Virus record (IMG/VR): IMGVR_UViG_3300033149_003257
Span: 1-64,000 of that record
Length of the DNA stretch: 64,000 bases
Direction: 5' to 3' (one strand)
Source of the DNA: a virus
Shown here one piece after another: positions 1 to 64,000 of this stretch. Every line of letters starts with the position of its first letter. Positions within the stretch are counted from its first letter, which is position 1. A model generated the notes under the pieces. It searched no databases and was not told the origin of the DNA. It saw only the letters and a list, made by a program, of their open reading frames with translations. The translations under genes and the position numbers were made by a program.

Positions 1-321
1 AGTGCAGGTACTGCTGCTGCTGTTGGTGGTGGAGCTACTGTTTTAGGAGCTGCTGCACTTGCTGCTCTTTTAATATATGGTGCTGTAAAAACATATCAAA
101 GATTTATGTCTCAAGCTGCTAAAGCATGTAAAGGAAAATCTGGTAAAGAAAAAACTGCTTGTATGAAAGGTTATAAATTGAAAGCTCTAAATGCTCAAAT
201 GAATGATTTAAAAACTGCTTCAGCTGGATGTAATAAATCCAAAGATCCAAAGAAATGTATGGTTGCAATTGGAAGTAAAATGAAGAAAATTAAAAAACAA
301 ATTGAAAAGTTACAAAAGTAA
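1..321 (+). CDS. Partial CDS (starts before the window); putative virion protein with hydrophobic helix and 4-Cys C-terminal domain, paralog of 2575..3075
   Basis: Frame 1 is open from base 1 (SAGTAAAVGGGATVLGAAALAALLIYGAVKTYQRFMSQ...). C-terminus ALNAQ...CNKSKDPKKC matches ALKAQ...CNKSKQPKKC of 2575..3075. Confidence 0.7.
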   Translation, partial: SAGTAAAVGGGATVLGAAALAALLIYGAVKTYQRFMSQAAKACKGKSGKEKTACMKGYKLKALNAQMNDLKTASAGCNKSKDPKKCMVAIGSKMKKIKKQIEKLQK

Positions 322-347
322 AATTAACATATTTAATGAGGAAAAAA

Positions 348-566
348 ATGGATAATAATCTAAAAATATTATGTGGTTCATTAATAGTTGAATCAAATAA
401 AAGTAAAGATAACAAAATTAAACTTTTAAATTTTGTTAAAGAAGCAGATGATCTTCAATTAAAGACGTTATTATTAGATAGTAAAATTTTAGAAAAAGAT
501 AAGATAATTAAAGATGATATTAATAAAAGATTTGAAAAATCTGAATATAATCGGAAGAAAAATTAA
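348..566 (+). CDS. Small protein homologous to the N-terminal domain of 2575..3075
   Basis: GAGG precedes ATG at 348. NLKILCGSLIVE..SKDNKIKLLNFVKEA resembles DLKIFTGIYITE..TKEEKFQLLDFVQNA. Confidence 0.6.
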   Translation: MDNNLKILCGSLIVESNKSKDNKIKLLNFVKEADDLQLKTLLLDSKILEKDKIIKDDINKRFEKSEYNRKKN

Positions 567-659
567 AACAAAAATATAATAAAAAATTTTCTAAAAATTT
601 TAGCATTTTTTAAGAGAAAAACAATTTAATAAACTTTTGAAAAGAAAGGAGATAGATTC

Positions 660-1448
660 ATGTTTAAAGGTTTCAACTTAGCGTATCCAGAATACGAAGT
701 AATAACACCTCAAACGAAAGCATCATTTAAAGTCAGATCTTTAAATGTACAGGAAGAAGAAAGATTAAAAGGGAGTCTTATGACTCCTACCAAAGTTACA
801 GAACATTTAAACCAATGTATATATGATTCAATTACATCAAAACCAGAAAATATTACAGATTATAATTCTTTCTTAAAAAATGTTACTATTAAAGATCGAG
901 AAGCTCTTTTATATGGTTTGTATCATATAACATATGAAGATATTAGAAATTATGATGTTCTTTGTGGATCTTGTTCAAAAAGATATCCAATTACAGTTAA
1001 AGCTTCTTCTACTTTTAATTTTAATGAATATCCAGAAAATGATGTTTTAACAAAGAAAATCAAATGTGATCTTCCAATGTCAAAAGGAGTTTCTGCAATT
1101 ATAAAACAACCTACTCTTTTTGATGAAATAACTTCATTAAAAAATAGTGGAGTTTCTACTAAAACTAATCTTGATATATCTACTGAAACATCTATTATTG
1201 AACAATTTGAACAAGATGTAGAAGAATCGAAAAATCCAATTATATATAATGAAAGAGAAGATATTATTGATGCTTACTTAAGTCTTCCTGCAAAAGATAA
1301 AAGAGAAATCTTTAATAAATATCAAGAAAATTTTGGAAAATATGGTATTGAATTAAAAATGTTATCTCATTGTCAATTTTGTGGGCATGAAGAAGTTATT
1401 AATATAGATTTGGTGGACAATTTTTTTCGCATGGTGTACTCGGCATAA
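660..1448 (+). CDS. Baseplate hub assembly protein/chaperone (T4 gp26-like)
   Basis: N-terminal P-x-YE-x-x-x-P-x-T...VR-x-LNV-x-EE pattern, two CxxC pairs, FF near C-terminus, located next to gp25. AGGAG RBS. Confidence 0.7.
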   Translation: MFKGFNLAYPEYEVITPQTKASFKVRSLNVQEEERLKGSLMTPTKVTEHLNQCIYDSITSKPENITDYNSFLKNVTIKDREALLYGLYHITYEDIRNYDVLCGSCSKRYPITVKASSTFNFNEYPENDVLTKKIKCDLPMSKGVSAIIKQPTLFDEITSLKNSGVSTKTNLDISTETSIIEQFEQDVEESKNPIIYNEREDIIDAYLSLPAKDKREIFNKYQENFGKYGIELKMLSHCQFCGHEEVINIDLVDNFFRMVYSA

Positions 1449-1626
1449 TGAAATAATTACATACAAAAGAAATTTAGCAGAAAATATATTTTCTTGTATG
1501 GAATTAAGTAAACAATCATATATAGAAATTGTAAATATGCCAGTCAAAAGATTTCAAAATTATCTAAAATGGAAATCAGATCTTGAAGAAGATCGACAAA
1601 AAATGTTAGAGGAAAAAACTTCATAA
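1408..1626 (+). CDS. Short gp51-like/chaperone-extension reading frame, not in ORF track; possibly reached by frameshift from 660..1448
   Basis: The +1 frame is open 1408-1626: ...NLAENIFSCMELSKQSYIEIVNMPVKRFQNYLKWKSDLEEDRQKMLEEKTS*. Its stop abuts the ATG at 1627. Confidence 0.6.
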   Translation: MWWTIFFAWCTRHNEIITYKRNLAENIFSCMELSKQSYIEIVNMPVKRFQNYLKWKSDLEEDRQKMLEEKTS

Positions 1627-2058
1627 ATGGCAAATTTACTAGATAGATTTAATAAGAAAGTAATTGGTTCATATGATAGAATATCCGATGTTACACCAAT
1701 AGTTTTATCATCTGGTGATTTCCAAAGAGTAAATAATATCAATGTTATAATAACAAATTGGAATAACATTCTATTAATTCCACTTAGAAGTTATATTGAT
1801 GATCCTGAATTTGGTAGTGAATTATATAAATATGTTTTTGAACCAAAAGATGAAGATACTTTAGAAGGAGTTAAAAATGAAATTGAATATAGACTTCTTA
1901 GATTTGAAGATCGAGCTGAGTTAGTAAATTTAGAAGTTCAATTCTTACCAGGTAATGAAAAAGGATTTAATATATCTATTTCAGTTAAATATGAAGGAGA
2001 AACTGCAGATTTGACAGTTACTATTGATGAGTCTCTTTATGAGGGAGTTACAAGATAA
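1627..2058 (+). CDS. Baseplate wedge subunit (gp25/GpW-like)
   Basis: NILLIPLRSYIDDPEFGSELYKYVFEP...LLRFEDR signature; 143 aa. Confidence 0.85.
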   Translation: MANLLDRFNKKVIGSYDRISDVTPIVLSSGDFQRVNNINVIITNWNNILLIPLRSYIDDPEFGSELYKYVFEPKDEDTLEGVKNEIEYRLLRFEDRAELVNLEVQFLPGNEKGFNISISVKYEGETADLTVTIDESLYEGVTR

Positions 2059-2060
2059 TT

Positions 2061-2573
2061 ATGTATATATATTACTTTGTAATTAAAATGTATAAAGGAT
2101 TATTTAAAAAGAAACATTCAGGAAATGTACATATTTTTTCAATACCAGTTGGAAAAGGAGTTTCTTGTTTATTAACATTACTTGGTGAATTAGAAAATGA
2201 AGAGAATACATATGTATTTACATTAAATGATATATTACCAAATGAAATGATAGAAAAACTATTAGAAGTCACAAAAGATGATTTTGAAGAAAGATTTGTA
2301 TTATTAGATAAAGTTCCTTGTACAGTATCAAGTAAAAATAATGTATTTAATATAAAAATCAAATCTAAAGGAAACTATATTTTATCTAATTCTACTTTAG
2401 AATATCAAGGAGAATATAAAAAAGATAAAATATTTTTATATAAAGGATCTTTAAATCTTTATATTCTAGGAATTAATGATAAACAATATGGAATGATGAG
2501 ATTAAAGAAAAATTCATTAGTTTCTGGATTTTTTAATAATATAAAAAGTAAATTACAAAAAGAGGAAAAATAA
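2061..2573 (+). CDS. Hypothetical protein
   Basis: 170-aa ORF tightly packed in the structural operon. Confidence 0.55.
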   Translation: MYIYYFVIKMYKGLFKKKHSGNVHIFSIPVGKGVSCLLTLLGELENEENTYVFTLNDILPNEMIEKLLEVTKDDFEERFVLLDKVPCTVSSKNNVFNIKIKSKGNYILSNSTLEYQGEYKKDKIFLYKGSLNLYILGINDKQYGMMRLKKNSLVSGFFNNIKSKLQKEEK

Positions 2574-2574
2574 G

Positions 2575-3075
2575 ATGAACATAACAGATCTTAAAATATT
2601 TACTGGAATATATATTACAGAACAAGATAATCTTACAAAAGAAGAAAAATTTCAACTACTTGACTTTGTTCAAAATGCTACCGAAAAACAAGTTTTATTT
2701 TTACTTACAGAAGGATATATGAAAGAAGATGAAAAAATTAACAATACTGTTGTATTAAAAGAAGATCCCCTAACGAATATGATTTTTGGAGTTGGAAAAC
2801 TTACAGCTGCTTTTGTAGCAGCATTAGTAATTAAAGGTGCATATAAAATTTACAAAAAATATCTAACAAAAATTGGTAGAGAATGTTATAAGTATATTGG
2901 AAATAGAAGAGTTGATTGCATTACAAAATTTAAACAAGAAGCTCTTAAAGCACAAATAAATACTCTTAATAAGGGAAAATCTAATTGTAATAAAAGTAAA
3001 CAACCAAAAAAATGTGTTGAAAAAATAGATTCTAAAATCCAAAAATTAAAAGAAAAACTATCTAAATACAAATAA
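2575..3075 (+). CDS. Putative virion/internal protein with hydrophobic helix and 4-Cys basic C-terminal domain
   Basis: Paralogous to both 1..321 (C-terminus) and 348..566 (N-terminus). Confidence 0.65.
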   Translation: MNITDLKIFTGIYITEQDNLTKEEKFQLLDFVQNATEKQVLFLLTEGYMKEDEKINNTVVLKEDPLTNMIFGVGKLTAAFVAALVIKGAYKIYKKYLTKIGRECYKYIGNRRVDCITKFKQEALKAQINTLNKGKSNCNKSKQPKKCVEKIDSKIQKLKEKLSKYK

Positions 3076-3090
3076 AGGTTAAAAACTAAA

Positions 3091-3735
3091 ATGCAAAAAT
3101 ACACAAGACTTTATGATTATATACATGAATATCAGAGACTTGTATATGATATATATAGTAAACATGGAATAGCATTTTTAGTTACTTATTATAATATTAA
3201 TCCAACTGAAACTGTTTGGGATAATGAAAATTTAATGGGTGGTTCTTATGAAAGAGTTGGTGAATTATCTGGAGTAAAATGGGATAAATATCTTTTGCTT
3301 CCAATATATTTTACAGATGAAATATCTACTATTTTTGATGGTCAAGATATTGGTTTAATTAAAGAGAATGAAACAAATATTGTAATGCCAAGTACTTATA
3401 ATATAACTCCATATGCAAATGATAAAGTAAAATTAGAACAAGCATATTTAAGGCCAACTAATGATATATATCCATTATTTAATGTTACTGGAATAGAAAA
3501 ATCAACAAATACAGATCGATCTTTTTGGAAATTAAAAATAGAAGTAGAACAAAGTATTACAGTTACACAATTAGAAGAACAATTAAATCAAGTTTATACT
3601 TTTTATGAATATGATAAAAAAATACATACAATTTCTGACGCTGCAACTTTAACTAGAATGTTATCTAAAAATGAAGATTTAAAAGGATATTTAGATAATT
3701 TATATGATGAAAATAGCGGTTTTTATTTATTGTAG
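3091..3735 (+). CDS. Putative virion structural protein
   Basis: 214-aa ORF immediately upstream of the gp6-like wedge; function inferred from context only. Confidence 0.5.
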   Translation: MQKYTRLYDYIHEYQRLVYDIYSKHGIAFLVTYYNINPTETVWDNENLMGGSYERVGELSGVKWDKYLLLPIYFTDEISTIFDGQDIGLIKENETNIVMPSTYNITPYANDKVKLEQAYLRPTNDIYPLFNVTGIEKSTNTDRSFWKLKIEVEQSITVTQLEEQLNQVYTFYEYDKKIHTISDAATLTRMLSKNEDLKGYLDNLYDENSGFYLL

Positions 3736-3749
3736 AGGATATTTAAAAA

Positions 3750-6224
3750 ATGACAGACACTTCAATTTCTAGTCAAATATATTTATCAAGAGATGAAATT
3801 AGAAGTCAAATAGTTGAATATTTAGAAACTTATCTTGAACTTGAAAATATAGATTTAACGAAACCATCGTTTCTTTCTTTTATAGTAAATATATTATCGA
3901 CTCTTACTAGTAATCTATTATTTTATCAAATATCTGCCTATAAAGAATTCTTTCTTACAAAAGCACAATTACCTGAATCTATTCTAAATTTATCTGCATT
4001 TCTTGGATATAATACAATTGAAGCACAATATGCAGTTACATCGGTTTTTATAACTATGCCACTTGGTTTTCCAGATGCAATTACTTCATTTACTATTCCA
4101 GAAGGTTTTAAATTTTATGCTGGAGAAATTGAATTTATAACATATTATGAAACTACTATAAGAATCGTAAATAATTCTTCTATTACAATTACTTTACAAG
4201 ATGGAACTAAAACGTATAATATACCTGTAGATATAGATATAGATGAACAAGAATTTAGTTTTACTCTTCCACTAAAACAATTAAAAATATCTGAACAAGA
4301 ATTTCAAATAGATGAAGATTTACAAACATATCAATTCACAACAATTGAAGTACCTATTGATGGAAAAGTATCTTCATTAATAGTAGAAATTAGAGAACCT
4401 GATGGAACTGGATGGACTACATGGACAGAATACAATAGTTTATATTTAATGAGTAGTACATCAACTGGTTATGTTTCTAGAAGAACGGACACTGGTAGAA
4501 ATTTATATTTTGGAAATGGATTAATTGGAGTTCAACCAACTCCAGGAAGTACTGTTAGAGTTACAATTGATGAAACTGAAGGGGAAGATGGAAATATTAT
4601 AGTTGGCTCTATAACAAAAGGAGAAAGAATATATAATACTACAAATTCTGGTGCAACTCAAATAGTTTCATATACAGTTGTTAACACTGAACCTGGAACT
4701 TCAGGAACAGAAGAGGAATCTTTAGAAGATATTAGAAGTGACTCAATTTCTTCTTTAGTATCATTAGGCAGATTAGTGGCAGAATCAGATTATGAAAATA
4801 TTAATGTTGTAATAGAAGATTCCCCGTTGGCATCAAATTCAATTCCAATTTTAAAAAGATCTGATATCAAAACAAATGAAATACAAATATTTACAATACT
4901 TGAATTTTCTAGTGATATAGTTCCAACTAGAAACACTTATCATCTATTTACAGATACATATATTCCACGAGACACTATATTAAATATTAATGGAGTTCAA
5001 TATTATACTATATTTGATATGACAATAGATAGTGTTAATGAAGCAGCTTATTATCATTATATAATATATCAAGTAGATATAATTCCAACATTAGTTACAA
5101 GTTTCAGTACTACATATAATTTTTATGCAGATAGATTAAGAGTTTCAAAAAATGGTCAAGGAGCAGATTTTAATTTACATTATTCTTCAACTGAAAGTAA
5201 TATTGCTTCTGCAACTTGTGAAATGGAAATAGCTAGCACTGGAGTAACTTATAATATGATTAATGATTCAACTGCTAGCTCTTTTATATATCAATTTTCA
5301 GATTATACTTCTATTCCAGAAAATGAAGAAACTTATTATTTTACAATAGCATCTGGAGGAACTTCAGTATCTAAATATTCAGCATCTCTAGTATTTAGAA
5401 AAAACCTAAATAACTTCATGATGTCGAATGCTTTTGCTAATGACTCTACAAGTACAATTGTATATGATATTCCTGTTATTAAAAAGTCTTATTATGATGA
5501 AATTAATAAAAGAAACTTTGAAAAATTAGTTTTACAAAAAATGATGACTGAAATGGATATGTCCTCTTATAAAATGTTAACTGATTTTGCTAATGTAAAG
5601 TTTACAAATACTACTGGTAATATGATAGGAATGCAATATAATCCAACAAATAAACAAAACGTAATTGGATTTAGATCAACTCCACCATCAAGTCCAACTT
5701 TAAATGATAGATATATTGTTGGAACTGGAGCAACTGGAACATGGTTAAATCAAGATAATAAAATAGTTCAATGTATTGATGCAACAAATGTTACTTGGTT
5801 TTTTACAACTCCAGCAACAGATGATATTGTTTATATTAATGAACTTGAAAAGAAATATATTTTTGGAGAATCTGGATGGGTTTTACCTGAATATGAAATT
5901 CCATTACAAATTGAATTAGAAGTATTTAAATCTTCTACATATAGCGGATCTACAACAGAATTAGCAAATTCAATTAGAAGTACATTAGTTGATAGTTTTA
6001 GTAATAGATTTGGAACTAATATAAATCTTTATAGATCTGAAATTATTGATGTTGTACAAGAAATAAACGGAGTAGATCATTGTAGATTAGTGAGACCAGA
6101 ATCTAGTATTTTCTTTAATTTCGATTTAAATACTGACTTAACACAAAATCAATTATTAGTATATACTCCCGAATATATATATTTTACTACAGATGATATA
6201 ACTCTTAGAATATTAGAGAGATAA
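3750..6224 (+). CDS. Baseplate wedge subunit (T4 gp6/Baseplate J-like) with inserted DUF2793-like domain
   Basis: EFFLTKAQLPESILNLSAFLGY, LYFGNGLIGVQP, GTEEESLEDIR...RLVAESDY motifs; STPPSSPTLNDRYIVGTGATGTW segment. Confidence 0.85.
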   Translation: MTDTSISSQIYLSRDEIRSQIVEYLETYLELENIDLTKPSFLSFIVNILSTLTSNLLFYQISAYKEFFLTKAQLPESILNLSAFLGYNTIEAQYAVTSVFITMPLGFPDAITSFTIPEGFKFYAGEIEFITYYETTIRIVNNSSITITLQDGTKTYNIPVDIDIDEQEFSFTLPLKQLKISEQEFQIDEDLQTYQFTTIEVPIDGKVSSLIVEIREPDGTGWTTWTEYNSLYLMSSTSTGYVSRRTDTGRNLYFGNGLIGVQPTPGSTVRVTIDETEGEDGNIIVGSITKGERIYNTTNSGATQIVSYTVVNTEPGTSGTEEESLEDIRSDSISSLVSLGRLVAESDYENINVVIEDSPLASNSIPILKRSDIKTNEIQIFTILEFSSDIVPTRNTYHLFTDTYIPRDTILNINGVQYYTIFDMTIDSVNEAAYYHYIIYQVDIIPTLVTSFSTTYNFYADRLRVSKNGQGADFNLHYSSTESNIASATCEMEIASTGVTYNMINDSTASSFIYQFSDYTSIPENEETYYFTIASGGTSVSKYSASLVFRKNLNNFMMSNAFANDSTSTIVYDIPVIKKSYYDEINKRNFEKLVLQKMMTEMDMSSYKMLTDFANVKFTNTTGNMIGMQYNPTNKQNVIGFRSTPPSSPTLNDRYIVGTGATGTWLNQDNKIVQCIDATNVTWFFTTPATDDIVYINELEKKYIFGESGWVLPEYEIPLQIELEVFKSSTYSGSTTELANSIRSTLVDSFSNRFGTNINLYRSEIIDVVQEINGVDHCRLVRPESSIFFNFDLNTDLTQNQLLVYTPEYIYFTTDDITLRILER

Positions 6225-6232
6225 TTATTCTT

Positions 6233-7351
6233 ATGATGGATCAATTATTAGAAAAGTCAAATATAGATTATTACAAATTAAAAAAAGTAATTGCAAATAT
6301 TACAGCGACAGAATTATCTAGATTAGTGGAACCATGTTATTATCCAAGTCTTAAAAAGAATTACTATGAATTATTACATATATGTAATTTATCTGAAAAA
6401 GACATAAAAGAATTTACTAAAAATTTATATAAGAATACTCCAGCTTCAAAATGGAAATTACCAAATGATCCAATAACAAATTTTTTAATATTTATAATGT
6501 ATTATTTTTTAAAGAAAAAAGACCAAATATCATTTATGTATACAATGACTTATTTTTGTATACGATACTATACTAATTTAATGATAAAACATATTAAATA
6601 TTGTAATCCTGATGTATTTCGATATACATTACAAAATATGTCAAAAATAAATTTGTTTATACGAGAAGGAACTATTCCGAATGGTCTTTATTATCTTTCA
6701 AATGAAATGACAAAAAAATATAAGAAAGATATACTAGATAAAAATACAGATAAAATTTTAAAGTTTATTACAGAATGTAGACATAGAATATCTCAAAGTG
6801 TAAAAAGTTTTTCCGAATCATATTATAAAGCAAAAAAAGACGGTTCATACATTAAAACACAAGAAGAAGAAATCAATAATGATGATGACTCATTTCAAAT
6901 ACAACATCAAGAAAGAAGTTCAAAAGTTATAGAACAACTTGTGAAAAATATAACTATTTATAAAGTAATAGATCAGAAAGCATTAAAAGAAGCAAAAACA
7001 ATTACTAAAATTAATATAAACTTAGCAAATGTAATTACAGATAAATTATGTAATATTAAATATTCCGATAATATAAGAAATATATTACAATTATTTGTCA
7101 AAGATTTAAAAGAAGTTAAACAATTATGTGGAAAAGATTTTTATAAAATTATGAAATCTTTAATGTCAATCAAAAGGACTATTCCCGGAAAAAACTATTT
7201 TAAAACACAAGTTAATCTATTATTACAAAAAATACTTGAAGAAGTAAATTATATAAAAGAATATGAAAAATTAGCAAATCAAACAAAATTTTTAATTAAT
7301 TCTTATCTCGCCTATTATATAACACTTTCCTTTAGAAATCACGTTTGTTAA
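6233..7351 (+). CDS. Hypothetical basic, helical protein
   Basis: 372-aa ORF; no motif recognised. Confidence 0.6.
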   Translation: MMDQLLEKSNIDYYKLKKVIANITATELSRLVEPCYYPSLKKNYYELLHICNLSEKDIKEFTKNLYKNTPASKWKLPNDPITNFLIFIMYYFLKKKDQISFMYTMTYFCIRYYTNLMIKHIKYCNPDVFRYTLQNMSKINLFIREGTIPNGLYYLSNEMTKKYKKDILDKNTDKILKFITECRHRISQSVKSFSESYYKAKKDGSYIKTQEEEINNDDDSFQIQHQERSSKVIEQLVKNITIYKVIDQKALKEAKTITKININLANVITDKLCNIKYSDNIRNILQLFVKDLKEVKQLCGKDFYKIMKSLMSIKRTIPGKNYFKTQVNLLLQKILEEVNYIKEYEKLANQTKFLINSYLAYYITLSFRNHVC

Positions 7352-8875
7352 TTATACAGAAACATTAACTTCAGAACCAGAAACAACTATATTTACATTA
7401 CCAATAGAAGATGGACCTCTTCTTAATAAATCATCTGCTGTATTTTTAACAGAAGTAGACACTCGTCTAACAGCATTTTCAACTGGAGTTATATCTACAT
7501 TCATTCTAACATCTGAAGGATTTGCAGTAATAGTTACATCTCCAATAGAACCTGGCTCCAAAATTTTTAATGTATCCCCAAAATTTTTAACTGATTCTTC
7601 AATTCTTCTTGCAGTATTTTGAATTGGTGTAAAATCTACTCTCATATTTGCATTTGTTATACTACCAGTAACATTTACATCTGTAACTTGCGGAATAGCA
7701 GATGATAATTCATTACCAAAATCTTCCATATAATTTTTAATTCTATCTGCTGTATTTTGTGCAGTTGATGATGGGTCAATACTTAAATTTGTATTTCTAA
7801 TATTTCTTTTTGTTTCTATGAAATTAGATTTTCCAATAATTGTATTATTATAATATTGTTCACCTTCTTTCATTGTAACTCTACTAGTAGATTTTGAAGA
7901 TTTCATTGCATCAATATATGATTTCACATTTGGTCTATCATGAGTAAGTTTTGTACCTGCTAACATACTATTAAATAAACTTCCAAAATCTATTCTAACA
8001 TCAACAATTCCCATTCTTTGATTATAAGCAATTTGTTGTTGATCTCCACCTTTTACTATAGTTACATTACTTATAAAAGCCGGATCTAAATTATAAATAC
8101 CCGGTGCTTTTATTTTATGTAGAAATGGCCAGTTATAAGTATTTCCATCTCCAGATATTGGAACAGCTAAAAGAAGTAATGCAGCTATTGGTCCAACAAT
8201 ATATTTTAGGGTATATGTTTCACTTGATGGAACTGGATTATATAATCTAATTGTCATTGAATATGATGGAGAAAAGCCACTATTTTTCCAAACCTGAGGG
8301 AAATCAATTCTAGCGCCAGCTAACATTTTAGAAGTAATATCAGTTATATTTTGAGATGCACCACCACTCATTTTTGATAAGGAAGACATAACTCCAGATA
8401 TTGCTGCACCACCTTTTTCCATTGCTTTACTTAAATATTCAGAAACTACTCCACCACCAGATAATTGTGTTTGAATATTTTTAAAAGCATCTGTAGCAGT
8501 TCTCGTTCCTAAAAGTTGATTAATAGTTGCAGCTCCCTCAGAAGCAACATTTGTAAATTTTTGTAGAAAACTTTCTCCATATTCATTTGTAAAAGAATCA
8601 GTTGGAAAATTATCTGCTATAAAAGCAACTCGAACTGCTTTTACTGAGGATCCATTTTCAATTTCGAAACCTAAATGAGATAAGAGTTCAGTATAAGATG
8701 GGCTGTCTGGAGACTTCCCAGTATCCCAAGCAGATTTTAAACTAAATAATGTCATACCTTTTCTAAATTCTGGAATACATGGTCTGATAGAAGCTATTGG
8801 CATCGAATTCAATATCATTTTATCACTTACATAAGTTCTAGGAGGTAAACCAATAATTGATGGAATTGTAGTCAT
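7352..8875 (-). CDS. Baseplate/tail-tube initiator-like structural protein (T4 gp48/gp54-like)
   Basis: FPQVWKNSGFSPSYSMTIRLYNP and PFLHKIKAPGIYNLDPAFISNVTI tube-fold-like motifs; follows the tape-measure gene. Confidence 0.55.
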   Translation of the reverse strand: MTTIPSIIGLPPRTYVSDKMILNSMPIASIRPCIPEFRKGMTLFSLKSAWDTGKSPDSPSYTELLSHLGFEIENGSSVKAVRVAFIADNFPTDSFTNEYGESFLQKFTNVASEGAATINQLLGTRTATDAFKNIQTQLSGGGVVSEYLSKAMEKGGAAISGVMSSLSKMSGGASQNITDITSKMLAGARIDFPQVWKNSGFSPSYSMTIRLYNPVPSSETYTLKYIVGPIAALLLLAVPISGDGNTYNWPFLHKIKAPGIYNLDPAFISNVTIVKGGDQQQIAYNQRMGIVDVRIDFGSLFNSMLAGTKLTHDRPNVKSYIDAMKSSKSTSRVTMKEGEQYYNNTIIGKSNFIETKRNIRNTNLSIDPSSTAQNTADRIKNYMEDFGNELSSAIPQVTDVNVTGSITNANMRVDFTPIQNTARRIEESVKNFGDTLKILEPGSIGDVTITANPSDVRMNVDITPVENAVRRVSTSVKNTADDLLRRGPSSIGNVNIVVSGSEVNVSV

Positions 8876-8893
8876 TTTATTATATCTCCTCTA

Positions 8894-11800
8894 TTATCCT
8901 AAATCTCCTTCTACTACAAGTGCTGTATATCTATTAATTGGAGAATTATTTCCTTGTTTATTACCCATATTACTTACAACTGATTGTGTTGTATTAGCAA
9001 AAGCATGTGTTACATTATTTATAATATTATGAACATCTTTATTACTACCAGAAATCTTCTTTGCAGTTTTATCTTGTGCTTCTGCATTTTCTTTTGCAAT
9101 ATATTTCCCTTCAGCCATTGCTTCATTTACTTGTCCTCTAACTATTTTAGATTTATCAAGTGCTGACATTAAACTATCTTTTACTCTTTCAGTTAAAGGT
9201 ATAAAAAGTTCATTAGCATGTGCTTCAATTAACATTCCACCTTTTTTAGCTTTTGGAATTCCAGAAGTTCCAGCCATAGCTAAAAGAGATTGTTTTTCTG
9301 AAGAAAATCTATTTCTCAAACTATCCCATAATTCAGGAGAACTTCTAAACCATTTACCAACCTTTGATTTTTCATCATATAATTTCTGAATAATATCTGA
9401 ATCTGATAATTTATTAATATCAACTCCAGATAATGCTCTATTTACTACATTAGTATTTGGTCCAAATTGTACAGCGGTTGACCATAAAGCTTCTTTAATA
9501 GCTTTCCCTCTTTCTGCTAAATTTTTTCCAATTGTACCTAAATTAGTTATTAATTTATCAAAATGTGTTTCTTTTATAAAATTACGTTGTTCTTTTGCAA
9601 AAACCTCACTTGATTCTCTTGCAATAGTTTTCCATACTTTATTAAACTCAGCTGTTCCAGGAGTAAGTCCTTTAAATCTATCTTGAAAAGTTGAACTCTC
9701 AAGAAATTTTTGTAATGTTCCAGTTTTTGATGCTAATTGATATATACCATATGAAGCTCCACCCTTATCACCTTTTCCAGAACTTATTGCTCCAGGACCT
9801 TTTCCTCCAGACTCATATAATTCAGAAATAACACCGAGTTGTTTTTTATTTGATCTAGATTCTTTTTCTTCAGCAGTTTCTGGAGTAAAAGAAGATAACC
9901 AAGTTCCAATACCACTTGAAACTTTTTTATTTTTTGATCTTTTTTCTTTAAAATCTTTTGGTAATAATCCTCCAATACTTTCTATTCTTTCAGCAGCTTC
10001 AGGACTTCTTTTTCTTATTTCTTCAATTCTTTGAATCAGTTTATCATCAGCTTTCTCTTTATGAGTTTTATCATATATCCATTTTCCTAAACCACCTTTT
10101 TCACCAAATGCTTTATCAATTCCTTTATTGATAAGAGTTCCAACAGAATATCCAATTGCAGCAGCTCCAGCAACTCCTGTAACTTTTCCTAAAACACTAT
10201 TGCTAATTATAGATGTTAAACCTCCCAGTTTTGACCCTAAGAAACTCCCAGGTCCAAGGAGTGTTGCTAATTTACTTGTAACTACAGAAGATAATGTTCC
10301 AAGGGCAGAAACAATAAAACTATTTTTACCAAAGAAAGTTGAAAATAATCTTCCTCCAAATTTACCAAAAACAGATCCTAAAGATTCACTAAAAACTCTT
10401 GTTAATGCTCTTCCTCCAATAAATTTAGTTATCAATGTAGGAATACTGCCTAATTTAGTAAAAATAGGAAATATACCAATTAGAAATTTCCAAATAGTAT
10501 TACCAAATCCTTTTAATTTTTTTGACATTTTAGATGTATGTTCTTCTTGTTTTCTTGCAGTAGTAAGTAATTTTCTTTCTGTAAGAGCAATATAATCAAC
10601 TCCTTCTTTCATTTCAATAATAGAATTATCAACTTTTTTCCTTGTAGTTAAAGCTTTCCATGCTGCTCCACCAATTCTTTTAGCTTCTCCTCCAACAGTT
10701 CTTTTTTCTGTTAAAAATTCACCAGCTTTTCCACCAAATTTTTTCAAAAGCCACTCTGTAGGAGCTGCTATACTTCTTAATCCTTTTCCAAACAATGACC
10801 ATCTCATATCCTGAGCTGTTATTTTTGTATCAGGAAAAGGAATTCCAGTTACAGCAGTTGCAGTATATTGTACAGCCCTTTTTATTTCTTCTAATATTTT
10901 ATCCCTTCTATCATCATGAACTGCACTAACTGTTCCATATGTTGCAACATTATCTGAAATAGCTTGTAAAGCATTACTACTTCTAGATGCTAAACCAGCG
11001 TAACCACCTCTTTTTCTAAATAAAATTCTTGCAACTTTTGCAGGAGCAATTACTGCTTTACCAAGAGTTTTAAAAAAGTATATACTTTCTCTTATTAAAG
11101 GATTTTCCCACATTATAGTTTCAACAAAAATCTTAAATCTATTCATATGAAAACCAAAACCCTTTCTTAATCTTCGAAGTTCAAGAATTATTTGTTCTTG
11201 TATTGGTTTTTCTTCTTCTTGAAAAGCATTTTCCATAGCTCTTTTAACACTTTGAATAAATCCTCTTTTCGATTCTTCTCCTTCTCGAATTAATTCACTT
11301 CTATGTCTCATTCTGATTGATTTAATAAGACTATCTTTTATTATTCCCATTTCTTCTTTACTTTGGTCAATTCTTTCTAATAATTTTTCAATTGGAATAA
11401 CTACTTCTGCAGCATGTAGTTTAGCTACCCCTCCTTTTTCTACATACCCACCTTTCTGCATTTTTGGAATTTTAGTAATTTTATTTTCTTTTTCTTCTTT
11501 TTTTCTAGAAAGAAATTCTTTTGCTTTCGTTCCAAGTGAAGTAAATGCTCTTCCAATTTGTGATTTAATTCTATCTGCAGCACTCTTAAAAACACCAGTT
11601 TCCATAAATTTAGCAGCAAAATATCCAAATATAGGAGTAGATCTAGATAATGCCATTGCTACTATATTCTGCTTATTAAAAGATATATCTTCAGAAACAG
11701 CTTTTCCATATTTTGAAACTACATCTTTTGACGCTTTAGCAGTTTCGACTGTAACTGTTTTTACTCCAGTTGCTAATGCACCAACTACCTTATTTAAACC

Positions 11801-12004
11801 TTGTATTGTTTTATTTAAAGACTTTTGAATATTTCTAACTGAACCTGTATCACTTACTTTTCTAACTTCTAATACTTTCTTATCTATATCATTTTTCATT
11901 TTTAATACTGAATTAGCGACACTATTAATATTATTAACTCTATTTGTATTATCTTCATTTATTTCTTTTTCTAATATATCTTTTGTTATATCATCATTAG
12001 CCAT
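8894..12004 (-). CDS. Tape-measure-like tail protein with C-terminal muramidase domain (VgrG3-C-like)
   Basis: Long Gly/Ala/Lys-rich helical protein with IPKMQKGG..LHAAEVVIP motif (second copy near C-terminus). LGVISELYESGG..GDKGGASYGIYQ..WSTAVQFGP lysozyme-like domain. Confidence 0.75.
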   Translation of the reverse strand: MANDDITKDILEKEINEDNTNRVNNINSVANSVLKMKNDIDKKVLEVRKVSDTGSVRNIQKSLNKTIQGLNKVVGALATGVKTVTVETAKASKDVVSKYGKAVSEDISFNKQNIVAMALSRSTPIFGYFAAKFMETGVFKSAADRIKSQIGRAFTSLGTKAKEFLSRKKEEKENKITKIPKMQKGGYVEKGGVAKLHAAEVVIPIEKLLERIDQSKEEMGIIKDSLIKSIRMRHRSELIREGEESKRGFIQSVKRAMENAFQEEEKPIQEQIILELRRLRKGFGFHMNRFKIFVETIMWENPLIRESIYFFKTLGKAVIAPAKVARILFRKRGGYAGLASRSSNALQAISDNVATYGTVSAVHDDRRDKILEEIKRAVQYTATAVTGIPFPDTKITAQDMRWSLFGKGLRSIAAPTEWLLKKFGGKAGEFLTEKRTVGGEAKRIGGAAWKALTTRKKVDNSIIEMKEGVDYIALTERKLLTTARKQEEHTSKMSKKLKGFGNTIWKFLIGIFPIFTKLGSIPTLITKFIGGRALTRVFSESLGSVFGKFGGRLFSTFFGKNSFIVSALGTLSSVVTSKLATLLGPGSFLGSKLGGLTSIISNSVLGKVTGVAGAAAIGYSVGTLINKGIDKAFGEKGGLGKWIYDKTHKEKADDKLIQRIEEIRKRSPEAAERIESIGGLLPKDFKEKRSKNKKVSSGIGTWLSSFTPETAEEKESRSNKKQLGVISELYESGGKGPGAISSGKGDKGGASYGIYQLASKTGTLQKFLESSTFQDRFKGLTPGTAEFNKVWKTIARESSEVFAKEQRNFIKETHFDKLITNLGTIGKNLAERGKAIKEALWSTAVQFGPNTNVVNRALSGVDINKLSDSDIIQKLYDEKSKVGKWFRSSPELWDSLRNRFSSEKQSLLAMAGTSGIPKAKKGGMLIEAHANELFIPLTERVKDSLMSALDKSKIVRGQVNEAMAEGKYIAKENAEAQDKTAKKISGSNKDVHNIINNVTHAFANTTQSVVSNMGNKQGNNSPINRYTALVVEGDLG

Positions 12005-12016
12005 ACTATATTACCT

Positions 12017-12913
12017 CTACAATTGTTTTAAAGCTTTAATTATTTTTGAAGAATTTTCTATTTCAGATAAAATTGAAATAACTTCACTTGGATATATTAA
12101 TTCTTGTATCATTATCGATGGAATATGTTTTTCTCCAAATAACTTATATGAATTATATATTGGAGATAAAATATGTTGATACATTCTAGAAGCTCTTAAA
12201 AAAGTAGAAAAATTTAATAAATATAATTTTACAATAACTATATAGTCTACAAGAACTTTATTAAATTCTTGAGAATCTAATTTAGAATATTTCTCTAAAG
12301 TTTTTTGTAAGTATTTATGATATTTAGATAAACTTGGATTTATTGAAAATTCTTCTTTCATTTCAAAAGTAGAAAACAAAAATTTTATTATATTAAAAAC
12401 TACGTTATTTGGAAGATTATCTATAGTAAATATTTTTTCAAATAAATTTTTATAAAACTTTATGAGATCAGATTTAAATATATTTAAAAATTTATTTGGT
12501 TTAGTTGATGAAAGCATATGTAAACATTCATGTATAGTTATAGTAGCCATTAAATCATTTGAACTAAAACCAAATAAATTTAAGCTATTCTCTATCATTA
12601 TATAAACTTTTTTAGATCTTGAATCGAAAAAGCCAGCAATTGATTTTTTTTCAATATCTTCTGGATTTTTACTGATTCTAGATTTAATTAATTTAAATAA
12701 ACCTTTTGAGTAAAATACAGGTACAACTATTCCTTTCTCAACTAAATCTTTTAATATTGGAACAATAAATTTTGACCTTCCTGTTTTTTCCATTGCTAAT
12801 AAATAATTCTTTTTTAAAGATTCAGATGAATATAAATCAATTCCATTAACATTATCTACTTTTGTTAATCCCACAGGAGGAGCAAATAATTCTTTAACTT
12901 GTTTTTGAATCAT
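12017..12913 (-). CDS. Zincin-like metallopeptidase (HExxH)
   Basis: IAGFF...VYIMIE...TIHECLH; probable third ligand in QELIYPSE. Confidence 0.6.
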   Translation of the reverse strand: MIQKQVKELFAPPVGLTKVDNVNGIDLYSSESLKKNYLLAMEKTGRSKFIVPILKDLVEKGIVVPVFYSKGLFKLIKSRISKNPEDIEKKSIAGFFDSRSKKVYIMIENSLNLFGFSSNDLMATITIHECLHMLSSTKPNKFLNIFKSDLIKFYKNLFEKIFTIDNLPNNVVFNIIKFLFSTFEMKEEFSINPSLSKYHKYLQKTLEKYSKLDSQEFNKVLVDYIVIVKLYLLNFSTFLRASRMYQHILSPIYNSYKLFGEKHIPSIMIQELIYPSEVISILSEIENSSKIIKALKQL

Positions 12914-12923
12914 AATTTAACTC

Positions 12924-13918
12924 CTAACAAATTTTATTTGCTAAATTTCCAGTAGAACATTCTGTTCCAGTTTTATGACCATATTTATAATGACATTCTT
13001 CACAAACAGAAATTCCAAAGTCTGGATCTAATGAGAAAAATGGTTCTAATTTTTGTGGACGAGTATGATGAACATGTTCTGCTTTTTCTCCACAATAAAT
13101 ACATTTGTAATCATCTCCCGTTTTAGTACTTCTTGTCTAAATATTTGATATTTTTCTGAAGTATATAAAATTTTTATATAATCATTTGGATCTGATTTTA
13201 AATTAAATAGTGGACATTCTTGTTTACATTCATCTGAACAATAAAAATTTGCTTCACCAAATCCACAAGGTTTTTCAAGTGCTTTTATTCTATCAAATAA
13301 TTGTTCTCTTGTAGGAGTGAACCAACCACCTTGTTCTTTTGAATTAGGACAATTATGGGTTTTACAATGTACTTGAATTTCTTTGGGTTTATCTGGATTA
13401 TATCTCATTTCTTCTATTTTAGAAAAGAATGGATATTTTTCTTTTATTTTATTAATACCAAATTTATTCCATACTTCACGACCTTTTAAAGAAGACTTCA
13501 TCTTTTTTATAGTTTCTTTTGAAAAGCAATTTAACATACCTTTATTCCATGGTTGTTTCCCCTTGCTAGACTTACTCATTTTCTTTTTACTTTCTATATT
13601 ATGTTTTTTTCCTTTATTAGAAACACTTATTTTTCTCTTGGTTTCTTCACTACAAACTGTTCCTTTTTTAGCTTCACTCATTTTTTTCTTTATTTCTTCA
13701 GAAATTATTATTCCTTTTTTAGCTTCACTCATTTTTTCTATAGAATCTTCTGAATATATATTAGTCTTTCCTTTATTCCATGGTTGTTTTCCTTTGTGAG
13801 ATATACTATTTTGTTCTCGAATTTTTGGACAACTATGAACATTTTTTTCACAGCACCATTTCCCATTTTTAAATTGATATTTCGCTTCTCTTCCACAACC
13901 GTAATCACATAATTTCAT
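12924..13918 (-). pseudogene. Free-standing NUMOD3-repeat HNH homing endonuclease, split by a frameshift near 13113-13120
   Basis: N-terminal CDYGCG zinc motif and NUMOD3 repeats (SEETKRKIS, PWNKG). The HNH domain DDYKCIYCGEKAEHVHH...CEECH lies in another frame and ends at TAG 12924-12926. Confidence 0.8.
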
Positions 13919-15540
13919 TAATCCATTTCCATATTTAATACATCTATAAATCCATCTATTTCTGTATTCTCTACTTTATGTTTTACAAAGTTCATTATAG
14001 AAGCATTATTGAAATCTACATTTTGTATATCATCATTCATATTTATAATATTATTCATTGAATTCGAAATTTCTGAAAACTTATTTGTTTCTAACATCAT
14101 TGGTGGATCATACTTCCTCACGTAAAAAGCAAGTGCTGCAGACATTGCTAAATCATCATGTTCCCCAGATTCACCTTCTACTTTTCCACTATTTTTTGTT
14201 ATTAAACCTGTCAATTCCAAAGCTAGTCTTTTTGATTTAACTATTTCTGGAAATTGTGTTATATATGAATATAATGCATCTATCATAAGAGGTCGAGTTT
14301 TTGCATTAGTTGATAAACCAGGAACCATTTTTGATTCACCTCTTTTCTCATTATACATCATGATAGAATACTCTGAACTATTAATTCCCTCTACTATTTG
14401 ATTTCCATATGAATTTGATTCTATTACAAGACTTCCGGGATATTGAGCACATGCAAACTTTACTACTTTTTCAAAATCTTGAACTTTACATTTTCCTTGA
14501 TATTCCCAAACTTGTTCAAGTGTTTCATAATCCCAAACAGTAATTGCAGATCTATCTTCTCCATGTTCTGGTGCAGTATCAACTCCAATAATATAATATC
14601 TATTTGGAATCGATCTTGAAAATACCCATATTTCACCATTAAATAATTTTAATTTTTCAATCGGTATAATATCTTTTGTTTTTTCCTGTAGAGTTGTAAC
14701 TGTTTGCTCGTCGAAAAATGTACCACTAGTAGACAAAAACTTCAATTCTAATTCTTGAGCAATTTTTCTTTTATCATTATCAAATAATTGACATTGAGTT
14801 TGGTACCATGAAGAATCATTTGCTAATTCTTGTATATCTTTCCAATAAATTGTAAAATCTTTAAATATACCATCATTAGAAACAGCATTCATATATTTTT
14901 CGTAAAACCATTTTCCAACTCCTACAGTTTTATTTGGTGTTGATAATACAATTGTTCCATAAGGAACTCCGTTTTTCTTTGCGTGCATCTGAGAAGTTGA
15001 CAAAGCAGGAACGATGGCTGTCCACGCATCATCAATATACTTAATAAACGCAGCCTCATCTATAATTAATAAAGTAACAGCTTTTCCTCTAAGTGTTTTT
15101 TCTGGTGCATTTGGTGCAACAGGAGTTGCATATGTTTTACAACCATTATTTAAAATAAATGCTCTTTCTGTTCTCTTTTTAAATTTTGGCCTCATCCACA
15201 ATGGAAGTTTATCTATCATAGACATAACATGTCTTGCAAAATCAGTAGCTTCTGGAGCATCTTTTGATATAACTCCAACAACAACATTATCATAAAATAC
15301 AGTTAACCAAGCAATATAAGCTTGTATAATAGTTGAAATACCAATTTGTCTACTTTTTAGTACAATAACAAATTTATTTTTATGAATATATGATACTAAT
15401 TCTTTTTGTTTATTATATGGATTTAATGTAATATCCCCACCAGGCAGTTCAATTTTTATATAGTTAGAACAAAAATATATAAAATCATTTTTACAATGTA
15501 TAAATTCTCTAACTAATCTTTCTGCGTCTGATTTATTCAT
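13918..15540 (-). CDS. terL: Terminase large subunit (T4 gp17-like)
   Basis: Walker A KSRQIGIST, Walker B LLIIDEAAF, coupling motif STPN, nuclease GVDTA and HDDLAMS. Confidence 0.95.
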   Translation of the reverse strand: MNKSDAERLVREFIHCKNDFIYFCSNYIKIELPGGDITLNPYNKQKELVSYIHKNKFVIVLKSRQIGISTIIQAYIAWLTVFYDNVVVGVISKDAPEATDFARHVMSMIDKLPLWMRPKFKKRTERAFILNNGCKTYATPVAPNAPEKTLRGKAVTLLIIDEAAFIKYIDDAWTAIVPALSTSQMHAKKNGVPYGTIVLSTPNKTVGVGKWFYEKYMNAVSNDGIFKDFTIYWKDIQELANDSSWYQTQCQLFDNDKRKIAQELELKFLSTSGTFFDEQTVTTLQEKTKDIIPIEKLKLFNGEIWVFSRSIPNRYYIIGVDTAPEHGEDRSAITVWDYETLEQVWEYQGKCKVQDFEKVVKFACAQYPGSLVIESNSYGNQIVEGINSSEYSIMMYNEKRGESKMVPGLSTNAKTRPLMIDALYSYITQFPEIVKSKRLALELTGLITKNSGKVEGESGEHDDLAMSAALAFYVRKYDPPMMLETNKFSEISNSMNNIINMNDDIQNVDFNNASIMNFVKHKVENTEIDGFIDVLNMEMD

Positions 15541-15565
15541 ATTAATTAAATCCGTTATTATTTTA

Positions 15566-15575
15566 TAATTTGTTC
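15566..15575 (-). promoter_or_regulatory. Candidate late promoter element GAACAAATTA upstream of terminase
   Basis: Identical 10-mer also found intergenically at 18420-18429 and 23273-23282, each about 20-25 nt upstream of a start codon. Confidence 0.55.
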
Positions 15576-15592
15576 TATATAAATTGTATTCT

Positions 15593-15613
15593 TATATATA
15601 TTAATTATTGATA
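15593..15613 (+). promoter_or_regulatory. Candidate early promoter TATATATATTAATTATTGATA
   Basis: 20/21 identical to the minus-strand copy at 56863-56883; both copies head non-structural transcription units. Confidence 0.55.
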
Positions 15614-15658
15614 ATATATTTATCTTATTTTACTTTTTTTTAAGAAAGGAGTGAAATC

Positions 15659-16756
15659 TTGATACAAACATTAACAAAAGAACAAAAGGAAAAATTTAAA
15701 GATTATGTAAACAAATATACTAAAATTGGATTATCAACGGAAACGATTGATAAAGATAAAGCAACTAAATTTTGTTTTTGGTTATATAAATTTCTTGGGA
15801 AAGAAAATAAACCAAAAATTATATTTACAAAAGGTCCACTAGATTCTTTTTTAACTGCTTTATTGTTAAATATATTAGATAAAAATCAAGTGAGGAATCA
15901 AGTGGAGAATCAAGTGAGGAAACAAGTGGTGAATCAAGTGTGGGATCAAATGGAGAATCAAGTGAAGAATCAAGTGTGGGATCAAGTGTGGGATCAAGTG
16001 TGGGTTCAAGTGTGGGATCAAGTGTGGGTTCAAGTGAAGAATCAAGTGGGGAATCAAGTGGGGAATCAAGTGAGGAATCAAGTGGAGAATCAAATGGGGA
16101 AACAAATGAAAAATTCAAATAATTTATCTTTTGTTTGGCCATATTTAGATGGTCAATTTTGGAGTCCCTTTATTTCATTTTTTAATTTTATTTCAGAAGA
16201 ATTAAAAATTGAATTGATACCTGATTATTATAAATTTAAAGAAATAATAAATTATGGTCTAATATACCCATTAGAAGAATATTGTATAGTTTCTGAAAGG
16301 CTAGAAACAATTTATAAAAACGAGAGAGGACTTCATAATGAAAACGGTCCATGTTTAACATATAGAGATGGATTTTCATTATGGGCTTTAAATGGAGTAA
16401 CTTTAAACAAAGAAATAGTTGAAACTCCATCAGAAAATCTCGATCCAAATATTGTTTTTAAAGAAACTAATGTTGAAAGAAGAAGGGAGATTATTAGAAA
16501 AATTGGTATTGAGAGAATTATAAAATTAGGACAAATAATAGATAAAGATGGAGATTATGAATTAATAGATCTAAATTTGAATTCAGAAACTTCAAGACCA
16601 TATTTAAAAATGATAAATCCATCTACAAAAGATATACATGTAGAAGGAGTTCATCCATCTTGTAGAACTATAAAAGATGCAATACAATTTCGAAACTCTT
16701 TTATCTTTTCAAAATCAGAGAATGATGAAAAATTTGAGCTGGTAACATTAACTTAA
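15659..16756 (+). CDS. DUF6745-like protein with xQVx tetrapeptide repeats
   Basis: TTG start after AGGAG. LHNENGPCLTYRDGFSLWALNGV, NVERRREIIRKIG, INPST..HVEGVHP motifs. Confidence 0.75.
   Translation: MIQTLTKEQKEKFKDYVNKYTKIGLSTETIDKDKATKFCFWLYKFLGKENKPKIIFTKGPLDSFLTALLLNILDKNQVRNQVENQVRKQVVNQVWDQMENQVKNQVWDQVWDQVWVQVWDQVWVQVKNQVGNQVGNQVRNQVENQMGKQMKNSNNLSFVWPYLDGQFWSPFISFFNFISEELKIELIPDYYKFKEIINYGLIYPLEEYCIVSERLETIYKNERGLHNENGPCLTYRDGFSLWALNGVTLNKEIVETPSENLDPNIVFKETNVERRREIIRKIGIERIIKLGQIIDKDGDYELIDLNLNSETSRPYLKMINPSTKDIHVEGVHPSCRTIKDAIQFRNSFIFSKSENDEKFELVTLT
15884..16111 (+). repeat. 19 x 12-bp in-frame tandem repeat (consensus RATCAAGTGNNG)
   Basis: Read directly: aatcaagtgagg aatcaagtggag ... 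gatcaagtgtgg ... aaacaaatgaaa. Confidence 0.95.
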
Positions 16757-16780
16757 ATTATCTTTAAAAAGGAGAAAAAA

Positions 16781-17083
16781 ATGAAATATTATCAACAAGG
16801 AGACATACTAATAAAAGAGGCCACAATTCCTAAAAACGCAAAAATAATGGACAGAAGAATAATTGCAGAAGGGGAAACAACTGGTCATAAACATCAATTA
16901 GAAGATTTAGAAAAAGCACAACTACTACAAATAGACTCTCTCTTATTTCTTGATGTATTAGAAGAGACGAGAATTATTCATGAAGAGCATAATCCAGTTA
17001 CATTACCACCTGGAACTTATGAAGTTGGTTTTGTGATGGAATATGATCACTTTGAAGAAGAAACAAAAAGAATTAAAGATTAG
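16781..17083 (+). CDS. Small His-rich partner protein of DUF6745 (QGD...GE-x-TGH-x-H...HEEH)
   Basis: YQQGDILI, AEGETTGHKH, HEEHNPVTLPPGTYEV; AGGAG RBS. Confidence 0.75.
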   Translation: MKYYQQGDILIKEATIPKNAKIMDRRIIAEGETTGHKHQLEDLEKAQLLQIDSLLFLDVLEETRIIHEEHNPVTLPPGTYEVGFVMEYDHFEEETKRIKD

Positions 17084-17084
17084 A

Positions 17085-17132
17085 CAAAAAAAATGGTTGT
17101 AATAAATGAATTATATTACAACCATTTTTTTG
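17085..17132. terminator. Bidirectional intrinsic terminator between convergent genes
   Basis: aaaaaaatggttgtaata / tattacaaccattttttt inverted repeat. Confidence 0.8.
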
Positions 17133-17135
17133 TAT

Positions 17136-18401
17136 TTAAGTCAAACTTTTATTTGTACGCATCAAATTTAAATTAGCAGTTGTTTGCCATTCTCCTTCTC
17201 TATAAAAATCTATCTGACTTGATTTTAAAATATATTTTCCACTCAAACTAGTATATTCAAGTGTTCTTGCGTCAAGCTTCACAACTTCCCCGACTTTCAT
17301 TAATTTCTTTATTTGTAAATTTCTTTCTATATAAACACTAATAGTAGATAAATTAGAAATTAATTTTGCTATTTTAGAAATAGCAAATGTACTATCATAA
17401 TCAAATCCATCATTAAATGTATAATATTTAATTCTTTTTTGAGAAGAAATAGCTAAAGAATTTACAAAAGTTTCTGTATTTCCAGAAATCAATCCATAAT
17501 TAGAACATAAAGATTTTAAATCTTGAGTAATTGTGTAAAACAAAGTATCTCTTGGAGCAACTATATGTTTTAATGTTGGAGCTAAAACAGAAAAAGCAGA
17601 ATTTCCAGAATAAGTAGTTTCTAAAGGAGAATAAGTATAAAAATTATTATCTGCTAAACTTTTTTTAATGATATTCTCGTTTTCTGGATCTCCAGATGAT
17701 ATTTGATAAACTGTAAAAATTTGTGCTTTTTTCATTTTAGCTGTTAAATTTTTAATATAAAGTATATTATCATATGAACAAAAAATAACTGGAACTCCAG
17801 TATATAATCCAAATAAATTATCCAGATACATAATATTTTTATATACAGTTGTTGGTGGAATAATTATTTGTTCAACTATATTTTTATTTTCATTTTCTGT
17901 ATCATATTTTAAAGTTGTATTAGTATTTTTTTGTACTATATATGTAATGATATCTCTTAAAGTATTATTATAATTTTCTTTTGGTTTGGGAAGTAATACA
18001 TGATTAGTATAAGTTGTAATTGTTTTAAATGCTTCTTTACATACACCAACAATAGATAATGAAGATCTATCTTCTTGACTTCCAGATACTTCTTGTGCTG
18101 AAATTGGAACTGAAAAACTGGCATCAATAAGTAGTAAGTTAAAATCTATCTGTTCAGAAATTACTCCACTCTGATCTATTAATCTAATTGCTAATTTTAT
18201 AGAATCTTGACCATATAATTTTTTTAAAATAATATCTTTTGGAGATATAAATATTTCTAATGTGATTGTTTGATATGGACTTGTAATGGATGATGCAATT
18301 GTAACTCTATATATATCTTTACTATAATCTATTCCTTTAATATTTAATTGTATATCATAACTTCTTCCTGGTAAAAACTCTCGTTTTTCTTTAGTTGCCA
18401 T
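17136..18401 (-). CDS. Baseplate hub-like protein (T4 gp27/GpD-like); start probably 18401
   Basis: N-terminal DIYRVTIASSITSPYQT and C-terminal LSGKYILKSSQIDF..WQTTANLNLMR pattern. AGGA RBS before MATKEK. Confidence 0.55.
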   Translation of the reverse strand: MATKEKREFLPGRSYDIQLNIKGIDYSKDIYRVTIASSITSPYQTITLEIFISPKDIILKKLYGQDSIKLAIRLIDQSGVISEQIDFNLLLIDASFSVPISAQEVSGSQEDRSSLSIVGVCKEAFKTITTYTNHVLLPKPKENYNNTLRDIITYIVQKNTNTTLKYDTENENKNIVEQIIIPPTTVYKNIMYLDNLFGLYTGVPVIFCSYDNILYIKNLTAKMKKAQIFTVYQISSGDPENENIIKKSLADNNFYTYSPLETTYSGNSAFSVLAPTLKHIVAPRDTLFYTITQDLKSLCSNYGLISGNTETFVNSLAISSQKRIKYYTFNDGFDYDSTFAISKIAKLISNLSTISVYIERNLQIKKLMKVGEVVKLDARTLEYTSLSGKYILKSSQIDFYREGEWQTTANLNLMRTNKSLT

Positions 18402-18419
18402 ATTGTATATCCTTTTTTT

Positions 18420-18429
18420 TAATTTGTTC
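18420..18429 (-). promoter_or_regulatory. Candidate late promoter element GAACAAATTA
   Basis: Lies between a terminator hairpin and the start of the hub-like gene. Confidence 0.55.
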
Positions 18430-18445
18430 AGAAAAAAAATGTACA

Positions 18446-18495
18446 AAAAAAAGACTTTTTAATTTTAATATGATAATAATTAAAAAGTCTTTTTT
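18446..18495 (-). terminator. Intrinsic terminator hairpin
   Basis: aaaaaagactttttaatt / aattaaaaagtctttttt directly after the 18501 stop. Confidence 0.75.
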
Positions 18496-18500
18496 CATAA

Positions 18501-19406
18501 TTAAGTAACTAAAGAAGTCATTTGTTCTGGAACTATCAAAACTCTTTCTGCAATATCTTCTAATAATAATTTAGCATTTAAATTTTTTTCTTTTGTACTA
18601 TACTTTACTATAGATAAAAATAAGTTCCATGTAGAAATATTAATATTATCTAATTGTTGAGTTTCATCACTTAAATCTTGATTTATAATATTAGAAAGAA
18701 ATTCAGTTATTTCATGTCTTCGTTTTTTTCCTACTTTTTCAATTAATTCTAAAGTTGACATAACATCATCTATAGATAAATTACTATTAAAATTATTTTG
18801 TATTAATGTTAATATATTTCCAGAAAATACGTTTACATAATTAGCTACAGCAGATATCATTTTTGTTTGAGAATTTCTAATATGTACTTGTCTCATAGAA
18901 CCAATTTTTGTTCTAAAACCAAAACCAATTCGTTTTGAAGATCCTTCATGCATACATATTCCAAAACTAACATTAACTGTTTTGGTTCCATCATAACTAT
19001 TTGTTATAATTAGTTGTGGATATATATCACCAATAGAAGGATGATTTGTAGGATTTTGTATAACTATTTCATTATACATTTGAGTAAGCTTTGGTGATAA
19101 CATTGTATATTCCCTTAAAATAGCATTTCCACTTTGTAAAATGAATTGTCTTATCTTTTCATTTATATGATCGTTACCAATAAATTCATATAATCTAGAA
19201 AGAACTCCAGCAAAAGTAAACTCTTGATTATTTTGTCCTTTTGTAAATAAACCAAAATATGGTACATCTACATTATCAAGAAGTTCTGATCCATCTTTTG
19301 TTCTTAATTGATTATATACTACTTCTCCATACTGATCTTGATAATGAAAACAACCATTACCTCTATTTGTTAAACCCATGCTTTCTGCACGTTGTTCAAA
19401 ATCCAT
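18501..19406 (-). CDS. DUF932-like protein
   Basis: SRLYEFIGN...YPQLIITNSYDGT...RQVHI pattern. Confidence 0.55.
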   Translation of the reverse strand: MDFEQRAESMGLTNRGNGCFHYQDQYGEVVYNQLRTKDGSELLDNVDVPYFGLFTKGQNNQEFTFAGVLSRLYEFIGNDHINEKIRQFILQSGNAILREYTMLSPKLTQMYNEIVIQNPTNHPSIGDIYPQLIITNSYDGTKTVNVSFGICMHEGSSKRIGFGFRTKIGSMRQVHIRNSQTKMISAVANYVNVFSGNILTLIQNNFNSNLSIDDVMSTLELIEKVGKKRRHEITEFLSNIINQDLSDETQQLDNINISTWNLFLSIVKYSTKEKNLNAKLLLEDIAERVLIVPEQMTSLVT

Positions 19407-19424
19407 TCTATATCTCTCTTTCTC

Positions 19425-20048
19425 CTAAAAGATAGAAACCCTTTCTGCAATAATTCTCATATAAATATTTCTATTATCATAAATAAATCTTTCATTTATT
19501 TGTATAACTTTAAATCGTTTTTCTAATTCAAAATAATATCTTGCTCTTTGTGGTGTCCATATACTAGCATGTGGATCTTCTGGTTCATTTAAAAGTTCAG
19601 TAGTCAGCAAAATATTATTGAACTCATAATCTTTATCATTTATATCTTCTTGTAATAACATATCGGATAATAATGTATAGTTTGGTACAATTACATCTAC
19701 TAAACCACCAATTTTAATACAAGTCGATAACATATAAATAAAATATAAAACTTCTGTCATTCTTACATGCTCTAAATATCTATATAATACAACTCTATCA
19801 AAAGAATTTCTATAAGAACTAATAAAATCTTGCCAGGTTGATTTTATATAAAATATTTTTGTAGAACTTTTAATATAATTCCATTTTTTATGTAGTCTAT
19901 CAATTTCATCAATTTCAGTTTTATCAATATAACATGGATCTACATTTACTATAAAATATTGTCCATGTAAATCCAAATCAAGTGGCTCTGATTTTCCAGA
20001 TCCAATATTTAAAATTGAAAGTTTTTCTTTTTGTGAATTAACCATCAC
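19425..20048 (-). CDS. Class I SAM-dependent methyltransferase-like protein
   Basis: ILNIGSG, VNVD, FDRV..YRYLEHV, GGLVDVIVPN. Confidence 0.7.
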   Translation of the reverse strand: MMVNSQKEKLSILNIGSGKSEPLDLDLHGQYFIVNVDPCYIDKTEIDEIDRLHKKWNYIKSSTKIFYIKSTWQDFISSYRNSFDRVVLYRYLEHVRMTEVLYFIYMLSTCIKIGGLVDVIVPNYTLLSDMLLQEDINDKDYEFNNILLTTELLNEPEDPHASIWTPQRARYYFELEKRFKVIQINERFIYDNRNIYMRIIAERVSIF

Positions 20049-20397
20049 GTTCTGCCCTTTCTATCCATATAATATCATTATATGTTAAATTATTAAGTCC
20101 AATATTTTTAAAAGATTCAATAACTCTATCTTTAAAATTTAATAGAGTTTCATTATCATCCATGTTAGTTGGATGTAGTCCAAAACAAATTGAATCTGAA
20201 TATTGACTTATAAAATATTTTATATTATTTTCTTCTAATTTATTAATAAATATATCAATAATATCTTCATAAATATCATCTTCAGATTTTTTTCCATTTG
20301 AAACTAATTTTCGATAATCATCATAATCTAATTCCATTCCCCATACTACAAAAGAAGTAGTACTCGAATTTGTTACAAAATTTGTTTTTACTTTCAT
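20038..20397 (-). CDS. Conserved hypothetical protein (FVTNSSxxSF N-terminal motif)
   Basis: MKVKTNFVTNSSTTSFVVWG. Confidence 0.7.
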   Translation of the reverse strand: MKVKTNFVTNSSTTSFVVWGMELDYDDYRKLVSNGKKSEDDIYEDIIDIFINKLEENNIKYFISQYSDSICFGLHPTNMDDNETLLNFKDRVIESFKNIGLNNLTYNDIIWIERAERDG

Positions 20398-20406
20398 ATT
20401 TTTCTC

Positions 20407-21132
20407 TCACATGAATTCACTAACAATTGATTTTGTAAAGGGTAATAAATAGAAATTAAAATATCTTTCTCTATCTACATCAGAAAGATCTATTAATTTA
20501 ATAGTAGGTTTACTAATTTCTATTTCTCTATATCTCTTAAAAAATACTACAAACTTATTATTTAAAGTTGGAATACAAAATAGTTTGGGGTTCTCTCCAA
20601 ATATAATTTCATCTTTTATTTTTTGCAAACTTTTAAATATTATTTCTTTAATTGAAAAATTAATTTTCAACATTTTTTTATAAATTTTATCCATTTCTTC
20701 ATATCTATATGAAACACCTTTAACTGTAATTTTTTCTCCATCATAAGCTATATACTTATTTCTATCAAATGATATAATAAAAACTTCAAAAATAGTTTGT
20801 AGATTTAAAGGGAGAGATTGTGTTGCAGTCTTTTCTAAACGTTTTGTTAAAATTACTCCATCATATTGTCTTAATAATAATTCTTCATTTTTTACATTAT
20901 TAATATGTAAATATTCACTAATTATAGAATTGGTAACTTTATTTAACATTTTTGATAATCTTGAATTACCTTTCATCATTTGACCAATTCTAATATTTCT
21001 CGTTTCTTTAATATTTTTGTCTATATCTGAAATATCAATACCAATTTTTTCCAATATTGAATAATGACAAGATGGTATATCATATGAATATACATTTCTC
21101 AAAAATAATCTACAATTGTCGTTAAATTTCAT
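20407..21132 (-). CDS. Small family-B DNA polymerase palm-like protein
   Basis: VYSYDIPSCHYSIL (motif A-like), RQYDGVIL (motif C-like), KYI...ITVKGV. Confidence 0.5.
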   Translation of the reverse strand: MKFNDNCRLFLRNVYSYDIPSCHYSILEKIGIDISDIDKNIKETRNIRIGQMMKGNSRLSKMLNKVTNSIISEYLHINNVKNEELLLRQYDGVILTKRLEKTATQSLPLNLQTIFEVFIISFDRNKYIAYDGEKITVKGVSYRYEEMDKIYKKMLKINFSIKEIIFKSLQKIKDEIIFGENPKLFCIPTLNNKFVVFFKRYREIEISKPTIKLIDLSDVDRERYFNFYLLPFTKSIVSEFM

Positions 21133-21147
21133 AATCGTATATTTTTT

Positions 21148-21184
21148 GGGAATTTATAACTATTTATATTAGTTATAAATTCCC
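21148..21184. terminator. Intergenic hairpin (terminator or processing site)
   Basis: gggaatttataacta / tagttataaattccc 15-bp stem; no clear U tail on the minus strand. Confidence 0.5.
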
Positions 21185-21198
21185 TACAATTTAATATA

Positions 21199-21963
21199 TT
21201 ATTTTACTAAAGTTAACATAACAGAATCAATTTGAACAAGATGATTCAAATCATTCATGTTAATTTGTCTTTCATATAACCATTCAAAAACATCATTATT
21301 TGTATTTAAGGTATCAATTTGTTTAGATATTTGTTTATAAAGAATTTGTAAATTTTCTTTATTTGCATTATTAGCTAATTTTGATATAATTTCAGCTTGA
21401 TCAACAGATGGTACATTAAATCCAATTTCAGATTTTTTGACCTTAATTTGATCAAACGGAATTAACTTATCATTATGTTGAATACAAAATGTTACTATTA
21501 AACCTGTTTTTATGGCATAACATTTTAAAAATATTTCTTCATTATATTGATATAATACTTCAAAACCATTACTATATACATTCATTTTTTGACCATCAAG
21601 ATTTGGAACTAGAAATTGATCAGCATTTTCAAAAACTTGTAATTTTCTTTTATCATTTCCTCTATCATCTTTACCACCTTTTGGATCCAGAACAGAGAAA
21701 ATAATAGTTGATTTTGAGTCAACTCCTCTAATATCTACTGATACTTTATTTATATTATTAAATCGGTCCAAATTTGAATTACACCAATCAGTAAAATTAA
21801 TCATCGAAATATTAAAAGGAGGTGTATTTTCTTGTTGTTCATTTAGATTTTCTAACTGTCCGTTCGGAGTTTCTTCATTTCTAGGTAACTCTAAGTCATC
21901 TACATTAAATAAATTATTACCTTCCCCAGGTTGTTTTACCATTTCTGACAAATTTTCATCCAT
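21199..21963 (-). CDS. Hypothetical protein
   Basis: 254-aa ORF with AGGAG RBS. Confidence 0.65.
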   Translation of the reverse strand: MDENLSEMVKQPGEGNNLFNVDDLELPRNEETPNGQLENLNEQQENTPPFNISMINFTDWCNSNLDRFNNINKVSVDIRGVDSKSTIIFSVLDPKGGKDDRGNDKRKLQVFENADQFLVPNLDGQKMNVYSNGFEVLYQYNEEIFLKCYAIKTGLIVTFCIQHNDKLIPFDQIKVKKSEIGFNVPSVDQAEIISKLANNANKENLQILYKQISKQIDTLNTNNDVFEWLYERQINMNDLNHLVQIDSVMLTLVK

Positions 21964-21984
21964 TTTTTTCTCCTTTAAAAATTA

Positions 21985-22335
21985 TTATTCTAACCATTTA
22001 GAATTGATTAAAAGTTTTTCTCTCCATTTTTCAGGATCAATATCTGAAAAAGATTCCAAAATTGCTCCAGATAAAGCCATTATTTTTATTATATTTTCAT
22101 AAGTTTTTATTGGAGCCCTTTTATTAATTTCATATTCTCTACATGTTAATAACCATTCTGGTAATTCATTTGACCATTTATTTGTATATGATTCTATAGC
22201 TTTATCAATATAGTGTTTCAAAAATACTAAAAAACTTGCTATATTTAAGTTCTTATCATTCTTATAATTACCAAATACAGTTTGTTCATATAATCTTTCT
22301 TTTTTATATAATTCAATTAAATCTATTATATTCAT
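21985..22335 (-). CDS. Hypothetical protein, possibly MazG-like all-alpha NTP pyrophosphatase fold
   Basis: KERLYEQTVFG...ENIIKIMALSGAILE pattern; weak. Confidence 0.4.
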   Translation of the reverse strand: MNIIDLIELYKKERLYEQTVFGNYKNDKNLNIASFLVFLKHYIDKAIESYTNKWSNELPEWLLTCREYEINKRAPIKTYENIIKIMALSGAILESFSDIDPEKWREKLLINSKWLE

Positions 22336-22994
22336 TAAATTTTTTCTCCTTGTATTTCTAAATATGATTCTTTTAACTCATTATATATTTTATTTCTTCT
22401 TTCAGGAATACCATAAAATGATAGTTCCCATATAATAGAATGAATTATATCTAATAATGAAAATTGTGTTTCATATTCTTCAGATATATTTTTATCATCT
22501 GAGGAGTTTGATAAGTTATATATTTCTTTATAAAAAATATGGTTCCCAAGTTTTAATGGAATATCAATAATCTCTTTTAAAGATGACAAATCAATAGCAT
22601 AACAAGTCTCTGTTTTTTCATTATAACCATATACATCGATGTAATTTTCTATTTCATCATCAATACTATTATCATTCCATATATTTATTCGTGTTACTTT
22701 TTGTAAAGTTATATAATCGATATCGCTACAAACATAATAATCTTCTTGACATAAATTAAATTCTTCAATAAAAGGACCAAAGAAACTATCTAATAACTGA
22801 AATATCGGATATTCTATAATTATCTTAAAATAATCTTTGAGAGTAAATCCATTTTCTAATATAGAATTAACAAATAAAATTGAAAGGTCTTTACTATCTT
22901 TTGCAATATAATTTCCAGTAGGATAATATTCATCAGAATTTTCTTCTTGTTTCATTATTTCTATAAGTCCATTTTTCTTTAATAATAATTTCAT
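22335..22994 (-). CDS. Hypothetical acidic protein
   Basis: 219-aa ORF ending in IIWELSFYG. Confidence 0.6.
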   Translation of the reverse strand: MKLLLKKNGLIEIMKQEENSDEYYPTGNYIAKDSKDLSILFVNSILENGFTLKDYFKIIIEYPIFQLLDSFFGPFIEEFNLCQEDYYVCSDIDYITLQKVTRINIWNDNSIDDEIENYIDVYGYNEKTETCYAIDLSSLKEIIDIPLKLGNHIFYKEIYNLSNSSDDKNISEEYETQFSLLDIIHSIIWELSFYGIPERRNKIYNELKESYLEIQGEKI

Positions 22995-23018
22995 AAATTC
23001 ACCTGTTCAAATTAAAAT

Positions 23019-23095
23019 TGGTCGGAACGGAGAGATTCGAACTCTCGTGAACTTGGTCCCAAACCAAGTGATTAACCAAACTAACCTACGTTCCG
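23019..23095 (-). tRNA. tRNA-Pro (UGG) with encoded CCA
   Basis: Acceptor stem CGGAACG/CGTTCCG, anticodon arm CTTGG-TTTGGGA-CCAAG, T arm GAGAG-TTCGAAT-CTCTC, 3' ACCA. Confidence 0.95.
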
Positions 23096-23250
23096 ATTTT
23101 TTTTCTTCTCCATTTTAAAAAACGTTTAAATATAACTTTTTCATAAGTAAAACAAATTTTATAAGAAAATTTTTTCGGTATTCCACAATCAATTAGTCTA
23201 CAATATATATGTAATGGATTCATTATATGATAGAATATTGATTTGTGCAT
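23086..23250 (-). CDS. Small 54-aa protein (not in ORF track) overlapping the tRNA 5' end
   Basis: GAGGTG RBS, then MHKSIFYHIMNPLHIYCRLIDCGIPKKFSYKICFTYEKVIFKRFLKWRRKKIGT*. Confidence 0.55.
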   Translation of the reverse strand: MHKSIFYHIMNPLHIYCRLIDCGIPKKFSYKICFTYEKVIFKRFLKWRRKKIGT

Positions 23251-23272
23251 TTTTTACACCTCAAGTATTTTT

Positions 23273-23282
23273 TAATTTGTTC
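23273..23282 (-). promoter_or_regulatory. Candidate late promoter element GAACAAATTA
   Basis: Third exact intergenic copy; upstream of the small ORF and tRNA. Confidence 0.5.
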
Positions 23283-23305
23283 TACTTAAAATATTATAAA
23301 TAAAA

Positions 23306-24013
23306 CTATTTCAATAATAAATCAAGATATTTTAAATTTTTATGCAAATATGAAGAATGCTGTTTCATATATTCTAAAACAATATATCCATACCACTTAT
23401 ATTTATATTTTAACTCTCTTACAAAAGATACTAAATTTAAATCACCATTTTGTATATTAAACGGTAGATGTTGTTGTTTTCCAATTCTATTAGATAAATG
23501 AATTACAGAAATCTTACTTAATAAAAATGGAATTATTTCATGATTAAACCATACATCACTAACATGACTAGTATCAAATGTAATCGATAAAGAATTAGAT
23601 TGTAAACATATTTCATAAATATTTAGTGGACTTCTTAATTCTTTCTTTTTTCTCCATTGAAAAGTTTCTATACTCAAGTTATATCTACCAATTCGATGTC
23701 GTAAAAAATAATTAGTAAATTGTATTATTCCTTTATTTGGATGAATTACAAAATATTGACAATCAGAAGAAAAAGATAATTCATCTATTAGTTCTATCAA
23801 ATCATGAACGTTTAAAACTGATAGACAATCAATTGGTAAATGAATTACTTTAATTTTATCTTTATTTTTTGATAAAGAGTCTAATATCAATTCTTTATTT
23901 TCTTGAAAAATACTAGTTTTAAAGATTGATATTTGTAGAAATACATTCATATAATCTATATTTTTGATAGACTCTTCATCATATAAAGGATATGAAATCA
24001 TATTTTCAATCAT
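23306..24013 (-). CDS. Xylose isomerase/AP endonuclease 2-like TIM-barrel metalloenzyme
   Basis: VIHLP, VIHP, SIE, FDTSH, IHLSN, QHLP, VLEY metal-ligand pattern. Confidence 0.75.
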   Translation of the reverse strand: MIENMISYPLYDEESIKNIDYMNVFLQISIFKTSIFQENKELILDSLSKNKDKIKVIHLPIDCLSVLNVHDLIELIDELSFSSDCQYFVIHPNKGIIQFTNYFLRHRIGRYNLSIETFQWRKKKELRSPLNIYEICLQSNSLSITFDTSHVSDVWFNHEIIPFLLSKISVIHLSNRIGKQQHLPFNIQNGDLNLVSFVRELKYKYKWYGYIVLEYMKQHSSYLHKNLKYLDLLLK

Positions 24014-24288
24014 AAAAATATGTCCTTCAGTCTTTAGATAATTTAGTTAATTTTATATTATGTTCATAAAGTATATGTCTTATATTTGACTTTAATTCAT
24101 TAAATAAATATTCTTTAAATAAATCAACTTCATAATCTGCAAAATTAGATAAAATTCTACATAAAATATTTATTGTATCTTCTGATTTTAAATTAAATTT
24201 TCCAATTTCACCATATCTATTTTTGATAATATCTATTTAATTATTTCGAAATCCAGCTATAAATTCTTGTTTATAAAACCATTCATGT

Positions 24289-25422
24289 TTAGGTAACATA
24301 ATTTAAAGATACCATTTCAGATTTTTCAAATAATCTTTTTCTTATAGATACAGCTGGCTTTCCAACTTCTGGCTGAAATAATACTAACCTATCCCATTTA
24401 TTTCTTTTCTTTGGAATAACATAATTTCTTTCCCATTTAACATTTTTTAACCACATTGGAAATTTTTCTGTTTTTGGTTTATGATTACTATAACCATATT
24501 TATAAAAAGCAAGCTCAGTTGCTCTTGTCATAAAGCGCAATCTAGGAATTATATTATAAACATATTTCTTTCTTAAATTAGTAAGTTTAACTAAATTTTC
24601 TTGATTAGAATCAAATTTTCGAAAATCTAAGATTTCTGGAAAATCCACTTCTACTTGAAGAGCTTCAACTTTAATGGATTTTCCACTTCCTGTAGTAGTT
24701 TTTGGCCACTCTTGGGGTTTTTCAGATTCAGGATATTTAATACCGTCTTGTAACATACTTTTGATTTGTGAATTATAAAATGTAGCTTCTTTATTTAATC
24801 GCTCGATTAAAGCTTTTGTTATAAAATAATATTGTCCATATAGACTAATCCATCTATTTGGATGAACAAAATGTTTAAAAATTATAGAATTTCCAGTAAA
24901 TAATTTATTCTCCATTAAAAATTGATTTTCTTTTGCAGTTGGTAAAAATTCAATTTTTCTCCAACCTTTATGCCAATTTCCATTCAAATCAGTTAAAGAA
25001 AAATTTCTAAAATCACCAACTCCAGAAGTAGTCATTACATTCATATCTTTTATTCTAACAGAAAATGAAAATACATTTTTATTAGCACTAAGGCTAACTA
25101 TTGAACCGTGTCTATTTTCAGAAGAAACTAGTTGCTGCCCTTCTTTAGATTTCCTTCTTCTCATAGAATGATAAGTTGGTAAATTTATTACAGCACCTCT
25201 TCCAGACAATTCATATAAAAAACATGCTAAATCTAAATCTGTTCCTACAAATACTCCATTAACATAAGCTGGACCTGGTTTTCTAGAAAATAAATCATAA
25301 CCCCACCAACTTAAAACTTCATCTATTGTTCTAGATATATCTTCATTATTTATAATATCATCCATAGCTTGTGTATCAAGAACTTCCTTTAATGTCATTG
25401 CAACTTTTTTTGGTCGTGTCAT
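24289..25422 (-). CDS. Hypothetical protein
   Basis: 377-aa ORF with AGGAG RBS. Confidence 0.7.
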   Translation of the reverse strand: MTRPKKVAMTLKEVLDTQAMDDIINNEDISRTIDEVLSWWGYDLFSRKPGPAYVNGVFVGTDLDLACFLYELSGRGAVINLPTYHSMRRRKSKEGQQLVSSENRHGSIVSLSANKNVFSFSVRIKDMNVMTTSGVGDFRNFSLTDLNGNWHKGWRKIEFLPTAKENQFLMENKLFTGNSIIFKHFVHPNRWISLYGQYYFITKALIERLNKEATFYNSQIKSMLQDGIKYPESEKPQEWPKTTTGSGKSIKVEALQVEVDFPEILDFRKFDSNQENLVKLTNLRKKYVYNIIPRLRFMTRATELAFYKYGYSNHKPKTEKFPMWLKNVKWERNYVIPKKRNKWDRLVLFQPEVGKPAVSIRKRLFEKSEMVSLNYVT

Positions 25423-25443
25423 CTTTACTCCTTTTGTTTTATT

Positions 25444-25842
25444 TTAATCCAACACTTTTACGGCTGGATAACATATTGTTCCATCAGGTGGTGAAACTTT
25501 TGATATTCTATAAAAAGGATCAATTATATTTTTTCTATAAAATTGATCTAAATCATAATCACTATCTAGAATAGAAATCCTACAAATACTATATGGTTTT
25601 TTACCTTTTCCTATTGAAAGTACTCTCTTTATGTTAAAACATGCCGGACAGTCCGTTTGTCTTCTAATAAACTTTTCTGCTTGATATTTTCTTTCAAAAA
25701 CCATTATTCCAAGAGTTCCTTTTGGAGCTTCTACAATTGTATCTTTTTTATAGTTAAGTCTATATTTTTTAATTCCATTACATAATGAAAGAAATGCGCT
25801 TTTATTATCTTCTGATACAACTTTATATTTTACTTTTCTCAT
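25444..25842 (-). CDS. Hypothetical basic protein
   Basis: 132-aa ORF with GGAG RBS. Confidence 0.6.
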   Translation of the reverse strand: MRKVKYKVVSEDNKSAFLSLCNGIKKYRLNYKKDTIVEAPKGTLGIMVFERKYQAEKFIRRQTDCPACFNIKRVLSIGKGKKPYSICRISILDSDYDLDQFYRKNIIDPFYRISKVSPPDGTICYPAVKVLD

Positions 25843-25857
25843 AAAATATACTCCATT

Positions 25858-26733
25858 TTAAATATGATAATTTCCATTAAATCCATCTGGTATAGATTTC
25901 CAATTAATAGCAATTGCTTCAGAAGTATGAATAGATTCTTCATGAGTACATTTTACAATCCAATCATATATTTCTATTTTTTCATTTAAACAATTAGAAA
26001 TTAATCTAATTGCATCTTCAACAAATATTGGATTTTCTGAAGCAATTCTTGCAACTTCCATTTCATCTTCCCTTTTTATAATTGGATAAGGTCTAGTTCT
26101 AATAACATTTTCAACAGATTCTATTATATCTTCCAACCAAACATAATTTGGTTCTTTTGTCTCAATTAATATATCTGCATAAGATCTTTGTGCGTGTGGA
26201 AAACCACTTTTAGAATTTTCTTTTAAATGATTACATAATTCAGCAGAACATGGACAATATGATGAGTATTGAATTATAACTCCTTGAAAAAATTTAAAAA
26301 TTCTAGAATGACTTTGATCTGATAAAAGAATTTCTTTCATCTGTCCTTCAAATCTACATTTATAATATAAAGGAAATACATTATTTGTTATTGGAGATTT
26401 TTTCTTTATTGGAAATCTAAATTCAAATTTCATAAAAGCAGAATGGGATCCAATATTACTAGTAACATCATCAAGTATTTGCTTAATTAATATATGTTTT
26501 AATGGAAGTTCTAAATAATTTTTTAAAGTAAGCAATAACCTTGACATTGATATTCCTTTTTTTGTAGGACCTAAACTAGTTCTCATAGAAACATTTGCTA
26601 TTAATTGATGATATCCTCCATATTTTGATTCTAATCTAAAAGGAACTTCAACATTTTGAACTCCCACTTGTGCTATTGGAATTTGAATATTTGGTTTACT
26701 TTCTTGAACATCTGGTAAATTACTATTAATCAT
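25858..26733 (-). CDS. folE2: GTP cyclohydrolase I type B (FolE2/MptA family)
   Basis: LPDVQ, KGISMSR, CPCS, PHAQRS, KREDE, NPIFVEDAIR, EESIH. Confidence 0.95.
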   Translation of the reverse strand: MINSNLPDVQESKPNIQIPIAQVGVQNVEVPFRLESKYGGYHQLIANVSMRTSLGPTKKGISMSRLLLTLKNYLELPLKHILIKQILDDVTSNIGSHSAFMKFEFRFPIKKKSPITNNVFPLYYKCRFEGQMKEILLSDQSHSRIFKFFQGVIIQYSSYCPCSAELCNHLKENSKSGFPHAQRSYADILIETKEPNYVWLEDIIESVENVIRTRPYPIIKREDEMEVARIASENPIFVEDAIRLISNCLNEKIEIYDWIVKCTHEESIHTSEAIAINWKSIPDGFNGNYHI

Positions 26734-26751
26734 AAGTTCTCCTTATATAGA

Positions 26752-29700
26752 TTAGTTTTTATTACCTCTCTTAACTCCTATAGATATTAAATAAGCATCT
26801 AATAATTTAACAGATTCTGAAACTATAGACTGTTCTTTTTGATCTTTAATATGATCTGATTCAATTATTTCTTTGATATAGTTATTTTTTAAATCAATAC
26901 AATCAGATTTAGTAGTTAAAAATTCAAATAAATTACATGGCGCATCATGTGCAATTAAACAAGCAGTTTCCATTTCACCACACCTTTGTCCGCCTCTATT
27001 TTTTCTCCCCCCTAAAGGTTGTAAAGTTTTTCTAGCATATGAACCAATTCCTCTAACTGCTAATTTCTCTTCTGCTATATGAGAAATTTTTGAGAAATAT
27101 AAATATCCAACTGCAATAGGATTTTGAACAATTGTTTGATTTATTGGATCATATATTTCTGATTCAAATTCAGTATTTGTATATTTCATAATAGATTTTA
27201 ACTGTTCTATATTAATAGATTCAAAAGGAGGTTGTATTATAGTAAGATTATTAATAAAATTTTCATCTATAATATCAGGACATTGTTCTTTAAATTGATT
27301 AGAATACCATTTATCTTTTGTACTATCAATCATTTCAATATATTTAATAATATAATCTTTTGTTTCTTTATTACTAAATTTATTTAAATTTTTTAAAGCT
27401 TCTTGTTTTAAATTATAAAAAGACATAGACAAATGTAGTTCAAATAATTGACCAATATTCATTCTAGATATTATACCAAGTGGGTTGATACATATATCAA
27501 CATGTCTACCATCTTTTAATTTTGGCATCTTTTGATGATCAATAATATTAGAAACTATACCTTTATTACCATGTCGATTTACTATTTTATCTCCTATTTG
27601 TATATCTCTAAAAAATATTCCATTTATTTCAACTCTAATTCCATTTACTTTTTCATTTTTAAATTTATATTTTCCAGAATGAGAAAACTTATTTAATCTT
27701 TTTTCTCTAATTATATTTTCTGCTCTATTTTTTGGGAATAAATCAAAAATGATATCTTTAAATTTATTTTCATCTTTAATTTGTCTTTCTGTTATATTAG
27801 TTATCCAATCTACAAATTCAGGAATATCAGTATTCCACTCATTAGCAAATACATTTACTTCTGTAATAATCATATTCTTTTTTACTTTTAATGGAATCTC
27901 TTCTTCAAATATAGAACAGAAATTTGGAACTGAAACTAATTCTTTCAAAATTGCATATGGTTTACCTATTTTAATTGTTTCAAATTTATTAGGAATTGGT
28001 TTATATATTTCTTTATCTAAACTTAATAACACTTTATTTGGAGGTATATTAAATGATAAATCTTCTATGTGTATTGATGTAAGTGATTCATCTTTCACTA
28101 ATCTATCTGAAATAATAATTCCATCTTCATAATTATATCCATAGTATGACATTACAGCACATAAAAGATTTTTTCCTAAATTTATCTTACCATTTGTTAA
28201 AAAATTACTTTCTGCTAATATATCACCTTTCTTAAATTTATCACCAACTCTTACATAAAGACTCATAAAATCCATATTTTCAACATATATATTTCTAGCT
28301 GATATATCAAAAATATCAGAAGTATTATCATTATAAGTTACAATAAGAAAATTAGTATCGATATATAACACTTCACCATCTTTTTTAGCTATTTTAATAA
28401 ATTGGGTATATTTAGTATACAAACTTTCACAACCAGATTGAATCATTGGTATATCAAAATTTTTTAACATTACTGATTGTCTCATTTGTGAAGAAGCCAT
28501 TTGTAATCTTGTTTGATCATTATGTTCTAAAAATGGAATCATAGAAATTGGTATAGAAATAGGTTCTTTTTCTAGAAATTCTTTTTTAAATCTCAAATTT
28601 TCATCTAATTTAACATTTGGAATTAAACTTTGTAATACCCCACAATTATCTCTATCTGGTGTATCTACTGGACATATTCTTCCAAACATTGTTTCAGATA
28701 TATCACGTAAATGTTTTGGAACATTCTCTCTTTTAAAACCTCCTGGACCCAGTAAACTAGTTCTAGATAATCTAGTCAATTCATCAATAGGATTTATAGA
28801 AAAATCAAATTGAACTATATCGGATACATTACAATCTGATAATATTTGACTAGAATTTATATTAAATTTTGGTTGTCTGGAAGTTCTATTTGACATACAT
28901 AAATCAAAAATTGTTTTTGAAACTCTAGTTAATATTATATATTCAAAACATCTTATTCTTTTGTTAATGAAATTAGTATCATCAAAAGGTCCATTTTCAA
29001 TTGCATTAACTAATTCATCTAGAACGTTATTTGTTTTAAAAAATCTTTTTGACGTTATATCTGTTTTCATTATTAAATCTAAAGCATATACAACATTATC
29101 ACCTTTAGTTCTAGAATCATATTTAGAATACATTCTACCAAGTTCTAAAATATAATCATCCTGTGAAAAACCTTCGGATTCCTCATAATACATTTTTAAA
29201 TCAAACAATAACTTTTCAATTAATGTATTTGGATTATTTGATATTGTAATAGATGAAAAATTATATTTATCATCTAAATAATCTGGGCCAAAATATGAAA
29301 ACATTAATAACGATAAAGGAACTTTCTTTCCTAGAAAACTAGCCATAACGAGAGGTTCTTGTATTTCAGAATCTAGTTTTCTTGTATTTTCAATAACTAA
29401 TATAGTTGCTACATTTGTTCTTAACTTAATATTTTTACCTCTAGTTACAATAGGAATATCAAATAATTGAAACTGTGGTATTTTTTTCTTTCCATTAATA
29501 ATAATATAATTATCATCAACTAATTTTGGAATATACATACTGAGATCTAACTCAAAAGTTCCTTTTTTCAATTTTATTACTAAATTTTGTTTTAACGTTT
29601 TTTGTAATTCTCCAGAAGAAAATTTATGATCTTTTATTGTGCATTCAATAATTTCAAAACCAATTTCTTCTACTGTTTTTACTATTTCTTGAATTTGTTG

Positions 29701-29781
29701 AAGAAGATTAGAATATTCTAATTTTCTAATAGTAAAAACATTATTATTTTGAATCTTAAAATTCGGATTTATAATATCCAA
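26752..29781 (-). CDS. rpoB: Multisubunit RNA polymerase beta subunit, copy 1
   Basis: GPGG, GRICPVDTPD, MRQSV, GYNYEDG, GDKIVNRHGNKG, NPLGIISRMNIGQ, QPLGGR..GGQRCGEME. Confidence 0.95.
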   Translation of the reverse strand: MDIINPNFKIQNNNVFTIRKLEYSNLLQQIQEIVKTVEEIGFEIIECTIKDHKFSSGELQKTLKQNLVIKLKKGTFELDLSMYIPKLVDDNYIIINGKKKIPQFQLFDIPIVTRGKNIKLRTNVATILVIENTRKLDSEIQEPLVMASFLGKKVPLSLLMFSYFGPDYLDDKYNFSSITISNNPNTLIEKLLFDLKMYYEESEGFSQDDYILELGRMYSKYDSRTKGDNVVYALDLIMKTDITSKRFFKTNNVLDELVNAIENGPFDDTNFINKRIRCFEYIILTRVSKTIFDLCMSNRTSRQPKFNINSSQILSDCNVSDIVQFDFSINPIDELTRLSRTSLLGPGGFKRENVPKHLRDISETMFGRICPVDTPDRDNCGVLQSLIPNVKLDENLRFKKEFLEKEPISIPISMIPFLEHNDQTRLQMASSQMRQSVMLKNFDIPMIQSGCESLYTKYTQFIKIAKKDGEVLYIDTNFLIVTYNDNTSDIFDISARNIYVENMDFMSLYVRVGDKFKKGDILAESNFLTNGKINLGKNLLCAVMSYYGYNYEDGIIISDRLVKDESLTSIHIEDLSFNIPPNKVLLSLDKEIYKPIPNKFETIKIGKPYAILKELVSVPNFCSIFEEEIPLKVKKNMIITEVNVFANEWNTDIPEFVDWITNITERQIKDENKFKDIIFDLFPKNRAENIIREKRLNKFSHSGKYKFKNEKVNGIRVEINGIFFRDIQIGDKIVNRHGNKGIVSNIIDHQKMPKLKDGRHVDICINPLGIISRMNIGQLFELHLSMSFYNLKQEALKNLNKFSNKETKDYIIKYIEMIDSTKDKWYSNQFKEQCPDIIDENFINNLTIIQPPFESINIEQLKSIMKYTNTEFESEIYDPINQTIVQNPIAVGYLYFSKISHIAEEKLAVRGIGSYARKTLQPLGGRKNRGGQRCGEMETACLIAHDAPCNLFEFLTTKSDCIDLKNNYIKEIIESDHIKDQKEQSIVSESVKLLDAYLISIGVKRGNKN

Positions 29782-29792
29782 AATATAAACTC

Positions 29793-32498
29793 CTATATTC
29801 TTTCCCCTCTTAATATTTTGTCCATAATACCTTTGTAAAAACCAGAATTAAAAATGCCATTTATAATATGTTTTTTAGGATTTGAAAATGCTAAACCAAG
29901 TAACCAACTTTCAAAAGATGGAACTGATTGTATACTATAATAATCAGGTTCTATTGTTTCTCTATTTTCTAGTAATCTCCATTTTCTAAATTCTTTCCAC
30001 ATTAACTGAGCTACAACACATTCAAAATGAACATGATGTATATTTCCTTCTATATTATAAACTTCAAATAATTCATCAACTATATCTTTATAATTTTTTC
30101 CTTTAAATTTATGTAATAATTTACTAACTATAGATAAATCTCCAATAATATCCATTTGTTTCATTACATTTTTCTTATCACTTTTATTTGTAATTGCGGA
30201 ACCTGAAGTGTGAAATGTACGTAATACTAATTGTGTATTATGTTCTCCTAATGATTGTGCAGCAATAACTCCAATAAATTTACTATCAATAAATTTATAC
30301 AAATCACCATAACATTTATGACATATATTTTCACTTTTACAAAATATGGGACTTCTTAAATAAATAGTTTTTCCAATAATTTCTCGATAATTATTTTCAT
30401 CTATAATTTTTAATATACTATCTTCTAAATGATATCTATACATAAGCATTTTAGCTTTCTTTTCATTATTTACAAAAACTTGTAAATAATCTTTTGTTCC
30501 ACAATCATCAAAAGTTAAAGAAATTTGTAAATTAGCACAACTAAATATTAATTTTCTAGATAAATATCCAGAGGTTCCAGTATTTAATGCAACATCTAAT
30601 AACCCTTTTCTACAACCAAATGTAGACATAAAAAATTCTTTCTCATCTAACCCATCTATTAAACAATTTTTAATGGGAGTAGATAAAATTTCACCATCAA
30701 AATTCGAAACAAATCCTCTTGTTAAAGTTATTTGTCTAATTTGATCCCAATTTCCTCTAGCACCAGATTTTATCATATCGGAATAATGAAAATTATCTTT
30801 TAGAAAATTCAAAGTATCATCACTTAAAACGTTTTGTAATTGCTCTCCAACATCTTTACAATTATAAATATTATTTTGAACTTCTTTATAATTTGGAATT
30901 ACACATTGATTCAGAGATAAAGTAGTACCAAAGAGTGTTGTATATTTAAAACCTTCTTTTTTAATTTTATCTAAAACTTGAGATGTTTCAATAGAATTAT
31001 ACTTTGTTTTTATATCATTTAAAATAAAACTTAAAATTCTCTTATCTACTGGATAATCTATTAGATCATAATCTTCTGGTAAACATTCATTAAATATTTT
31101 TCTAGATTCTGTAATTTCTTTTCCTTTATAAAAAGCTTTATCTTGAAGTGAGTCCAATTTATTGGAAGTTAAAATATGAATTCCAAAAATAATATCTTGA
31201 TTTGGTAATGGTACTAAACTATTATTAGATGGACTATTTAAATTTTTGCTCATTAAAAATTTATCTTTAATTTCCTGTTTAGATTCTTCTGTTATTGGAA
31301 TATAAACAGCCATTTGGTCTCCATCGAAATCAGCATTAAAGCCTCTGCAAGATAATGGATGTATTTTAATTACATTTTCAAGAGATACTTTAATTTTAAA
31401 TCCAATCATACCTAATCTATGTAAAGATGGTTGTCGATTTAAAATACATACTTCATCAGTAACAATTTGTTCACAAATTCTAAATAAAGAGGGAATTTTA
31501 TACTCTATACAATCTTCAACAAATTCAATGGCATCGCTTAATGTTTTAAATTTTCTTAATTCAATTAATTTTTTCGAAACTTGAATTTTAAATAATTCTA
31601 AAATCATTATATAAGGTAATACACATTCATCAATATCTAGAGTAGGTTCTGGAACAATTACTGCTCTACCAGAAAAATCTATTCTTTTACCAAGTATATT
31701 TCCTCTAATTAATCCTTCCTTTTTTGATAACTTATCTAAAATATGTTTATATAATTCATTAACATCATTTTGTAATTGTTTAAAATATTGATAAAATAGT
31801 TGTTTATCTCTATTAATATCTATTATAGTATCTTTCATAATTTCTCTTTTCATTAAGATCTGCATATAAAATCTATTTATTTTATCAACTACTTGATTAT
31901 TTTTACTTACGCTTTTTGCTGCAGGTCTCAAATCAGGAGGAAGAACAATTATTTGTTGTAAAAATAATTTATCAATATTATTTTTTATTATATTCCATTC
32001 ATCATAACCAATAGATGTTAAAGTGTCTGCAAAAGTAAATACTAAATTATATATAGCATCTAGTTTTTCCCATCTTTCACAATTTTCAGGAATATTATCT
32101 GGTTTTGTAACTACTAAGAAATCTTCTCCATCTTTATATAAAATACTATGTTCATTATGAAGTAATAAATCTATTGGATTTTTTATTTGTAAACCACCTA
32201 TATCTACTAAAAGATCATAAAATAATGGATTTATTACAGGTATAGGAAGAATTATTTTAGCAAATCTTCTTCTTCTTTCATAATTACTAACAATATCTAC
32301 TCCACATTCTTTACATTTTCCACCTGAAAAAGATATACCATAATATTTTCCACATTGACAAGTATAATTTTTCAATGGACCAAAAATTTGTTCAGAAAAT
32401 AATCCCTCTGAATGAAATTTTTTCTTATCCATTATTTTAGTTGAAGTAACCTCTTTCAAATCTTTACAAAATTCATTAAAATTTAAAAGTTCTGGCAT
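29793..32498 (-). CDS. rpoC: Multisubunit RNA polymerase beta' subunit, copy 1 (compact, 901 aa)
   Basis: GLFSEQIFGP plus zinc finger, PPDLRP, LGKRIDFSGR, NRQPSLH, NADFDGDQM, SGYLSRKL, TQLVLRTFH. Confidence 0.95.
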   Translation of the reverse strand: MPELLNFNEFCKDLKEVTSTKIMDKKKFHSEGLFSEQIFGPLKNYTCQCGKYYGISFSGGKCKECGVDIVSNYERRRRFAKIILPIPVINPLFYDLLVDIGGLQIKNPIDLLLHNEHSILYKDGEDFLVVTKPDNIPENCERWEKLDAIYNLVFTFADTLTSIGYDEWNIIKNNIDKLFLQQIIVLPPDLRPAAKSVSKNNQVVDKINRFYMQILMKREIMKDTIIDINRDKQLFYQYFKQLQNDVNELYKHILDKLSKKEGLIRGNILGKRIDFSGRAVIVPEPTLDIDECVLPYIMILELFKIQVSKKLIELRKFKTLSDAIEFVEDCIEYKIPSLFRICEQIVTDEVCILNRQPSLHRLGMIGFKIKVSLENVIKIHPLSCRGFNADFDGDQMAVYIPITEESKQEIKDKFLMSKNLNSPSNNSLVPLPNQDIIFGIHILTSNKLDSLQDKAFYKGKEITESRKIFNECLPEDYDLIDYPVDKRILSFILNDIKTKYNSIETSQVLDKIKKEGFKYTTLFGTTLSLNQCVIPNYKEVQNNIYNCKDVGEQLQNVLSDDTLNFLKDNFHYSDMIKSGARGNWDQIRQITLTRGFVSNFDGEILSTPIKNCLIDGLDEKEFFMSTFGCRKGLLDVALNTGTSGYLSRKLIFSCANLQISLTFDDCGTKDYLQVFVNNEKKAKMLMYRYHLEDSILKIIDENNYREIIGKTIYLRSPIFCKSENICHKCYGDLYKFIDSKFIGVIAAQSLGEHNTQLVLRTFHTSGSAITNKSDKKNVMKQMDIIGDLSIVSKLLHKFKGKNYKDIVDELFEVYNIEGNIHHVHFECVVAQLMWKEFRKWRLLENRETIEPDYYSIQSVPSFESWLLGLAFSNPKKHIINGIFNSGFYKGIMDKILRGERI

Positions 32499-32500
32499 AT

Positions 32501-32734
32501 TTAATGCTCTCCAAATTCTTCTATAATAAAATTTGCTATTTGAATAAAATGCTCTTTTACAACTGAAGAAACCACTAAATTAATATCTGGCAACAATTCA
32601 TTAACTATTTGTTTTAATTCTTCTCTACTCAATTTCTCTTCGTAATTTTTTATTATGTTTGTAATTAATTGAATTAAAGTTTCTTCAATTGTAAGTTTAT
32701 TAGTTTCTATTTCATTATTATTTTCTTGTGACAT
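32501..32734 (-). CDS. Hypothetical small acidic helical protein
   Basis: 77-aa ORF directly upstream of beta'. Confidence 0.6.
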   Translation of the reverse strand: MSQENNNEIETNKLTIEETLIQLITNIIKNYEEKLSREELKQIVNELLPDINLVVSSVVKEHFIQIANFIIEEFGEH

Positions 32735-32740
32735 TAATTA

Positions 32741-33109
32741 CTAATCTCCTTTACTTAATTGAATAAACATTGAATTTACTTTTTTATATTTTATAGATTT
32801 CCACAAAGTATAATAACATTCATCAAAATAAAAAGTTCTCAAATTATTTTCAATTATATTTAAAACTGAATCTGTTGGTTCAACATTTAAATACTTATCA
32901 GAAAGACAATAAATATGATTATCTGGATCACAATTTGGATGATAACCATTTAATATTATCTTTTTAATTTTTTGGTGATTCGTTATAATTAAATAACCAT
33001 TTATAATATGATCTTCTGGTAAATCTAAAATAACGTATAAACTTTTTTGGTAAATTATTCGATTTGGAATAATTCTTTTATTTATAAATAAAAAATCAAT
33101 TTTATCCAC
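32741..33109 (-). CDS. Putative minimal E2-like (UBC-fold) protein
   Basis: YHPNCDPDNHIYCL resembles the E2 HPN...CL catalytic motif; adjacent to an E1-like gene. Confidence 0.45.
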   Translation of the reverse strand: MDKIDFLFINKRIIPNRIIYQKSLYVILDLPEDHIINGYLIITNHQKIKKIILNGYHPNCDPDNHIYCLSDKYLNVEPTDSVLNIIENNLRTFYFDECYYTLWKSIKYKKVNSMFIQLSKGD

Positions 33110-33114
33110 TTTTT

Positions 33115-34086
33115 TTAAGCTGCTCCAGTTTCTTCAATTATTTCAACAAAAGAACCATCATCATCTTTATGAACACTAATAACAAAATTAGAAGTCATAA
33201 ATGGAAAATTGATCATAGAAGAAATAATAGATGTAACATCAGTAGAATCTCTTATATAACATTTAGGTATTGTTTTATTAAATAAGGAATGTTCTTTCTC
33301 ACCAAGACAAATTGTTAATGGATTCTCTTTATTTAATTTTATAATTGGAATAATATGTTCTGATAAATTTACTACTTTATCTGTTTTTTCAGTTGAATTA
33401 TAAATAATATCTATTCTTTTTGATATACTACTATCAATACTTTCTTGTAATAAATTATCTAAAAAATCTAAATGAACTCGATGTATTATTTGATTATTTA
33501 TAAAATAATAGATTTGTTTACTAGCAATTATTTGAGAAGCAAATGATGATGCTTTTTGTATATCAGATTTACTCAGTTTAATTATATATCTTCCTTCATA
33601 TTGATAATTTGTTTTTACATTTTTTCTGCAATCAATAATTAGACTTTTACCTGAAATATATAATCTAATATTTATTTCTTTTGATCTATTACATACAAAA
33701 TCTCTACAATCTATAACTAAATCACAATCAGAAAAACATTTGCATTTTTCTATATATTTATTTTTAAATTTTGTTACAGTTACATCATCTGATATAATTT
33801 CTTCTAAAACATCAACTTTAAACTTACCAATATGTTCATATTTATAAATAGATGTTTTTAGATTTTTATTTTCTACAATATCATTATCTATAATAACAAT
33901 TTCTTTTACATCACTTAAAAATGATAAGTATCTACATAAAAATCCACCTAAAGATCCCAATCCAATTATTGCAATTTTTCTTATTTTATATTTAAAATTA
34001 TCATTAAAGATATTAGTATATATAACATTTAATTTTTCTTCTTTAATCAAAGGTTCCTTATCATTTTGATATCTTTCCTCTTTCAC
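33115..34086 (-). CDS. ThiF/E1-like adenylation protein, copy 2 (divergent)
   Basis: IAIIGLGSLGG, IIDNDIVENKNL, GKFKV, VIDCRD. Confidence 0.8.
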   Translation of the reverse strand: MKEERYQNDKEPLIKEEKLNVIYTNIFNDNFKYKIRKIAIIGLGSLGGFLCRYLSFLSDVKEIVIIDNDIVENKNLKTSIYKYEHIGKFKVDVLEEIISDDVTVTKFKNKYIEKCKCFSDCDLVIDCRDFVCNRSKEINIRLYISGKSLIIDCRKNVKTNYQYEGRYIIKLSKSDIQKASSFASQIIASKQIYYFINNQIIHRVHLDFLDNLLQESIDSSISKRIDIIYNSTEKTDKVVNLSEHIIPIIKLNKENPLTICLGEKEHSLFNKTIPKCYIRDSTDVTSIISSMINFPFMTSNFVISVHKDDDGSFVEIIEETGAA

Positions 34087-34096
34087 AGAGAAACTC

Positions 34097-34342
34097 CTAT
34101 TGATTACTTTCCATTATATTAAGCATTTCATCAATATTGTTCTTTAGAAAAATAAGTTCTTTTTTACTTAATCTTCCCATTTTTCCATATCCAATAGTTT
34201 CATCTTTTTTTACGTAACTTCTAGTTATTTGTAACTTAATTTCTCCTTCATCATATTTCATTAAAGACATTAATAATGATTTATTGTTTTCACCATTCAT
34301 TTCAAATAATTTTATTAAGACATCTTTTTCTGGATCCCACAT
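34097..34342 (-). CDS. PC4/YdbC-like ssDNA-binding protein
   Basis: SLMKYDEGEIKLQITR...GKMGRLSKKEL pattern. Confidence 0.45.
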   Translation of the reverse strand: MWDPEKDVLIKLFEMNGENNKSLLMSLMKYDEGEIKLQITRSYVKKDETIGYGKMGRLSKKELIFLKNNIDEMLNIMESNQ

Positions 34343-34361
34343 TTTTCCCCCTTATTAAAAT

Positions 34362-34398
34362 AAATAATCTGGAGAAAAAAATATTCTCCAGATTATTT
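34362..34398 (-). terminator. Intergenic hairpin, probable terminator
   Basis: aaataatctggaga / tctccagattattt. Confidence 0.6.
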
Positions 34399-34410
34399 TT
34401 CAAAAAATTA

Positions 34411-35037
34411 TTAATCTTTTTTTAGTTTACGATCTTTAATTTTAGAAATAATATTCGACTCTGTAAAGCTAGGAATAGGTTTATAAGAAGATTTGTAATC
34501 AAAATCTTTAGATGTAACTACTAATGGATAAATATGAGGTATTCTTAATATAGCACGATGAATCGATTTTCTATCTTTTCTGGTTGCTGTAACTAATTTA
34601 ATTTTATTATATAATTGTATATCAAGTGATTTAAAATGTTCATTTAATTTCTCTATTTCATCTACATCTTTTATTTTTTTTATCTTTAATATTTCTCTAT
34701 TATTCTTATTCCATGTAGAATCAAATGAACCTTTTTTAGAATTATTTTTAATCCATCGATTAACATATGGATTAATTTTATCATCATTTGTTTTTCTATA
34801 TAATGCTTTTACCGCTTTTTTGTAAGAATATGACTTTCCCTTTTGTTTATTATATGTATCTAATAATGAACATATACTAATTCCTCTAGCTAATATATTA
34901 AAATTTTCATCAATTAAAATACAAACTGTATAGACAATAGAAATTTCAGTTGTATTTTTATAAAATCTAATATATTTTACTCCTTTATCTTGAAGATTTT
35001 TCTTAAGAAATCTCCTTTTTTTATTTCCTTTCTTCAT
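34411..35037 (-). CDS. Hypothetical basic phage protein
   Basis: ARGISICSLLDTYNKQKGK motif; AGGAG RBS. Confidence 0.6.
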   Translation of the reverse strand: MKKGNKKRRFLKKNLQDKGVKYIRFYKNTTEISIVYTVCILIDENFNILARGISICSLLDTYNKQKGKSYSYKKAVKALYRKTNDDKINPYVNRWIKNNSKKGSFDSTWNKNNREILKIKKIKDVDEIEKLNEHFKSLDIQLYNKIKLVTATRKDRKSIHRAILRIPHIYPLVVTSKDFDYKSSYKPIPSFTESNIISKIKDRKLKKD

Positions 35038-35099
35038 TTCCTCCTATCTCCACAGATAACTTAGATAGTCTATTTAAAATAAAATTATTTATTATTTTT

Positions 35100-35133
35100 A
35101 GGGGATAATATATACAAAATATATATTATCCCC
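35100..35133. terminator. Hairpin downstream of the ubiquitin-like gene
   Basis: aggggataatatata / tatatattatcccct. Confidence 0.6.
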
Positions 35134-35154
35134 TTTTCATTATTTAATTAATAA

Positions 35155-35622
35155 CTATTTATAACCTTTTCCACCAGCTGGTTTTAGAAATTCTAAATTA
35201 TCACCAAATTGTAAAACATAACCAGATGGAACCTGTTTTCCATTAACTATTCCATCTGCCATTTTGTCAATATTTAAAACTTCCCGAAGAAATTCAGAAA
35301 CCGCACCAACTGTTTTTCCAACAACATCAAAACGACCAGATGCAGCACCACTAGAAACTAAAATTGTTGTTGTGCACCTATCACCAAATCGAGCAGATGG
35401 TTTTGTAAAGCTGCTAGTAAATACAGCACTTATGTCTGTCACTTTATTAGAATCAACATTACTAATAGAAGGAGATGCTCCATATTTTTCTAAAATTGCA
35501 TCAATAACTACATCTTTTCTTTTCTTAGACATACCCGGTATATCTAATTCATAAACACACATAGTTCTAAGATCAGCGACAGTCCTAGCTTCCAACTCTT
35601 CTCTTGTAAATTCTTTTTTCAT
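35155..35622 (-). CDS. Ubiquitin-like (beta-grasp) protein with N-terminal Rho_N/HEH-like domain
   Basis: LEARTVADLRTM..ELDIPGMSKKRKDVVIDAIL (Rho_N-like). GKTVGAV...IVNG......VLQFGDNLEFLKPAGGKG(YK) (ThiS/MoaD/Ub-like). Downstream of E1. Confidence 0.8.
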   Translation of the reverse strand: MKKEFTREELEARTVADLRTMCVYELDIPGMSKKRKDVVIDAILEKYGASPSISNVDSNKVTDISAVFTSSFTKPSARFGDRCTTTILVSSGAASGRFDVVGKTVGAVSEFLREVLNIDKMADGIVNGKQVPSGYVLQFGDNLEFLKPAGGKGYK

Positions 35623-35634
35623 TTTTTTTTTCTC

Positions 35635-36342
35635 CTAAATAAAAGATTTTAAAAGTTTTTGCTTTGGTTTTCTAATTTTTGAGCTTGCTGACATAGTTTT
35701 TATATCAAAATATATTTCTGAGTAAGTATAATCTTTTAAAACTACAATATTATAAAAAGCCCAACACATAATTGTAGCAACTCCTAAATTAGTAAAATAT
35801 AATTGTGGATCAGACTGAGCTAATTCTTCACAAGACAAATCATCAGGATGATTATCTTGAGCATTAATTATTTCAGGATGATAATCCGTAACTTTTGGAG
35901 TTATATCAACATCATTATATCTAACATATATTTGGACATTTCCATCTGTATATTCATTACCACCAGAAATTAAAATTATATTTGATAATGTACTACAATA
36001 ATCTGAAACTATTCTTCTTGTTTTATGATTATCTACACATACAAAAACTATATCATTATTATAAATATAAGAAGAAATATTATCATCATTTAAAAATTGA
36101 GAAACAAAATTGATGTCTAAATTATTAAATTTTTTTCTCAATTCTTCCATTTTAACTTTTGATTTGTTACCTAACATCATAAAATCTTGTCTTTCAAAAT
36201 TTTTAGGTTCGTATGAATCACCATCAATTAATTTAATATGTGATTCAAAGTTATTTAAATAATTTAAAAATCTACATATTTTTTCTGATAATATAGAACC
36301 AATTCCACCCAAACCAATTATTTTAATATTAATACATTCCAT
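35635..36342 (-). CDS. ThiF/E1-like ubiquitin-activating enzyme, copy 1 (PRTRC-type)
   Basis: IIGLGGIGS, DGDSYEPKNFERQ, NKS, CVDNHKTR, SGGN, candidate catalytic Cys in LSCEE, PQLYFTN. Confidence 0.9.
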   Translation of the reverse strand: MECINIKIIGLGGIGSILSEKICRFLNYLNNFESHIKLIDGDSYEPKNFERQDFMMLGNKSKVKMEELRKKFNNLDINFVSQFLNDDNISSYIYNNDIVFVCVDNHKTRRIVSDYCSTLSNIILISGGNEYTDGNVQIYVRYNDVDITPKVTDYHPEIINAQDNHPDDLSCEELAQSDPQLYFTNLGVATIMCWAFYNIVVLKDYTYSEIYFDIKTMSASSKIRKPKQKLLKSFI

Positions 36343-36362
36343 AACTTAATCCTTTTAAGTAT

Positions 36363-37382
36363 TTAAAATTTCAATTTATTGGAATATTCTCTATTTGTTT
36401 TAATAATATCTTCTTGGGAATTATCACTAAAATTATAATTATCTTCATCAACATAAAAAAAATCTTCAACATCTACATCTAAATAATCTTCATTATCTTC
36501 ATCCCATTCTTCTATTTGTAATTTCATTTTATAATTTCTAAATACACATTCATTACATGGATTATATTCTTCATCTTCAATATTATTATTAAATAAGCTA
36601 TAATTAATATTTCCACTTGATAAGAAAGAAGAAGAAAATGGAAAAGATTGTTGATTATTATAAAAACTATAAGGGGACATTGAAAAATTGGAAACATAAA
36701 CTCTTTCAGATACATTTTTAAGCCAATCATTAACATTATAATTACATTTATTTTCATTTATTAAATATCTTAATTTTTTAAAATTATCTACTTCTTTAGA
36801 ATCTTCAGATAAAACAAGACCATCAATATATAAAGTTGGATCTACAATAAATCTAGAACCATTCGAAACTATACATGCAGATATACTAACATTTTCAGTA
36901 GGAATATTACCAATTGTTATATGTAAACCATCAAAATATTTTTCATCGTTGATATCTATACCGGAATGAAAAGCACTCATAAAACCATGAGAATGTATAG
37001 TTGCAATCATAATATAATTTTTTGGGCTTGCATTTCTTGTATATTTAATACCGCCTGGAGAAACTTCTTGCAATGGAGAATCGAAAAAATAACTATTATC
37101 TAACAAATTATAATATATAACTATAATTGACTCTCCTTTATACAAATCATATACTTTTTTGAAAAAAGTTATAATTTTATAAAATTCTTCGTTTGAAATT
37201 TTTGGAATATCTAATTTTGCAGAAGATGAAATACTATTTAATATAGAAATATTATCAACTGGTGTTATACTTTCTAATATCCCAACTTTCTTTTTTAAAA
37301 AAATACCTTCTTTAGCAACTATATAAAATATATCATCATCTGGAATCTCTTCTATTCCATTATTAATAAAAATTTTAAACAC
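36363..37382 (-). CDS. JAB/JAMM (MPN+) isopeptidase
   Basis: E...HSHGFMSAFHSGID fits HxH-x7-S-x2-D; GLHITIG; acidic C-terminal tail. Confidence 0.9.
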   Translation of the reverse strand: MFKIFINNGIEEIPDDDIFYIVAKEGIFLKKKVGILESITPVDNISILNSISSSAKLDIPKISNEEFYKIITFFKKVYDLYKGESIIVIYYNLLDNSYFFDSPLQEVSPGGIKYTRNASPKNYIMIATIHSHGFMSAFHSGIDINDEKYFDGLHITIGNIPTENVSISACIVSNGSRFIVDPTLYIDGLVLSEDSKEVDNFKKLRYLINENKCNYNVNDWLKNVSERVYVSNFSMSPYSFYNNQQSFPFSSSFLSSGNINYSLFNNNIEDEEYNPCNECVFRNYKMKLQIEEWDEDNEDYLDVDVEDFFYVDEDNYNFSDNSQEDIIKTNREYSNKLKF

Positions 37383-37387
37383 TATTT

Positions 37388-40042
37388 TTATTCTCCTATA
37401 ATATTAATAATTTCTTTGGGGTCTACCATAATCCCATACTCTCTACGAACATTCGTATCTTTTATTTCTGTATAAGAATTATGAAAAGTTGGAATTACTT
37501 TTTTAAATTGATTTTGATTTACAATTTGTTTTAAACTTTTTCTCGGATTTAATATTCCATATCTAGATATTATACCATTTTTTCTAAAATGTCGTGCATA
37601 AGAATGAGAATACTCATCTTTTATAATATTGACTAAATATTTTTTGTGTAATGGTTCATAACTAGAATTTTCTAACATAGTTATGTTATTATTCATAGTC
37701 TCAAAAATGTCACCACCTTGAAAACCAAAAGTAGAGAATAAAATAGAATCATGATTTATTTTTGACCATGATGGCATATCTTTTGTATATAGTTCAAAAT
37801 TTTCTAACAAATCATCAAACCAAATAGTACAACAGTTTGAACATAAAACTAAAGGTTGATTACAACCAGTATCTGTTAAAAAAGCAACAATAATATTTGC
37901 TTTACTTTTTGGAAAACATTTTATTCCTTTTACCTTTGCTTTTATCTTAGTTCCAACTTTTACACCATTATATTCCGAAGAAACATGTCTAATTGTTCCA
38001 GCATTTATTATTCCAGTTCTAAAACTAATAAAATTTTTCTCATAATTAATATTATCATTACTATTCATTGAAATTACCAAATGATGAAAATCATTTACTG
38101 AAAAATTTGTAATTTGTCTAATTTTTAACATATCTACTGGATTTCTCCAATCTACAAAAATAACTTTATCTCCTAGTGAAAATTGTATATCTAAATCAAA
38201 ACTTCTGATTTTAACATGATCATCAGCTAATATATCTTGTATATTAAAATTTCTATTATAATCTAATTTATCAAGTTGATCAATATAATATCCATCTTTT
38301 CTAACATTTATAATTAAATTCTTACTACTATGCTGTAAATATAATCCATTTCTTACAGTTGAAACCATATTAGCATCATTATTTTCAGTTTCATTAACAA
38401 TATTATGATAATTAAAAAAACTATTTATGTCATAAATTTCTACTTCTTTATTACTGTTTTCAAATATACATCCTAAAACATTATCTTCTGTTTCTGTATC
38501 AAAAGCAACAAATTTTAATAATTTATAAAAATGAATAATTGGACTAAATATTCTTCTACTTTTTTTCATACGTTCATTAAAATAATATTTCTTTCCTATT
38601 TCCAATTTAGTACCATTATTTAATACTATATTATTTAAATCTATATGCTCAGCGACAATAGAATCAGATAAATAATTATAATTATCTGTTATTATTTCTG
38701 CTTTACCATCGTAATTAATTCTAATTTTATTTACCTTATTATAAATACCTTCTATTGGAAAAGTAATTTTAATAATATCTCCGCTTTTTATTGTTACACC
38801 ATTTTTTAAAATAATTTCAGATAAAGAATTTGTATCAAAAATTTGATTCATATATTGCATAAATTTATTAGTTAATTTATACTTTACTACTTTACTATTT
38901 TCTCTATCTTCAAAATTAATATATCTAACTTCTTCAAAATTATTCTCAAAACTATTCTTAAAAATTAGAGAATATATATATTTAACTCTTCCATTATTAA
39001 ATTTAACGGAATCTCCAACAGACAATATACGATCATTTAAATAAAGATTTTTTGAAAAACTTTCTACAAGTGTATAATATTCTTCACCTTCTTCACTTAT
39101 TTCTAATTCATCTACAACATCAATACCTTCACTAAAAAAAGAAACTATATCAAAATAACCTATAATATTTTGTCTGTTTTTCTTGATCTTTTTTTGTATA
39201 AGTGTTTCTACTAATCCCTTCAAATGGACGTTAGCCTTTAACCAATTTACATTAAATATAAACATTGGATCTTTCATAGAATAATAAGACCATGTTAAAA
39301 AATCAGATAACTCTAAAGGTCCTTCTCGTTCGTAATCAATATAATGATATGAATAATCTTTATTAAATATATTTTTCCAGAATGCATTAATATAAGCTTC
39401 AATAGTTTCGTTACAGTTTCCATATGTATATTTATTAGTAATTTCGCCTAAACAAACAGAATAATTTGTATTAATATTTGTTAAATTCGGTTTTAAAAGG
39501 TCATCTTCTAAAGAACCAAATGGAGATAATTTAAAAAATACTTTCATTTCTTTTACTATAGGACCATCAAAAATAAATATATATATAATATAAGGAAATG
39601 ATAAAGATATTTTGTATGGAGATTTATTTTCTTGAAGGAAATTTTGTAAATTAAATATATCTATTTTTCCTTCAATTTTTAATTTTTCAATTATAGCTTC
39701 AAAATTAAAATCTATAAAAATAGTTCTTATTCTTGGTTGTTCTTCAATAACAAATATTTTTTTATGTGTTAAATCTTTAAAAAATCTACAGTTTTTAGGA
39801 AGCAACATATCTAAATCAGCATGTGAATCTTGTATTAATATTTTCTGCATATGCTTAAAAAAATCACTTGTGAGTAATGAAAATTTATTTGAAAAAGGTA
39901 CTACATTAGCTTCAGCTTCATTGATATCTTTTTCTACTAAATTTAATTCAGATATTTTTTCATTACTAAATGCTTTTATATTATATAAACCTGTTTTATT
40001 TCTATCAATAATTATACAATCATTTGTTGACATTGTTGACAT
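37388..40042 (-). CDS. Prokaryotic E2 (family D-like) domain fused to tandem KOW/SH3-like repeats
   Basis: LSFPYIIYIF...LLKPNLTNINTNYSVCLG...AFWKNIFN, then repeated hxxGDxh motifs (LSVGDSVK, IKSGDIIK, LEIGKKYY, FSLGDKVI, VKVGTKIK). Confidence 0.7.
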   Translation of the reverse strand: MSTMSTNDCIIIDRNKTGLYNIKAFSNEKISELNLVEKDINEAEANVVPFSNKFSLLTSDFFKHMQKILIQDSHADLDMLLPKNCRFFKDLTHKKIFVIEEQPRIRTIFIDFNFEAIIEKLKIEGKIDIFNLQNFLQENKSPYKISLSFPYIIYIFIFDGPIVKEMKVFFKLSPFGSLEDDLLKPNLTNINTNYSVCLGEITNKYTYGNCNETIEAYINAFWKNIFNKDYSYHYIDYEREGPLELSDFLTWSYYSMKDPMFIFNVNWLKANVHLKGLVETLIQKKIKKNRQNIIGYFDIVSFFSEGIDVVDELEISEEGEEYYTLVESFSKNLYLNDRILSVGDSVKFNNGRVKYIYSLIFKNSFENNFEEVRYINFEDRENSKVVKYKLTNKFMQYMNQIFDTNSLSEIILKNGVTIKSGDIIKITFPIEGIYNKVNKIRINYDGKAEIITDNYNYLSDSIVAEHIDLNNIVLNNGTKLEIGKKYYFNERMKKSRRIFSPIIHFYKLLKFVAFDTETEDNVLGCIFENSNKEVEIYDINSFFNYHNIVNETENNDANMVSTVRNGLYLQHSSKNLIINVRKDGYYIDQLDKLDYNRNFNIQDILADDHVKIRSFDLDIQFSLGDKVIFVDWRNPVDMLKIRQITNFSVNDFHHLVISMNSNDNINYEKNFISFRTGIINAGTIRHVSSEYNGVKVGTKIKAKVKGIKCFPKSKANIIVAFLTDTGCNQPLVLCSNCCTIWFDDLLENFELYTKDMPSWSKINHDSILFSTFGFQGGDIFETMNNNITMLENSSYEPLHKKYLVNIIKDEYSHSYARHFRKNGIISRYGILNPRKSLKQIVNQNQFKKVIPTFHNSYTEIKDTNVRREYGIMVDPKEIINIIGE

Positions 40043-40044
40043 AA

Positions 40045-40416
40045 TTATTCACCTTTCATAAATTTTAACATTTTTGCATATTTTGTTATTATTTTTTTTG
40101 CTGTTTCTTCATGAATCGCAAAAGTCTTTTTTGTTCTTAAACCTTTTCTATTTTTTAGTAAATCTTCAGTTAATGCTGATTGTAAAACTATAATAAATTT
40201 TCCTGGCATTTCTCTTTCTAAATTAAGATAACTTGTTTCATTTTTTGTTTTTCCAGGAACCTGTAAAGATAAAAATATATTTGGCCCTTTTGGTAAATTG
40301 ACATAATCTTGTATTGTAGAAACTTCTTCTTGATAAATACTATCACAAAGTCTTTTTACTTGTTCATCAAGACTACTATCTTCACAGTCGATTAAAACTT
40401 CTTCTAAAAGTGTCAT
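40045..40416 (-). CDS. Hypothetical protein
   Basis: 123-aa ORF, tightly packed. Confidence 0.6.
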   Translation of the reverse strand: MTLLEEVLIDCEDSSLDEQVKRLCDSIYQEEVSTIQDYVNLPKGPNIFLSLQVPGKTKNETSYLNLEREMPGKFIIVLQSALTEDLLKNRKGLRTKKTFAIHEETAKKIITKYAKMLKFMKGE

Positions 40417-40417
40417 T

Positions 40418-40768
40418 TTATTCCCCTAAATATGATTCACAAAATTGTTTCATATTAACAAATATTGATTTAAATAATTTTTCTTTATTAATTTTTTTTG
40501 TTGATGATTGATATAATATAAATGCAAATACCTCTTCAATAAAAGTTAAAATATCATCATCCAATTCTTCTACACTATTTGTATTTTGAATATATGCCTG
40601 GTTATTAATTATATCAATAAAATTAAACCTATCTTTCAAATTATTATTATCTTTAAATAAAATATTATTCATTCTTAATATACAACCAAATATATTATTT
40701 AACCATATAACTCCATTTGTTGTATCAATTTCTAAAGTTGCTAGAGGAATTTTTTTAATTAGTCTCAT
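40418..40768 (-). CDS. Hypothetical protein
   Basis: 116-aa ORF with GGAGGT RBS. Confidence 0.6.
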   Translation of the reverse strand: MRLIKKIPLATLEIDTTNGVIWLNNIFGCILRMNNILFKDNNNLKDRFNFIDIINNQAYIQNTNSVEELDDDILTFIEEVFAFILYQSSTKKINKEKLFKSIFVNMKQFCESYLGE

Positions 40769-40775
40769 AAATTAA

Positions 40776-41081
40776 TCACCTCCGTCTAATACTAAACTTT
40801 TTAGTTGGTGTTTCTAACCATTCTACTTTTTGGAATGGGACAGATCTCCAATCATTTTTTTCTAAATCAAAAACATGAATAATTTTATTATCTTTTAATA
40901 ACTTTAAAATTTTTTCTATATTTACAGATTTTGGTTTTTTGGAATCAGGTATTTTATCAAAATTTAAAGTACATTTCATAATTCTTATACTTCCATCTTG
41001 TTTTTTAAACCTTATATTTACCGAATCCTCTCCTCGAACTTTTCTCCAAAATTCTATTACACTATCTATAAAGTCTTCCAT
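40776..41081 (-). CDS. WYL_2/Sm-like SH3-barrel protein
   Basis: FKKQDGSIRIMKCTL...VFDLEKNDWRS. Confidence 0.75.
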   Translation of the reverse strand: MEDFIDSVIEFWRKVRGEDSVNIRFKKQDGSIRIMKCTLNFDKIPDSKKPKSVNIEKILKLLKDNKIIHVFDLEKNDWRSVPFQKVEWLETPTKKFSIRRR

Positions 41082-41095
41082 ATTCCTCCATTAAA

Positions 41096-42121
41096 TTATA
41101 TCCTTTTTTCTCGGTGCATAACAATTTCTGATAAACTAGGGTTTTTTTCAACAATATTTGACATTAACATACATGTCCAATTACATTTTCTACAAAGTTC
41201 TTTTTTATTCTTTTTAATAAAAGAATTTAAAAATGGACTTATTTCTTTATCTTTCAAAAATATTTTATCTGCTGGAAATACTCCAATACTTCCTTTTATT
41301 CGCAAACATAATCTAACCGTTCCATCAGCATCTATTGATAAATTATGTAAATTATTTTCAATTTTACAATCCATCTCAGATGGAAGTATATTTATAATTT
41401 TATTTAAAAAGTTAGATCCCATATGTACATCTAAATTCTCTTTTTGTATTAAATCTATTTGCTCTTCTAAAATTTTTGTTCTACTTACTAAGAGACTTTT
41501 ATCAGAAACATTAGAAAAATCATAATATGGAGTTTTTGCTATATCAATAAAAGTTATAGAACTACTTATATTATAGTCAGATAAATATTTTACTAGAGAA
41601 TATAAATACTCAACATTATTATTATCAACTGTAATTTCAGCAACTAGATCTTTTATAATTCCTTTATATTTAGAAAGATTTATTAATCCCTGTGTACTTT
41701 TTTTCATTCTGTCAGAAAATTCTTCATCAGAGAAAATTAGTGGATCAATTGAAGAAGTCAATCCAGAAATATATGGTACACTAATCATTAAATCTTCTAA
41801 TTTATCTTGAACTTCTTCTGAATTATTTGTAATAATTGTATAATGTATACCTTTCTTATTACAATATACAACTATTTCTGCAAGATCTTCTCTTAATAAT
41901 GGTTCACCACCATAAAATATATGAAACATATCTGAATTATGGTTATAAAATTTTTCTAAACAATTTATAACAAACGAAGTAGACATTTCATTTTCATAAT
42001 AATATTTCATATTTGGATATGCTTTTGGTTTATCTTTATAATTTCTAACAATTCCACAATAAGAACATCTAAGATTACACTTTCTTGTTAATAACCAATT
42101 AACAATTCTAATTTCTGACAT
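41096..42121 (-). CDS. Radical SAM enzyme with C-terminal Cys cluster (twitch/SPASM-like)
   Basis: CNLRCSYC, YGGEPLL, ITN, C..IDADGTVRLC..CRKCNWTC. Confidence 0.9.
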   Translation of the reverse strand: MSEIRIVNWLLTRKCNLRCSYCGIVRNYKDKPKAYPNMKYYYENEMSTSFVINCLEKFYNHNSDMFHIFYGGEPLLREDLAEIVVYCNKKGIHYTIITNNSEEVQDKLEDLMISVPYISGLTSSIDPLIFSDEEFSDRMKKSTQGLINLSKYKGIIKDLVAEITVDNNNVEYLYSLVKYLSDYNISSSITFIDIAKTPYYDFSNVSDKSLLVSRTKILEEQIDLIQKENLDVHMGSNFLNKIINILPSEMDCKIENNLHNLSIDADGTVRLCLRIKGSIGVFPADKIFLKDKEISPFLNSFIKKNKKELCRKCNWTCMLMSNIVEKNPSLSEIVMHREKRI

Positions 42122-42140
42122 AAAAACTCCTTAATAAAAC

Positions 42141-44351
42141 TTAACTAAACAAAGATAACATTTCATCGCATTCAATTTGATCAATGTGCATATGACTTAT
42201 TATAAAAATAGATTTATCAAGAACGATTTTCTTTAATAATCTAGAAACATATAAAATGTTTTCCTCATCCAAAGAATCAAATATTTCATCCATTAATAAT
42301 AAATTAAATTTAATATGTTGAAAATTACTTTGTAAATCAGATAACATAAGAATAGTAGCAATATCAACAACTCTTGTTTGCCCACCAGAAAGCATATTTC
42401 TTGTATTAGATTTTGTCTGATTATCAAAAACATTTATAGATATCTTATCTCTAACTTCTCCAGATTTTGTAGTTTGTAAAGTATCAAATGATACAATATA
42501 TCTTCCATTAGAAATTTGATCCAAATAATAAGATACTCTATCATTCATAAAAGGAATACTTTCATCAATTAATAAACTAGGTATACCAGTAGATGAAAAG
42601 GCAATTTTCCAAAATTCTAAAATCTTAAGTTCATATTCTTTTTCTTTCTTACTTCTTTCAAATTTTTTGTTTTCATTATTGATTTCATCTATTTTATTTT
42701 TATAATAATGTAAATTACTTTCATCAAAAGTTTCTAATTGTTTACTTTCCAAAGAAGCTTTATTCATTTCTATTTGTATAGTAATATTATTTATTTGTTT
42801 ATTAATATCTTCTATTTCTCTTTCTATACAATCTTTTTTATTTTTTTCTATTTTTAAATTCTGTATTTCCTTTTCAAGATTTAACTTTTTATTTAGTAAA
42901 TCTTTAATAGAATTATCTTGTTTTTCTTTAGCAGAATTTTCTAGTTGTATTAAAACTTTACTAAGTTTTTCATCTATTTCTTTTATTTTAATAGATAATT
43001 GATTTGATAAATGTTTAATCTCTGTTTCAAAATCATTTTTAATTTGTTTCACAATTTCAGATTTCTCTTTTAATTTATCATTTAAATTATCTAACTTTGA
43101 TTTATATGGATTAATATAAATTTCAATTTCTTTAACTTGATTATCTAAATCTTCTATCTCTTTTTTTAAATGAATTTTATGGTCTTCAGTTATATCTTGT
43201 AAACAAAGAGGACATTTTGATGCTTCATTATTTATAGCATTTACAACTTTTTCTTGATCTCTAATTTTTCCCTGTAAATCTATTTCTTTCTTAGCAATAA
43301 TAGATTGAATTTCTTTTGCTTCTTCAATAATTGTTTCTATTTGATTTTCTTGTAAATTTTTTCCTTTTTCAAAATCTTCTTTTATTTTTATTTCATGTTC
43401 AGAAAAAGAAGTTCTAAGATCTTCTTTTTGCTTAAAAGCTAAAGATTTTAATTCAGACTCTTTTACAGATTTAGCAGACAAAATTTCTTGTTTAATATTA
43501 TCAAAATCAGTATTAATTTTATCTATTTCAAAATTAGTTTTTGATATTTTTGAATCTACTTCTCTAACAGATAAAATATCTGAATTCAATTTATTTAACT
43601 TTTGTAACATTTCATCTTTATTATTATTTAATATGATAATATTTTTTTGAATATCCTTAATATATAATTCTTTTTGTATATAAAACTTTTTCTTAGACTC
43701 TTCTATCTTTTGTATTTGTATTTCTGAATCCTTAAGTAGTTCAATATTAACACTTATCTTCTTATCAATTTCAGAAAGAGTTTGTAAAATATTTTCTATT
43801 CTCTTTGAAACTTCTCTATAATATAATACATATCTATCCAATAATAATATCTTTCTGAAAATTTCTTTTCGACTTGTATCATCCAAATCAGTAAAGAAAT
43901 CTTTAACTTTTTGAGAAAAGAAAAGAGTATTCATAAAAACTTTTCTAGAAACTAAAAGTCTTTCAACTTCTGGAACTACTTCTTTATGTCCTTTTTTATA
44001 TGGTTCTTCATCATTAATTCTAAGTGTAGCTAAATTTCCAATTTTATCATATTTCTGATATCTATCAACTCGATATTCTTGACTACTATTTAATTCATTA
44101 TCAAATATTTCAAACGTTACCCAAGTATGACAATTTTTATCTACAATATTGTTTACAACATCATCTCCTTTTTCATTTTTACTTGTTATACCATATAATG
44201 TAAAAGGAAAACACTCAAAAATAGTTGTTTTACCAGAACCATTTGGTCCAGTTATTAAAACTAATTTATTATCTTCAAAATTTATAACTACTGGATCTAT
44301 ATAACATCTAAAATTTTCCATTCCTATTTGTTTAAATTTTACTTGTCTCAA
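42141..44351 (-). CDS. sbcC: Rad50/SbcC/gp46-like recombination ATPase
   Basis: GPNGSGKT, coiled coil with CPLC hook, LSGGQ, LLMDE, IISH. Confidence 0.95.
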   Translation of the reverse strand: MRQVKFKQIGMENFRCYIDPVVINFEDNKLVLITGPNGSGKTTIFECFPFTLYGITSKNEKGDDVVNNIVDKNCHTWVTFEIFDNELNSSQEYRVDRYQKYDKIGNLATLRINDEEPYKKGHKEVVPEVERLLVSRKVFMNTLFFSQKVKDFFTDLDDTSRKEIFRKILLLDRYVLYYREVSKRIENILQTLSEIDKKISVNIELLKDSEIQIQKIEESKKKFYIQKELYIKDIQKNIIILNNNKDEMLQKLNKLNSDILSVREVDSKISKTNFEIDKINTDFDNIKQEILSAKSVKESELKSLAFKQKEDLRTSFSEHEIKIKEDFEKGKNLQENQIETIIEEAKEIQSIIAKKEIDLQGKIRDQEKVVNAINNEASKCPLCLQDITEDHKIHLKKEIEDLDNQVKEIEIYINPYKSKLDNLNDKLKEKSEIVKQIKNDFETEIKHLSNQLSIKIKEIDEKLSKVLIQLENSAKEKQDNSIKDLLNKKLNLEKEIQNLKIEKNKKDCIEREIEDINKQINNITIQIEMNKASLESKQLETFDESNLHYYKNKIDEINNENKKFERSKKEKEYELKILEFWKIAFSSTGIPSLLIDESIPFMNDRVSYYLDQISNGRYIVSFDTLQTTKSGEVRDKISINVFDNQTKSNTRNMLSGGQTRVVDIATILMLSDLQSNFQHIKFNLLLMDEIFDSLDEENILYVSRLLKKIVLDKSIFIISHMHIDQIECDEMLSLFS

Positions 44352-44397
44352 ACTACATAGCTCCTATAAGTATATTGAAAGGTATTGATGTATTCAC

Positions 44398-45405
44398 TTA
44401 TAATTCTACCTCACTACAAGAATTTACAATATCAATACCAACTGTTTTATAATCAATTCTCTTAGTTTCACTAATTTCTTTAATTTCTAAATATCTATCA
44501 AATCTTTCTGTTTCAGACATAGACATATCAATTCCTCTATTTGTAATATCAACTTGAGTTTTATTTACAATTCTAAAATCTTTATTTATATCATCAGTAT
44601 CAAAATTTTCTTTTTTAACTAAAACAACATCATGTCCATCATCTACTAATTTTTGAGATTCTTGAATTATATCTTGTTTATTTTCTTTTGTAATTATTAA
44701 TTGAAAATGTTTTTTATAACCAGTTGTTAATACACTTTCAATATTATGTTTATTTGTATCAATCACTAAAAATCTTTTTTCTTCATTCTTTTCATTCCAA
44801 TCTAATTGTATAGGAGATCCAACATATATAATATTACCAATTTCTTGAGGTTTATGATAATGTCCAAGCAAACAAGTTTTATAATTTTGTAATTGTGATA
44901 ATCTAATATCAGAAATAATTGATATACCACTACTAAGTTCAGCTTCATTTAATCCAAAATGAGCAATTAAATATTCGGAAGTACCATTTTTAATATCATC
45001 AACCATTTGATTAGACCATGGAATAAACAATATATTTTCTATTTGTTTTGTTTCATGAAACATAAATACATTTTTTTCATTATCTAAACACTTTAAAGAA
45101 GATATTCCACTTATCCCTCTAGAAGACATATCATGATTTCCATCTATAACATAAAAAGTTATATCTTCATTAGATCTTATATAGTCTAATAATACAGATT
45201 GGGCTAAAGAATGAATAATACTTTTAGTATGAAAAATATCTCCTCCAAAAAATATATTATTGATTTTATTTTTATGAGCATAATCAGATATATTATATAG
45301 AACTGTTTGTAAACTATGTAATCTTTCGGGAAGTTTCGTAGTTGATATAATTTTGTCTTGTGAATATAAAGACAAATGTAAATCTGCAGTATATATAAAT
45401 CTCAT
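44398..45405 (-). CDS. sbcD: Mre11/SbcD/gp47-like nuclease
   Basis: ADLH, GGDIFH, GNHD, GHYH, YVGSP. Confidence 0.92.
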   Translation of the reverse strand: MRFIYTADLHLSLYSQDKIISTTKLPERLHSLQTVLYNISDYAHKNKINNIFFGGDIFHTKSIIHSLAQSVLLDYIRSNEDITFYVIDGNHDMSSRGISGISSLKCLDNEKNVFMFHETKQIENILFIPWSNQMVDDIKNGTSEYLIAHFGLNEAELSSGISIISDIRLSQLQNYKTCLLGHYHKPQEIGNIIYVGSPIQLDWNEKNEEKRFLVIDTNKHNIESVLTTGYKKHFQLIITKENKQDIIQESQKLVDDGHDVVLVKKENFDTDDINKDFRIVNKTQVDITNRGIDMSMSETERFDRYLEIKEISETKRIDYKTVGIDIVNSCSEVEL

Positions 45406-46833
45406 TTAATCTCCCTTAATTATAGAAACTGCTTGATCCTCATCAATTTTAAATATTTTATTATTACTAATTAAAACAAAATTTATATTCCATTTTTTTG
45501 TTTGATAAAATTTTAATCGATTAAAAAATGTTTTTCTAATATCTTCACAACCATAATCAACCATATCTATAATAATTGGTGTTTTCTTTCCTTCTTTAGA
45601 TCTTACAACTCTTCCAGCTAATTGTTTAATATTAGATATTGGTGATGTCATTATAACACAATCTTTATGAGGAGCATCAATTCCATCTCTCATTTTTTGA
45701 GGTGTTGCAAAAACAACTTTATAATTTAATTTGTCTAACTGAGCATTCCCAGTAAACTTAGATTTACTAGACTCACTTACCCAATTATATAATAAATCAA
45801 CAAGTTTTATTCTCTCACATATAACAATTAAATCTCTATTTCTTTGTAATTTACTCAACATTCCTTTAATATTAGATAAAAATGTTTTTGATTTATAAAT
45901 TAAATTTAAATATCGTGCTCTTTGAAACTGCCCCTCCCAATGAAGATATATTCGTCTTTTAGGAATATCAATTTGATAATCTAATAATAAAACAGTAACA
46001 TTTGCATCCATAGTTCCTTCCGCTTCTTCATCAGAATAAACTGGTCCTAAATGATATTCAATAATATCACCATTTCCATCATATCTATAAGGAGTTGCAC
46101 TAAGTCCGTTTACATTAAAAGATGGTATATGTATTGAACATTCAGAAAATGTAGGAGCTCCAATTGTAGTATGAACTTCATCACCAACAAAATATCCAAT
46201 ATTTGCATCTTTTAAAGATTGTATAAATTTATTTCTATTTCTTTTTAATAAAGATATAAAAGTCTGATCTGTTGCTATAATAATTGGTTTTTCTAAATCT
46301 TTAAGAAATGTAGATGAAGAAAGTCGAGAAATATCATTTTCTTGTAAATTTGTAAAAGATAATATTCCTTGCGGTGGATCAGAATCTTTAATTCCCTTCC
46401 ACTGTTCAGCAAGAGAATCACGATGAACTAGAATCATAGTTTTCTTTTTAATAGATGCAATTTTAAATATAGTAATTACTGTTTTTCCTACACCCGGTTC
46501 AAGTTCTAAAATTCCTCTTTCAGAAGATAATAAATATTCTATTGCTCTTTTTTGAGTTTTATTTCTAGGAACAATTTTATGATAGATATCTATATCTTCT
46601 CCATGACTTGTATTATCAATAATTTCAAAATTTTCTATCTCTTCCTCAAGAGGAAAAAATCTAGGAATTAATAAATTTTCATTATGTTCTAAAAAGAATT
46701 TAACAACTACAAAACTCCCAGTAGAATAATCTTTATTCCTTCTAATTAATCTAGATTTTATTTTGTTATAAAATGACTGATCTTTATAATAATTAGGAAT
46801 AATAATTCCACCTCTTCTTGAGAAAGTAAACAT
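45406..46833 (-). CDS. SF2 helicase (UvsW/ResIII-like)
   Basis: PGVGKT, DEVH, LSATPYR, QLAGRVVR. Confidence 0.9.
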   Translation of the reverse strand: MFTFSRRGGIIIPNYYKDQSFYNKIKSRLIRRNKDYSTGSFVVVKFFLEHNENLLIPRFFPLEEEIENFEIIDNTSHGEDIDIYHKIVPRNKTQKRAIEYLLSSERGILELEPGVGKTVITIFKIASIKKKTMILVHRDSLAEQWKGIKDSDPPQGILSFTNLQENDISRLSSSTFLKDLEKPIIIATDQTFISLLKRNRNKFIQSLKDANIGYFVGDEVHTTIGAPTFSECSIHIPSFNVNGLSATPYRYDGNGDIIEYHLGPVYSDEEAEGTMDANVTVLLLDYQIDIPKRRIYLHWEGQFQRARYLNLIYKSKTFLSNIKGMLSKLQRNRDLIVICERIKLVDLLYNWVSESSKSKFTGNAQLDKLNYKVVFATPQKMRDGIDAPHKDCVIMTSPISNIKQLAGRVVRSKEGKKTPIIIDMVDYGCEDIRKTFFNRLKFYQTKKWNINFVLISNNKIFKIDEDQAVSIIKGD

Positions 46834-46845
46834 ATTATAAATCCT

Positions 46846-47262
46846 CTAATCTAACGAAAAAGTAGCTTTTGAATTTTCATTTTCATAAATAGTTACATAA
46901 TCCATTTCTATAAGTATACTTATTTGTTTTAATTTATGTGATATTTCTCGATAAAGAATTTGACATAATATTTCAGCTGTTGGATCATAATTAAATTTAA
47001 TGATTTTCATATTTTTTTTCATTAAATCCATACAATCATCCATAGTATTTAACATTAATGCATGATCCCACTTATCTAATATTTCATTAACTATCTTCTT
47101 TAAATCAGAAAAATCTAGAAGCATATCATTATCATTTAAATATTCACTTTTAATTCCAACTAAAATAGTAAAATTATGACCATGAATATTAGAACACAAT
47201 CCACTATGCTTACTTAACCTATGACCCACAGGTATTGTAAATTTCTTTTCTATTTTAAACAA
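46846..47262 (-). CDS. queD: 6-carboxy-5,6,7,8-tetrahydropterin synthase (QueD/PTPS)
   Basis: GHRL..H.GLCSNIHGHN, DFSDLK, WDH, PTAE. Confidence 0.93.
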   Translation of the reverse strand: MFKIEKKFTIPVGHRLSKHSGLCSNIHGHNFTILVGIKSEYLNDNDMLLDFSDLKKIVNEILDKWDHALMLNTMDDCMDLMKKNMKIIKFNYDPTAEILCQILYREISHKLKQISILIEMDYVTIYENENSKATFSLD

Positions 47263-47289
47263 ATTTTGTCTCCTTAATTAAAATTAAGA

Positions 47290-47556
47290 TTATAATCGAA
47301 TTCCTTTAATATCTATAACACATTTCAAACCAAGTTGATATAATTGATTATTTAAAAAATTATGTAAAATTGATATATTTTCAAAAATAATACGTCTCAA
47401 TAAACTATAATCTATTTTAATTAAATGCCGGTGTAACATATTATCTATCCAAATAACTTCTCCAAAACCACCACAAAAACTACAAATATTTTGTATTTTA
47501 ACCATTTCTTCAACGATTTTTTCTCCATTACATTTTTCACAAATACATAAATTCAT
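47290..47556 (-). CDS. Small zinc-finger protein (CxxCxG x2)
   Basis: CEKCNG...CSFCGGFG. Confidence 0.6.
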   Translation of the reverse strand: MNLCICEKCNGEKIVEEMVKIQNICSFCGGFGEVIWIDNMLHRHLIKIDYSLLRRIIFENISILHNFLNNQLYQLGLKCVIDIKGIRL

Positions 47557-48869
47557 ATGAATACCTCATATTGTTTTAATACTAACTGTTGTAAATTCTG
47601 TAAATCAGATTCTATAAGTTTAATTTTTTCTAGTAGTTCTTTTGTATCAGTATTTATAGTTAGTAATTTTCTAATTTTATATTTTGATATTAATTCTTTA
47701 ATTATTTCTTCAGAAACTCCACTATCTTCAGAGATTTTTTTGATAGAAGATTCTATATCAACATTTGAATTCATCAAATGACTTAATGATGGTTTGATCT
47801 TTTCTAGATTATTATATTCTTTAACTAATTGATTATTATAATTTATATCATTTACTAATTTATGTTTGTTAACTTTAGTAAACATATTATAAGTATCAAT
47901 TAACATATTATCAACAGATTTTATACAAACAGAATCGTTTATATAAACAACTATTTCAAATGGAATAGAACCTTTTAAAACTTCTTTCATTTTAGATATA
48001 AGTTTATTAAAAATAGCTTCTCTATTTCTTTGTTTTAAAACTTGAAAAACTATATTTGTTTTATCAGAAGATGAGTCAGTAAATCCAATATCTTGATTTT
48101 CTAATTCTTTCTGAAATTGATTTAAAATAGATTCAAATCTTTTTCCAGGAGGCCAAGATTTTAAAATTAATGTAGAGTTTGTATTATTTCTTCTAAAAAT
48201 TCCTTCAACTTGAATATTACACTTACCAGTAGTTAATAATTTTTTTAAATCTTCTTCTGAAGCAGTTATATTACAATCACTAATTGGTTTGATAACAGGT
48301 TCATCTCCAGATTTTGTAAGTAACCACATTAACCTTTTATATAAATCAGAAGTACTAAAAAATGGTATATAAGTTTTATAGCCAAATCCTATTCCTTGTG
48401 TATATTCTTTTCCCATTAAACAAAATGGAAACATAGTTGGAAGAATTGCAGGTTCCTTTTCTCCAAGATCATTAACTTCCCATTTTAAAGTATTAATATA
48501 TTTAAAAGCGATATTATATGTAAACTCAGATAATTTACATTCAGTATATCTTGACGCAGCAGCTCCAACAGGCTCTATTCCAACATTAGAACCAAAATTG
48601 CCTTGTCCATCTAAAAATCCCTGTTTTACCATTTGAACTAAAGTAGTATAAGCTTCACCATGAGGATGATAATTTCCAGTTGTATATGAATCAACTTGTT
48701 TACTCTTTTTAAATTTATTTCTAGCAATTTGATAAGCAGATAATAAAACTCTTCTTTCTACAGGTTTTAAACCATCTATTTGATATGGAAAACTTCGATA
48801 ATTAGAATATAAACCAAATTCTTTATATAATTTTTTTATAACTCTATCCATATTAAATATCTCCACCAA
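47553..48869 (-). CDS. Type IIA topoisomerase cleavage subunit (GyrA/ParC-like, no C-terminal pinwheel)
   Basis: DGLKPVERR, YHPHG, GQGNFG, AASRYTE, GIGFGY; only about 435 aa. Confidence 0.93.
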   Translation of the reverse strand: MVEIFNMDRVIKKLYKEFGLYSNYRSFPYQIDGLKPVERRVLLSAYQIARNKFKKSKQVDSYTTGNYHPHGEAYTTLVQMVKQGFLDGQGNFGSNVGIEPVGAAASRYTECKLSEFTYNIAFKYINTLKWEVNDLGEKEPAILPTMFPFCLMGKEYTQGIGFGYKTYIPFFSTSDLYKRLMWLLTKSGDEPVIKPISDCNITASEEDLKKLLTTGKCNIQVEGIFRRNNTNSTLILKSWPPGKRFESILNQFQKELENQDIGFTDSSSDKTNIVFQVLKQRNREAIFNKLISKMKEVLKGSIPFEIVVYINDSVCIKSVDNMLIDTYNMFTKVNKHKLVNDINYNNQLVKEYNNLEKIKPSLSHLMNSNVDIESSIKKISEDSGVSEEIIKELISKYKIRKLLTINTDTKELLEKIKLIESDLQNLQQLVLKQYEVFI

Positions 48870-49081
48870 ATTCTTCTAAATTCCAATATGAGGTATATTT
48901 TCGAACCAATAAATACATATCTAATACAAATTTATACATTATTATTCATTAAAATTTTTGTAAGTGGAAAACAATTACAATTTTTCGAAATATAACTAAT
49001 CATTTCTTCTTTTAATTTATTCTTTTCTTCTTCACTTAAATATTTTAAAATCTTCTATATCTGAATTCAATTGTTATGTTG

Positions 49082-49339
49082 TTATGTAACATCTCCATTT
49101 TCTTGTATTTTTATATCTTCATATATAGAAACTTGTTTTCTGTAAAATTCTAATTTAGCACAATCCATAGTAGATATACATCTAGATAAATTAAAATAAC
49201 TTTTTCCTAAACGTTTTAAATACATTAAACAAAGTTTATATATACAATAATTTAATTCCCCATCTGCGTCAATTTTTTTCACTATTTCTTTTAAATGTTC
49301 ATCAAACTTCTCTCTTTGTTCTTTTTCAATATATGGCAT
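49082..49339 (-). CDS. Conserved phage protein (MPYI...GELNY family); start probably 49339
   Basis: MPYIEKEQR...GELNY...CAKLEFYRK...YEDIKIQENGDV. Confidence 0.7.
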   Translation of the reverse strand: MPYIEKEQREKFDEHLKEIVKKIDADGELNYCIYKLCLMYLKRLGKSYFNLSRCISTMDCAKLEFYRKQVSIYEDIKIQENGDVT

Positions 49340-49497
49340 TATTCTTTTCCTATAAGAGAACATTTTTTATTTCTTTTTTTATTTTCCAATTTTTTCTTTT
49401 TCTTACTCTTTCCCCAACTACAAATAAAATTATAATGTTCATCAATTGATAACAAATTGCAAGACGGACAATCTTTTGTTATTACTTTTTTATACAT
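49339..49497 (-). CDS. Small 52-aa Cys/Lys-rich protein (not in ORF track)
   Basis: MYKKVITKDCPSCNLLSIDEHYNFICSWGKSKKKKKLENKKRNKKCSLIGKE*. Overlaps the topoisomerase stop and couples via TAATG to the next gene. Confidence 0.6.
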   Translation of the reverse strand: MYKKVITKDCPSCNLLSIDEHYNFICSWGKSKKKKKLENKKRNKKCSLIGKE

Positions 49498-51295
49498 CAA
49501 TAATTTCCTTTTCTAAAAGAAGCCTCTTTTCGTCAGAACTAGAAAATAATTTAATAAGATCATCCAAATTTTTACAATAATTCAATTGAACTAATTTTCT
49601 AGTGTTATTATCAACCAAACAATATTTCAATTGATTTGGAGATAATTCACCTAACCCCTTAAATCTACTTATTTTTCTATCATCATTCAATGCAATTTTA
49701 ACTTCATCATTTGACCATAATGGTTTAAAAAAATTCTTTTCATTAATTGCAAATAATGGAGTTTGTGCTATATAATACTTTCCTGAAATAACAATCTCTG
49801 GAACTAGAACAGCAATAATCATGGAAATTAAACATGCTATATGAGAACCATCTGGATCTGCATCAGTAGCACAAATAACTTTACTATATCTTAATTTATT
49901 AATATCAAAATGAGGAGTAACTCCAGTACCAAGAGATTGAATTAATTCACCAACTTCTTTATTTGCTAATATATTTTTCTTTGTAGCAATATTTGGTATT
50001 TTTCCTTTTAATGGTAAAACAGCAACTGTTCTTGGATCTCTACATTGTAATAAAGATCCAGCAGCTGAATCTCCTTCTACAATAAATAATTCTCCAAATC
50101 TACTTGTACAATCTCTTAATTTTGTATATTTAGTAGAAGCTCTTCTATTTACAGTATTAAGCTTTAACTTTTTTGAGTCTAACTTTTTTCTATAATTTTC
50201 AAAATGTTCTAAAAGTTTCTGAGTTAACTCTTGATTTACATTAAAATAATTCTCAATATTTTGTTTTAATTTAGAAGATAATACTTCTAAATAAGATCTT
50301 TTATTAACTAGTTTATCTTTAGTTTGTCCATGAAATTCTGGATTCTTTAAAGAAAGATTAATATAAGCTCTAATACCACATAAACAATCTTGTGGTTGAA
50401 ATTTTATTCCTAATTTCTTAGCTTTATTATTAAATATATCTTTAAGAATATCTACAAACCAATTTACATGAGTTCCTCCACTATCTATATGAAGTAAATT
50501 TACAGATGATAATATTCTAGGAGAAACACTTCCATTAAAAGAATAACAAAACATTACTTGAAAAATTTCAGGATCAATTTTGACCTTACTAGTCACAATT
50601 TCAGTTATATCTTTATCATTTTGTAATAAACAATAATTTTGAAAATAAATATTTCTATCTAATGAAATTACTTCTCTATTTTTATCAACATTTAAAATCA
50701 AAGTAACATTTGGAAGCTCAACTGATGATATAATCAATCTTTTTCTCAATCTATCAATATCTGGTTCTAGTTTCTCAAATATTTTCCGATCTGGCTTAAA
50801 TTCAATTTTAGTAGAAAATGGCCGATCTTTAGTATATTCAACTATATTTTTTCTTAAAAACTTAGCATTTTTAAATTCAAAAATTGCATATTTATTATCT
50901 CTATATATTTCAATTTTATAAGTTTCACTTAAAGCATTTACAGCTACCAAACCAATCCCATGTAAACCACTACTTATTTCATAAACAGATTTTCTATCTT
51001 GAAATTTAGCACCAGTATGTAAATGTTCCGAAATTAAAATTGGTACATCATTTCCGATTGGAATTCCTCTCCCATTATCAAGAACAGATATTACATTCTC
51101 TTTAGTATTTATATTTACTGCAATTACATCAGCACAACCAGCTTGAGCTTCATCTAATGAGTTATCTAAAGCTTCTTCAATAAGATGACAAGGATTGGAT
51201 GTTTCACCGACATACATACTTGGAGTAAGTCGAACATGTGTTATATCATCAATTTTAGATATATCTTTTTCATTATATTCTTTTTTCATTTTCAT
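49490..51295 (-). CDS. Type IIA topoisomerase ATPase/TOPRIM subunit (GyrB/ParE-like)
   Basis: EALDNSLDE, DNGRGIP, GLHGIG, VEGDSA, PLKGK, DADPDG, RFKGLGE. Confidence 0.95.
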   Translation of the reverse strand: MKMKKEYNEKDISKIDDITHVRLTPSMYVGETSNPCHLIEEALDNSLDEAQAGCADVIAVNINTKENVISVLDNGRGIPIGNDVPILISEHLHTGAKFQDRKSVYEISSGLHGIGLVAVNALSETYKIEIYRDNKYAIFEFKNAKFLRKNIVEYTKDRPFSTKIEFKPDRKIFEKLEPDIDRLRKRLIISSVELPNVTLILNVDKNREVISLDRNIYFQNYCLLQNDKDITEIVTSKVKIDPEIFQVMFCYSFNGSVSPRILSSVNLLHIDSGGTHVNWFVDILKDIFNNKAKKLGIKFQPQDCLCGIRAYINLSLKNPEFHGQTKDKLVNKRSYLEVLSSKLKQNIENYFNVNQELTQKLLEHFENYRKKLDSKKLKLNTVNRRASTKYTKLRDCTSRFGELFIVEGDSAAGSLLQCRDPRTVAVLPLKGKIPNIATKKNILANKEVGELIQSLGTGVTPHFDINKLRYSKVICATDADPDGSHIACLISMIIAVLVPEIVISGKYYIAQTPLFAINEKNFFKPLWSNDEVKIALNDDRKISRFKGLGELSPNQLKYCLVDNNTRKLVQLNYCKNLDDLIKLFSSSDEKRLLLEKEIIDV

Positions 51296-51752
51296 CCTGT
51301 TTTTGTTCTTGTTTAACTAAGTATAATCCCTCTTTCATACATTCTATAAAATTAGAAATATGTTTCTCTCCTTGAAATATAAAATCTTCTTCCATATCTA
51401 AATATCCAGTAAAAATTAATTTAATTGAATTTTTTAGTCTATATTTAAAATTATCAAACCAATAAATAAATGTATTATCAAATAAATATAATAACGCTTG
51501 TTTAATTTTTCTTTTTATTACATATTCTTTAAAATTATCAAACCACAAAAGATCTCTACGATCAAATTTAAAAAAAGATACTCTTTTCCAGAATTCTAAA
51601 GATAACATATTTAATTCTTTATCAAAAGAAATATCAATATAAACATCATGAGAAGGATCTCCACATGAACAACTACATCTATATAAAACAGAGTCATCAT
51701 CATATTGATCACATAACATAACACCTTGTTTAAATTTTGACTCGTTTTTCAT
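51273..51752 (-). CDS. Hypothetical protein (CxCxC..H motif)
   Basis: 159-aa ORF with RBS; YRCSCSCGDPSH. Confidence 0.6.
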   Translation of the reverse strand: MKNESKFKQGVMLCDQYDDDSVLYRCSCSCGDPSHDVYIDISFDKELNMLSLEFWKRVSFFKFDRRDLLWFDNFKEYVIKRKIKQALLYLFDNTFIYWFDNFKYRLKNSIKLIFTGYLDMEEDFIFQGEKHISNFIECMKEGLYLVKQEQKQDENEKRI

Positions 51753-53052
51753 TATTTTCTCCTAATCTAACTACAAACCCTGTTCTATCTACTTGACTAG
51801 CAGAACATCCTCTAGAAATAACCCAAATTATTTTTTTTGGAAGTAATTTTCTATTTACTGTATTTATATTTTCACAACCGCCATCAGTGAACATTAAAAC
51901 AACATCTGATTTTTTCTTTTTTGCTTCTATAAGTGCAGGTAATAATACAGTACCACCTCTTCCTTTTATATTAAATTGAATATCTTTAACTTTTTTTACT
52001 TCATAAGTTTTTTGAACTTTAGTATCACATTCAATAACAAATGTTTTACAATATCTATCATTTTCTATAATATTTTTAATACCTGATAATGCTTCTAAAA
52101 TTTCCTCTTTTGACATGCTTCCAGATGTATCTATACCAATAACAATAGAAAATGAAAAATCTCTAGTTCTTCCAGGAAATGGAGATATTACAGGTAAATC
52201 TAAATAATCTTTTAAAACAAAAGTATATGTTCTTTTTCTATTAATTTTTGTGTGAGATCTTATAAATTTACTTAATCTTGTTCCTCTTACAAGTTTTCTA
52301 ATAATCTGATAATAAGGAACTTCTGGCGGTCTTAATAAATTTTCAAGTAAATCATTAATATATGAAGGAAGATTACCTCTTTGTTTATTAAAATTTTTAG
52401 CAGCTTCTTTAGCTATAGTCGAAACATAATTATTAATTTTTCGTGATAAAGAATTTAAATCAGAAACTTGTTCAGAAATATTTTCCCATCTTGAATGATC
52501 ATCAATATTTTTTCCACTACTATTTCCTTCTCCTTTATCATCATCAAAACTTAAATTATTATAATTAACTCTCTTACATCTTTTTAATAATTCTTGATAA
52601 TAAAATTCAGAAAACTTGTTTGGTGGTAAATTATAAATATCTGGAAAACAAAGTTTATATGGTTCAGAATTCACAGTAAGAACTTTTGGTAAATCTGCTT
52701 GTGTATTTACACAACAATCTGCTGCTTTATTCCATATTCTAGATTTTACTTCTTTATTATGATTATTCATTTCATTAGCTAAGACTCTTAACAATCTACT
52801 AATATGTTTATTTAATAAATGCATTCCTTCATGTTTTAATATATAATCTATAGTAGCATCATTAGTATTCTTTACCATTTCAGGTTGATATAATAAACTA
52901 ATGCTACCATCTGGTTCAGGAGCTACTCCCATTATAGCCGGTAATCTCGGTTCTGCTTTTCTTCTAACTCTTGAAAACAAATATCCCCAGTAACTATTTT
53001 CTTTTAATATAGATTTTGCAATTAAATCTTTTAATCTTTCACCTGGTTCCAT
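51730..53052 (-). CDS. DUF2201-type metallopeptidase-vWA protein (MoxR partner)
   Basis: KHEGMH (HExxH), WNKAAD, IDTSGSMS MIDAS, GRGGT, FTDG. Confidence 0.88.
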   Translation of the reverse strand: MEPGERLKDLIAKSILKENSYWGYLFSRVRRKAEPRLPAIMGVAPEPDGSISLLYQPEMVKNTNDATIDYILKHEGMHLLNKHISRLLRVLANEMNNHNKEVKSRIWNKAADCCVNTQADLPKVLTVNSEPYKLCFPDIYNLPPNKFSEFYYQELLKRCKRVNYNNLSFDDDKGEGNSSGKNIDDHSRWENISEQVSDLNSLSRKINNYVSTIAKEAAKNFNKQRGNLPSYINDLLENLLRPPEVPYYQIIRKLVRGTRLSKFIRSHTKINRKRTYTFVLKDYLDLPVISPFPGRTRDFSFSIVIGIDTSGSMSKEEILEALSGIKNIIENDRYCKTFVIECDTKVQKTYEVKKVKDIQFNIKGRGGTVLLPALIEAKKKKSDVVLMFTDGGCENINTVNRKLLPKKIIWVISRGCSASQVDRTGFVVRLGENNEKRVKI

Positions 53053-53161
53053 TTTATTTCACCCATTCACTAATTTTTTCACGTTTTTTTATTTTAAAAT
53101 ACTCTTCTTCTGGTAATATCCACATATTTTTTACCCACCCCTTACCCTTATAACCATTTTA

Positions 53162-54376
53162 TTATTCTTTAGCACATTTTACTATGCTTTCATAAAAATT
53201 CTTTTTATAATCTATTGACTTTTTCATCAATTTAGAATGTATATTAGTAATATATTTAAATTCATCAGTACTTCTACCAAAAGAATCAATTTTAGAAACA
53301 AAAATTGCAGCTGTATCAATTGGCATTATACTTAAAAAACTTGCAATATTATTCAATTCTTTATCAGTATATTCTGGTCTAGAAGTAGTTAAATAAGTAC
53401 AAAAGCCAATCATTAATTCACCAAGTTTTGAATTATTATTATCATTAATTAGTTTCATTATTTGTGGTTTAACTTTGTCAAAATTTAAGAATACATCTTT
53501 TGGAGCAATATCTTTTTGATCTCTTATAAACTCTATAAACATTCTAGTTTTACTAATATTTAATAAACCAGATGCAAGACTTTCTATATCATTATAATGA
53601 GATCTAATTCCACCATTCATTTCAAATTTCCACATATGGTGTGACAATTTTTCCCAACTTGCTGGATTTGAATATACTGAACCGACTTTTTGTGCTTTAA
53701 AATCATATAAATAATCAGGATGTGCTTGAATAAATTCAATCACAGATGGGTGAAAATCATTTTCAATTGCATATTTTAAAAAGTCTGGAACACTAACTTC
53801 AGAATAAATATGCAATTGTCGTCTAAGTCCAGCAGCATCTTCTAAAGTATCCATACTATATTCTTGATCATCAGGATTATCAATAGATATAACAAACCAT
53901 CCTTGTGGAAAATGATATCTATGAATAGAATATTCATTCTGTACTTGCCAAAGTAATTGCTGTAAAGAGTGGTCTCCTCTTGAAAATTCATCTATAACAA
54001 AAAGACCATAACTATGTTTATCTTTTGGAACAAAATCTGAATATAACATCTTAAAACTTGTTTCTCCATCATTTACAACTGGAAATGGAATAATAAAATC
54101 ATCTCTAGAAAGTACAGGAGCTTTAACCATAATAATATCAAAATTTATATTTAGTTCTTTAGTAAGTTCATTAGCTATTTGATAACAAATTTGAGTTTTT
54201 CCAACTCCTGCTGGACCAATTATATGAAAACATTGTCTTTCTACCTGCCTTCCTTTATTCCAAGCATTTAAAGTATTTTTAATATCATTTTTAATTATAT
54301 CTTTAATTTTAGAAATTGATAAAATAGAAATATTTAATCTATCTACATATTTTAATTCTTCACCATTCTCCGACAT
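53162..54376 (-). CDS. MoxR-like AAA+ ATPase
   Basis: GPAGVGKT, VIDEFSR, NPASWE; adjacent to vWA gene. Confidence 0.88.
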   Translation of the reverse strand: MSENGEELKYVDRLNISILSISKIKDIIKNDIKNTLNAWNKGRQVERQCFHIIGPAGVGKTQICYQIANELTKELNINFDIIMVKAPVLSRDDFIIPFPVVNDGETSFKMLYSDFVPKDKHSYGLFVIDEFSRGDHSLQQLLWQVQNEYSIHRYHFPQGWFVISIDNPDDQEYSMDTLEDAAGLRRQLHIYSEVSVPDFLKYAIENDFHPSVIEFIQAHPDYLYDFKAQKVGSVYSNPASWEKLSHHMWKFEMNGGIRSHYNDIESLASGLLNISKTRMFIEFIRDQKDIAPKDVFLNFDKVKPQIMKLINDNNNSKLGELMIGFCTYLTTSRPEYTDKELNNIASFLSIMPIDTAAIFVSKIDSFGRSTDEFKYITNIHSKLMKKSIDYKKNFYESIVKCAKE

Positions 54377-55296
54377 TAAAATTCTCCATCAAAATCAATA
54401 TCATCAAAACTTACAAAAGTCTCACCAATGTCTTCTTTTGGTTTCTCCTCCACTTTTTCTTGTCCTTGAGGAGAATCAAACTTTTGTGAATCAGAAACTT
54501 GAGTTTCTGCATAACCAGTTATATCTCTTCTATTTTTCGACCAATCAAATTTTTCATTAAAATTAGAAAGAGTTTTCTTAGAAATTTTTAAAATCTGTTT
54601 AACTGTTTCATCTTGTACTTGATTTCCTTCTTCTAATTTAAAAACTTTTCTATTTCCAAAATTAGTAGGAACTTCAGTTATAGTTACTTTTGTAACAAAT
54701 CTTTTATTATTGACAACAGCTTTTTCAAATCTAGTAGATTCTGGAGTTACAGGTTTAAATAATGGAGAAAGATCTTTTTGGGCCATTTCATTAAGATATT
54801 CTGAAACATTTGAATATCTTACTCCTTTAGCTCTAATAAAAAGAAATATTGGTTTTTTATCTTGACCAACTATTGGTTTTCCACTTTCTTCACAATAAAT
54901 TCCTGTAACAATTAATTGAGCTCTACAAGCATTACAAAACTCATCAGAAGCTCTTTCTGCTGAATTAGAACCACATACTTTACCACTTGTTCCTTTCCAA
55001 GGAAGTGGACCACTTTGAAATGAAAAACATTCTACACTATCTCTTCCTTGTTTAGAAATTACTTTTGCTAAAACTTGTTTAACATGAGTAATAATCATAT
55101 AAACAGAATCTAAATTATATTCTACTCCTCTTAATTGAATCTTACCTGCTTGTTCTGTAACATTAATATGATTATTTCTAGTTTGACCAGCAATATAAAT
55201 AGAATGAAAAAATTCATCTTCTGGAGCAATTGGTTGTTTACTTTCAAAACCTGTACTATCCAACCCTTCAAATTCTTCCATACTAAAATCTTCCAT
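54376..55296 (-). CDS. Putative single-stranded DNA-binding protein
   Basis: Beta-rich core with Cys cluster; acidic/aromatic tail FDDIDFDGEF. Confidence 0.5.
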   Translation of the reverse strand: MEDFSMEEFEGLDSTGFESKQPIAPEDEFFHSIYIAGQTRNNHINVTEQAGKIQLRGVEYNLDSVYMIITHVKQVLAKVISKQGRDSVECFSFQSGPLPWKGTSGKVCGSNSAERASDEFCNACRAQLIVTGIYCEESGKPIVGQDKKPIFLFIRAKGVRYSNVSEYLNEMAQKDLSPLFKPVTPESTRFEKAVVNNKRFVTKVTITEVPTNFGNRKVFKLEEGNQVQDETVKQILKISKKTLSNFNEKFDWSKNRRDITGYAETQVSDSQKFDSPQGQEKVEEKPKEDIGETFVSFDDIDFDGEF

Positions 55297-55505
55297 TTAT
55301 AATTCTCCTTCTGTATTGTTTTTTAAAAAAGGTTTATAATAATTAGAAAATATTTTTAAATTTTCTATATAATTTTTATTATTCTTTTCTTTTTCTTTTT
55401 TATCTAGTTTTTTAAGACAATGATGAGTATATATTATATTTTTCTTACATCAAGAATGTTCTTTACATATACAAGAAACTAAACAATTTTTACATGGATC
55501 TTCCA

Positions 55506-55700
55506 TTAAAATTTTAATGCACTCCATAATGAAATAAATATTAAGATTACTGCTAAAAAGATAAATAAAGGAAAAATATATTCGCCTACATTAAATTTTC
55601 TTTTTTGTAACTTTTGTACTCCGTTAAAATCTACATAATAATTTTCTTCTTTTATATTCTCTTTTTGATATTTTTTAATATTATTTTTTTTCATTTTCAA
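55506..55700 (-). CDS. Small membrane protein
   Basis: C-terminal hydrophobic segment IFPLFIFLAVILIFISLW. Confidence 0.5.
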   Translation of the reverse strand: MKMKKNNIKKYQKENIKEENYYVDFNGVQKLQKRKFNVGEYIFPLFIFLAVILIFISLWSALKF

Positions 55701-55803
55701 TAAAATATTTTTTTAAATTCATCACATAATTCATTACAATTATTTTTAAACAAACAATCTTTACATGGGTTTTCCATTTTATAACTTCATCATTTTTTAA
55801 TTT

Positions 55804-56376
55804 TTATTTATTTGGAAATAAACACCAATTACTTGAATTCCGATCATTAGGTATAGTAACTAAAGAAAATTCATTATTAAACCAACATTTCATATATTTT
55901 TCTGTTAATTCACTTGAAATAAATTCCCTTACTTCTTCAAATGAAAATTCATGATCTATATTTTCAATAGTTATTGGACTTACTTTTCTTACTTTTGAAT
56001 CAGTTATTTCACCACTTATTAATTTTGGATGAGGACAATAAACAATAACTAATTTATTACCAACTAATCTGAATATTTCATTTTTATACAAAAAACAATT
56101 TAAATCTAAATCATATGTAACTTTTTTTGCATTTAATACTCTGTCTATAGAAGTATGTTGTCTGCAAAGAATTCCTTCATCCTTTTTAGATTTACAAATT
56201 TCACAATCGTCTGGAGATAATGTATATTTAGTACCACGTATTTCAAATGTTGGATCAGCAGCTCTTTGGAAATATGATAATATTCTTCTTCTGTTTAACA
56301 ATAACTTTATTACCGTAATTGGATACAAATCACAAGCTAATCTTTCAATAAATTTTTCAGTAGATTCTAATTTCAT
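55804..56376 (-). CDS. Hypothetical protein with CxxC...CxxH zinc motif
   Basis: CEICK...CRQH; AGGAGG RBS. Confidence 0.7.
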   Translation of the reverse strand: MKLESTEKFIERLACDLYPITVIKLLLNRRRILSYFQRAADPTFEIRGTKYTLSPDDCEICKSKKDEGILCRQHTSIDRVLNAKKVTYDLDLNCFLYKNEIFRLVGNKLVIVYCPHPKLISGEITDSKVRKVSPITIENIDHEFSFEEVREFISSELTEKYMKCWFNNEFSLVTIPNDRNSSNWCLFPNK

Positions 56377-56460
56377 TTAAAAAACTACCTCCTAGTTTTT
56401 TGAGTTTTTTCCAACAAAAATTTGATTTTGAAACAAAAACAACAATTAAATTTATAGAAA

Positions 56461-56605
56461 CTTCTGTCATTATTATTATTAGCAATAACTAATATTTACA
56501 TATCAATAAAAATGATTGTAGATAAAAGCTATTGCTAACAGTCATAATGACAGAAGCCTTGCGATTACCAAACTAATAATATATCAACTATATTAATAAT
56601 TGGTA
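56461..56605 (-). ncRNA. Candidate structured RNA: a 96-nt imperfect hairpin plus a second hairpin
   Basis: cttctgtcattat (56461-73) pairs perfectly with ataatgacagaag (56544-56). Inner stems ttagcaatagct/agttattgctaa with G-U pairs favour the minus strand. Confidence 0.5.
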
Positions 56606-56623
56606 TATTACTTTAAAATTTTA

Positions 56624-56788
56624 TTATTCCATATTATCATTATCATTATTATTTAGTAAATTTTTTTGTACTGGAATATTTAGAAATTTTGCTAATTTAA
56701 TTAAAAGAGAAACATTAGATTTCCTAACTGAATCTATTATTCTATTTCTTAATTTTTTAATTTGTTTTATTCTTTCTGTTTCAAACAT
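56624..56788 (-). CDS. Small basic protein; start probably 56788 (MFETER)
   Basis: GGTGGAG RBS before ATG; first gene after the candidate early promoter. Confidence 0.55.
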   Translation of the reverse strand: MFETERIKQIKKLRNRIIDSVRKSNVSLLIKLAKFLNIPVQKNLLNNNDNDNME

Positions 56789-56862
56789 AAACTCTCCACC
56801 TTTATTTTTGTTGTAAAAATCCCATAATAATTTTTTCAAAAAATAAAACAACCTTCTATTTC

Positions 56863-56883
56863 TATCAATAATTTATATATATA
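56863..56883 (-). promoter_or_regulatory. Candidate early promoter TATATATATAAATTATTGATA
   Basis: 20/21 match to 15593-15613; heads the long minus-strand replication/accessory block. Confidence 0.55.
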
Positions 56884-56889
56884 GAAAAA

Positions 56890-57144
56890 TTATTTATCCA
56901 ATAATTCTAAAGAAGCCGGTTGTTTGTAATTAGATAAATCAATCAATACATTTCCGTTTTCAAATCTATCAGCAGCTTTAATTCTCTCTTTCACTTCTAG
57001 TGGCATAGCAGTATCAGTTAGATATACATAAATACCATTCTTAAAATTAAAAACCATACCATCACTGGTTTGTTCTACTTGAACAAAATCCTTCCTATCT
57101 GAACTAATATTAATAGAACCTTTTTTTATTTTAATCAATTGCAT
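56890..57144 (-). CDS. Hypothetical protein
   Basis: 84-aa ORF overlapping the upstream gene's end. Confidence 0.6.
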   Translation of the reverse strand: MQLIKIKKGSINISSDRKDFVQVEQTSDGMVFNFKNGIYVYLTDTAMPLEVKERIKAADRFENGNVLIDLSNYKQPASLELLDK

Positions 57145-57736
57145 TAATCTTTTCCTTATTCTCAGAAATTTTTAAAACTACCAACATTCTAGATTTTTGG
57201 GAAATCCTTACAAACCATTCTAATAAATCATCTTTATTATATGTTCTCAAAAATTCTGATATCATCCAAGTATTTAAATGTGTATCTATTTGTTCTAAAA
57301 TAGCTTTTTCAATTAATACACTATTTTGTTTACAAAAACTATTAATATTAATAGATTTTAAATCTACTCCCATAAAGTTCCAAACAAATGATAAAAAATC
57401 TATATGATTGAATTCTAAAAATTCTAAATATATATATATATTATCACAATCAATTTGTTCAAAAATATTTATATTTTCCATAAATTCAAAATTATATATT
57501 TCTAAAATCTTTTCCAAAACTCTGCGACAAAATATTATTTGATCTTCTAAAATAGTTTGTTTTATATATATAATCTCATTTAAATAAATATTCTTAAATT
57601 CATCTTTACCAATATTTTCAAGGATCTCTAAATAACTATATTCACGATTTACTTCTAATATACTTTGTTGATCTTCATCATCCATCTCTAAAACATGAAA
57701 TGAATTTCCCCATAAAACTTCATTTGCTACATCCAC
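57131..57736 (-). CDS. Hypothetical acidic protein directly downstream of RNAP beta copy 2
   Basis: 201-aa ORF; GTG start with GGAG RBS. Confidence 0.6.
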   Translation of the reverse strand: MDVANEVLWGNSFHVLEMDDEDQQSILEVNREYSYLEILENIGKDEFKNIYLNEIIYIKQTILEDQIIFCRRVLEKILEIYNFEFMENINIFEQIDCDNIYIYLEFLEFNHIDFLSFVWNFMGVDLKSININSFCKQNSVLIEKAILEQIDTHLNTWMISEFLRTYNKDDLLEWFVRISQKSRMLVVLKISENKEKINAID

Positions 57737-57739
57737 AAT

Positions 57740-60700
57740 TTATCTCCCTAACATAAGTGATACAAAATAAGAATTTAATAATTCTCTAGTTGGTGATGAT
57801 TTAGATTCTCTATATTCTGCTGAACCTGTTTGAATAATATCTGAAATAATCTCATTTTTTGTAACATGATCATCACTTAATGGTCCAAAAAATTCAGATA
57901 AAATTTTTGGACAATTATAAGACACTAAAGCCCAAGTATCTTGTTCACCAACTCTTTGTCCTCCTTCTCGTCTCTTTCCAGATAATGGTTGTAAAGTTTT
58001 TTGTTTAACTGGACCAGTAGATCTAGTATGTATTTTTGAAGAAGCAAGATGTTCCATTTTTTCAATATACATATAACCAATCGGAACAACATTATAAGTT
58101 TTTGTATTAAATTCTGGAAGTTTTAAATAATAACCAGATTTTAAATTTAATATTTTCATACATTGTAAAATATCTTTATAAGATGGTGCTTTAAAAGGTG
58201 GAATAATTATTGGAACAAAACCATTATTTTTAATTTGATTAATCATTTCTTTAAATTTATTATCACTCATTTTAGAAATATTATTAGTTAAAGATGATAT
58301 AAATTTTTGTCCTTTTGATTTATCTAATGGTTTTAAAACTGAATTTAAAATATTTACTACCTTAGATTTTGTATTATTTTCTATTATTATATTTGCTAAT
58401 TTTTTTGAAATTAAACCACAATATAATTCATATATTTGACCCATATTCATTCTACCGATGACTCCGAGTGGATTTAAAATAATATCTACTGTTTCACCCC
58501 AAGGAGTTCTGGGCATCAAAGAATCTTTTTCAATTAATGAAATAATACCTTTGTTTCCATATCTATTACATAATTTATCTCCAATTTGAACTTTTAATTC
58601 TTGTTCAATTTTAAATTTTATAAGTACACCTTTTATAGAAACTCCTCTTATTGTAAACCGTTCTTTTTTCTTTCTTTCATATCTTTTATTAGTTCTTTTA
58701 ATTAAATCTTGTAATATTGGAAACTTATCTTCATTAATATTACAAAACACCTCTATATCAACAACTATTCCACCAGGACTTTTCTTTATATATTGACCAG
58801 AAGATATTTCTGAATTTTCATCTTCTAATTCTTCTATTCCAATTAATTCTTCTATTTCTCCAATTGATCTCCTTAAAAGAGGTTTTCCTTTTTCAATATG
58901 TTCTCCAATTTTACAAATATATAATAATCTATCTTCAGAAGATACAGGAGCTTCTTCTATAATACCATGTAATGAAGTCAACATATCATTAGAAACCAAT
59001 CTTTCATTTATAACAATTCCATCTTCAAAATTATATCCTTTATATGGCATAAGAGCTACTAATAAAGTTCTGCCTAAAGATATACTTCCTCCAGATACAC
59101 AAGCTCCTTCAGCAACTATTTCATTATTCTTTACAATCTGACCTTTTTTAACTTTTACTTTAAAAACACTTAATGTATCTTTTCCAGAACCAGATTTCAA
59201 ATGAAATGGTGATATATCTAGTTCATGTTTATCACCATTTTTACATATAATAATAATACTATCTTTTGTTATATTAAAAACTTTACCATTACATGGAGAT
59301 CTTTTAATAAAACTATCAGATAATACATTACTAAGAATAGACTCATAACCAGATTGTATTACCGGAGGTGATGGATTTTTTAATGGTAATGCTTGTCTTG
59401 CTTGACTACATGAAAACATAACTCTTGGACCATCATTATTTTCTATAAATGGAACCATACAAGAAGCAGATGACAACATTCCAGAATATTCATTGTCAGA
59501 AATATCTTTTGTTGTAAATAAACCTCTAGCAGATGTAATTAAAGCATCAACAGTTAAATATTGGATAATTCCAACATTACTACCTTCTGGAGTATCCAAT
59601 GGATCAATATTTCCAAAATAAGATGGATGTACATTTCTAGCTTCTAATTGTATAGCTCCCTTATCTGGGATTCCACCAATATTCTTTCCAACAGGAGAAA
59701 CTCTTGTCATAACTGATAATTCTTCAATAGGATTTGCATATTCCATATTAGAAACGATTTCAGAATTTATAAAATCTCTTAAAACTTTATCTGAAACTAA
59801 GTTAAACACTGCATTTTTATTTCCAGATAATACTTGTTCTTTATATTCTGTATAAGCAGCAAGAATTTGTTTTTGTGCTAAATTTACCAAAACTTCTGAA
59901 TTTCTTATTCTTTGATTAGATAAATCATTTCTTTTTTCTTCAAAACCAGTTACAACTTTACTGGCCATATATTTCATAATATCATCTAATTCAGTAGGTA
60001 ATTGTTTATTTACTAAAATTTGTTTAACAACCGGATCAACAATATTTTCTAAATTAGTTGATAAGAGATAAGTAGAATTTACTCTTCCAGTAATTTTTGT
60101 AATTAAACTATTAAAATACTCTTTACTTCCAAAAGGATATTGTATATTAAATTCATCCGGTTTACTTCTAGAAAAAGATTCACATAATTCAAATTTTAAA
60201 TCATTATCTACATTCTCAAAAACAACATATTCATTTTCATTTATTTTTGTAAACATCTCATCTTTTTTGGGTTTACTTTGAACAATTTTATATTTTAAAT
60301 TATATTTCTTAATTGTATTTTCAAAACCAAAACTATAACATAAAACTATAAATAATGATAATTTATATGAACCCATATATATTTCTAACCAATGATTTTT
60401 TCTGGTTCTTTTACTTTGTATATGAAATTTTGAATATGAACTTTCAAATTTCGAATCATAAGCTTTTGGAAATGTTATTGGACATAAAACTAATTGATTA
60501 ATTAAAATCTTCTTATCACCATTTAATCTAAAAACTCCAAATTTATCAATTTTAGGAACTTCAATTTCAACTTCATGTGTATTACCAAACTCATCTTTTA
60601 AAATTGTTTTTATAATAGATATATCAGATTTATCTATTTCAGTTGCTTTACTTTGTTTATCAACAATATTCATAGATACTATTTTTAATGGAATTTCTTT

Positions 60701-61831
60701 CCTTTCTAAAACTTTAAAAGAATTTTCCATATCTTTTTTCAAATTAATTTCAAAATCAATTTGTCTCTTTTGAAACAAATGTTCTGGTGATTTATCATCA
60801 ACCATTTTTGGAATATTTAATAACTCATTTATCATATTATCAGATAAAGAAATAGTTTTCTCTGGTTTTAATAATTCATCTGAATATGTATTATCAACAT
60901 TTTTTAAAGCTGTTTTAGTTTTATCTTTTGGAATCATTTTAGATAATCTATTAGATTTTTCCAAATCTCCACTAGTTTGATAAAGTATTGAAGCAACTGT
61001 TAATTTATCTATTTCTTCATCATTTAATTCATCTGAATTTATAGAATCTACTAAATCTGGTTGATTTTTTAAATAAGAAGATACTGCATTTTGAACTTTT
61101 GAAGAAGTATTCTTATTAATTACATCAGACACTTTTTTAATAACATTAGTAGATGCTTTATTAACTTCTACTTCCTCATCTTTTTCTAGATCAATTAATT
61201 TAATATTTCGAACATATTGTAATAATCTAGAAAATTGATAATTTTTATCTTTTATTAAAACTCTATATTTTGAACTATCAAGAGAGACAATATTTAATAA
61301 CATATGATCAAATAGAAAGTCATTATCTTTTAATTGCTGAACAATTGGAAATATCTTTCTATTAACAAATTGATTTAAATTTTTTGTAACATTAATAGAA
61401 TAAAATAAAACCTTTCTATAATTTTGTGGAAATTCATCTTGTATTTTTAGTAAAATATTCTTAATTAAAAATCCAGATCTTTGTCTATAATTAGTCGGTT
61501 TATAAATAGAATCTATTGCTTGTAAATAAGCTGATAAATCAAAAAATAAATTTTTATCAGAAGGAAATTTCATTGCAGTACTAAAAGCAAATAATTTATA
61601 GGATTTATATAATTTTCTAGTATCAGATAATAATCTTGTTCTCGGTATTTTTGTAATTGGAATAACAACATTTTTAACATCAATATTTCTAATTCCTAAT
61701 TTTGTATAATCATCTAATAATGTAGAATTTTCAGGAAAGAAAATAAGTAAATAAGGTCTTTCTCTATCTTGAGGAAATCTAATATTACTTACTACTCTTG
61801 TATATTGTTTTATATCATCAAATTTTAACAA
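57740..61831 (-). CDS. rpoB: Multisubunit RNA polymerase beta subunit, copy 2, with long N-terminal extension
   Basis: GNIDPLDTPEG, QARQA, GYNFEDG, GDKLCNRYGNKG, NPLGVIGRMNMGQ, QPLSGK..GGQRVGEQD. Confidence 0.95.
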   Translation of the reverse strand: MLKFDDIKQYTRVVSNIRFPQDRERPYLLIFFPENSTLLDDYTKLGIRNIDVKNVVIPITKIPRTRLLSDTRKLYKSYKLFAFSTAMKFPSDKNLFFDLSAYLQAIDSIYKPTNYRQRSGFLIKNILLKIQDEFPQNYRKVLFYSINVTKNLNQFVNRKIFPIVQQLKDNDFLFDHMLLNIVSLDSSKYRVLIKDKNYQFSRLLQYVRNIKLIDLEKDEEVEVNKASTNVIKKVSDVINKNTSSKVQNAVSSYLKNQPDLVDSINSDELNDEEIDKLTVASILYQTSGDLEKSNRLSKMIPKDKTKTALKNVDNTYSDELLKPEKTISLSDNMINELLNIPKMVDDKSPEHLFQKRQIDFEINLKKDMENSFKVLERKEIPLKIVSMNIVDKQSKATEIDKSDISIIKTILKDEFGNTHEVEIEVPKIDKFGVFRLNGDKKILINQLVLCPITFPKAYDSKFESSYSKFHIQSKRTRKNHWLEIYMGSYKLSLFIVLCYSFGFENTIKKYNLKYKIVQSKPKKDEMFTKINENEYVVFENVDNDLKFELCESFSRSKPDEFNIQYPFGSKEYFNSLITKITGRVNSTYLLSTNLENIVDPVVKQILVNKQLPTELDDIMKYMASKVVTGFEEKRNDLSNQRIRNSEVLVNLAQKQILAAYTEYKEQVLSGNKNAVFNLVSDKVLRDFINSEIVSNMEYANPIEELSVMTRVSPVGKNIGGIPDKGAIQLEARNVHPSYFGNIDPLDTPEGSNVGIIQYLTVDALITSARGLFTTKDISDNEYSGMLSSASCMVPFIENNDGPRVMFSCSQARQALPLKNPSPPVIQSGYESILSNVLSDSFIKRSPCNGKVFNITKDSIIIICKNGDKHELDISPFHLKSGSGKDTLSVFKVKVKKGQIVKNNEIVAEGACVSGGSISLGRTLLVALMPYKGYNFEDGIVINERLVSNDMLTSLHGIIEEAPVSSEDRLLYICKIGEHIEKGKPLLRRSIGEIEELIGIEELEDENSEISSGQYIKKSPGGIVVDIEVFCNINEDKFPILQDLIKRTNKRYERKKKERFTIRGVSIKGVLIKFKIEQELKVQIGDKLCNRYGNKGIISLIEKDSLMPRTPWGETVDIILNPLGVIGRMNMGQIYELYCGLISKKLANIIIENNTKSKVVNILNSVLKPLDKSKGQKFISSLTNNISKMSDNKFKEMINQIKNNGFVPIIIPPFKAPSYKDILQCMKILNLKSGYYLKLPEFNTKTYNVVPIGYMYIEKMEHLASSKIHTRSTGPVKQKTLQPLSGKRREGGQRVGEQDTWALVSYNCPKILSEFFGPLSDDHVTKNEIISDIIQTGSAEYRESKSSPTRELLNSYFVSLMLGR

Positions 61832-61842
61832 AAATTAATCTC

Positions 61843-64000
61843 CTAAAAAGTTCCAGATAAAATTCTATCTAAAATAGATGGTTCAAATTTATCTTCACTT
61901 GTTAACCCGGTTTGTATAGCTTTTCCAATATTTTCAAAAGCTAGTCCACTAACAAAACTAGAATTGAATATAACTTCTTTTATATTTATCAAAACTGGAT
62001 CCCATGTTTTTCCCAATCTTGCTGGAATATTAATATCATCTTTATTTCTTAAAACATTACTCATTAATACTTCTATATGAACAGAATCCATATCTCCTGA
62101 TGGCCATTTATTAGTTATTTTTTTAAATAAATTAGTAGTATCTTTAAACAACTCTCTTCCACCAATTAATCGTTCCATATAATTAGCTTGATCTTTTAAT
62201 TCACTAGTTTCTAATGACGTTTCTAAAATAATATCTCCTTGTTTATAATTTAAAACAATTTGTTTATTAATTTCCTCAAAATTTCTTTTTTGTATAATAA
62301 CAGAATAATCCAAAACTATATTAAATATTAAATTATCAAACTCTATTGTCGAAATTAAATTAGATACCCATATAGAATTATCTTCAATACGAATATTATT
62401 ATTCATATTATAAACATTTAAATCAAGTTTTAAAATACAATCTTTTTTACAAATTAAACCATTTTCTTCTTGTTGTATATACTCATTTAACTTATTTTCA
62501 TTTATATCTAATAAAGGATCATTTTCTAAAATATCTTTTAATAAATTTTTATCAGTTATTGAAACTGCTCCGCCAAGGTGAAACGTTCGCATGATTAGCT
62601 GGGTTCCTCGTTCCCCAATAGCCATCCCAGCAATTGTTCCAATATATGGAGATTTATGTCTTAACAAAAGTTTCCCATAACAGGTATGACATATTTTATA
62701 AGATTTACAAAATATTGGAGATCTTAATTGAATAGTTTCTCCAACTTTATGTTCTTCCGGAATAAACTCTTCTATTCTTCCTTTATTTAAAAAATATCTT
62801 CCTTTAAGTCTTTTTATTAAATCTTTATCTAATCTTACATTTAAATATTTTTTTGTTCCACAATCTTTTAAATATGGATCTGCTTCAACATTACTTAACA
62901 AATAAACAAGTTTACGAGACAAATAACCTGTAGTAGACGTATTCAATGCACGGTCAATCATTCCTTTTCTACCGCCCTGAGACATCTCAAAAAATTCTTT
63001 ATTTGTTAAACCATCAGAATATGATCCACTAATTGGATCTAAAACTTTACCAGTTGGATCTGCAATAATACCCTTTGCTATTAAAATTTGTGTTGGTTGA
63101 TCCCATCCTTTTGCTGCTCCAGATTCAACTAGATCATATAATCCAGTATTTTTTAAATGTTTTATCAATATTTGTTTAGCTTTATTAATTAATATAGATG
63201 CTTGTTCAACTGTTGCTCCATTTATTTGTTTTTTTATTTCATAAATTTCATCTGGAAGTTCTATATCATCAATTTTTATAGATGGAGCAGAAATAGTAGC
63301 AAATTTAAAACCAATCTTCTCTAATTTAGAAAAGACATCTATAGCAATATTTTCACCATACTTTTCTAGAATTGTATTAATATAACTATTTATAATTTTT
63401 TTCGTTACTGTTTTATCTATAAATTCAAAATCAGGCGGAAAAGCATTATTTAAAATTGCTTTCCCCATGGTAGTATTTTTTCCTCTAAATTTAACTGGAA
63501 TATATGGATTAGTAGCATTTTCTAAATCTTCTTCATTAACTATTATAGGAGACTTATTTATCAATACATTTTTTGTTATAATATATAAACCAACAGCCAT
63601 TTCTTTAGAAAGGTCAAATGAAACATCTGTTGAAGAAGTTCCAGTTGTTCCTTTCATCATTTTCTCTTTAGCTTCTTGTTGAGCTTCATTTGTGAGAGGA
63701 TGATAAATAGCCATAACATCACCATCGAAATCAGCATTATGTTGACCAACTTGTAATGTACATACTTGAATAGTATCGCCTTCAATTAATCTAGGATAAT
63801 ATGCTCTATAAGATTCAGCATGTAAAACTGGATCTCTTTTCGCTAATACTACTCTACCTTCCATTACTGATTCTGTAGCATCAAAAAATATTTTATACAA
63901 CTCATCTGGAATAACATCTTTATTACGAATTGCTTTAATAACTCTCTGAACACTATCAACAGATAAACTAACATTATCAAAATTTTTTATTTCATCTTCC
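61843..64000 (-). CDS. rpoC: Multisubunit RNA polymerase beta' subunit, copy 2 (5' end beyond the window)
   Basis: KRDPVLH, NADFDGDVM, TGYLSRKL, LRSPIFC..ICHTCYG, TQLIMRTFH; frame stays open to the window edge. Confidence 0.95.
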   Translation of the reverse strand, partial: EDEIKNFDNVSLSVDSVQRVIKAIRNKDVIPDELYKIFFDATESVMEGRVVLAKRDPVLHAESYRAYYPRLIEGDTIQVCTLQVGQHNADFDGDVMAIYHPLTNEAQQEAKEKMMKGTTGTSSTDVSFDLSKEMAVGLYIITKNVLINKSPIIVNEEDLENATNPYIPVKFRGKNTTMGKAILNNAFPPDFEFIDKTVTKKIINSYINTILEKYGENIAIDVFSKLEKIGFKFATISAPSIKIDDIELPDEIYEIKKQINGATVEQASILINKAKQILIKHLKNTGLYDLVESGAAKGWDQPTQILIAKGIIADPTGKVLDPISGSYSDGLTNKEFFEMSQGGRKGMIDRALNTSTTGYLSRKLVYLLSNVEADPYLKDCGTKKYLNVRLDKDLIKRLKGRYFLNKGRIEEFIPEEHKVGETIQLRSPIFCKSYKICHTCYGKLLLRHKSPYIGTIAGMAIGERGTQLIMRTFHLGGAVSITDKNLLKDILENDPLLDINENKLNEYIQQEENGLICKKDCILKLDLNVYNMNNNIRIEDNSIWVSNLISTIEFDNLIFNIVLDYSVIIQKRNFEEINKQIVLNYKQGDIILETSLETSELKDQANYMERLIGGRELFKDTTNLFKKITNKWPSGDMDSVHIEVLMSNVLRNKDDINIPARLGKTWDPVLINIKEVIFNSSFVSGLAFENIGKAIQTGLTSEDKFEPSILDRILSGTF

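Follow-up and report, generated by a model that had tools for sequence, protein, structure and literature searches.

Two ancient paralogous two-subunit RNA polymerases in an mReC jumbo phage, one of them probably of virion type

The phage analysed here carries genes for two distinct RNA polymerases (RNAPs), each with one unsplit beta' and one unsplit beta subunit, and sequence comparison indicates that the two pairs, here called type 1 and type 2, are ancient paralogues and not the outcome of a recent duplication. We favour, with moderate confidence, a reading in which type 2 is a virion-type RNAP and type 1 its non-virion-type counterpart. As to RNAP packaging, timing and the pairing of enzymes with promoters, we infer the following scheme. 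The phage would run its own transcription with two two-subunit RNAP cores, both catalytically intact by motif. Type 2, as the undivided counterpart of the phiKZ/AR9 virion RNAP, would be made from a TAGAACAAA-type promoter like the terminase and capsid genes, would be packaged in the particle and would then initiate the following infection. Type 1 would correspond to the non-virion RNAP; it would be produced early and would then read TAGAACAAA promoters, that of the type-2 operon among them.

The window, a stretch of 64,000 nt with an even GC content (0.21–0.31), represents positions 1 to 64,000 of the record IMGVR_UViG_3300033149_003257, which comprises 151,964 bp and is about 49% complete. 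The T4-like morphogenesis genes of the original prediction are present, with T4_baseplate, gp25, a gp6-like wedge and a T4-type terminase (PF03237) all encoded in the window; the gp23-type major capsid (PF07068), without a match in the ~49% of the genome that the record covers, occurs in the relatives G004, G005 and G006 (E 1e-31 to 1e-34). Unsplit beta and beta' subunits of at least 800 aa each are found on a Caudovirales contig, and both types branch apart from their bacterial homologues in trees that leave out Archaea and Eukarya. The phage thus belongs to those Caudovirales that encode a multi-subunit RNAP (mReC; Weinheimer & Aylward 2020, Nat Commun 11:4506, PMC7481178), a lineage of ~300-kb jumbo phages whose capsid, baseplate and terminase genes are T4-type. 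The published mReC share with our phage the unsplit subunits of at least 800 aa, the NADxDGD motif, the deep branch outside Bacteria, the gp23-type capsid PF07068, the PF03237 terminase and the IMG/VR origin, and the original prediction, which knew phage RNAPs of this kind only as split genes, was outdated on this point.

Supplementary Dataset 2 of PMC7481178 contains subunits of two sizes (one class with beta ~1360 and beta' ~1005, the other with beta ~1000–1020 and beta' ~900) and contigs with both pairs, labelled _a/_b, including our relative G010 (149,482 bp), while the 151,964-bp contig of the present phage is absent from its tables. Published data thus already include the lineage as well as both gene pairs; the text of that paper never mentions two polymerases per genome and gives no functional reading. 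The value of our analysis is limited by this prior publication, and also because every functional step is inference. A 2020 review (PMC7598289) called the origin of split jumbo-phage RNAPs a mystery and stated that purification of a virion RNAP had not been achieved by then. A virion-type RNAP of two whole chains, confidently alignable with cellular RNAP, would be simpler for reconstitution and structure work, and would offer a rooted comparison for the origin of the five-piece phiKZ enzyme. With a second, non-virion-type RNAP and one conserved promoter-like word, a complete phage-run transcription programme would become readable. The group that carries it is very abundant and uncultured, with hundreds of metagenome orthologues for each type at 53–57% identity, in which the catalytic residues are invariant.

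Table 1. Location of the two RNAP gene pairs and associated features (window positions unless marked as contig positions)
Feature	Position	Strand	Basis or remark
Promoter-like word TAGAACAAATTA	15566..15577	-	37 nt before terminase large subunit gene
beta1, type 1, 1009 aa, unsplit	26752..29781	-	Pfam, motifs, clade T1 (SH-aLRT 100)
beta'1, type 1, 901 aa, unsplit	29793..32498	-	Pfam, motifs, clade T1
Small ORF, ~77 aa, abutting beta'1 start	32501..32734	-	translation of 242-nt gap
Putative E2-like (122 aa) and E1/ThiF-like (323 aa) genes, immediate upstream neighbours of beta'1	32741..34086	-	
Terminator-like hairpin, 15 pairs and T-run	34362..34398	-	
201-aa and 84-aa ORFs immediately behind beta2	56890..57736	-	conserved in type-2 module
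beta2, type 2, 1363 aa, unsplit	57740..61831	-	Pfam, motifs, tree, phiKZ match
beta2 N-terminal extension, ~350 aa	60752..61831	-	alignment offset vs beta1
beta'2, type 2, 998 aa, unsplit single ORF	61843..64839 (window ends 64000)	-	Pfam, motifs, clade T2
Promoter-like word TAGAACAAATTA, further occurrence	65331-65342 of contig	-	43 nt before 147-aa ORF heading type-2 operon
Terminator hairpin	65355-65392 of contig		word at 65331-65342 follows directly

All four predicted ORFs were recovered on the minus strand, in the order beta' then beta in both pairs, and all have Pfam support (Table 1). The beta'1 protein contains Rpb1 domains 2, 5, 3 and 4 (E 2e-35 to 3e-5), an exact NADFDGD at residue 388 and a bacterial-type N-terminal zinc ribbon (CxC...CxxC, residues 47–65), and beta1 contains Rpb2 domains 6, 3 and 7 (E 7e-53 to 4e-11) with the catalytic motifs NRHGNKG, NPLG and GGQRxGE. 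The 5' end of beta'2, correctly predicted to lie outside the window, is supplied by the full record; the single ORF has Rpb1 domains 5, 2 and 3 above Pfam cut-offs (full-length protein, PF00623 E 1e-32) and an exact NADFDGD at residue 368, and is devoid of the N-terminal zinc ribbon. In beta2, Rpb2 domains 6 (E 2e-46) and 3 (E 1e-10) exceed the curated cut-off, domain 7 falls below it (E 3e-4, 21.4 vs 32.1 bits), and the motifs read NRYGNKG, NPLG and GGQRxGE. Both copies thereby show the marks of multisubunit (two-barrel) RNAPs, in which NADFDGD is the catalytic loop of the double-psi beta-barrel in beta' (Rpb1) and GNKG bears the lysine in beta (Rpb2). The subunits of both pairs are compact as predicted, apart from the N-terminal extension of beta2, which is missing from beta1 and whose homologues are all type-2 beta subunits. 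An AlphaFold model of the extension (pLDDT 86) predicts an alpha/beta domain (residues 11–210) and a helical domain (residues 215–315), with middling fold matches only (Z up to 7.3).

The pairs are as divergent as originally supposed, with 31% identity between the beta' copies (825 columns) and 27% between the beta copies (1076 columns). Both types occur together, in the same order and on the same strand, on at least 12 long IMG/VR contigs, and the genes neighbouring each pair are conserved among the relatives. With the bacterial rpoB-rpoC core they have the domain set and catalytic motifs in common, type 1 also the beta' zinc ribbon; they differ from it in their reversed order and smaller subunits, in a position outside monophyletic Bacteria, and in the absence of any detected alpha, omega or sigma. 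The profiles for alpha (PF01000, PF01193), omega (PF01192) and Sigma70_r2 (PF04542) had no match in the 152-kb record (~49% complete), where control genomes scored, and PF04545 (Sigma70_r4) reached only 14.8 bits there, below its cut-off. The same profiles except PF01000, which was applied to this record alone, were blank in 4–5 larger relatives as well, with positive controls, which bears out the original statement that alpha and sigma are not recognisable.

Two paralogous beta/beta' enzymes per genome without alpha, omega or canonical sigma are also a property of the phiKZ-like (Chimalliviridae) and AR9/PBS1-like phages. Those phages have each large subunit distributed over 2–3 genes, whereas all four are unsplit here, and have a phiKZ-type capsid in place of the gp23-type of the mReC lineage; unlike in the phiKZ type, tubulin was searched for here and not found. 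Divergence there is so great that PF00623 misses phiKZ entirely and scores E 5e-4 for AR9, compared with 1e-32 and 6e-27 for the two copies here.

In phiKZ and AR9 the subunits have been assigned experimentally as virion or non-virion, and among them beta'2 matches two virion subunits best, phiKZ gp180 and AR9 gp144. Its N-terminus matched AR9 virion beta'N (E 2.5e-27) and phiKZ gp180, a "structural head protein" (E 6.6e-22), ahead of AR9 non-virion beta'N (E 2.4e-15), with no match to phiKZ gp55. For beta'1 the matches were AR9 non-virion beta'N (E 1.1e-19) and gp55 (E 1.7e-5), followed by gp180 (E 4.3e-4), with none to AR9 virion beta'N. The best phiKZ match of beta2 was the head protein gp178 (E 1.1e-17 over 613 residues), and beta2 also matched AR9 virion betaN (E 9.8e-12); beta1 matched AR9 non-virion betaN (E 2.8e-8). 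In their C-terminal halves, beta' and beta showed roughly equal similarity to virion and non-virion subunits. In a tree of beta' N-terminal parts, T2 forms one clade with gp180 and AR9 virion beta'N (SH-aLRT 99), and T1 one with gp55 and AR9 non-virion beta'N (92). Bacteria, T1 and gp55 have the zinc ribbon, which is missing from T2, gp180 and AR9 virion beta'N. HMMER found no fifth subunit of the gp68/gp226 type, which confers promoter specificity, here; an ORF of 483 aa that lies upstream of the type-2 operon aligned with AR9 gp226 at E 0.017 (hhalign, 26% over 145 columns, probability 2.7%).

The promoter-like word TAGAACAAA is the sole non-RBS word enriched upstream of genes, being intergenic in 14 of its 49 occurrences (4.8 expected, p 2e-4). 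It precedes the terminase gene here and in G006, in the latter also the gp23-type capsid and virion protein genes, and it stands ahead of the type-2 operon in this genome too, with G006 and 9 of 11 relatives having it conserved at 370–570 nt upstream of beta'2. In none of 10 relatives did it lie closer than 1 kb to beta'1, and the own genome has none near the type-1 pair. Non-structural genes are preceded by it as well (a QueC-like gene, a glycosyltransferase, an HNH endonuclease and an exonuclease operon), and in 3 of 10 relatives AAGAACA variants stand upstream of E1, the head of the type-1 unit, so that the word may mark a general and not a late phage promoter. The original assignment of copy 1 as the non-virion and copy 2 as the virion enzyme thus gains indirect support from similarity, the N-terminal tree and the promoter-like word, but the reason given for it, gene location, does not hold, as both pairs lie within a single long block on the minus strand whose genes are mainly non-structural.

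This shared location is also what would be expected if neither RNAP were packaged and both were made after infection, with the programme started either by the RNAP of the host or by one of the phage enzymes, an alternative that we consider unlikely but take seriously. The two RNAPs might then divide middle and late gene classes, or template states such as 7-deazaguanine-modified and unmodified DNA; the presence of FolE2 and QueC-like genes suggests that the DNA is modified, and TAGAACAAA stands before structural genes as well as non-structural ones. Moreover, phages with a single RNAP are known from complete genomes, so a phage RNAP alone does not imply packaging. Yersinia phage YerA41 has beta' then beta as here, with its beta' split into 557 and 518 aa, Rhizobium Kleczkowskaviridae (RHph_TM30) encode one enzyme of multisubunit type, and uncultured phages of 120–190 kb (complete genomes 160–190 kb) have beta and beta' fused in one ORF of 2008–2391 aa. 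Against this alternative, sigma-70-like sites are not enriched (168 vs 167 and 103 vs 109 in shuffles), neither a sigma nor a host-takeover factor was recognised, and type 2 specifically resembles phiKZ head proteins and AR9 virion subunits.

The trees, from quick searches with SH-aLRT support and with Archaea and Eukarya not among the rows, place the duplication far back. T1 and T2 are each monophyletic (T2 at 100 in the beta' tree), and the branch uniting them against 20 phyla-diverse bacterial rows has a support of 100 for beta' and 87 for beta. In both trees Bacteria form a single clade (100) to which neither T1 nor T2 belongs, and the single-RNAP phages (YerA41, Rhizobium, fused beta-beta') all branch outside the T1+T2 clade.

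The position of phiKZ and AR9, whose rows are very long branches, is the point at which a second alternative enters, namely that the T1/T2 duplication is independent of the one in phiKZ/AR9, with a division of labour that could be reversed or different. The similarity pattern would then reflect parallel loss or long-branch effects. An AU test did not reject a single clade of all four phiKZ/AR9 beta'N subunits (dlnL 13.4, p 0.2), a topology that would make the duplications independent; AR9 non-virion beta'N has lost the zinc ribbon too, and phiKZ-type sequences were unstable in the trees of Weinheimer & Aylward (PMC7481178). However, the two long virion and two long non-virion branches fall into separate clades and show no mutual attraction, and the reciprocal E-values lie 5 to >20 orders of magnitude apart for the N-terminal part of either subunit and with either reference phage. 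We regard such convergence as distinctly improbable. It is extremely unlikely that the two pairs are an artefact, since a chimeric assembly with bacterial rpoBC is contradicted by the even GC, by closest bacterial beta' matches of only 27–32% identity scattered across many phyla, by neither pair nesting in Bacteria and by the same layout in at least 12 independent contigs, and a tandem duplication of recent date, with one of the copies in decay, by the 27–31% identity between copies and the catalytic residues kept in orthologues of each.

A more specific form of the favoured virion/non-virion reading is that types 1 and 2 are orthologous to the phiKZ/AR9 non-virion and virion RNAPs, respectively, having stayed undivided and evolved slowly, and that the fragmented genes arose from whole ones by mobile-element insertion. 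We put this forward tentatively, as a possibility close to even. If true, the two-polymerase strategy would be older than the split between gp23-capsid mReC and phiKZ-capsid phages, or would have been transferred as a module. In some relatives beta'2 is interrupted near residue 750–785, and the variants in close relatives include a ~300-aa ORF cutting the gene at residue ~780, an in-frame insert of ~390 aa and three-piece forms. Such interrupted genes would represent intermediates of the mobile-element fragmentation proposed for the phiKZ/AR9 genes.

Small conserved genes accompany both pairs. By tblastn, the 201-aa and 84-aa ORFs behind beta2 are at the same position in 6 and 7 type-2 loci, respectively; they had no Pfam, PHROG or Atlas match and are candidate accessory RNAP subunits. 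The 147-aa ORF at the head of the type-2 operon is likewise a conserved protein. On the type-1 side, the hairpin at 34362..34398 precedes a unit of an 81-aa ORF, E1, E2, the small ORF, beta'1, beta1 and FolE2. The small ORF ends 2 nt ahead of the beta'1 ATG, and ORFs of 64–91 aa occupy the equivalent site in several type-1 loci, where E1 (9 of 10 loci) and E2 (6 of 10) are also found by tblastn in unchanged position.

The original prediction of two divergent, unsplit beta'-then-beta RNA polymerase pairs (pair 1, beta'1 and beta1; pair 2, beta'2 and beta2), each with an intact NADFDGD, describes a real and conserved arrangement on which coordinates, Pfam domains, motifs and identities agree. 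Both beta' proteins have Rpb1 domains and an exact NADFDGD, and both beta proteins have Rpb2 domains 3, 6 and 7 (best E 7e-53) and the motifs NR(H/Y)GNKG, NPLG and GGQRxGE; identity between the copies is 31% for beta' and 27% for beta. At first reading the 5' end of beta'2 lay beyond the window, and the contig now confirms that this gene, too, is unsplit. The bacterial-type zinc ribbon (CxC...CxxC) is retained in beta'1, and the cysteines are absent at that place in beta'2. The IMG/VR virus record, of which the window is the opening 64 kb, is linear (151,964 bp, GC 24.8%), and its completeness of 49% (CheckV) implies a full genome of ~300 kb.

Coordinates of features in the window and, where marked, in the contig beyond it
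Feature	Position	Strand	Remarks
1036-aa tail-region protein	8894-12004	-	C-terminal T6SS VgrG3-like domain, PF21277 E 3.7e-68
HNH/homing-endonuclease genes	13046-13918; 51730-53052; contig 70631-71809, 74222-75244, 76569-77543		free-standing
Promoter-like word	15566-15577		upstream of terminase gene
365-aa ORF	15659-16756		DUF6745 domain
12-nt tandem repeat	15837-16148	+	~18-26 copies, inside 365-aa ORF
tRNA-Pro (TGG)	23019-23095	-	downstream of a TAGAACAAATTA word copy
TAGAACAAATTA word copy	23273-23284		
FolE2 (291 aa)	25858-26733	-	PF02649 E 7.5e-63; directly past beta1
beta1	26752-29781	-	1009 aa; starts 11 nt past beta'1
beta'1	29793-32498	-	901 aa
E1-like and E2-like genes	32741-34086	-	adjoin beta'1 upstream
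beta2	57740-61831	-	1363 aa; follows beta'2
beta'2	61843-64839	-	998 aa; single unbroken ORF, read from contig past window edge
Promoter-like word, identical TATAGAACAAATTATAAA	contig 65331-65342		after strong terminator hairpin, before 147-aa ORF abutting beta'2
gp5-like baseplate hub/tail lysozyme gene	contig 73062-74210	-	upstream of type-2 module
Actin-family protein (353 aa)	contig 105370-106431	+	L006 (stretch of this contig): 9370-10431
QueC-like gene	contig 146851-147417	+	
252-aa ORF	contig 148219-148977		

The phage adds a member to the published mReC lineage (multi-subunit-RNAP-encoding Caudovirales; Weinheimer & Aylward 2020, PMC7481178), whose tables already contain both pairs. 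In that study, IMG/VR Caudovirales that have a PF07068 capsid and a PF03237 terminase were described as carrying unsplit beta and beta'; the window has a PF03237 terminase and T4-type baseplate genes, and the PF07068 capsid protein is present in relatives. Both size classes appear in its Supplementary Dataset 2, where contigs with both pairs are tagged _a/_b, including one of 149,482 bp (our relative G010) and others of 308 kb and 277 kb. Two enzymes in one genome are nowhere stated in its main text, and the point is not taken up in the later literature as far as this was searchable. Among cultured phages, the INPHARED collection has no close relative, and those isolates that carry related genes have one enzyme each. 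The moraphages (PMC12619734) belong to an unrelated lineage without RNAP.

Base composition is even throughout the window, and the closest cellular matches of beta' come from many phyla at 27-32% identity. Hundreds of beta'2 orthologues (~1000 aa, 53-57% identity) occur in metagenomes, a search of IMG/VR with beta'1 as a single protein gave no match, and a scan there with an alignment as the query confirmed 554 related loci, part of them two per contig. Two beta' genes were found in 12 of the 28 long records searched, typically of ~900 and ~1005 aa, sharing a strand and separated by 30-40 kb, with the longer copy upstream; those checked also carry two beta genes (~1000 and ~1360-1400 aa). In the beta' tree (53 rows, LG+C20 PMSF, quick search, SH-aLRT support), type 2 (T2, the proteins of pair 2; 100), type 1 (T1; 81, or 99 minus one long row), Bacteria (100) and phages with a fused beta-beta' (95) each form one side of a branch, and the branch setting T1+T2 apart from all other rows has a support of 100. 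The beta tree is concordant (T1 100, T2 100, Bacteria 100, T1+T2 87). As T1, T2 and Bacteria are distinct in both trees, neither pair falls within a bacterial clade and the pairs are not the result of a recent duplication, so that both alternatives named with the original prediction fall.

The phages with the fused gene form a separate group (loci L055-L084, on IMG/VR records of 100-193 kb, several complete) with one ORF of 2008-2391 aa that has NADFDGD at about residue 1350-1720. Their position is outside T1+T2, beside Bacteria.

Gene context had been the ground for regarding pair 1 as the non-virion and pair 2 as the virion enzyme, an argument that has to be given up, as replication and repair genes surround both pairs and this context assigns neither role. 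The genomes of phiKZ and AR9 were searched with each of the four proteins, taking the depositors' annotation for every match. The N-terminus of beta'2 matched the AR9 'virion RNAP beta' N-terminus' (E 2.5e-27) and the phiKZ virion subunit gp180 ('structural head protein', E 6.6e-22), with a far weaker match to AR9 non-virion beta'N (E 2.4e-15) and none to the phiKZ non-virion subunit gp55. The pattern is reversed for beta'1, which matched AR9 non-virion beta'N (1.1e-19), gp55 (1.7e-5) and gp180 (4.3e-4), and gave no match with AR9 virion beta'N. For the other subunit, beta2 matched the phiKZ head protein gp178 (E 1.1e-17, 613 residues) and AR9 virion betaN (E 9.8e-12), and beta1 matched AR9 non-virion betaN (E 2.8e-8). 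The C-terminal parts show no preference for virion or non-virion subunits.

In a tree built on the N-terminal part of beta', T2 groups with gp180 and AR9 virion beta'N (99) and T1 with gp55 and AR9 non-virion beta'N (92), and the four long phiKZ/AR9 branches show no mutual attraction. Bacteria, T1 and gp55 have the zinc ribbon; T2, gp180 and AR9 virion beta'N lack it, but so does AR9 non-virion beta'N. Orthology of T2 with the virion and of T1 with the non-virion subunits is thus the best-supported reading of these sequences, though short of demonstrated, because the AU test did not reject a tree with the four phiKZ/AR9 rows forced into one clade (dlnL 13.4, p 0.2). As to function, homology and promoter logic tip the balance somewhat towards a virion-type pair 2 and a non-virion-type pair 1, the best-supported assignment.

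Several relatives have a beta'2 that is broken at about residue 750-785. At two loci (L012, L014) ORFs of 779 and 230 aa flank an ORF of ~300 aa, a third (L015) has an in-frame, intein-like insert of ~390 aa, in L049 the gene is in three pieces, and in a 357-kb genome (L040) it consists of a 770-aa ORF and a C-terminal part located far away. These are intermediates of the kind expected if insertion of mobile elements split the phiKZ/AR9 genes, a possibility cited in a 2020 review (PMC7598289).

Apart from the ribosome-binding site, enrichment ahead of genes was seen for one word alone, TAGAACAAA(T/A)TA. Relaxed to [AT]AGAACA[AT]A, it has 49 copies, of which 14 are intergenic where 4.8 are expected (p 2e-4); of these 14, 10 lie 28-68 nt upstream of a start codon. 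Nine of 11 relatives have the word 370-570 nt ahead of beta'2, and none of 10 has it within 1 kb of beta'1. In the phage's own genome, PHROG and Pfam annotation of the genes behind the word was mostly blank, so that a 248-kb relative, G006, was taken instead. Of the 58 copies there, 25 are intergenic (intergenic share of the sequence, 8.8%), and among the genes headed by them are those for the gp23-type capsid, the terminase and a virion structural protein, and also the type-2 operon. Should the enzyme reading the word be the one that also transcribes the capsid and terminase genes, the simplest scheme would be that type 1 reads it and that type 2 is a product of type 1, made alongside the particle proteins. 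The word is, however, also found upstream of QueC-like, glycosyltransferase, HNH and exonuclease genes, and in three relatives AAGAACA variants stand ahead of E1 in the type-1 unit. Scans for sigma-70-type promoters showed no enrichment, and repeat finding gave no further intergenic family. A guessed 21-bp early promoter, TTAATTAATATATATAAGAAT, was discarded (one copy in the window at <=3 mismatches and ~6 in 152 kb, placed irregularly with respect to genes).

Both pairs belong to modules that are kept in relatives, in the order 483-aa ORF, 147-aa ORF, beta'2, beta2 and ORFs of 201, 84, 190 and 306 aa for type 2, and E1, E2, small ORF, beta'1, beta1 and FolE2 for type 1. The 483-aa ORF (contig 67806-69257), a candidate sigma-like fifth subunit present at 11 of 11 type-2 loci, aligns weakly and collinearly in hhalign with AR9 gp226 (PDB 7S01), the promoter-specificity subunit (E 0.017, 26% over 145 columns, probability 2.7%); HMMER gave no match. 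For the 147-aa ORF (model pLDDT 70), hhalign showed no similarity to AR9 gp148 ('sigma factor, HTH'); a PDB profile search found no similar chain, and the Atlas returned nothing for it or for the 201-aa ORF. The 252-aa ORF, which gives a sub-threshold Sigma70_r4 hit, amounts to just a weak winged-HTH match.

Relative to beta1, beta2 carries an N-terminal extension of ~350 aa, as their alignment begins at beta2 residue 351; among the homologues found it is confined to type-2 beta. It is predicted to form an alpha/beta domain and a helical domain (pLDDT 86). Foldseek gave TM values of just 0.2-0.26, and a comparison by hhalign with the first 760 aa of gp178 showed no similarity. In a wide VIA search, Z scores to P-loop kinase and SRP-GTPase folds (<=7.3) were in the noise range, and the Walker A motif is absent.

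The gene behind beta1, once considered as an RNAP subunit, encodes the GTP cyclohydrolase FolE2, its position being kept in 8 relatives. Together with the QueC-like gene it hints at 7-deazaguanine DNA modification, which could explain why the phage carries its own polymerases. On the other side of pair 1, the E1-like gene is found in 9 and the E2-like gene in 6 of 10 relatives, and this conservation beside the type-1 pair suggests a functional or regulatory link between a ubiquitin-like system and the type-1 polymerase.

Homing-endonuclease genes are many, one of them directly behind the terminase gene. A search for tubulin (PF00091) in the record and four relatives found none; the actin-family protein is a full-length match to Pfam Volactin (E 3.9e-66). 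The gp5-like gene lies amid replication and homing-endonuclease genes, so that structural genes are dispersed.

Follow-up and report, generated by a model that had tools for sequence, protein, structure and literature searches.

Does a phage carry a whole pathway for linking a ubiquitin-like protein (a Ubl) with other proteins, or do genes that resemble such a pathway have another role? The question is raised by positions 32,741 to 40,042 of a 64,000-nucleotide stretch (the window) of IMG/VR record IMGVR_UViG_3300033149_003257, from an uncultured giant phage, in which an earlier note had read an apparently complete conjugation system. We established the gene content, predicted folds, conserved catalytic residues, and synteny of this locus. 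With reasonable probability, it is a cassette for conjugating a ubiquitin-like protein, encoded by the phage and a distant relative of the PRTRC or "class 6d" E1-E2-JAB-Ubl cassettes. Protein conjugation is the mechanism with the best support; the individual chemical steps and the formation of conjugates are all inferred from the protein families.

Genomic Setting and Conservation

All cassette ORFs were confirmed at the coordinates given in the earlier note; they are located on the minus strand, as are the other features described below, and are tightly packed. In order, they encode a large E2-like protein, a JAB/JAMM peptidase, a ThiF-type E1 (E1a), the Ubl precursor (pro-Ubl), a second ThiF-family protein (E1b), and a small protein with an HPN-Cys motif. 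A conserved 77-aa protein (32501..32734) lies between the cassette and the directly downstream gene for RNA polymerase (RNAP) β' (29793-32498), which is followed by that for RNAP β (26752-29781). The RNAP block (26752..32498) is co-oriented with the cassette, and the phage origin, orientation, and upstream position given in the earlier note were all confirmed.

About 150 relatives, known from contigs of uncultured phages that reach 277 kb, carry the same conserved gene block. The synteny survey that had been proposed showed that the seven anchor genes are colinear in each of the 68 related loci that have all seven, with tiny or overlapping gaps. When RNAP β' served as the anchor, the first five genes were present in 54 of 55 loci. 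Of about 79 related loci, 73-78 contain homologues of each gene, and the motif residues are invariant, showing that the cassette ORFs are real genes and not chance. The relative L159 lacks the four-gene unit both at this position and throughout its 92-kb record, and retains E1b and the HPN-Cys protein. This absence counts against conjugation and suggests that the cassette may be dispensable or relocatable.

Genes for replication and transcription, rather than structural genes, surround the block. Its conserved neighbors include a radical SAM gene, and a gene for GTP cyclohydrolase FolE2 is situated 3' of the RNAP genes. Within a large clade of uncultured jumbo phages that have two multisubunit RNAPs, the block is part of the conserved core. 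This favors a function in the infection program of the phage itself over an accessory island.

This setting bears on the idea, with counter-defense already among the suggestions of the earlier note, that the cassette serves mainly to disarm Ubl-based immunity of the host (of the Bil, CBASS type II, or Bub kind). Host Ubl conjugates would then be removed from phage proteins by the JAB, and the phage E1, E2, and Ubl would be decoys or modifiers of host defense proteins. Bacterial E1-E2-JAB-Ubl systems are reported to act in antiphage immunity (PMC10557695, PMC11601596). Moreover, E1-domain similarity to CBASS Cap2 was seen for both E1a and E1b, and similarity to BilD for E1b. However, anti-defense genes are usually distributed sporadically, whereas this block is a colinear core module beside the RNAP genes in nearly all relatives. 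Beyond the generic E1 domain, the PADLOC models, including Bil and Cap2/Cap3, gave no specific match, and a Ubl this strongly conserved suggests that its partners are numerous or constrained. A primary function in counter-defense thus appears quite unlikely.

Predicted Catalytic Components

E1a (235 aa, 35635..36342) is a minimal ThiF-type E1 (ThiF, 5e-19). GxGGxG (residues 10-15), D40, N48-x2-R51-Q52, D104, and C171 are invariant in 63 homologues; the GxGGxG, NFERQ, and SC motifs noticed earlier are present as GLGGIG, NFERQ, and S-C171. The best NCBIfam match was PRTRC_ThiF (2.9e-13, under the cut-off), and ThiF/MoeB models were matched as well.

The JAB/JAMM metallopeptidase (339 aa, 36363..37382) possesses an extra N-terminal domain and a C-terminal CxxC (C276, C279). 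It matched Prok-JAB (2e-4, under the Pfam cut-off) and, over residues 20-174, PRTRC_A (1.1e-8, under the cut-off). The full JAMM motif is intact, with E84, H130, H132, S140, and D143 invariant in 65 homologues, and the HSH-x7-S-x2-D pattern was recovered as H130-S-H132-x7-S140-x2-D143. The enzyme is predicted to remove the Ubl cap and to act as a deconjugase.

The large E2-like protein (884 aa, 37388..40042) has a predicted UBC-like domain at residues 80-270 (39233..39805), as judged from an AF2 model (pLDDT >94 across residues 80-280), fold searches, and Prok-E2_D. With VIA-align, residues 79-263 matched many E2/UEV chains at Z 3.3-5.2, including the bacterial CdnG-E2, Cap2, and BubCD structures (Z 3.3-3.5). 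E2/UEV chains made up about half of the best 50 rows of the wide fold search and were the sole fold matched over this region. Fold-search scores were nonetheless modest, with Z no higher than 5.2 for the E2 domain and 6.1 for the Ubl and Foldseek E-values above 0.1, which counts against conjugation. Prok-E2_D was matched by 49 of 56 homologues (best E 1.7e-7, Pfam) and by the window's own protein at 0.009, under the Pfam cut-off. The earlier note had made its case dependent on a UBC-like N-terminal domain, and in silico residues 79-263 indeed match almost only E2/UEV structures. Its N-x6-VCLG motif is present as N189-x6-V-C197-L-G. Both N189 and C197 are invariant among homologues in the canonical N-x7-C spacing, and the candidate catalytic Cys197 lies 8 residues past Asn189 and 13 residues before a long helix (210-223). 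Residues 1-79 are PC4/Pur-alpha-like at lower confidence (VIA-align Z of ~4.8 to PC4-like chains over residues 4-79). No recognized fold was found for residues 271-884, which carry conserved residues such as C734-S735-N736 and W741.

A role without covalent tagging was also considered, in which Ubl and JAB are a chaperone/processing pair in assembly and the ThiF and E2-like domains are degenerate or used for other adenylation chemistry. The model for this is λ TAPI/TAPK, a Ubl plus JAB with a proposed role in tail assembly, and comparative genomics has revealed phage Ubl+JAB pairs that lack E1/E2 (PMC1779556). The loss of key E1 residues in E1b would be compatible with it, as would the large protein's 600 C-terminal residues, which match no known fold. 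Nevertheless, the residues for adenylation, thioester transfer, and JAMM hydrolysis are invariant for the first four genes in 56-65 divergent homologues, and the block sits amid replication and transcription genes rather than structural ones. We therefore regard a noncovalent role as very unlikely.

The Ubl Precursor

The pro-Ubl (155 aa, 35155..35622) consists of a Rho_N/HeH domain (residues 5-51, 35470-35610; Rho_N, 5.5e-4) joined by a Ser-rich linker to a predicted β-grasp domain (about residues 66-153, 35164-35427). The latter is indicated by a ThiS match (0.015, under the Pfam cut-off), the AF2 model, and fold matches. The earlier note had named absence of a β-grasp as grounds for refuting its interpretation; in silico the product models as HeH plus β-grasp. 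Residues 91-152 found their best fold matches in MoaD, ThiS, ubiquitin, ISG15, TtuB, and SAMP1. The fold-search Z values were 5.9 and 5.4 for MoaD and 6.1, the maximum, for a Rho N-domain. The Ubl did not match PRTRC_C, and tblastn yielded zero matches in 50,697 phage records. Across the block relatives, it is among the best-conserved gene products (median identity of 52% versus 28% for the large E2).

The C terminus, reported earlier as GGKG-YK, is present as ...PAGGKG-YK, but the conserved signature is x-K-G (PAG-x-KG), and the "GG" is a local variant. The cap Y154-K155 (35158-35163) follows the invariant K152-G153. Among homologues, the C-terminal Gly is invariant and the cap length varies from 0 to 7 residues: of 175 distinct homologues, ~90 stop at KG, ~70 have KG plus one Cys, and the rest carry 1-7 variable residues. 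Capped Ubl precursors show such a pattern of tails.

Among the best structural neighbors of the Ubl are MoaD, ThiS, and TtuB, which are sulfur carriers. This speaks against conjugation, as does the conserved radical SAM neighbor. In a sulfur-carrier pathway, a ThiS/MoaD/CysO-like β-grasp protein would be adenylated by ThiF and converted to a thiocarboxylate. The JAB, as in CysO/Mec+ or QbsE/QbsD, would take off the cap or release a Cys adduct, and a nucleotide, cofactor, or DNA base would receive a phage-specific thio-modification fed by the pathway. The KG-Cys tail recalls a carrier-cysteine adduct or a QbsE-type cap, and the ThiF/MoeB matches of E1a and FolE2 past the RNAP genes are likewise in line with sulfur transfer. 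On the other hand, the block genes showed no rhodanese, cysteine desulfurase, PP-loop sulfurtransferase, or MoaE/ThiG-type acceptor, and in 73 of ~79 loci the Ubl is conserved together with a UBC-like domain whose Cys is invariant. The β-grasp protein carries an HeH domain at its N terminus and terminates in KG instead of GG, and E1a, JAB, and the large E2 have their closest family relatives among PRTRC proteins. A sulfur-carrier function is consequently considered unlikely.

Immediately past the Ubl stop codon lies a 15-bp G+C-ended hairpin (35100..35134). A strong hairpin occupies this site in 61 of 63 distinct related loci (median MFE -26 kcal/mol, median z -4.5) and is likely a transcript end, attenuator, or stabilizer.

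The Second ThiF Protein and the HPN-Cys Protein

Two variable inserts follow in the window, a 208-aa protein (34411..35037), absent from 34 of 78 related loci, and an 81-aa protein (34097..34342). A terminator-like hairpin with a T-rich tail (34362..34398) is located 3' of the 208-aa gene. E1b comes directly after the Ubl in 34 of 78 loci.

E1b (323 aa, 33115..34086; ThiF, 2.5e-14) retains GxGxxG (residues 42-47), D67, K90, and the D126-C-R-D129 motif. Its relationship to the E1a family (hhalign, 94.5%) is confined to the Rossmann core. The C-terminal domain of ~95 residues matched nothing in PDB or Pfam, and its extreme C terminus, ..[IL][PE]ETG[AG]A, is invariant. The second ThiF gene announced in the earlier note does exist, but the Arg-Gln of NxxRQ and an aligned catalytic Cys are missing, rendering an active E1 doubtful. 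Lacking the ATP-phosphate Arg and the catalytic Cys, E1b is more likely a noncatalytic partner, adaptor, or substrate than a second active E1. By analogy, an intact and a degenerate ThiF paralogue might recall heterodimeric E1s.

In the 122-aa protein (32741..33109), H57-P58-N59-x8-C68 is invariant (HPNxxPxTGEFC[LI]) in an alignment of 58 homologues, and the window's motif reads YHPNCDPDNHIYCL. The HPN..CL motif was thus found as described, but its assignment to E2s is based on this motif and marginal matches. The top two PDB profile matches were eukaryotic E2s aligned at the active-site HPN...C (E 0.08 and 0.16), a homology that is not statistically established. UQ_con was matched by 3 of 58 members (best E 0.006), and none of the 339 clusters of the family reached canonical E2s. 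The protein is a candidate minimal E2. It would pair with E1b as a second, separable unit that is cotranscribed with the RNAP genes.

Comparison with Known Systems

The closest known kind is the PRTRC cassette (ParB-related, ThiF-related cassette; NCBIfam TIGR03735-03738) of plasmids and ICEs, i.e. the "class 6d" operons of Iyer, Burroughs and Aravind 2006 (PMC1779556), although curated cut-offs were not reached. Both are carried by mobile genetic elements and combine a Ubl, a JAB with an extra N-terminal domain, a ThiF-type E1, and an E2-like protein without the HPN histidine. The family-level best matches of E1a (PRTRC_ThiF), JAB (PRTRC_A), and the large E2 (Prok-E2_D) conform to this. The phage cassette differs in scoring far under the curated cut-offs, in a Ubl with an HeH domain and no PRTRC_C match, in an E2 domain embedded in an 884-aa protein, in having no ParB-like gene among the neighbors scanned, in the attached second ThiF and HPN-Cys protein, and in residing in the core genome of a lytic-type jumbo phage, not on a plasmid or ICE. 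The PRTRC, Prok-E2_D, Prok-JAB, and ThiS matches of the window's own proteins, all under curated cut-offs, count against conjugation. The literature searched contained no experimentally known function for PRTRC.

PRTRC-like cassettes also occur in cultured Bacillus jumbo phages (vB_BauM_KLEB27-3, gp194-197; WH1; Edson) and on large Firmicute plasmids (Clostridioides difficile pHSJD-312, Bacillus thuringiensis pBTHD789-2). They are annotated in public records, for KLEB27-3 as PRTRC_B/A/ThiF-like genes; no paper on them was found in the literature searched. They share a ThiF (PRTRC_ThiF, 8e-31 and 4e-24), a PRTRC_A-like JAB, and a PRTRC_B/Prok-E2_D protein in the same order, and the small protein of pHSJD-312 also ends in ...NKG. 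In contrast, identity to E1a is only 25-32%, the second ThiF/HPN-Cys pair and RNAP linkage were not seen there, and profile comparison of the window's Ubl with the pHSJD-312 small protein found nothing.

Bil, type II CBASS Cap2/Cap3, and Bub resemble the phage cassette in E1 adenylation followed by E2 transfer, in maturation or reversal by a JAB or other peptidase, and in capped or fused Ubl precursors. Cap2-type E1 domains are closest to the E1b Rossmann core (3e-10), and the BilD match is weak. Unlike these host-encoded systems, the viral cassette has separate E1 and E2 genes and no CD-NTase, Bil-type components, or serine protease. Eukaryotic and archaeal pathways (ubiquitin/SUMO/NEDD8; SAMP/UbaA/JAMM1) likewise employ a β-grasp modifier with a C-terminal Gly and variable caps and a JAMM protease. 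The phage cassette, however, lacks a RING/HECT E3 and a proteasome link, and its E1a has neither a separate Cys domain nor a UFD.

Proposed Conjugation Pathway

If the cassette conjugates, the JAB peptidase would trim the short C-terminal cap (YK here) from pro-Ubl and expose Gly153. E1a would use ATP to adenylate Gly153 and probably hold the Ubl as a thioester at Cys171, from which it would be handed on to Cys197 in the UBC-like domain of the 884-aa protein. The ~600-residue C-terminal part of that protein may choose the targets. An isopeptide bond to a target lysine, reversible by JAB, would result. Through the Rho_N/HeH (SAP-like) domain in the N-terminal part of the Ubl, the targets would acquire a nucleic-acid-binding module on conjugation. 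Machinery for Ubl attachment has so far been studied mainly as a bacterial defense against phages; here a phage encodes a predicted complete set of its parts.

Results

The cassette was found on the minus strand, which carries nearly all genes of the window (G+C content about 24%). The gene for the large E2 (884 aa; 40042-37388) is followed by those for JAB (339 aa; 37382-36363), the ThiF protein E1a (235 aa; 36342-35635), the beta-grasp protein Ubl (155 aa; 35622-35155), a 208-aa protein (35037-34411), an 81-aa protein (34342-34097), the second ThiF protein E1b (323 aa; 34086-33115), and the HPN-Cys protein (122 aa; 33109-32741). A gene for a 77-aa protein comes next (32734-32501, also minus strand), with RNAP beta' and then beta downstream of it. 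Intergenic gaps across the block measure 2-20 nt, except on both flanks of the 208-aa gene. The open reading frames of the conjugation cassette coincided exactly with the positions in the earlier note, and their order (HPN-Cys protein, 77-aa protein, then RNAP beta'/beta) bore out its claim of a co-oriented cassette upstream of the RNA polymerase genes. Searches of PHROGs and PADLOC revealed generic E1 similarity and nothing more.

The window covers the initial 64 kb of an IMG/VR record of 151,964 bp (CheckV completeness estimate, 49%). Related contigs reach 277 kb, which justifies the label "jumbo phage." The window also encodes a T4-type large terminase, a VgrG-like spike, topoisomerase II subunits, SbcCD, a helicase, and FolE2. 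The VgrG-like protein (1036 aa; 8894-12004) matched very strongly (E 3.7e-68) to the VgrG3-like C-terminal domain found in type VI secretion spikes and is probably a phage tail spike or cell-puncturing protein. Two separate, unsplit multisubunit RNAP sets are present, one at 26752-32498 (beta' 901 aa, beta 1009 aa) and one at 57740-63999 (beta 1363 aa; its beta' overruns the window end). They call to mind phiKZ-like phages with their paired virion and non-virion RNAPs, although the subunits are unsplit here. The type I GTP cyclohydrolase FolE2 (25858-26733; Pfam E 7.5e-63) adjoins RNAP beta on its downstream side, and the related locus L005 has a PTPS/QueD gene nearby; together they hint that this clade of phages has a 7-deazaguanine or pterin pathway. 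Shortly before the cassette, on its upstream side, lie genes for a WYL_2 (Sm-like SH3) protein (40776-41081) and a radical SAM protein (41096-42121), neighbors that are kept in 65 of about 79 loci. A QueE-like identity of the radical SAM protein was rejected; its best matches were generic viperin-like and SPASM peptide-maturase models far below the cut-off, from which no functional tie to the cassette was deduced.

In the Ubl model, a linker joins an HeH domain (residues 7-47) to a beta-beta-alpha-beta-beta unit. In VIA-align, residues 91-152 matched MoaD, ThiS, Fubi, ubiquitin variants, ISG15, TtuB, and SAMP1 (Z 4.6-5.9). For residues 5-51 the match was to the N-terminal domain of Rho (46 residues, rmsd 2.1, Z 6.1). 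Rho_N and ThiS/TGS were also found as sub-threshold matches. Foldseek returned nothing from the PDB at E<=0.001 for the Ubl model; its top rows were ubiquitin, ThiS, and TGS with weak E-values. A PDB sequence-profile search with Ubl gave nothing but spurious matches, FHA and alanine racemase among them.

The Ubl family ends in an invariant PAG-x-K-G, in which Gly153 is invariant. This glycine is the last residue in about 90 of 175 distinct homologues, and about 70 have one cysteine after it; the others carry 1-7 unrelated extra residues, which are YK in the window. An invariant terminal glycine with a variable cap, next to JAB and E1 genes, classically marks a Ubl modifier that undergoes processing. 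A role without covalent attachment appears very improbable to us. It is also unlikely that Ubl serves as a sulfur carrier: its terminus is KG rather than GG, and no rhodanese, desulfurase, or MoaE/ThiG/TtuA was seen among the neighborhood genes scanned. P0010, a 221-aa Ubl homologue, contains a second HeH copy inside the linker; thus, the HeH module can be duplicated while the beta-grasp unit and the KG end stay unchanged.

The JAMM motif of JAB (Glu84, His130-x-His132, Ser140, and Asp143) was invariant in 65 homologues. The protein gave a sub-threshold Prok-JAB match (2e-4) and aligned with PRTRC_A over profile positions 29-185 of 192 (34.9 bits, E 1.1e-8), below the 101.8-bit cut-off of that family. 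E1a scored 68.8 bits against ThiF, above the cut-off of 28.1. Its GxGGxG motif (Gly10-Gly15), Asp40, Asn48-Arg51-Gln52, Asp104, and Cys171 were invariant in 63 sequences. PRTRC_ThiF was its best-ranked family (49.7 bits, E 2.9e-13), again below the cut-off (144.75 bits).

Prok-E2_D matched residues 181-237 of the large E2 with 16 bits (cut-off 25), and 49 of 56 family members matched it at E<=0.1, the best at 1.7e-7. PRTRC_B (NCBIfam) did not match the 884-aa protein, and a PDB sequence-profile search with the E2-like domain gave no match. For residues 1-300, AlphaFold2 was run on 56 sequences, and pLDDT of the resulting model exceeded 94 over residues 80-280. Foldseek found nothing in the PDB at E<=0.001 for this model, and VIA-align wide, a search independent of Foldseek, was relied on instead. 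There, residues 79-263 matched E2/UEV chains nearly exclusively at modest Z (1zdn_A, Z 5.2 over 126 residues, rmsd 5.7; 3bzh_A, Z 4.8), with more than 20 such chains beyond the top two. The matches include E2S (Z 5.2), E2E1 (4.8), UbcH5/7, Ubc13, and the Tsg101 UEV as well as bacterial CdnG-E2, Cap2, and BubCD. Residues 80-270 are modeled with a UBC-like alpha/beta fold.

Both Asn189 and Cys197 were invariant in sets of 56 and 58 sequences, and their spacing is that of a canonical E2 (Asn eight residues upstream of Cys). In the model, Cys197 lies 13 residues ahead of helix 210-223, in keeping with an E2 catalytic Cys in the loop after the sheet. The HPN histidine is absent, which matches the description of class 6d. 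The C-terminal 600 residues show conserved positions, yet no recognized family. In BFVD, four significant structural relatives of the large E2 were found, all of them uncharacterized proteins of uncultured phages. Residues 1-79 (39806-40042) resemble a PC4/Pur-alpha/Whirly-like single-stranded DNA-binding fold in the model (VIA-align residues 4-79, Z about 4.8; pLDDT 60-75), possibly a second nucleic-acid-binding module of the cassette besides the Ubl HeH domain.

The cassette itself, as described in the earlier note, was confirmed. Its reading there hinged on a beta-grasp fold in the product of the gene at 35155 and a UBC-like N-terminal part in that at 37388, and both folds are predicted by the models.

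The claim of a second E1 held only in part. E1b matched ThiF above the cut-off (53.4 bits), but Arg-Gln of E1a is replaced (consensus N-S, T-S in the window), and Cys171 has no counterpart. Its similarity to the E1a family (hhalign, 94.5% over 97 columns) is confined to the Rossmann core. Judged from its sequence, E1b is probably non-catalytic and might be a partner, an adaptor, or a substrate. Its last 95 residues gave no match in PDB, Pfam, or Ubl profiles, a protein search with this C-domain returned the query alone, and hhalign detected no similarity to the Ubl beta-grasp. In an alignment of about 60 divergent homologues, the C-terminus (33115-33130) always reads ..[IL][PE]ETG[AG]A with nothing beyond. 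A beta-beta-alpha-beta-beta pattern, seen by eye in the preceding 70 residues or so of that alignment, raised the idea of a Ubl-like domain at this end.

The HPN-Cys protein belongs to a family with an invariant HPN-x8-C (His57, Pro58, Asn59, and Cys68; HPNxxPxTGEFC[LI]). The best two PDB profile matches of this family were eukaryotic E2s aligned on the motif (E 0.08 and 0.16), and UQ_con was the most frequent Pfam match among its members (3 of 58). Searching 1.84 billion proteins with the family profile returned 339 clusters, and canonical E2s were not reached among the best 150 listed; so small a total speaks against the search extending to canonical E2s, a very large family. In hhalign against the E2 domain of the large E2, HPN and Cys paired with Asn189 and Cys197 at a probability of 0.45%. 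The protein is a candidate E2 only.

Eight relatives of the large E2 were recovered (24-33% identity over the full length, 31-43% over the N-terminal region searched), and their contigs have the order SbcC, cassette, and RNAP beta'/beta as in the window. Of 273 matches to Ubl, the best 120 listed were 51-62% identical. Conservation of Ubl is thus far above that of the large E2, the modifier being more conserved than its enzymes. No match to Ubl was obtained by tblastn in 50,697 deposited phage records. With Ubl as a probe, 73 IMG/VR loci were fetched. BLAST tallies over about 79 loci were 73 for the large E2, 75 for JAB, 76 for E1a, 78 for Ubl, 78 for E1b, 73 for the 122-aa protein, and 78 for RpoC. 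Wherever all seven genes were present (68 of 68 loci), they were colinear on a single strand with tiny gaps or overlaps. RNAP beta' served as an independent anchor and gave at least 147 related IMG/VR contigs; 80 were kept, 55 had sufficient upstream sequence, and 54 of these contained the first five genes. The survey of synteny proposed earlier found the gene order kept, and the near-universal colinear presence shows that the block is a core module of the clade and not an accessory island.

E1b comes right after Ubl in 34 of 78 loci, and the remaining loci have one or two small genes between the pair. A single exception to the conserved block is L159, a related locus and natural variant (IMGVR_UViG_3300005573_000857, 1-10000), in which the genes for the large E2, JAB, E1a, and Ubl are missing between the WYL_2 gene and E1b. 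The whole 92-kb record (29% complete) lacks these four core genes and contains neither a Ubl nor a second ThiF anywhere. Still present upstream of RNAP beta' are a 208-aa-like gene, the HPN-Cys protein, and E1b, which ends in ETASA and so lacks the Gly. In the window, a 15-bp G+C-ended hairpin (35134-35100) stands within AT-rich sequence immediately 3' of the Ubl stop codon, and a strong hairpin follows Ubl in 61 of 63 distinct related loci, conserved in position and not in sequence. This suggests a transcript end or stabilizer, which could raise Ubl expression relative to the downstream genes. A second hairpin, terminator-like in form, lies 3' of the 208-aa gene. The hairpins and the gene content of L159 argue for two units, one of large E2-JAB-E1a-Ubl and another, co-transcribed with the RNAP genes, of E1b and the HPN-Cys protein.

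Discussion

The nearest kind to the window cassette is PRTRC, or class 6d. In operons of that class, Ubl and E1 genes accompany a JAB that is extended by an additional N-terminal domain and an E2 without the HPN histidine (Iyer et al. 2006, PMC1779556). Because PRTRC cut-offs were missed, PRTRC_C did not match Ubl at E<=1, and no ParB-type protein was seen among the cassette neighbors scanned, the cassette was not filed as a PRTRC member. It is treated as a distant relative with probably the same way of working. The literature searched contained no paper assigning a function to PRTRC. PRTRC-like cassettes are annotated in records of cultured Bacillus jumbo phages and large Firmicute plasmids. 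The small protein of a Clostridioides difficile plasmid ends in ...NKG, comparable to the KG of Ubl; hhalign of the Ubl family against it yielded nothing.

Recent work ties bacterial Ubl conjugation to immunity against phages in the CBASS type II, Bil, and Bub systems, whose machinery belongs to the host. With PADLOC-DB of 2023, matches of the window to CBASS type II and Bil models were limited to the Rossmann E1 part of Cap2/BilD; the models (Cap2 E1-E2 fusion, Cap3, and BilA-D) did not match JAB, Ubl, or the E2-like proteins. A dedicated counter-defence role of the phage cassette is, in our estimation, rather improbable.

We regard conjugation of Ubl as the most likely mechanism, with moderate confidence. 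JAB would mature Ubl, E1a would adenylate the matured protein, and the Ubl thioester would move to Cys197 of the large E2. Ubl would then be conjugated onto target proteins, a step that JAB could reverse. Given the ...K-G terminus, trypsin would trim conjugated Ubl to a single glycine on each target lysine, a signature accessible to mass spectrometry.

A more elaborate, eukaryote-like scheme of virus-run tagging is a long shot. It would combine an active E1a with a degenerate E1b, as in heterodimeric E1s, and the beta-beta-alpha-beta-beta domain at the C-terminus of E1b with its ETGAA tail would recruit the HPN-Cys protein as E2. HeH-Ubl would be placed on phage proteins, possibly the adjacent RNA polymerase. 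Were this so, targets would become covalently tethered to nucleic acid, with consequences for transcription control or genome co-packaging.

Our literature search, incomplete in coverage and no proof of absence, turned up neither a description of a phage-encoded E1-E2-JAB-Ubl system nor a discussion of phage-borne PRTRC-like cassettes. This cassette stands out within its known kind by its place in a viral core genome, the fusion of its modifier to HeH, the giant size of its E2, and the E1-like/E2-like pair attached to it. A widespread clade of uncultured jumbo phages keeps the complete E1-E2-JAB-Ubl set as a conserved core module, and the Ubl modifier is predicted to carry a domain of nucleic-acid-binding type. 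Bench tests are within reach, as cultured Bacillus jumbo phages have related cassettes. If Ubl conjugates, this would be protein tagging run by a virus in prokaryotes and would provide the first functional handle on the long-uncharacterized PRTRC/6d family.

What the first reader, a model, noticed from the sequence alone, without database searches (positions are those of the whole stretch)
35155..35622. Ubl modifier fused to a Rho_N/HEH-like domain and capped by a 2-residue tail
Seen: the N-terminal ~47 aa look like a Rho_N/HEH helical module, followed by a Ser-rich linker and a beta-grasp domain ending PAGGKG-YK*. Established: conjugation needs a free C-terminal Gly, and JAB peptidases mature Ubl precursors. 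Inference: the neighbouring JAB must clip YK, and conjugation would graft a nucleic-acid-binding module onto targets, acting as a localisation tag rather than a degradation tag. Caveat: the codon after Gly is TAT, one change from TAA, so the tail may be a recent stop-loss.
Basis: partly seen in the sequence, partly recalled or inferred. Interest (0 to 1): 0.72.

Follow-up and report, generated by a model that had tools for sequence, protein, structure and literature searches.

The report
Phage ubiquitin-like modifier with HEH domain
A jumbo phage encodes a ubiquitin-like tag fused to a Rho-type helical domain and ending in two spare residues that the neighbouring JAB peptidase most likely trims; it is one member of a large, undescribed phage family of such tags.

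Summary
ORF 35155-35622 (minus strand, 155 aa) has three parts: an N-terminal Rho_N-type helix-extended-helix (HEH) domain, a Ser-rich disordered linker, and a beta-grasp domain ending PAGGKG-YK-stop.

It is not a one-off. More than 370 clusters (at 50% identity) share the architecture, and none is in a GenBank phage record. In 80 IMG/VR loci the gene lies in a fixed block: 884-aa E2_D-like protein, JAB, ThiF E1, Ubl, second E1-like, HPN..Cys E2-like, RNA polymerase beta'/beta.

The family ends in an invariant Lys and a 95%-conserved Gly. About 70% of loci stop there, about 20% add one Cys, and a few add other short tails. Relatives include head-to-tail poly-Ubl genes and proteins with long extensions after KG. 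Tail state flips at least 15 times on a 76-tip tree, so tails look disposable.

All JAMM catalytic residues are invariant. A JAB-Ubl complex model passes its controls (0.81 against 0.01), with the Ubl tail on the catalytic residues. YK itself is unique and fits a TAA-to-TAT stop-loss.

JAB maturation and conjugation are therefore well supported by inference. The idea that the HEH domain is a nucleic-acid localisation tag is untested. The same stretch was noted twice in this genome, and not on other DNA. I class it as a new variant of a known kind.

The parts
35155..35622 (-). Ubl precursor gene, 155 aa plus TAG stop
   Evidence: ORF list and sequence. 273 homologues and 372 clusters at 50% identity.
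35473..35622 (-). Residues 1-50: Rho_N-type helix-extended-helix domain (helices 7-12, 15-25, 36-47)
   Evidence: Pfam Rho_N E 5.5e-4. 63 of 133 homologues match Rho_N. Family profile against Rho 3l0o E 9.5e-5. AF2 pLDDT 86-90. Atlas TM 0.72-0.85 to Rho N-terminal models.
35377..35472 (-). Residues 51-82: Ser/Ala/Thr-rich linker. The first part is disordered. Residues 66-82 are semi-conserved (S70, P75, G80) and modelled as an extra strand.
   Evidence: pLDDT 50-66. Composition and a length range of 18-59 residues across the family.
35164..35376 (-). Residues 83-153: beta-grasp ubiquitin-like domain ending LEFLKPAGGKG. G92 and K152 are invariant, G153 is 95% conserved.
   Evidence: AF2 pLDDT about 90. 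Fold matches only to Ubl proteins. Conservation.
35158..35163 (-). Residues 154-155: the Tyr-Lys cap after the conserved terminal Gly (codons TAT AAA, then TAG)
   Evidence: Sequence. Unique among homologue tails. Touches the JAB catalytic residues in the complex model.
35100..35134 (.). Perfect 15-bp palindromic hairpin 20 nt after the Ubl stop, probably the end of the four-gene transcription unit
   Evidence: Terminator scan: 5 sites found against 0.8 expected.
35635..36342 (-). ThiF-type E1 (235 aa) directly upstream. GxGGxG, R51-Q52, D104 and C171 are invariant. It has no rhodanese domain.
   Evidence: Pfam ThiF 5e-19. PRTRC_ThiF 2.9e-13, below its cut-off. Conservation in 69 sequences.
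36363..37382 (-). JAB/JAMM peptidase (339 aa) with an N-terminal JAB-N-like region and a CxxC motif. E84, H130, H132, S140 and D143 are invariant.
   Evidence: Prok-JAB 2.2e-4. PRTRC_A 1.1e-8. Alignment A3. Complex model.
37388..40042 (-). 884-aa protein with an E2 family D-like region (residues 181-237). N189, C197 and G199 are invariant.
   Evidence: Prok-E2_D E 0.0093, below its cut-off. Conservation in 39 sequences.
33115..34086 (-). Second ThiF-like protein (323 aa). It lacks the R-Q of the NxxRQ motif but keeps GxGxxG, D67, K90 and C127.
   Evidence: Pfam ThiF 2.5e-14. Conservation in 63 sequences. Present in 79 of 80 loci.
32741..33109 (-). 122-aa minimal E2-like protein with invariant H57-P58-N59 and C68
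   Evidence: Alignment A2. AF2 pLDDT 92.6. Weak fold matches are dominated by UBC E2 enzymes, best Z 4.8. The best PDB sequence hits are E2s aligned on HPN..C, E 0.2-0.56.

Best explanation
The gene encodes the precursor of a phage-made ubiquitin-like modifier. An N-terminal Rho_N-type HEH domain and a flexible linker precede a beta-grasp domain whose reactive end is Lys152-Gly153.

Inferred mechanism, in order:
1. The JAB/JAMM peptidase encoded two genes upstream binds the beta-grasp domain and cuts after Gly153, removing Tyr-Lys.
2. The adjacent ThiF-type E1 adenylates Gly153 and probably takes it as a thioester on Cys171.
3. The Ubl passes to an E2-like cysteine, either C197 of the 884-aa protein or C68 of the 122-aa HPN..Cys protein.
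4. The Ubl ends on a lysine of phage or host proteins, and JAB can also reverse this.

Every conjugate would carry the HEH domain. What the HEH domain binds is unknown.

The YK tail has no role of its own. It is most likely a tolerated stop-loss in a family where anything after KG is removed.

Shown here: the gene, the domain folds (as predictions), family-wide conservation, fixed gene order and intact catalytic motifs. Inferred: cleavage, activation, conjugation and targets.
For: - Architecture and folds.
- The terminus is conserved: K152 in 100% and G153 in 95% of 133 sequences.
- Processing is a family property. 56 of 79 IMG/VR loci end at KG, 17 add Cys and 6 add other tails.
- Relatives include 2-4 head-to-tail Ubl units joined by 1-3 residues (P0154, P0158, P0208, P0227, P0216). 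Others have long extensions after KG (P0150, P0189, P0259, L058).
- Tail state changes at least 15 times on an E1 tree of 76 tips. Shuffled labels give a mean of 19.8.
- JAB is present in all 74 loci whose upstream DNA is held, including those whose Ubl has no tail. Its role therefore goes beyond trimming.
- The JAMM residues are invariant.
- The JAB(1-200)-Ubl(80-155)-Zn model gives a median ipSAE of 0.81 against a best control of 0.01. In the tool's calibration, 58 of 80 solved complexes and 2 of 110 mismatched pairs reached the pass mark. The three runs agree in at least 98% of contacts, and partner pLDDT is 89.
- The modelled interface holds E84, H130, H132, S140 and D143 of JAB and residues 146-155 of the Ubl. 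It also holds the Ubl's most conserved surface, G92, A93, L116 and N117.
- The E1 has intact ATP motifs and an invariant Cys.
- Two E2-like proteins have invariant Cys residues.
- Precedents: BilC pre-processes BilA and cleaves its conjugates (PMC10557695). QbsD trims the CF cap of QbsE (PMC5925218).
Against: - No conjugate, cleavage product or target has been observed, so every enzymatic step is inferred.
- JAMM-ubiquitin complexes are solved, so the complex model may pass from likeness to them and not show that this pair binds.
- Both E2 assignments are weak by score: Prok-E2_D E 0.0093, and best fold Z 4.8 for the 122-aa protein.
- The Ubl matches no curated modifier family. ThiS scores 16.3 bits and Prok_Ub and PRTRC_C give no hit.
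- The terminus is Lys-Gly, not Gly-Gly.
- A JAB plus a capped Ubl also occurs in sulfur-carrier pathways.
Confidence: 0.6

Rival explanations
1. The protein is a sulfur-carrier protein. JAB exposes Gly153, the ThiF enzyme adenylates it, and a thiocarboxylate forms and donates sulfur to a small molecule, tRNA or DNA base. This would resemble QbsE/QbsD/QbsC, CxnE/CxnF or CysO/Mec+.
For: - A short cap removed by a neighbouring JAMM peptidase is documented for the sulfur carriers QbsE (GG-CF) and CxnE (PMC5925218).
- There are weak ThiS and MoaD-type matches: ThiS E 0.015 in the window protein, 9 of 133 homologues at E <= 1e-3, and moaD_arch in 6.
- MoaD and TtuB are among the top fold matches.
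- Cys is the commonest cap, which recalls the CysO-Cys adduct (my own knowledge).
- A radical SAM gene is conserved 5 kb upstream.
Against: - The E1 has no rhodanese domain.
- No sulfurtransferase, cysteine desulfurase or thiolation enzyme was found in the block.
- The radical SAM protein is nearest to viperin-type enzymes.
- Two E2-like proteins with invariant Cys are fixed members of the block.
- Head-to-tail poly-Ubl relatives and the 0-3 HEH domains have no parallel among sulfur carriers.
- The terminus is KG, not GG.
Confidence: 0.12
2. The protein is processed but never conjugated. JAB cuts it, and cuts its poly-Ubl relatives, and the released HEH-Ubl acts non-covalently as an assembly chaperone or adaptor. 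The lambda tail-assembly Ubl (TAPI) with its JAB partner was proposed to work this way.
For: - Iyer et al. 2006 describe phage Ubl plus JAB pairs in tail assembly that work without an E1 or E2 (PMC1779556).
- The block is a vertically inherited core block, not an accessory island.
Against: - An adenylation-competent E1 with an invariant Cys sits next to the Ubl in 75 of 80 loci. The absences are at contig ends.
- A strictly conserved KG terminus is hard to explain without C-terminal chemistry.
Confidence: 0.1
3. Conjugation occurs, but the HEH domain is not a nucleic-acid handle. It docks the modifier on its own enzymes (the 884-aa protein or the second E1), or on a repetitive protein lattice such as a capsid or shell. 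Alternatively its Lys-rich loop is the acceptor site for Ubl chains.
For: - The HEH domain is near neutral: mean net charge +1.4, and zero in the window protein.
- In Rho the N-terminal helical subdomain is not the primary RNA-binding site (my own knowledge).
- Bacterial Bil and Bub Ubls carry other N-terminal domains (coiled coil, DUF1508, N/G-rich) that point to self-association and not DNA binding (PMC11601603).
- K33 and K36 are conserved at 89% and 93%.
Against: - Copy number varies from 0 to 3 tandem HEH domains, which suits avidity for a polymer such as DNA or RNA.
- Some relatives add K/A-rich, weakly NUMOD3-like segments after KG (18.8 bits against a 20.4-bit cut-off).
- SAP, LEM and HeH relatives commonly bind DNA (my own knowledge).
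Confidence: 0.3

Closest known systems
PRTRC / operon type 6d of Iyer et al. 2006 (JAB with JAB-N, ThiF E1, small Prok_Ub, E2 family D)
   Same: - The JAB is nearest to PRTRC_A (E 1.1e-8) and the E1 to PRTRC_ThiF (E 2.9e-13).
- The 884-aa protein has a weak Prok-E2_D region.
- Gene content matches the 6d description.
- A cultured Bacillus jumbo phage, vB_BauM_KLEB27-3, carries this type with a fourfold poly-Prok_Ub whose repeats end VKAGVKG.
   Different: - All scores are far below the NCBIfam cut-offs.
- The Ubl hits neither Prok_Ub nor PRTRC_C.
- No ParB was seen.
- The E2_D-like region sits inside an 884-aa protein.
- A second E1-like protein and an HPN..Cys E2-like protein are added.
- The host is a lytic-type jumbo phage, not a conjugative element.
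- The Ubl carries an HEH domain.
Bil system (BilA Ubl, BilB E2, BilC JAB, BilD E1)
   Same: - The parts list is the same.
- BilC has been shown to pre-process BilA to expose the terminal Gly and to cleave conjugates (PMC10557695).
- Some BilA and BubA proteins have extra N-terminal domains (PMC11601603).
   Different: - Bil is a bacterial anti-phage defence system, whereas this is a core gene block of the phage itself.
- PADLOC gives only a weak BilD hit, to the second E1 (E 0.0018).
- An HEH domain is not among the N-terminal domains reported for Bil or Bub Ubls.
QbsE/QbsD (thioquinolobactin) and CxnE/CxnF (chuangxinmycin) sulfur carriers
   Same: A beta-grasp carrier is encoded with a short C-terminal cap (CF in QbsE, a decapeptide in CxnE), and a neighbouring JAMM peptidase removes it before adenylation (PMC5925218).
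   Different: - Those are GG-ended sulfur carriers working with rhodanese-bearing MoeZ/QbsC enzymes.
- They have no E2-like proteins.
- They lie in small-molecule biosynthetic clusters.
Eukaryotic ubiquitin precursors (polyubiquitin and ubiquitin-ribosomal protein fusions)
   Same: - There are head-to-tail repeats.
- Polyubiquitin ends in a single extra residue. Human UBB ends in Cys, UBC in Val and yeast UBI4 in Asn (my own knowledge).
- Unrelated proteins are fused after the terminal Gly.
- All three forms occur in this phage family.
   Different: - There is no detectable sequence relationship beyond the fold (about 20% identity).
- The terminus is KG, not RGG.
- The processing enzyme is a JAMM metallopeptidase encoded in the same operon.
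Transcription terminator Rho, N-terminal helical subdomain (Pfam Rho_N, SAP/HeH clan)
   Same: Sequence and predicted fold of residues 1-50 match.
   Different: There is no OB-fold RNA-binding domain and no ATPase. The domain is fused to a Ubl and occurs in 0-3 copies.

Membership tests
Pfam Rho_N (PF07498) | Sequence match to the family model at or above the gathering score (24.9 bits) | tested here: inconclusive
   The window protein scores 20.3 bits, E 5.5e-4, below the cut-off. Homologues pass: P0150 30.9, P0189 34.7 and P0161 53.5 bits. 63 of 133 match at E <= 1e-3.
Pfam Rho_N (PF07498) | Helix-extended-helix fold like the N-terminus of Rho | tested here: met
   AF2 gives helices 7-12, 15-25 and 36-47 at pLDDT 86-90. 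The family profile hits Rho 3l0o at E 9.5e-5. TM is 0.72-0.85 to Rho N-terminal models.
Nucleic-acid-binding SAP/HeH modules | Binds DNA or RNA | not testable with these tools
   Only indirect data are available: net charge about +1.4, conserved K33 and K36, and 0-3 copies.
Ubiquitin-like protein modifiers | Beta-grasp fold | tested here: met
   Z 8.4 (Fubi, rmsd 1.9 A over 66 residues), 8.1 (MoaD) and 8.0 (ISG15). All top rows are Ubl proteins.
Ubiquitin-like protein modifiers | Conserved C-terminal Gly that is free or can be freed by a peptidase | tested here: met
   G153 is 95% and K152 100% conserved. 56 of 79 loci end at the Gly and the rest carry short caps.
Ubiquitin-like protein modifiers | Cognate E1 adenylating enzyme with a catalytic Cys | tested here: met
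   The adjacent ThiF scores 5e-19. GxGGxG, R51, Q52, D104 and C171 are invariant in 69 sequences. Activity was not tested.
Ubiquitin-like protein modifiers | E2 with a catalytic Cys | tested here: inconclusive
   The 122-aa protein has invariant HPN..C, pLDDT 92.6 and E2s dominating weak fold matches (Z <= 4.8). The 884-aa protein scores Prok-E2_D E 0.0093 and has invariant N189, C197 and G199.
Ubiquitin-like protein modifiers | Isopeptide conjugates on target lysines | not testable with these tools
   This needs mass spectrometry or western blots.
JAMM/MPN+ metallopeptidases (partner enzyme) | E...HxH-x7-S-xx-D zinc site | tested here: met
   E84, H130, H132, S140 and D143 are invariant in 37 sequences.
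PRTRC system (NCBIfam TIGR03735, TIGR03736, TIGR03738) | Components score above the curated cut-offs, and the Ubl is PRTRC protein C / Prok_Ub | tested here: not met
   PRTRC_A scores 34.9 bits against a cut-off of 101.8. PRTRC_ThiF scores 49.7 against 144.75. The Ubl has no PRTRC_C or Prok_Ub hit.
ThiS/MoaD sulfur carriers | Family model match, Gly-Gly terminus and a sulfur-transfer partner | tested here: not met
   ThiS scores 16.3 bits against a cut-off of 22.5. The terminus is Lys-Gly. No rhodanese or sulfurtransferase was found in the block. Only the 64-kb window was examined.
Bil system | PADLOC Bil models match the components | tested here: not met
   The only hit is BilD at E 0.0018, on the second E1. 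The Ubl, JAB and 884-aa protein have none.

The most novel reading that the evidence does not exclude
A widespread clade of uncultured jumbo phages that encode their own RNA polymerases keeps a eukaryote-like conjugation cascade as a core, vertically inherited function. The cascade has two E1-like proteins, an HPN-Cys E2, an E2_D giant and a JAMM peptidase. Its modifier is itself a binding module. Conjugation would covalently graft one to three HEH domains onto targets, tethering them to phage DNA or RNA, or it would build multivalent HEH-Ubl polymers. In either case the Ubl would act as a portable localisation or scaffolding tag and not as a degradation mark.
Probability: 0.25. Interest if true: 0.85.

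Novelty: new variant of a known kind. Interest (0 to 1): 0.62.

Why it matters
Ubiquitin-like conjugation in bacteria is currently known as an anti-phage defence (Bil, Bub, CBASS Cap2). Here the phage owns the machinery, and as a conserved core block, not a sporadic accessory. The modifier carries an extra domain, so each conjugation event would deliver a binding module to the target, a use of a Ubl with few parallels.

The family also shows, in one lineage, all three precursor forms known from eukaryotic ubiquitin: a single-residue cap, polyubiquitin-like repeats and fusions to other proteins. That makes it a useful comparison for how precursor processing evolves.

A cultured Bacillus jumbo phage with a related poly-Prok_Ub, E2_D, JAB and ThiF set (OM634661) offers a laboratory entry point.

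For annotation, the result defines a new beta-grasp family with a diagnostic C-terminal motif, [LI]E[FY][LIV]KxxGxKG, that no current Pfam or NCBIfam model captures.

Tried and rejected
- tblastn of the Ubl against 50,697 GenBank phage records gave no match at E <= 1e-3, and megablast of 12 kb gave none. The family is therefore known only from metagenomes.
- PHROGs, PADLOC and NCBIfam gave no family for the Ubl.
With the closer alignment A4, 53 pattern matches were found but none was a relative. This tests close relatives only.
- hhalign of the family profile against the Bacillus phage poly-Prok_Ub aligned only the last 20 columns (probability 9%, E 0.0037). Homology of the two Ubl families is not shown.
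- No public sequencing run was listed for the 7.1-kb block, so there is no RNA holder and no read evidence.
- Promoter-like sites in the block were no more frequent than in shuffled sequence: 95 found against 95.5 expected.
- The + strand ORF 35264-35554 (96 aa) overlapping the gene was rejected as spurious, because the conserved frame is on the minus strand.
- I considered that the radical SAM gene upstream might mark a sulfur pathway. Its best match is viperin-type, 53.7 bits against a cut-off of 180, so it gives no support.
- Literature searches for a phage-encoded HEH-Ubl or a jumbo-phage ubiquitin system found nothing on it. The 2021 jumbo-phage survey does not mention it.
Full report
**The object**

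The window is the first 64 kb of a 151,964-bp IMG/VR virus record that CheckV rates 49% complete. It encodes a T4-type large terminase, two sets of RNA polymerase beta/beta' genes, SbcC, a topoisomerase II subunit and a VgrG3-like spike domain. It is therefore an AT-rich jumbo phage.

The finding is the minus-strand ORF 35155-35622 (155 aa), with an AGGAG ribosome-binding site. Its 3' end reads GCT GGT GGA AAA GGT TAT AAA TAG. A perfect 15-bp hairpin follows 20 nt after the stop. The gene is the last in a tight four-gene run: an 884-aa protein, JAB, ThiF, then the Ubl.

**Checking the three parts**

Pfam gives only sub-threshold hits for the window protein: Rho_N 20.3 bits, ThiS 16.3 and TGS 15.4. 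Family-level evidence is much stronger.

- Sequence: an alignment of 133 homologues (A1) was used as a profile against PDB sequences. Its best hit is the N-terminus of Thermotoga Rho (3l0o, E 9.5e-5, residues 3-49 on 6-52). 63 of the 133 members match Rho_N on their own, best 9.1e-12.
- Model: AlphaFold2 with A1 gives helices 7-12, 15-25 and 36-47 (pLDDT 86-90), a poorly ordered stretch at 51-70, and a confident beta-grasp at 83-146.
- Beta-grasp: every leading structural match is a ubiquitin-like beta-grasp. These are Fubi Z 8.4, MoaD 8.1, ISG15 8.0, and ubiquitin at TM 0.6-0.69 with rmsd 2.1-2.4 A.
- HEH: the ESM Atlas model of residues 1-49 superposes on Rho N-terminal models at TM 0.72-0.85.

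**A large, unnamed family**

The word-indexed search found 273 homologues. The exhaustive search found 372 clusters at 50% identity, 100 of them at E <= 1e-10. No GenBank phage record holds a detectable copy, and no curated family covers the Ubl domain.

In A1, G92 and K152 are invariant. G153, G150, K147, E144, D141, N117 and L116 are conserved at 90% or more. The signature is LEFLKPAGxKG, so the terminus is Lys-Gly and not Gly-Gly.

**What the C-termini say**

Among the listed proteins, about half end exactly at KG and about a third add one Cys. The rest add F, L, Y, N, Q, I, R, LN, LL, SK and similar tails. YK occurs only here.

In 79 IMG/VR loci read directly from DNA, 56 end at KG, 17 add Cys and 6 add something else. 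The family also contains the following forms.

- Genes with two to four head-to-tail Ubl units separated by one to three residues. An example is P0154, with four units that each end EFVKEAGKKG.
- Stand-alone Ubls of 66-83 aa.
- Forms with two or three tandem HEH domains: P0002, P0175, P0161.
- Forms with 40-165 extra residues after KG.

These are the three precursor forms known for eukaryotic ubiquitin. All of them require an endopeptidase that cuts after the Gly.

On a quick maximum-likelihood tree of the adjacent E1 (76 tips), tail against no tail needs at least 15 changes. Shuffled labels need 19.8 on average, with a minimum of 14. Cys against not-Cys needs at least 10 changes. Close pairs differ: L081 has FEKMCFFY and L082 has none at distance 0.05, L044 has none and L045 has VILTK, and L027 has none while L032 has C. 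The tree has many unresolved forks, so these counts are rough. The pattern is nevertheless one of disposable tails.

The dominance of Cys among single-residue caps is not what stop-loss from TAA or TAG would give, because Cys is one change from TGA only. I cannot explain it.

For the window, GGT TAT AAA TAG is one change from the GGN TAA AAA seen in L006, L008, L018, L022, L039 and L040.

**The surroundings**

In 80 IMG/VR loci I searched stop-to-stop frames with the window's proteins. The counts were:

| Protein | Loci with a match (of 80) |
|---|---|
| Second E1-like | 79 |
| RNA polymerase beta' and beta | 78 |
| First E1 | 75 |
| JAB | 74 |
| 122-aa protein | 70 |
| 884-aa protein | 68 |

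Every absence of JAB or the first E1 lies where the contig ends. The same order appears in three long contigs found by exact look-up. Ubl identity falls to about 30-35% across these loci. The block is therefore an old, vertically inherited core of a phage clade, not an accessory island.

Component by component:

- JAB keeps E84, H130, H132, S140 and D143 in all 37 aligned sequences. Its nearest family is PRTRC_A.
- The first E1 keeps GxGGxG, R51-Q52, D104 and C171 in 69 sequences and has no rhodanese domain. Its nearest family is PRTRC_ThiF.
- The 884-aa protein has a weak Prok-E2_D region with invariant N189, C197 and G199.
- The 122-aa protein has invariant H57-P58-N59 and C68 and folds confidently (pLDDT 92.6). 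Its weak fold matches are mostly UBC E2 enzymes, best Z 4.8 and Foldseek E >= 0.25. It is E2-like but not proven.

JAB is kept in lineages whose Ubl needs no trimming, so it must do more than mature the precursor. Deconjugation is the obvious second role.

**JAB and the tail**

- Median ipSAE was 0.81 and the best control 0.01.
- In the tool's calibration, 58 of 80 solved complexes and 2 of 110 mismatched pairs reached the pass mark.
- The three runs agree in at least 98% of contacts, and partner pLDDT is 89.
- The interface lists JAB residues 84, 130, 132, 140 and 143 and Ubl residues 146-155, so the tail lies on the catalytic site.
- It also lists G92, A93, L116 and N117, the most conserved surface of the Ubl.

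JAMM-ubiquitin complexes are in the PDB, so the pass may reflect likeness to them. It supports cleavage but does not show it.

**Conjugation or sulfur transfer**

A capped beta-grasp plus a JAMM peptidase is also the pattern of the sulfur carriers QbsE/QbsD and CxnE/CxnF (PMC5925218). Four things argue against that reading here.

- There are two fixed E2-like proteins with invariant cysteines.
- No rhodanese or sulfurtransferase was found in the block.
- The family has poly-Ubl relatives.
- The Ubl carries HEH domains.

The nearest experimentally studied parallel is Bil, where the JAB enzyme BilC both pre-processes the Ubl and removes it from targets (PMC10557695). I put conjugation at about 0.6, sulfur carriage at 0.12, and a processed but unconjugated adaptor at 0.1.

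**The HEH domain**

The fold is right, but its function is open. The domain is close to neutral, with mean net charge +1.4 and zero in the window protein. K33 and K36 are conserved. In Rho the N-terminal helical subdomain is not the main RNA-binding site (my own knowledge).

In favour of a polymer-binding handle: copy number ranges from 0 to 3, and some relatives add K/A-rich, weakly NUMOD3-like segments after KG. Bacterial Bil and Bub Ubls also carry N-terminal accessory domains, but of other kinds (PMC11601603). The record holds no other Rho_N domain. The localisation-tag idea is a fair hypothesis at roughly 0.25-0.3, and nothing here tests it.

**Comparison and novelty**

By its enzymes, the system is nearest to the 6d/PRTRC type of Iyer et al. 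2006 (PMC1779556). All scores are far below the family cut-offs, and the Ubl is not Prok_Ub.

Searching the first E1 against GenBank phages found cultured Bacillus jumbo phages. In vB_BauM_KLEB27-3 the neighbourhood holds four relevant genes:

- a fourfold poly-Prok_Ub (gp199, PF14454 E 5e-27, repeats ending VKAGVKG followed by Met);
- an E2_D-like gp196;
- a PRTRC_A-type JAB, gp195;
- a ThiF, gp194.

Phage-borne systems of this general type therefore exist in culture, although I found no paper that discusses them.

The present family differs in four ways: a distinct Ubl with an HEH domain, the giant E2_D protein, the extra E1-like and HPN-Cys pair, and its fixed place beside the RNA polymerase genes. 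I class it as a new variant of a known kind.

**Verdict**

JAB maturation is well supported by inference. The YK tail is incidental. The localisation-tag idea remains a testable hypothesis.

Noticed in passing
L087 (OM634661.1, Bacillus phage vB_BauM_KLEB27-3) 742-6732: A cultured jumbo phage carries a fourfold head-to-tail poly-Prok_Ub gene (gp199, annotated hypothetical). Each repeat ends VKAGVKG followed by Met. It lies near an E2_D-like gp196, a PRTRC_A-type JAB gp195 and a ThiF gp194. This is a polyubiquitin-like gene in a laboratory phage, and it appears unremarked in the literature I could search.
   Followed up: partly
window 32741-33109 (-): A 122-aa protein has invariant His-Pro-Asn and Cys (H57, P58, N59, C68) in 46 homologues. 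This is the canonical eukaryotic E2 active-site signature. The model is confident (pLDDT 92.6), and UBC enzymes dominate its weak fold matches.
   Followed up: partly
window 33115-34086 (-): The second ThiF-like protein lacks the Arg-Gln of the NxxRQ motif but keeps GxGxxG, D67, K90 and C127. Its C-terminus is conserved as ..TGAA (G321 89%, A323 94%). It could be the inactive partner of a heterodimeric E1, or carry a ubiquitin-fold domain. Neither idea was tested.
   Followed up: no
window 36363-37382 (-) and homologues in alignment A3: Beyond the catalytic domain, the JAB proteins share an invariant CxxC (C276, C279). In many homologues this is followed by a variable number of extra Cys-pair (zinc-ribbon-like) motifs, and length ranges from 300 to 620 aa. 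The window copy is one of the short ones.
   Followed up: no
family-wide: A single Cys is by far the commonest cap after KG (67 of about 80 single-residue tails, and 17 of 23 capped IMG/VR loci). It was gained or lost at least 10 times on the E1 tree. Stop-loss from TAA or TAG cannot give Cys in one step, so some selection seems likely. I have no explanation.
   Followed up: partly
L005 (ENA scaffold, 9.2 kb) 2690-8366: The fourfold poly-Ubl P0154 lies near a ThiF gene and a reverse transcriptase (RVT_1). No RNA polymerase genes are in view, so this is a different genomic setting for the same Ubl family.
   Followed up: no
L081 and L082 (IMG/VR contigs of 458 kb and 177 kb): Megaphage-sized contigs carry the Ubl without an HEH domain, together with JAB, both E1-like proteins and the 884-aa protein, but without the adjacent RNA polymerase genes. 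Two near-identical contigs differ in the tail: FEKMCFFY against none.
   Followed up: partly
P0150, P0189, P0262, L058:9980-10621: Some homologues continue after KG with 60-75 residues rich in Lys and Ala that contain repeated ..RPEVKAK.. segments. P0189 gives a weak NUMOD3 match (18.8 bits against a cut-off of 20.4). This is a possible DNA-binding peptide that JAB cleavage would release.
   Followed up: partly
window 41096-42121 (-): A radical SAM protein is conserved in 61 of 80 loci just upstream of the block. Its best match is the prokaryotic viperin family, well below the cut-off (53.7 against 180 bits).
   Followed up: partly
window 26752-32498 and 57740-63999 (-): The window holds two separate sets of RNA polymerase beta/beta'-like genes. 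One is compact (1009 and 901 aa) and abuts the Ubl block. The other is larger (a 1363-aa beta-like protein plus a beta'-like protein that runs off the window).
   Followed up: no
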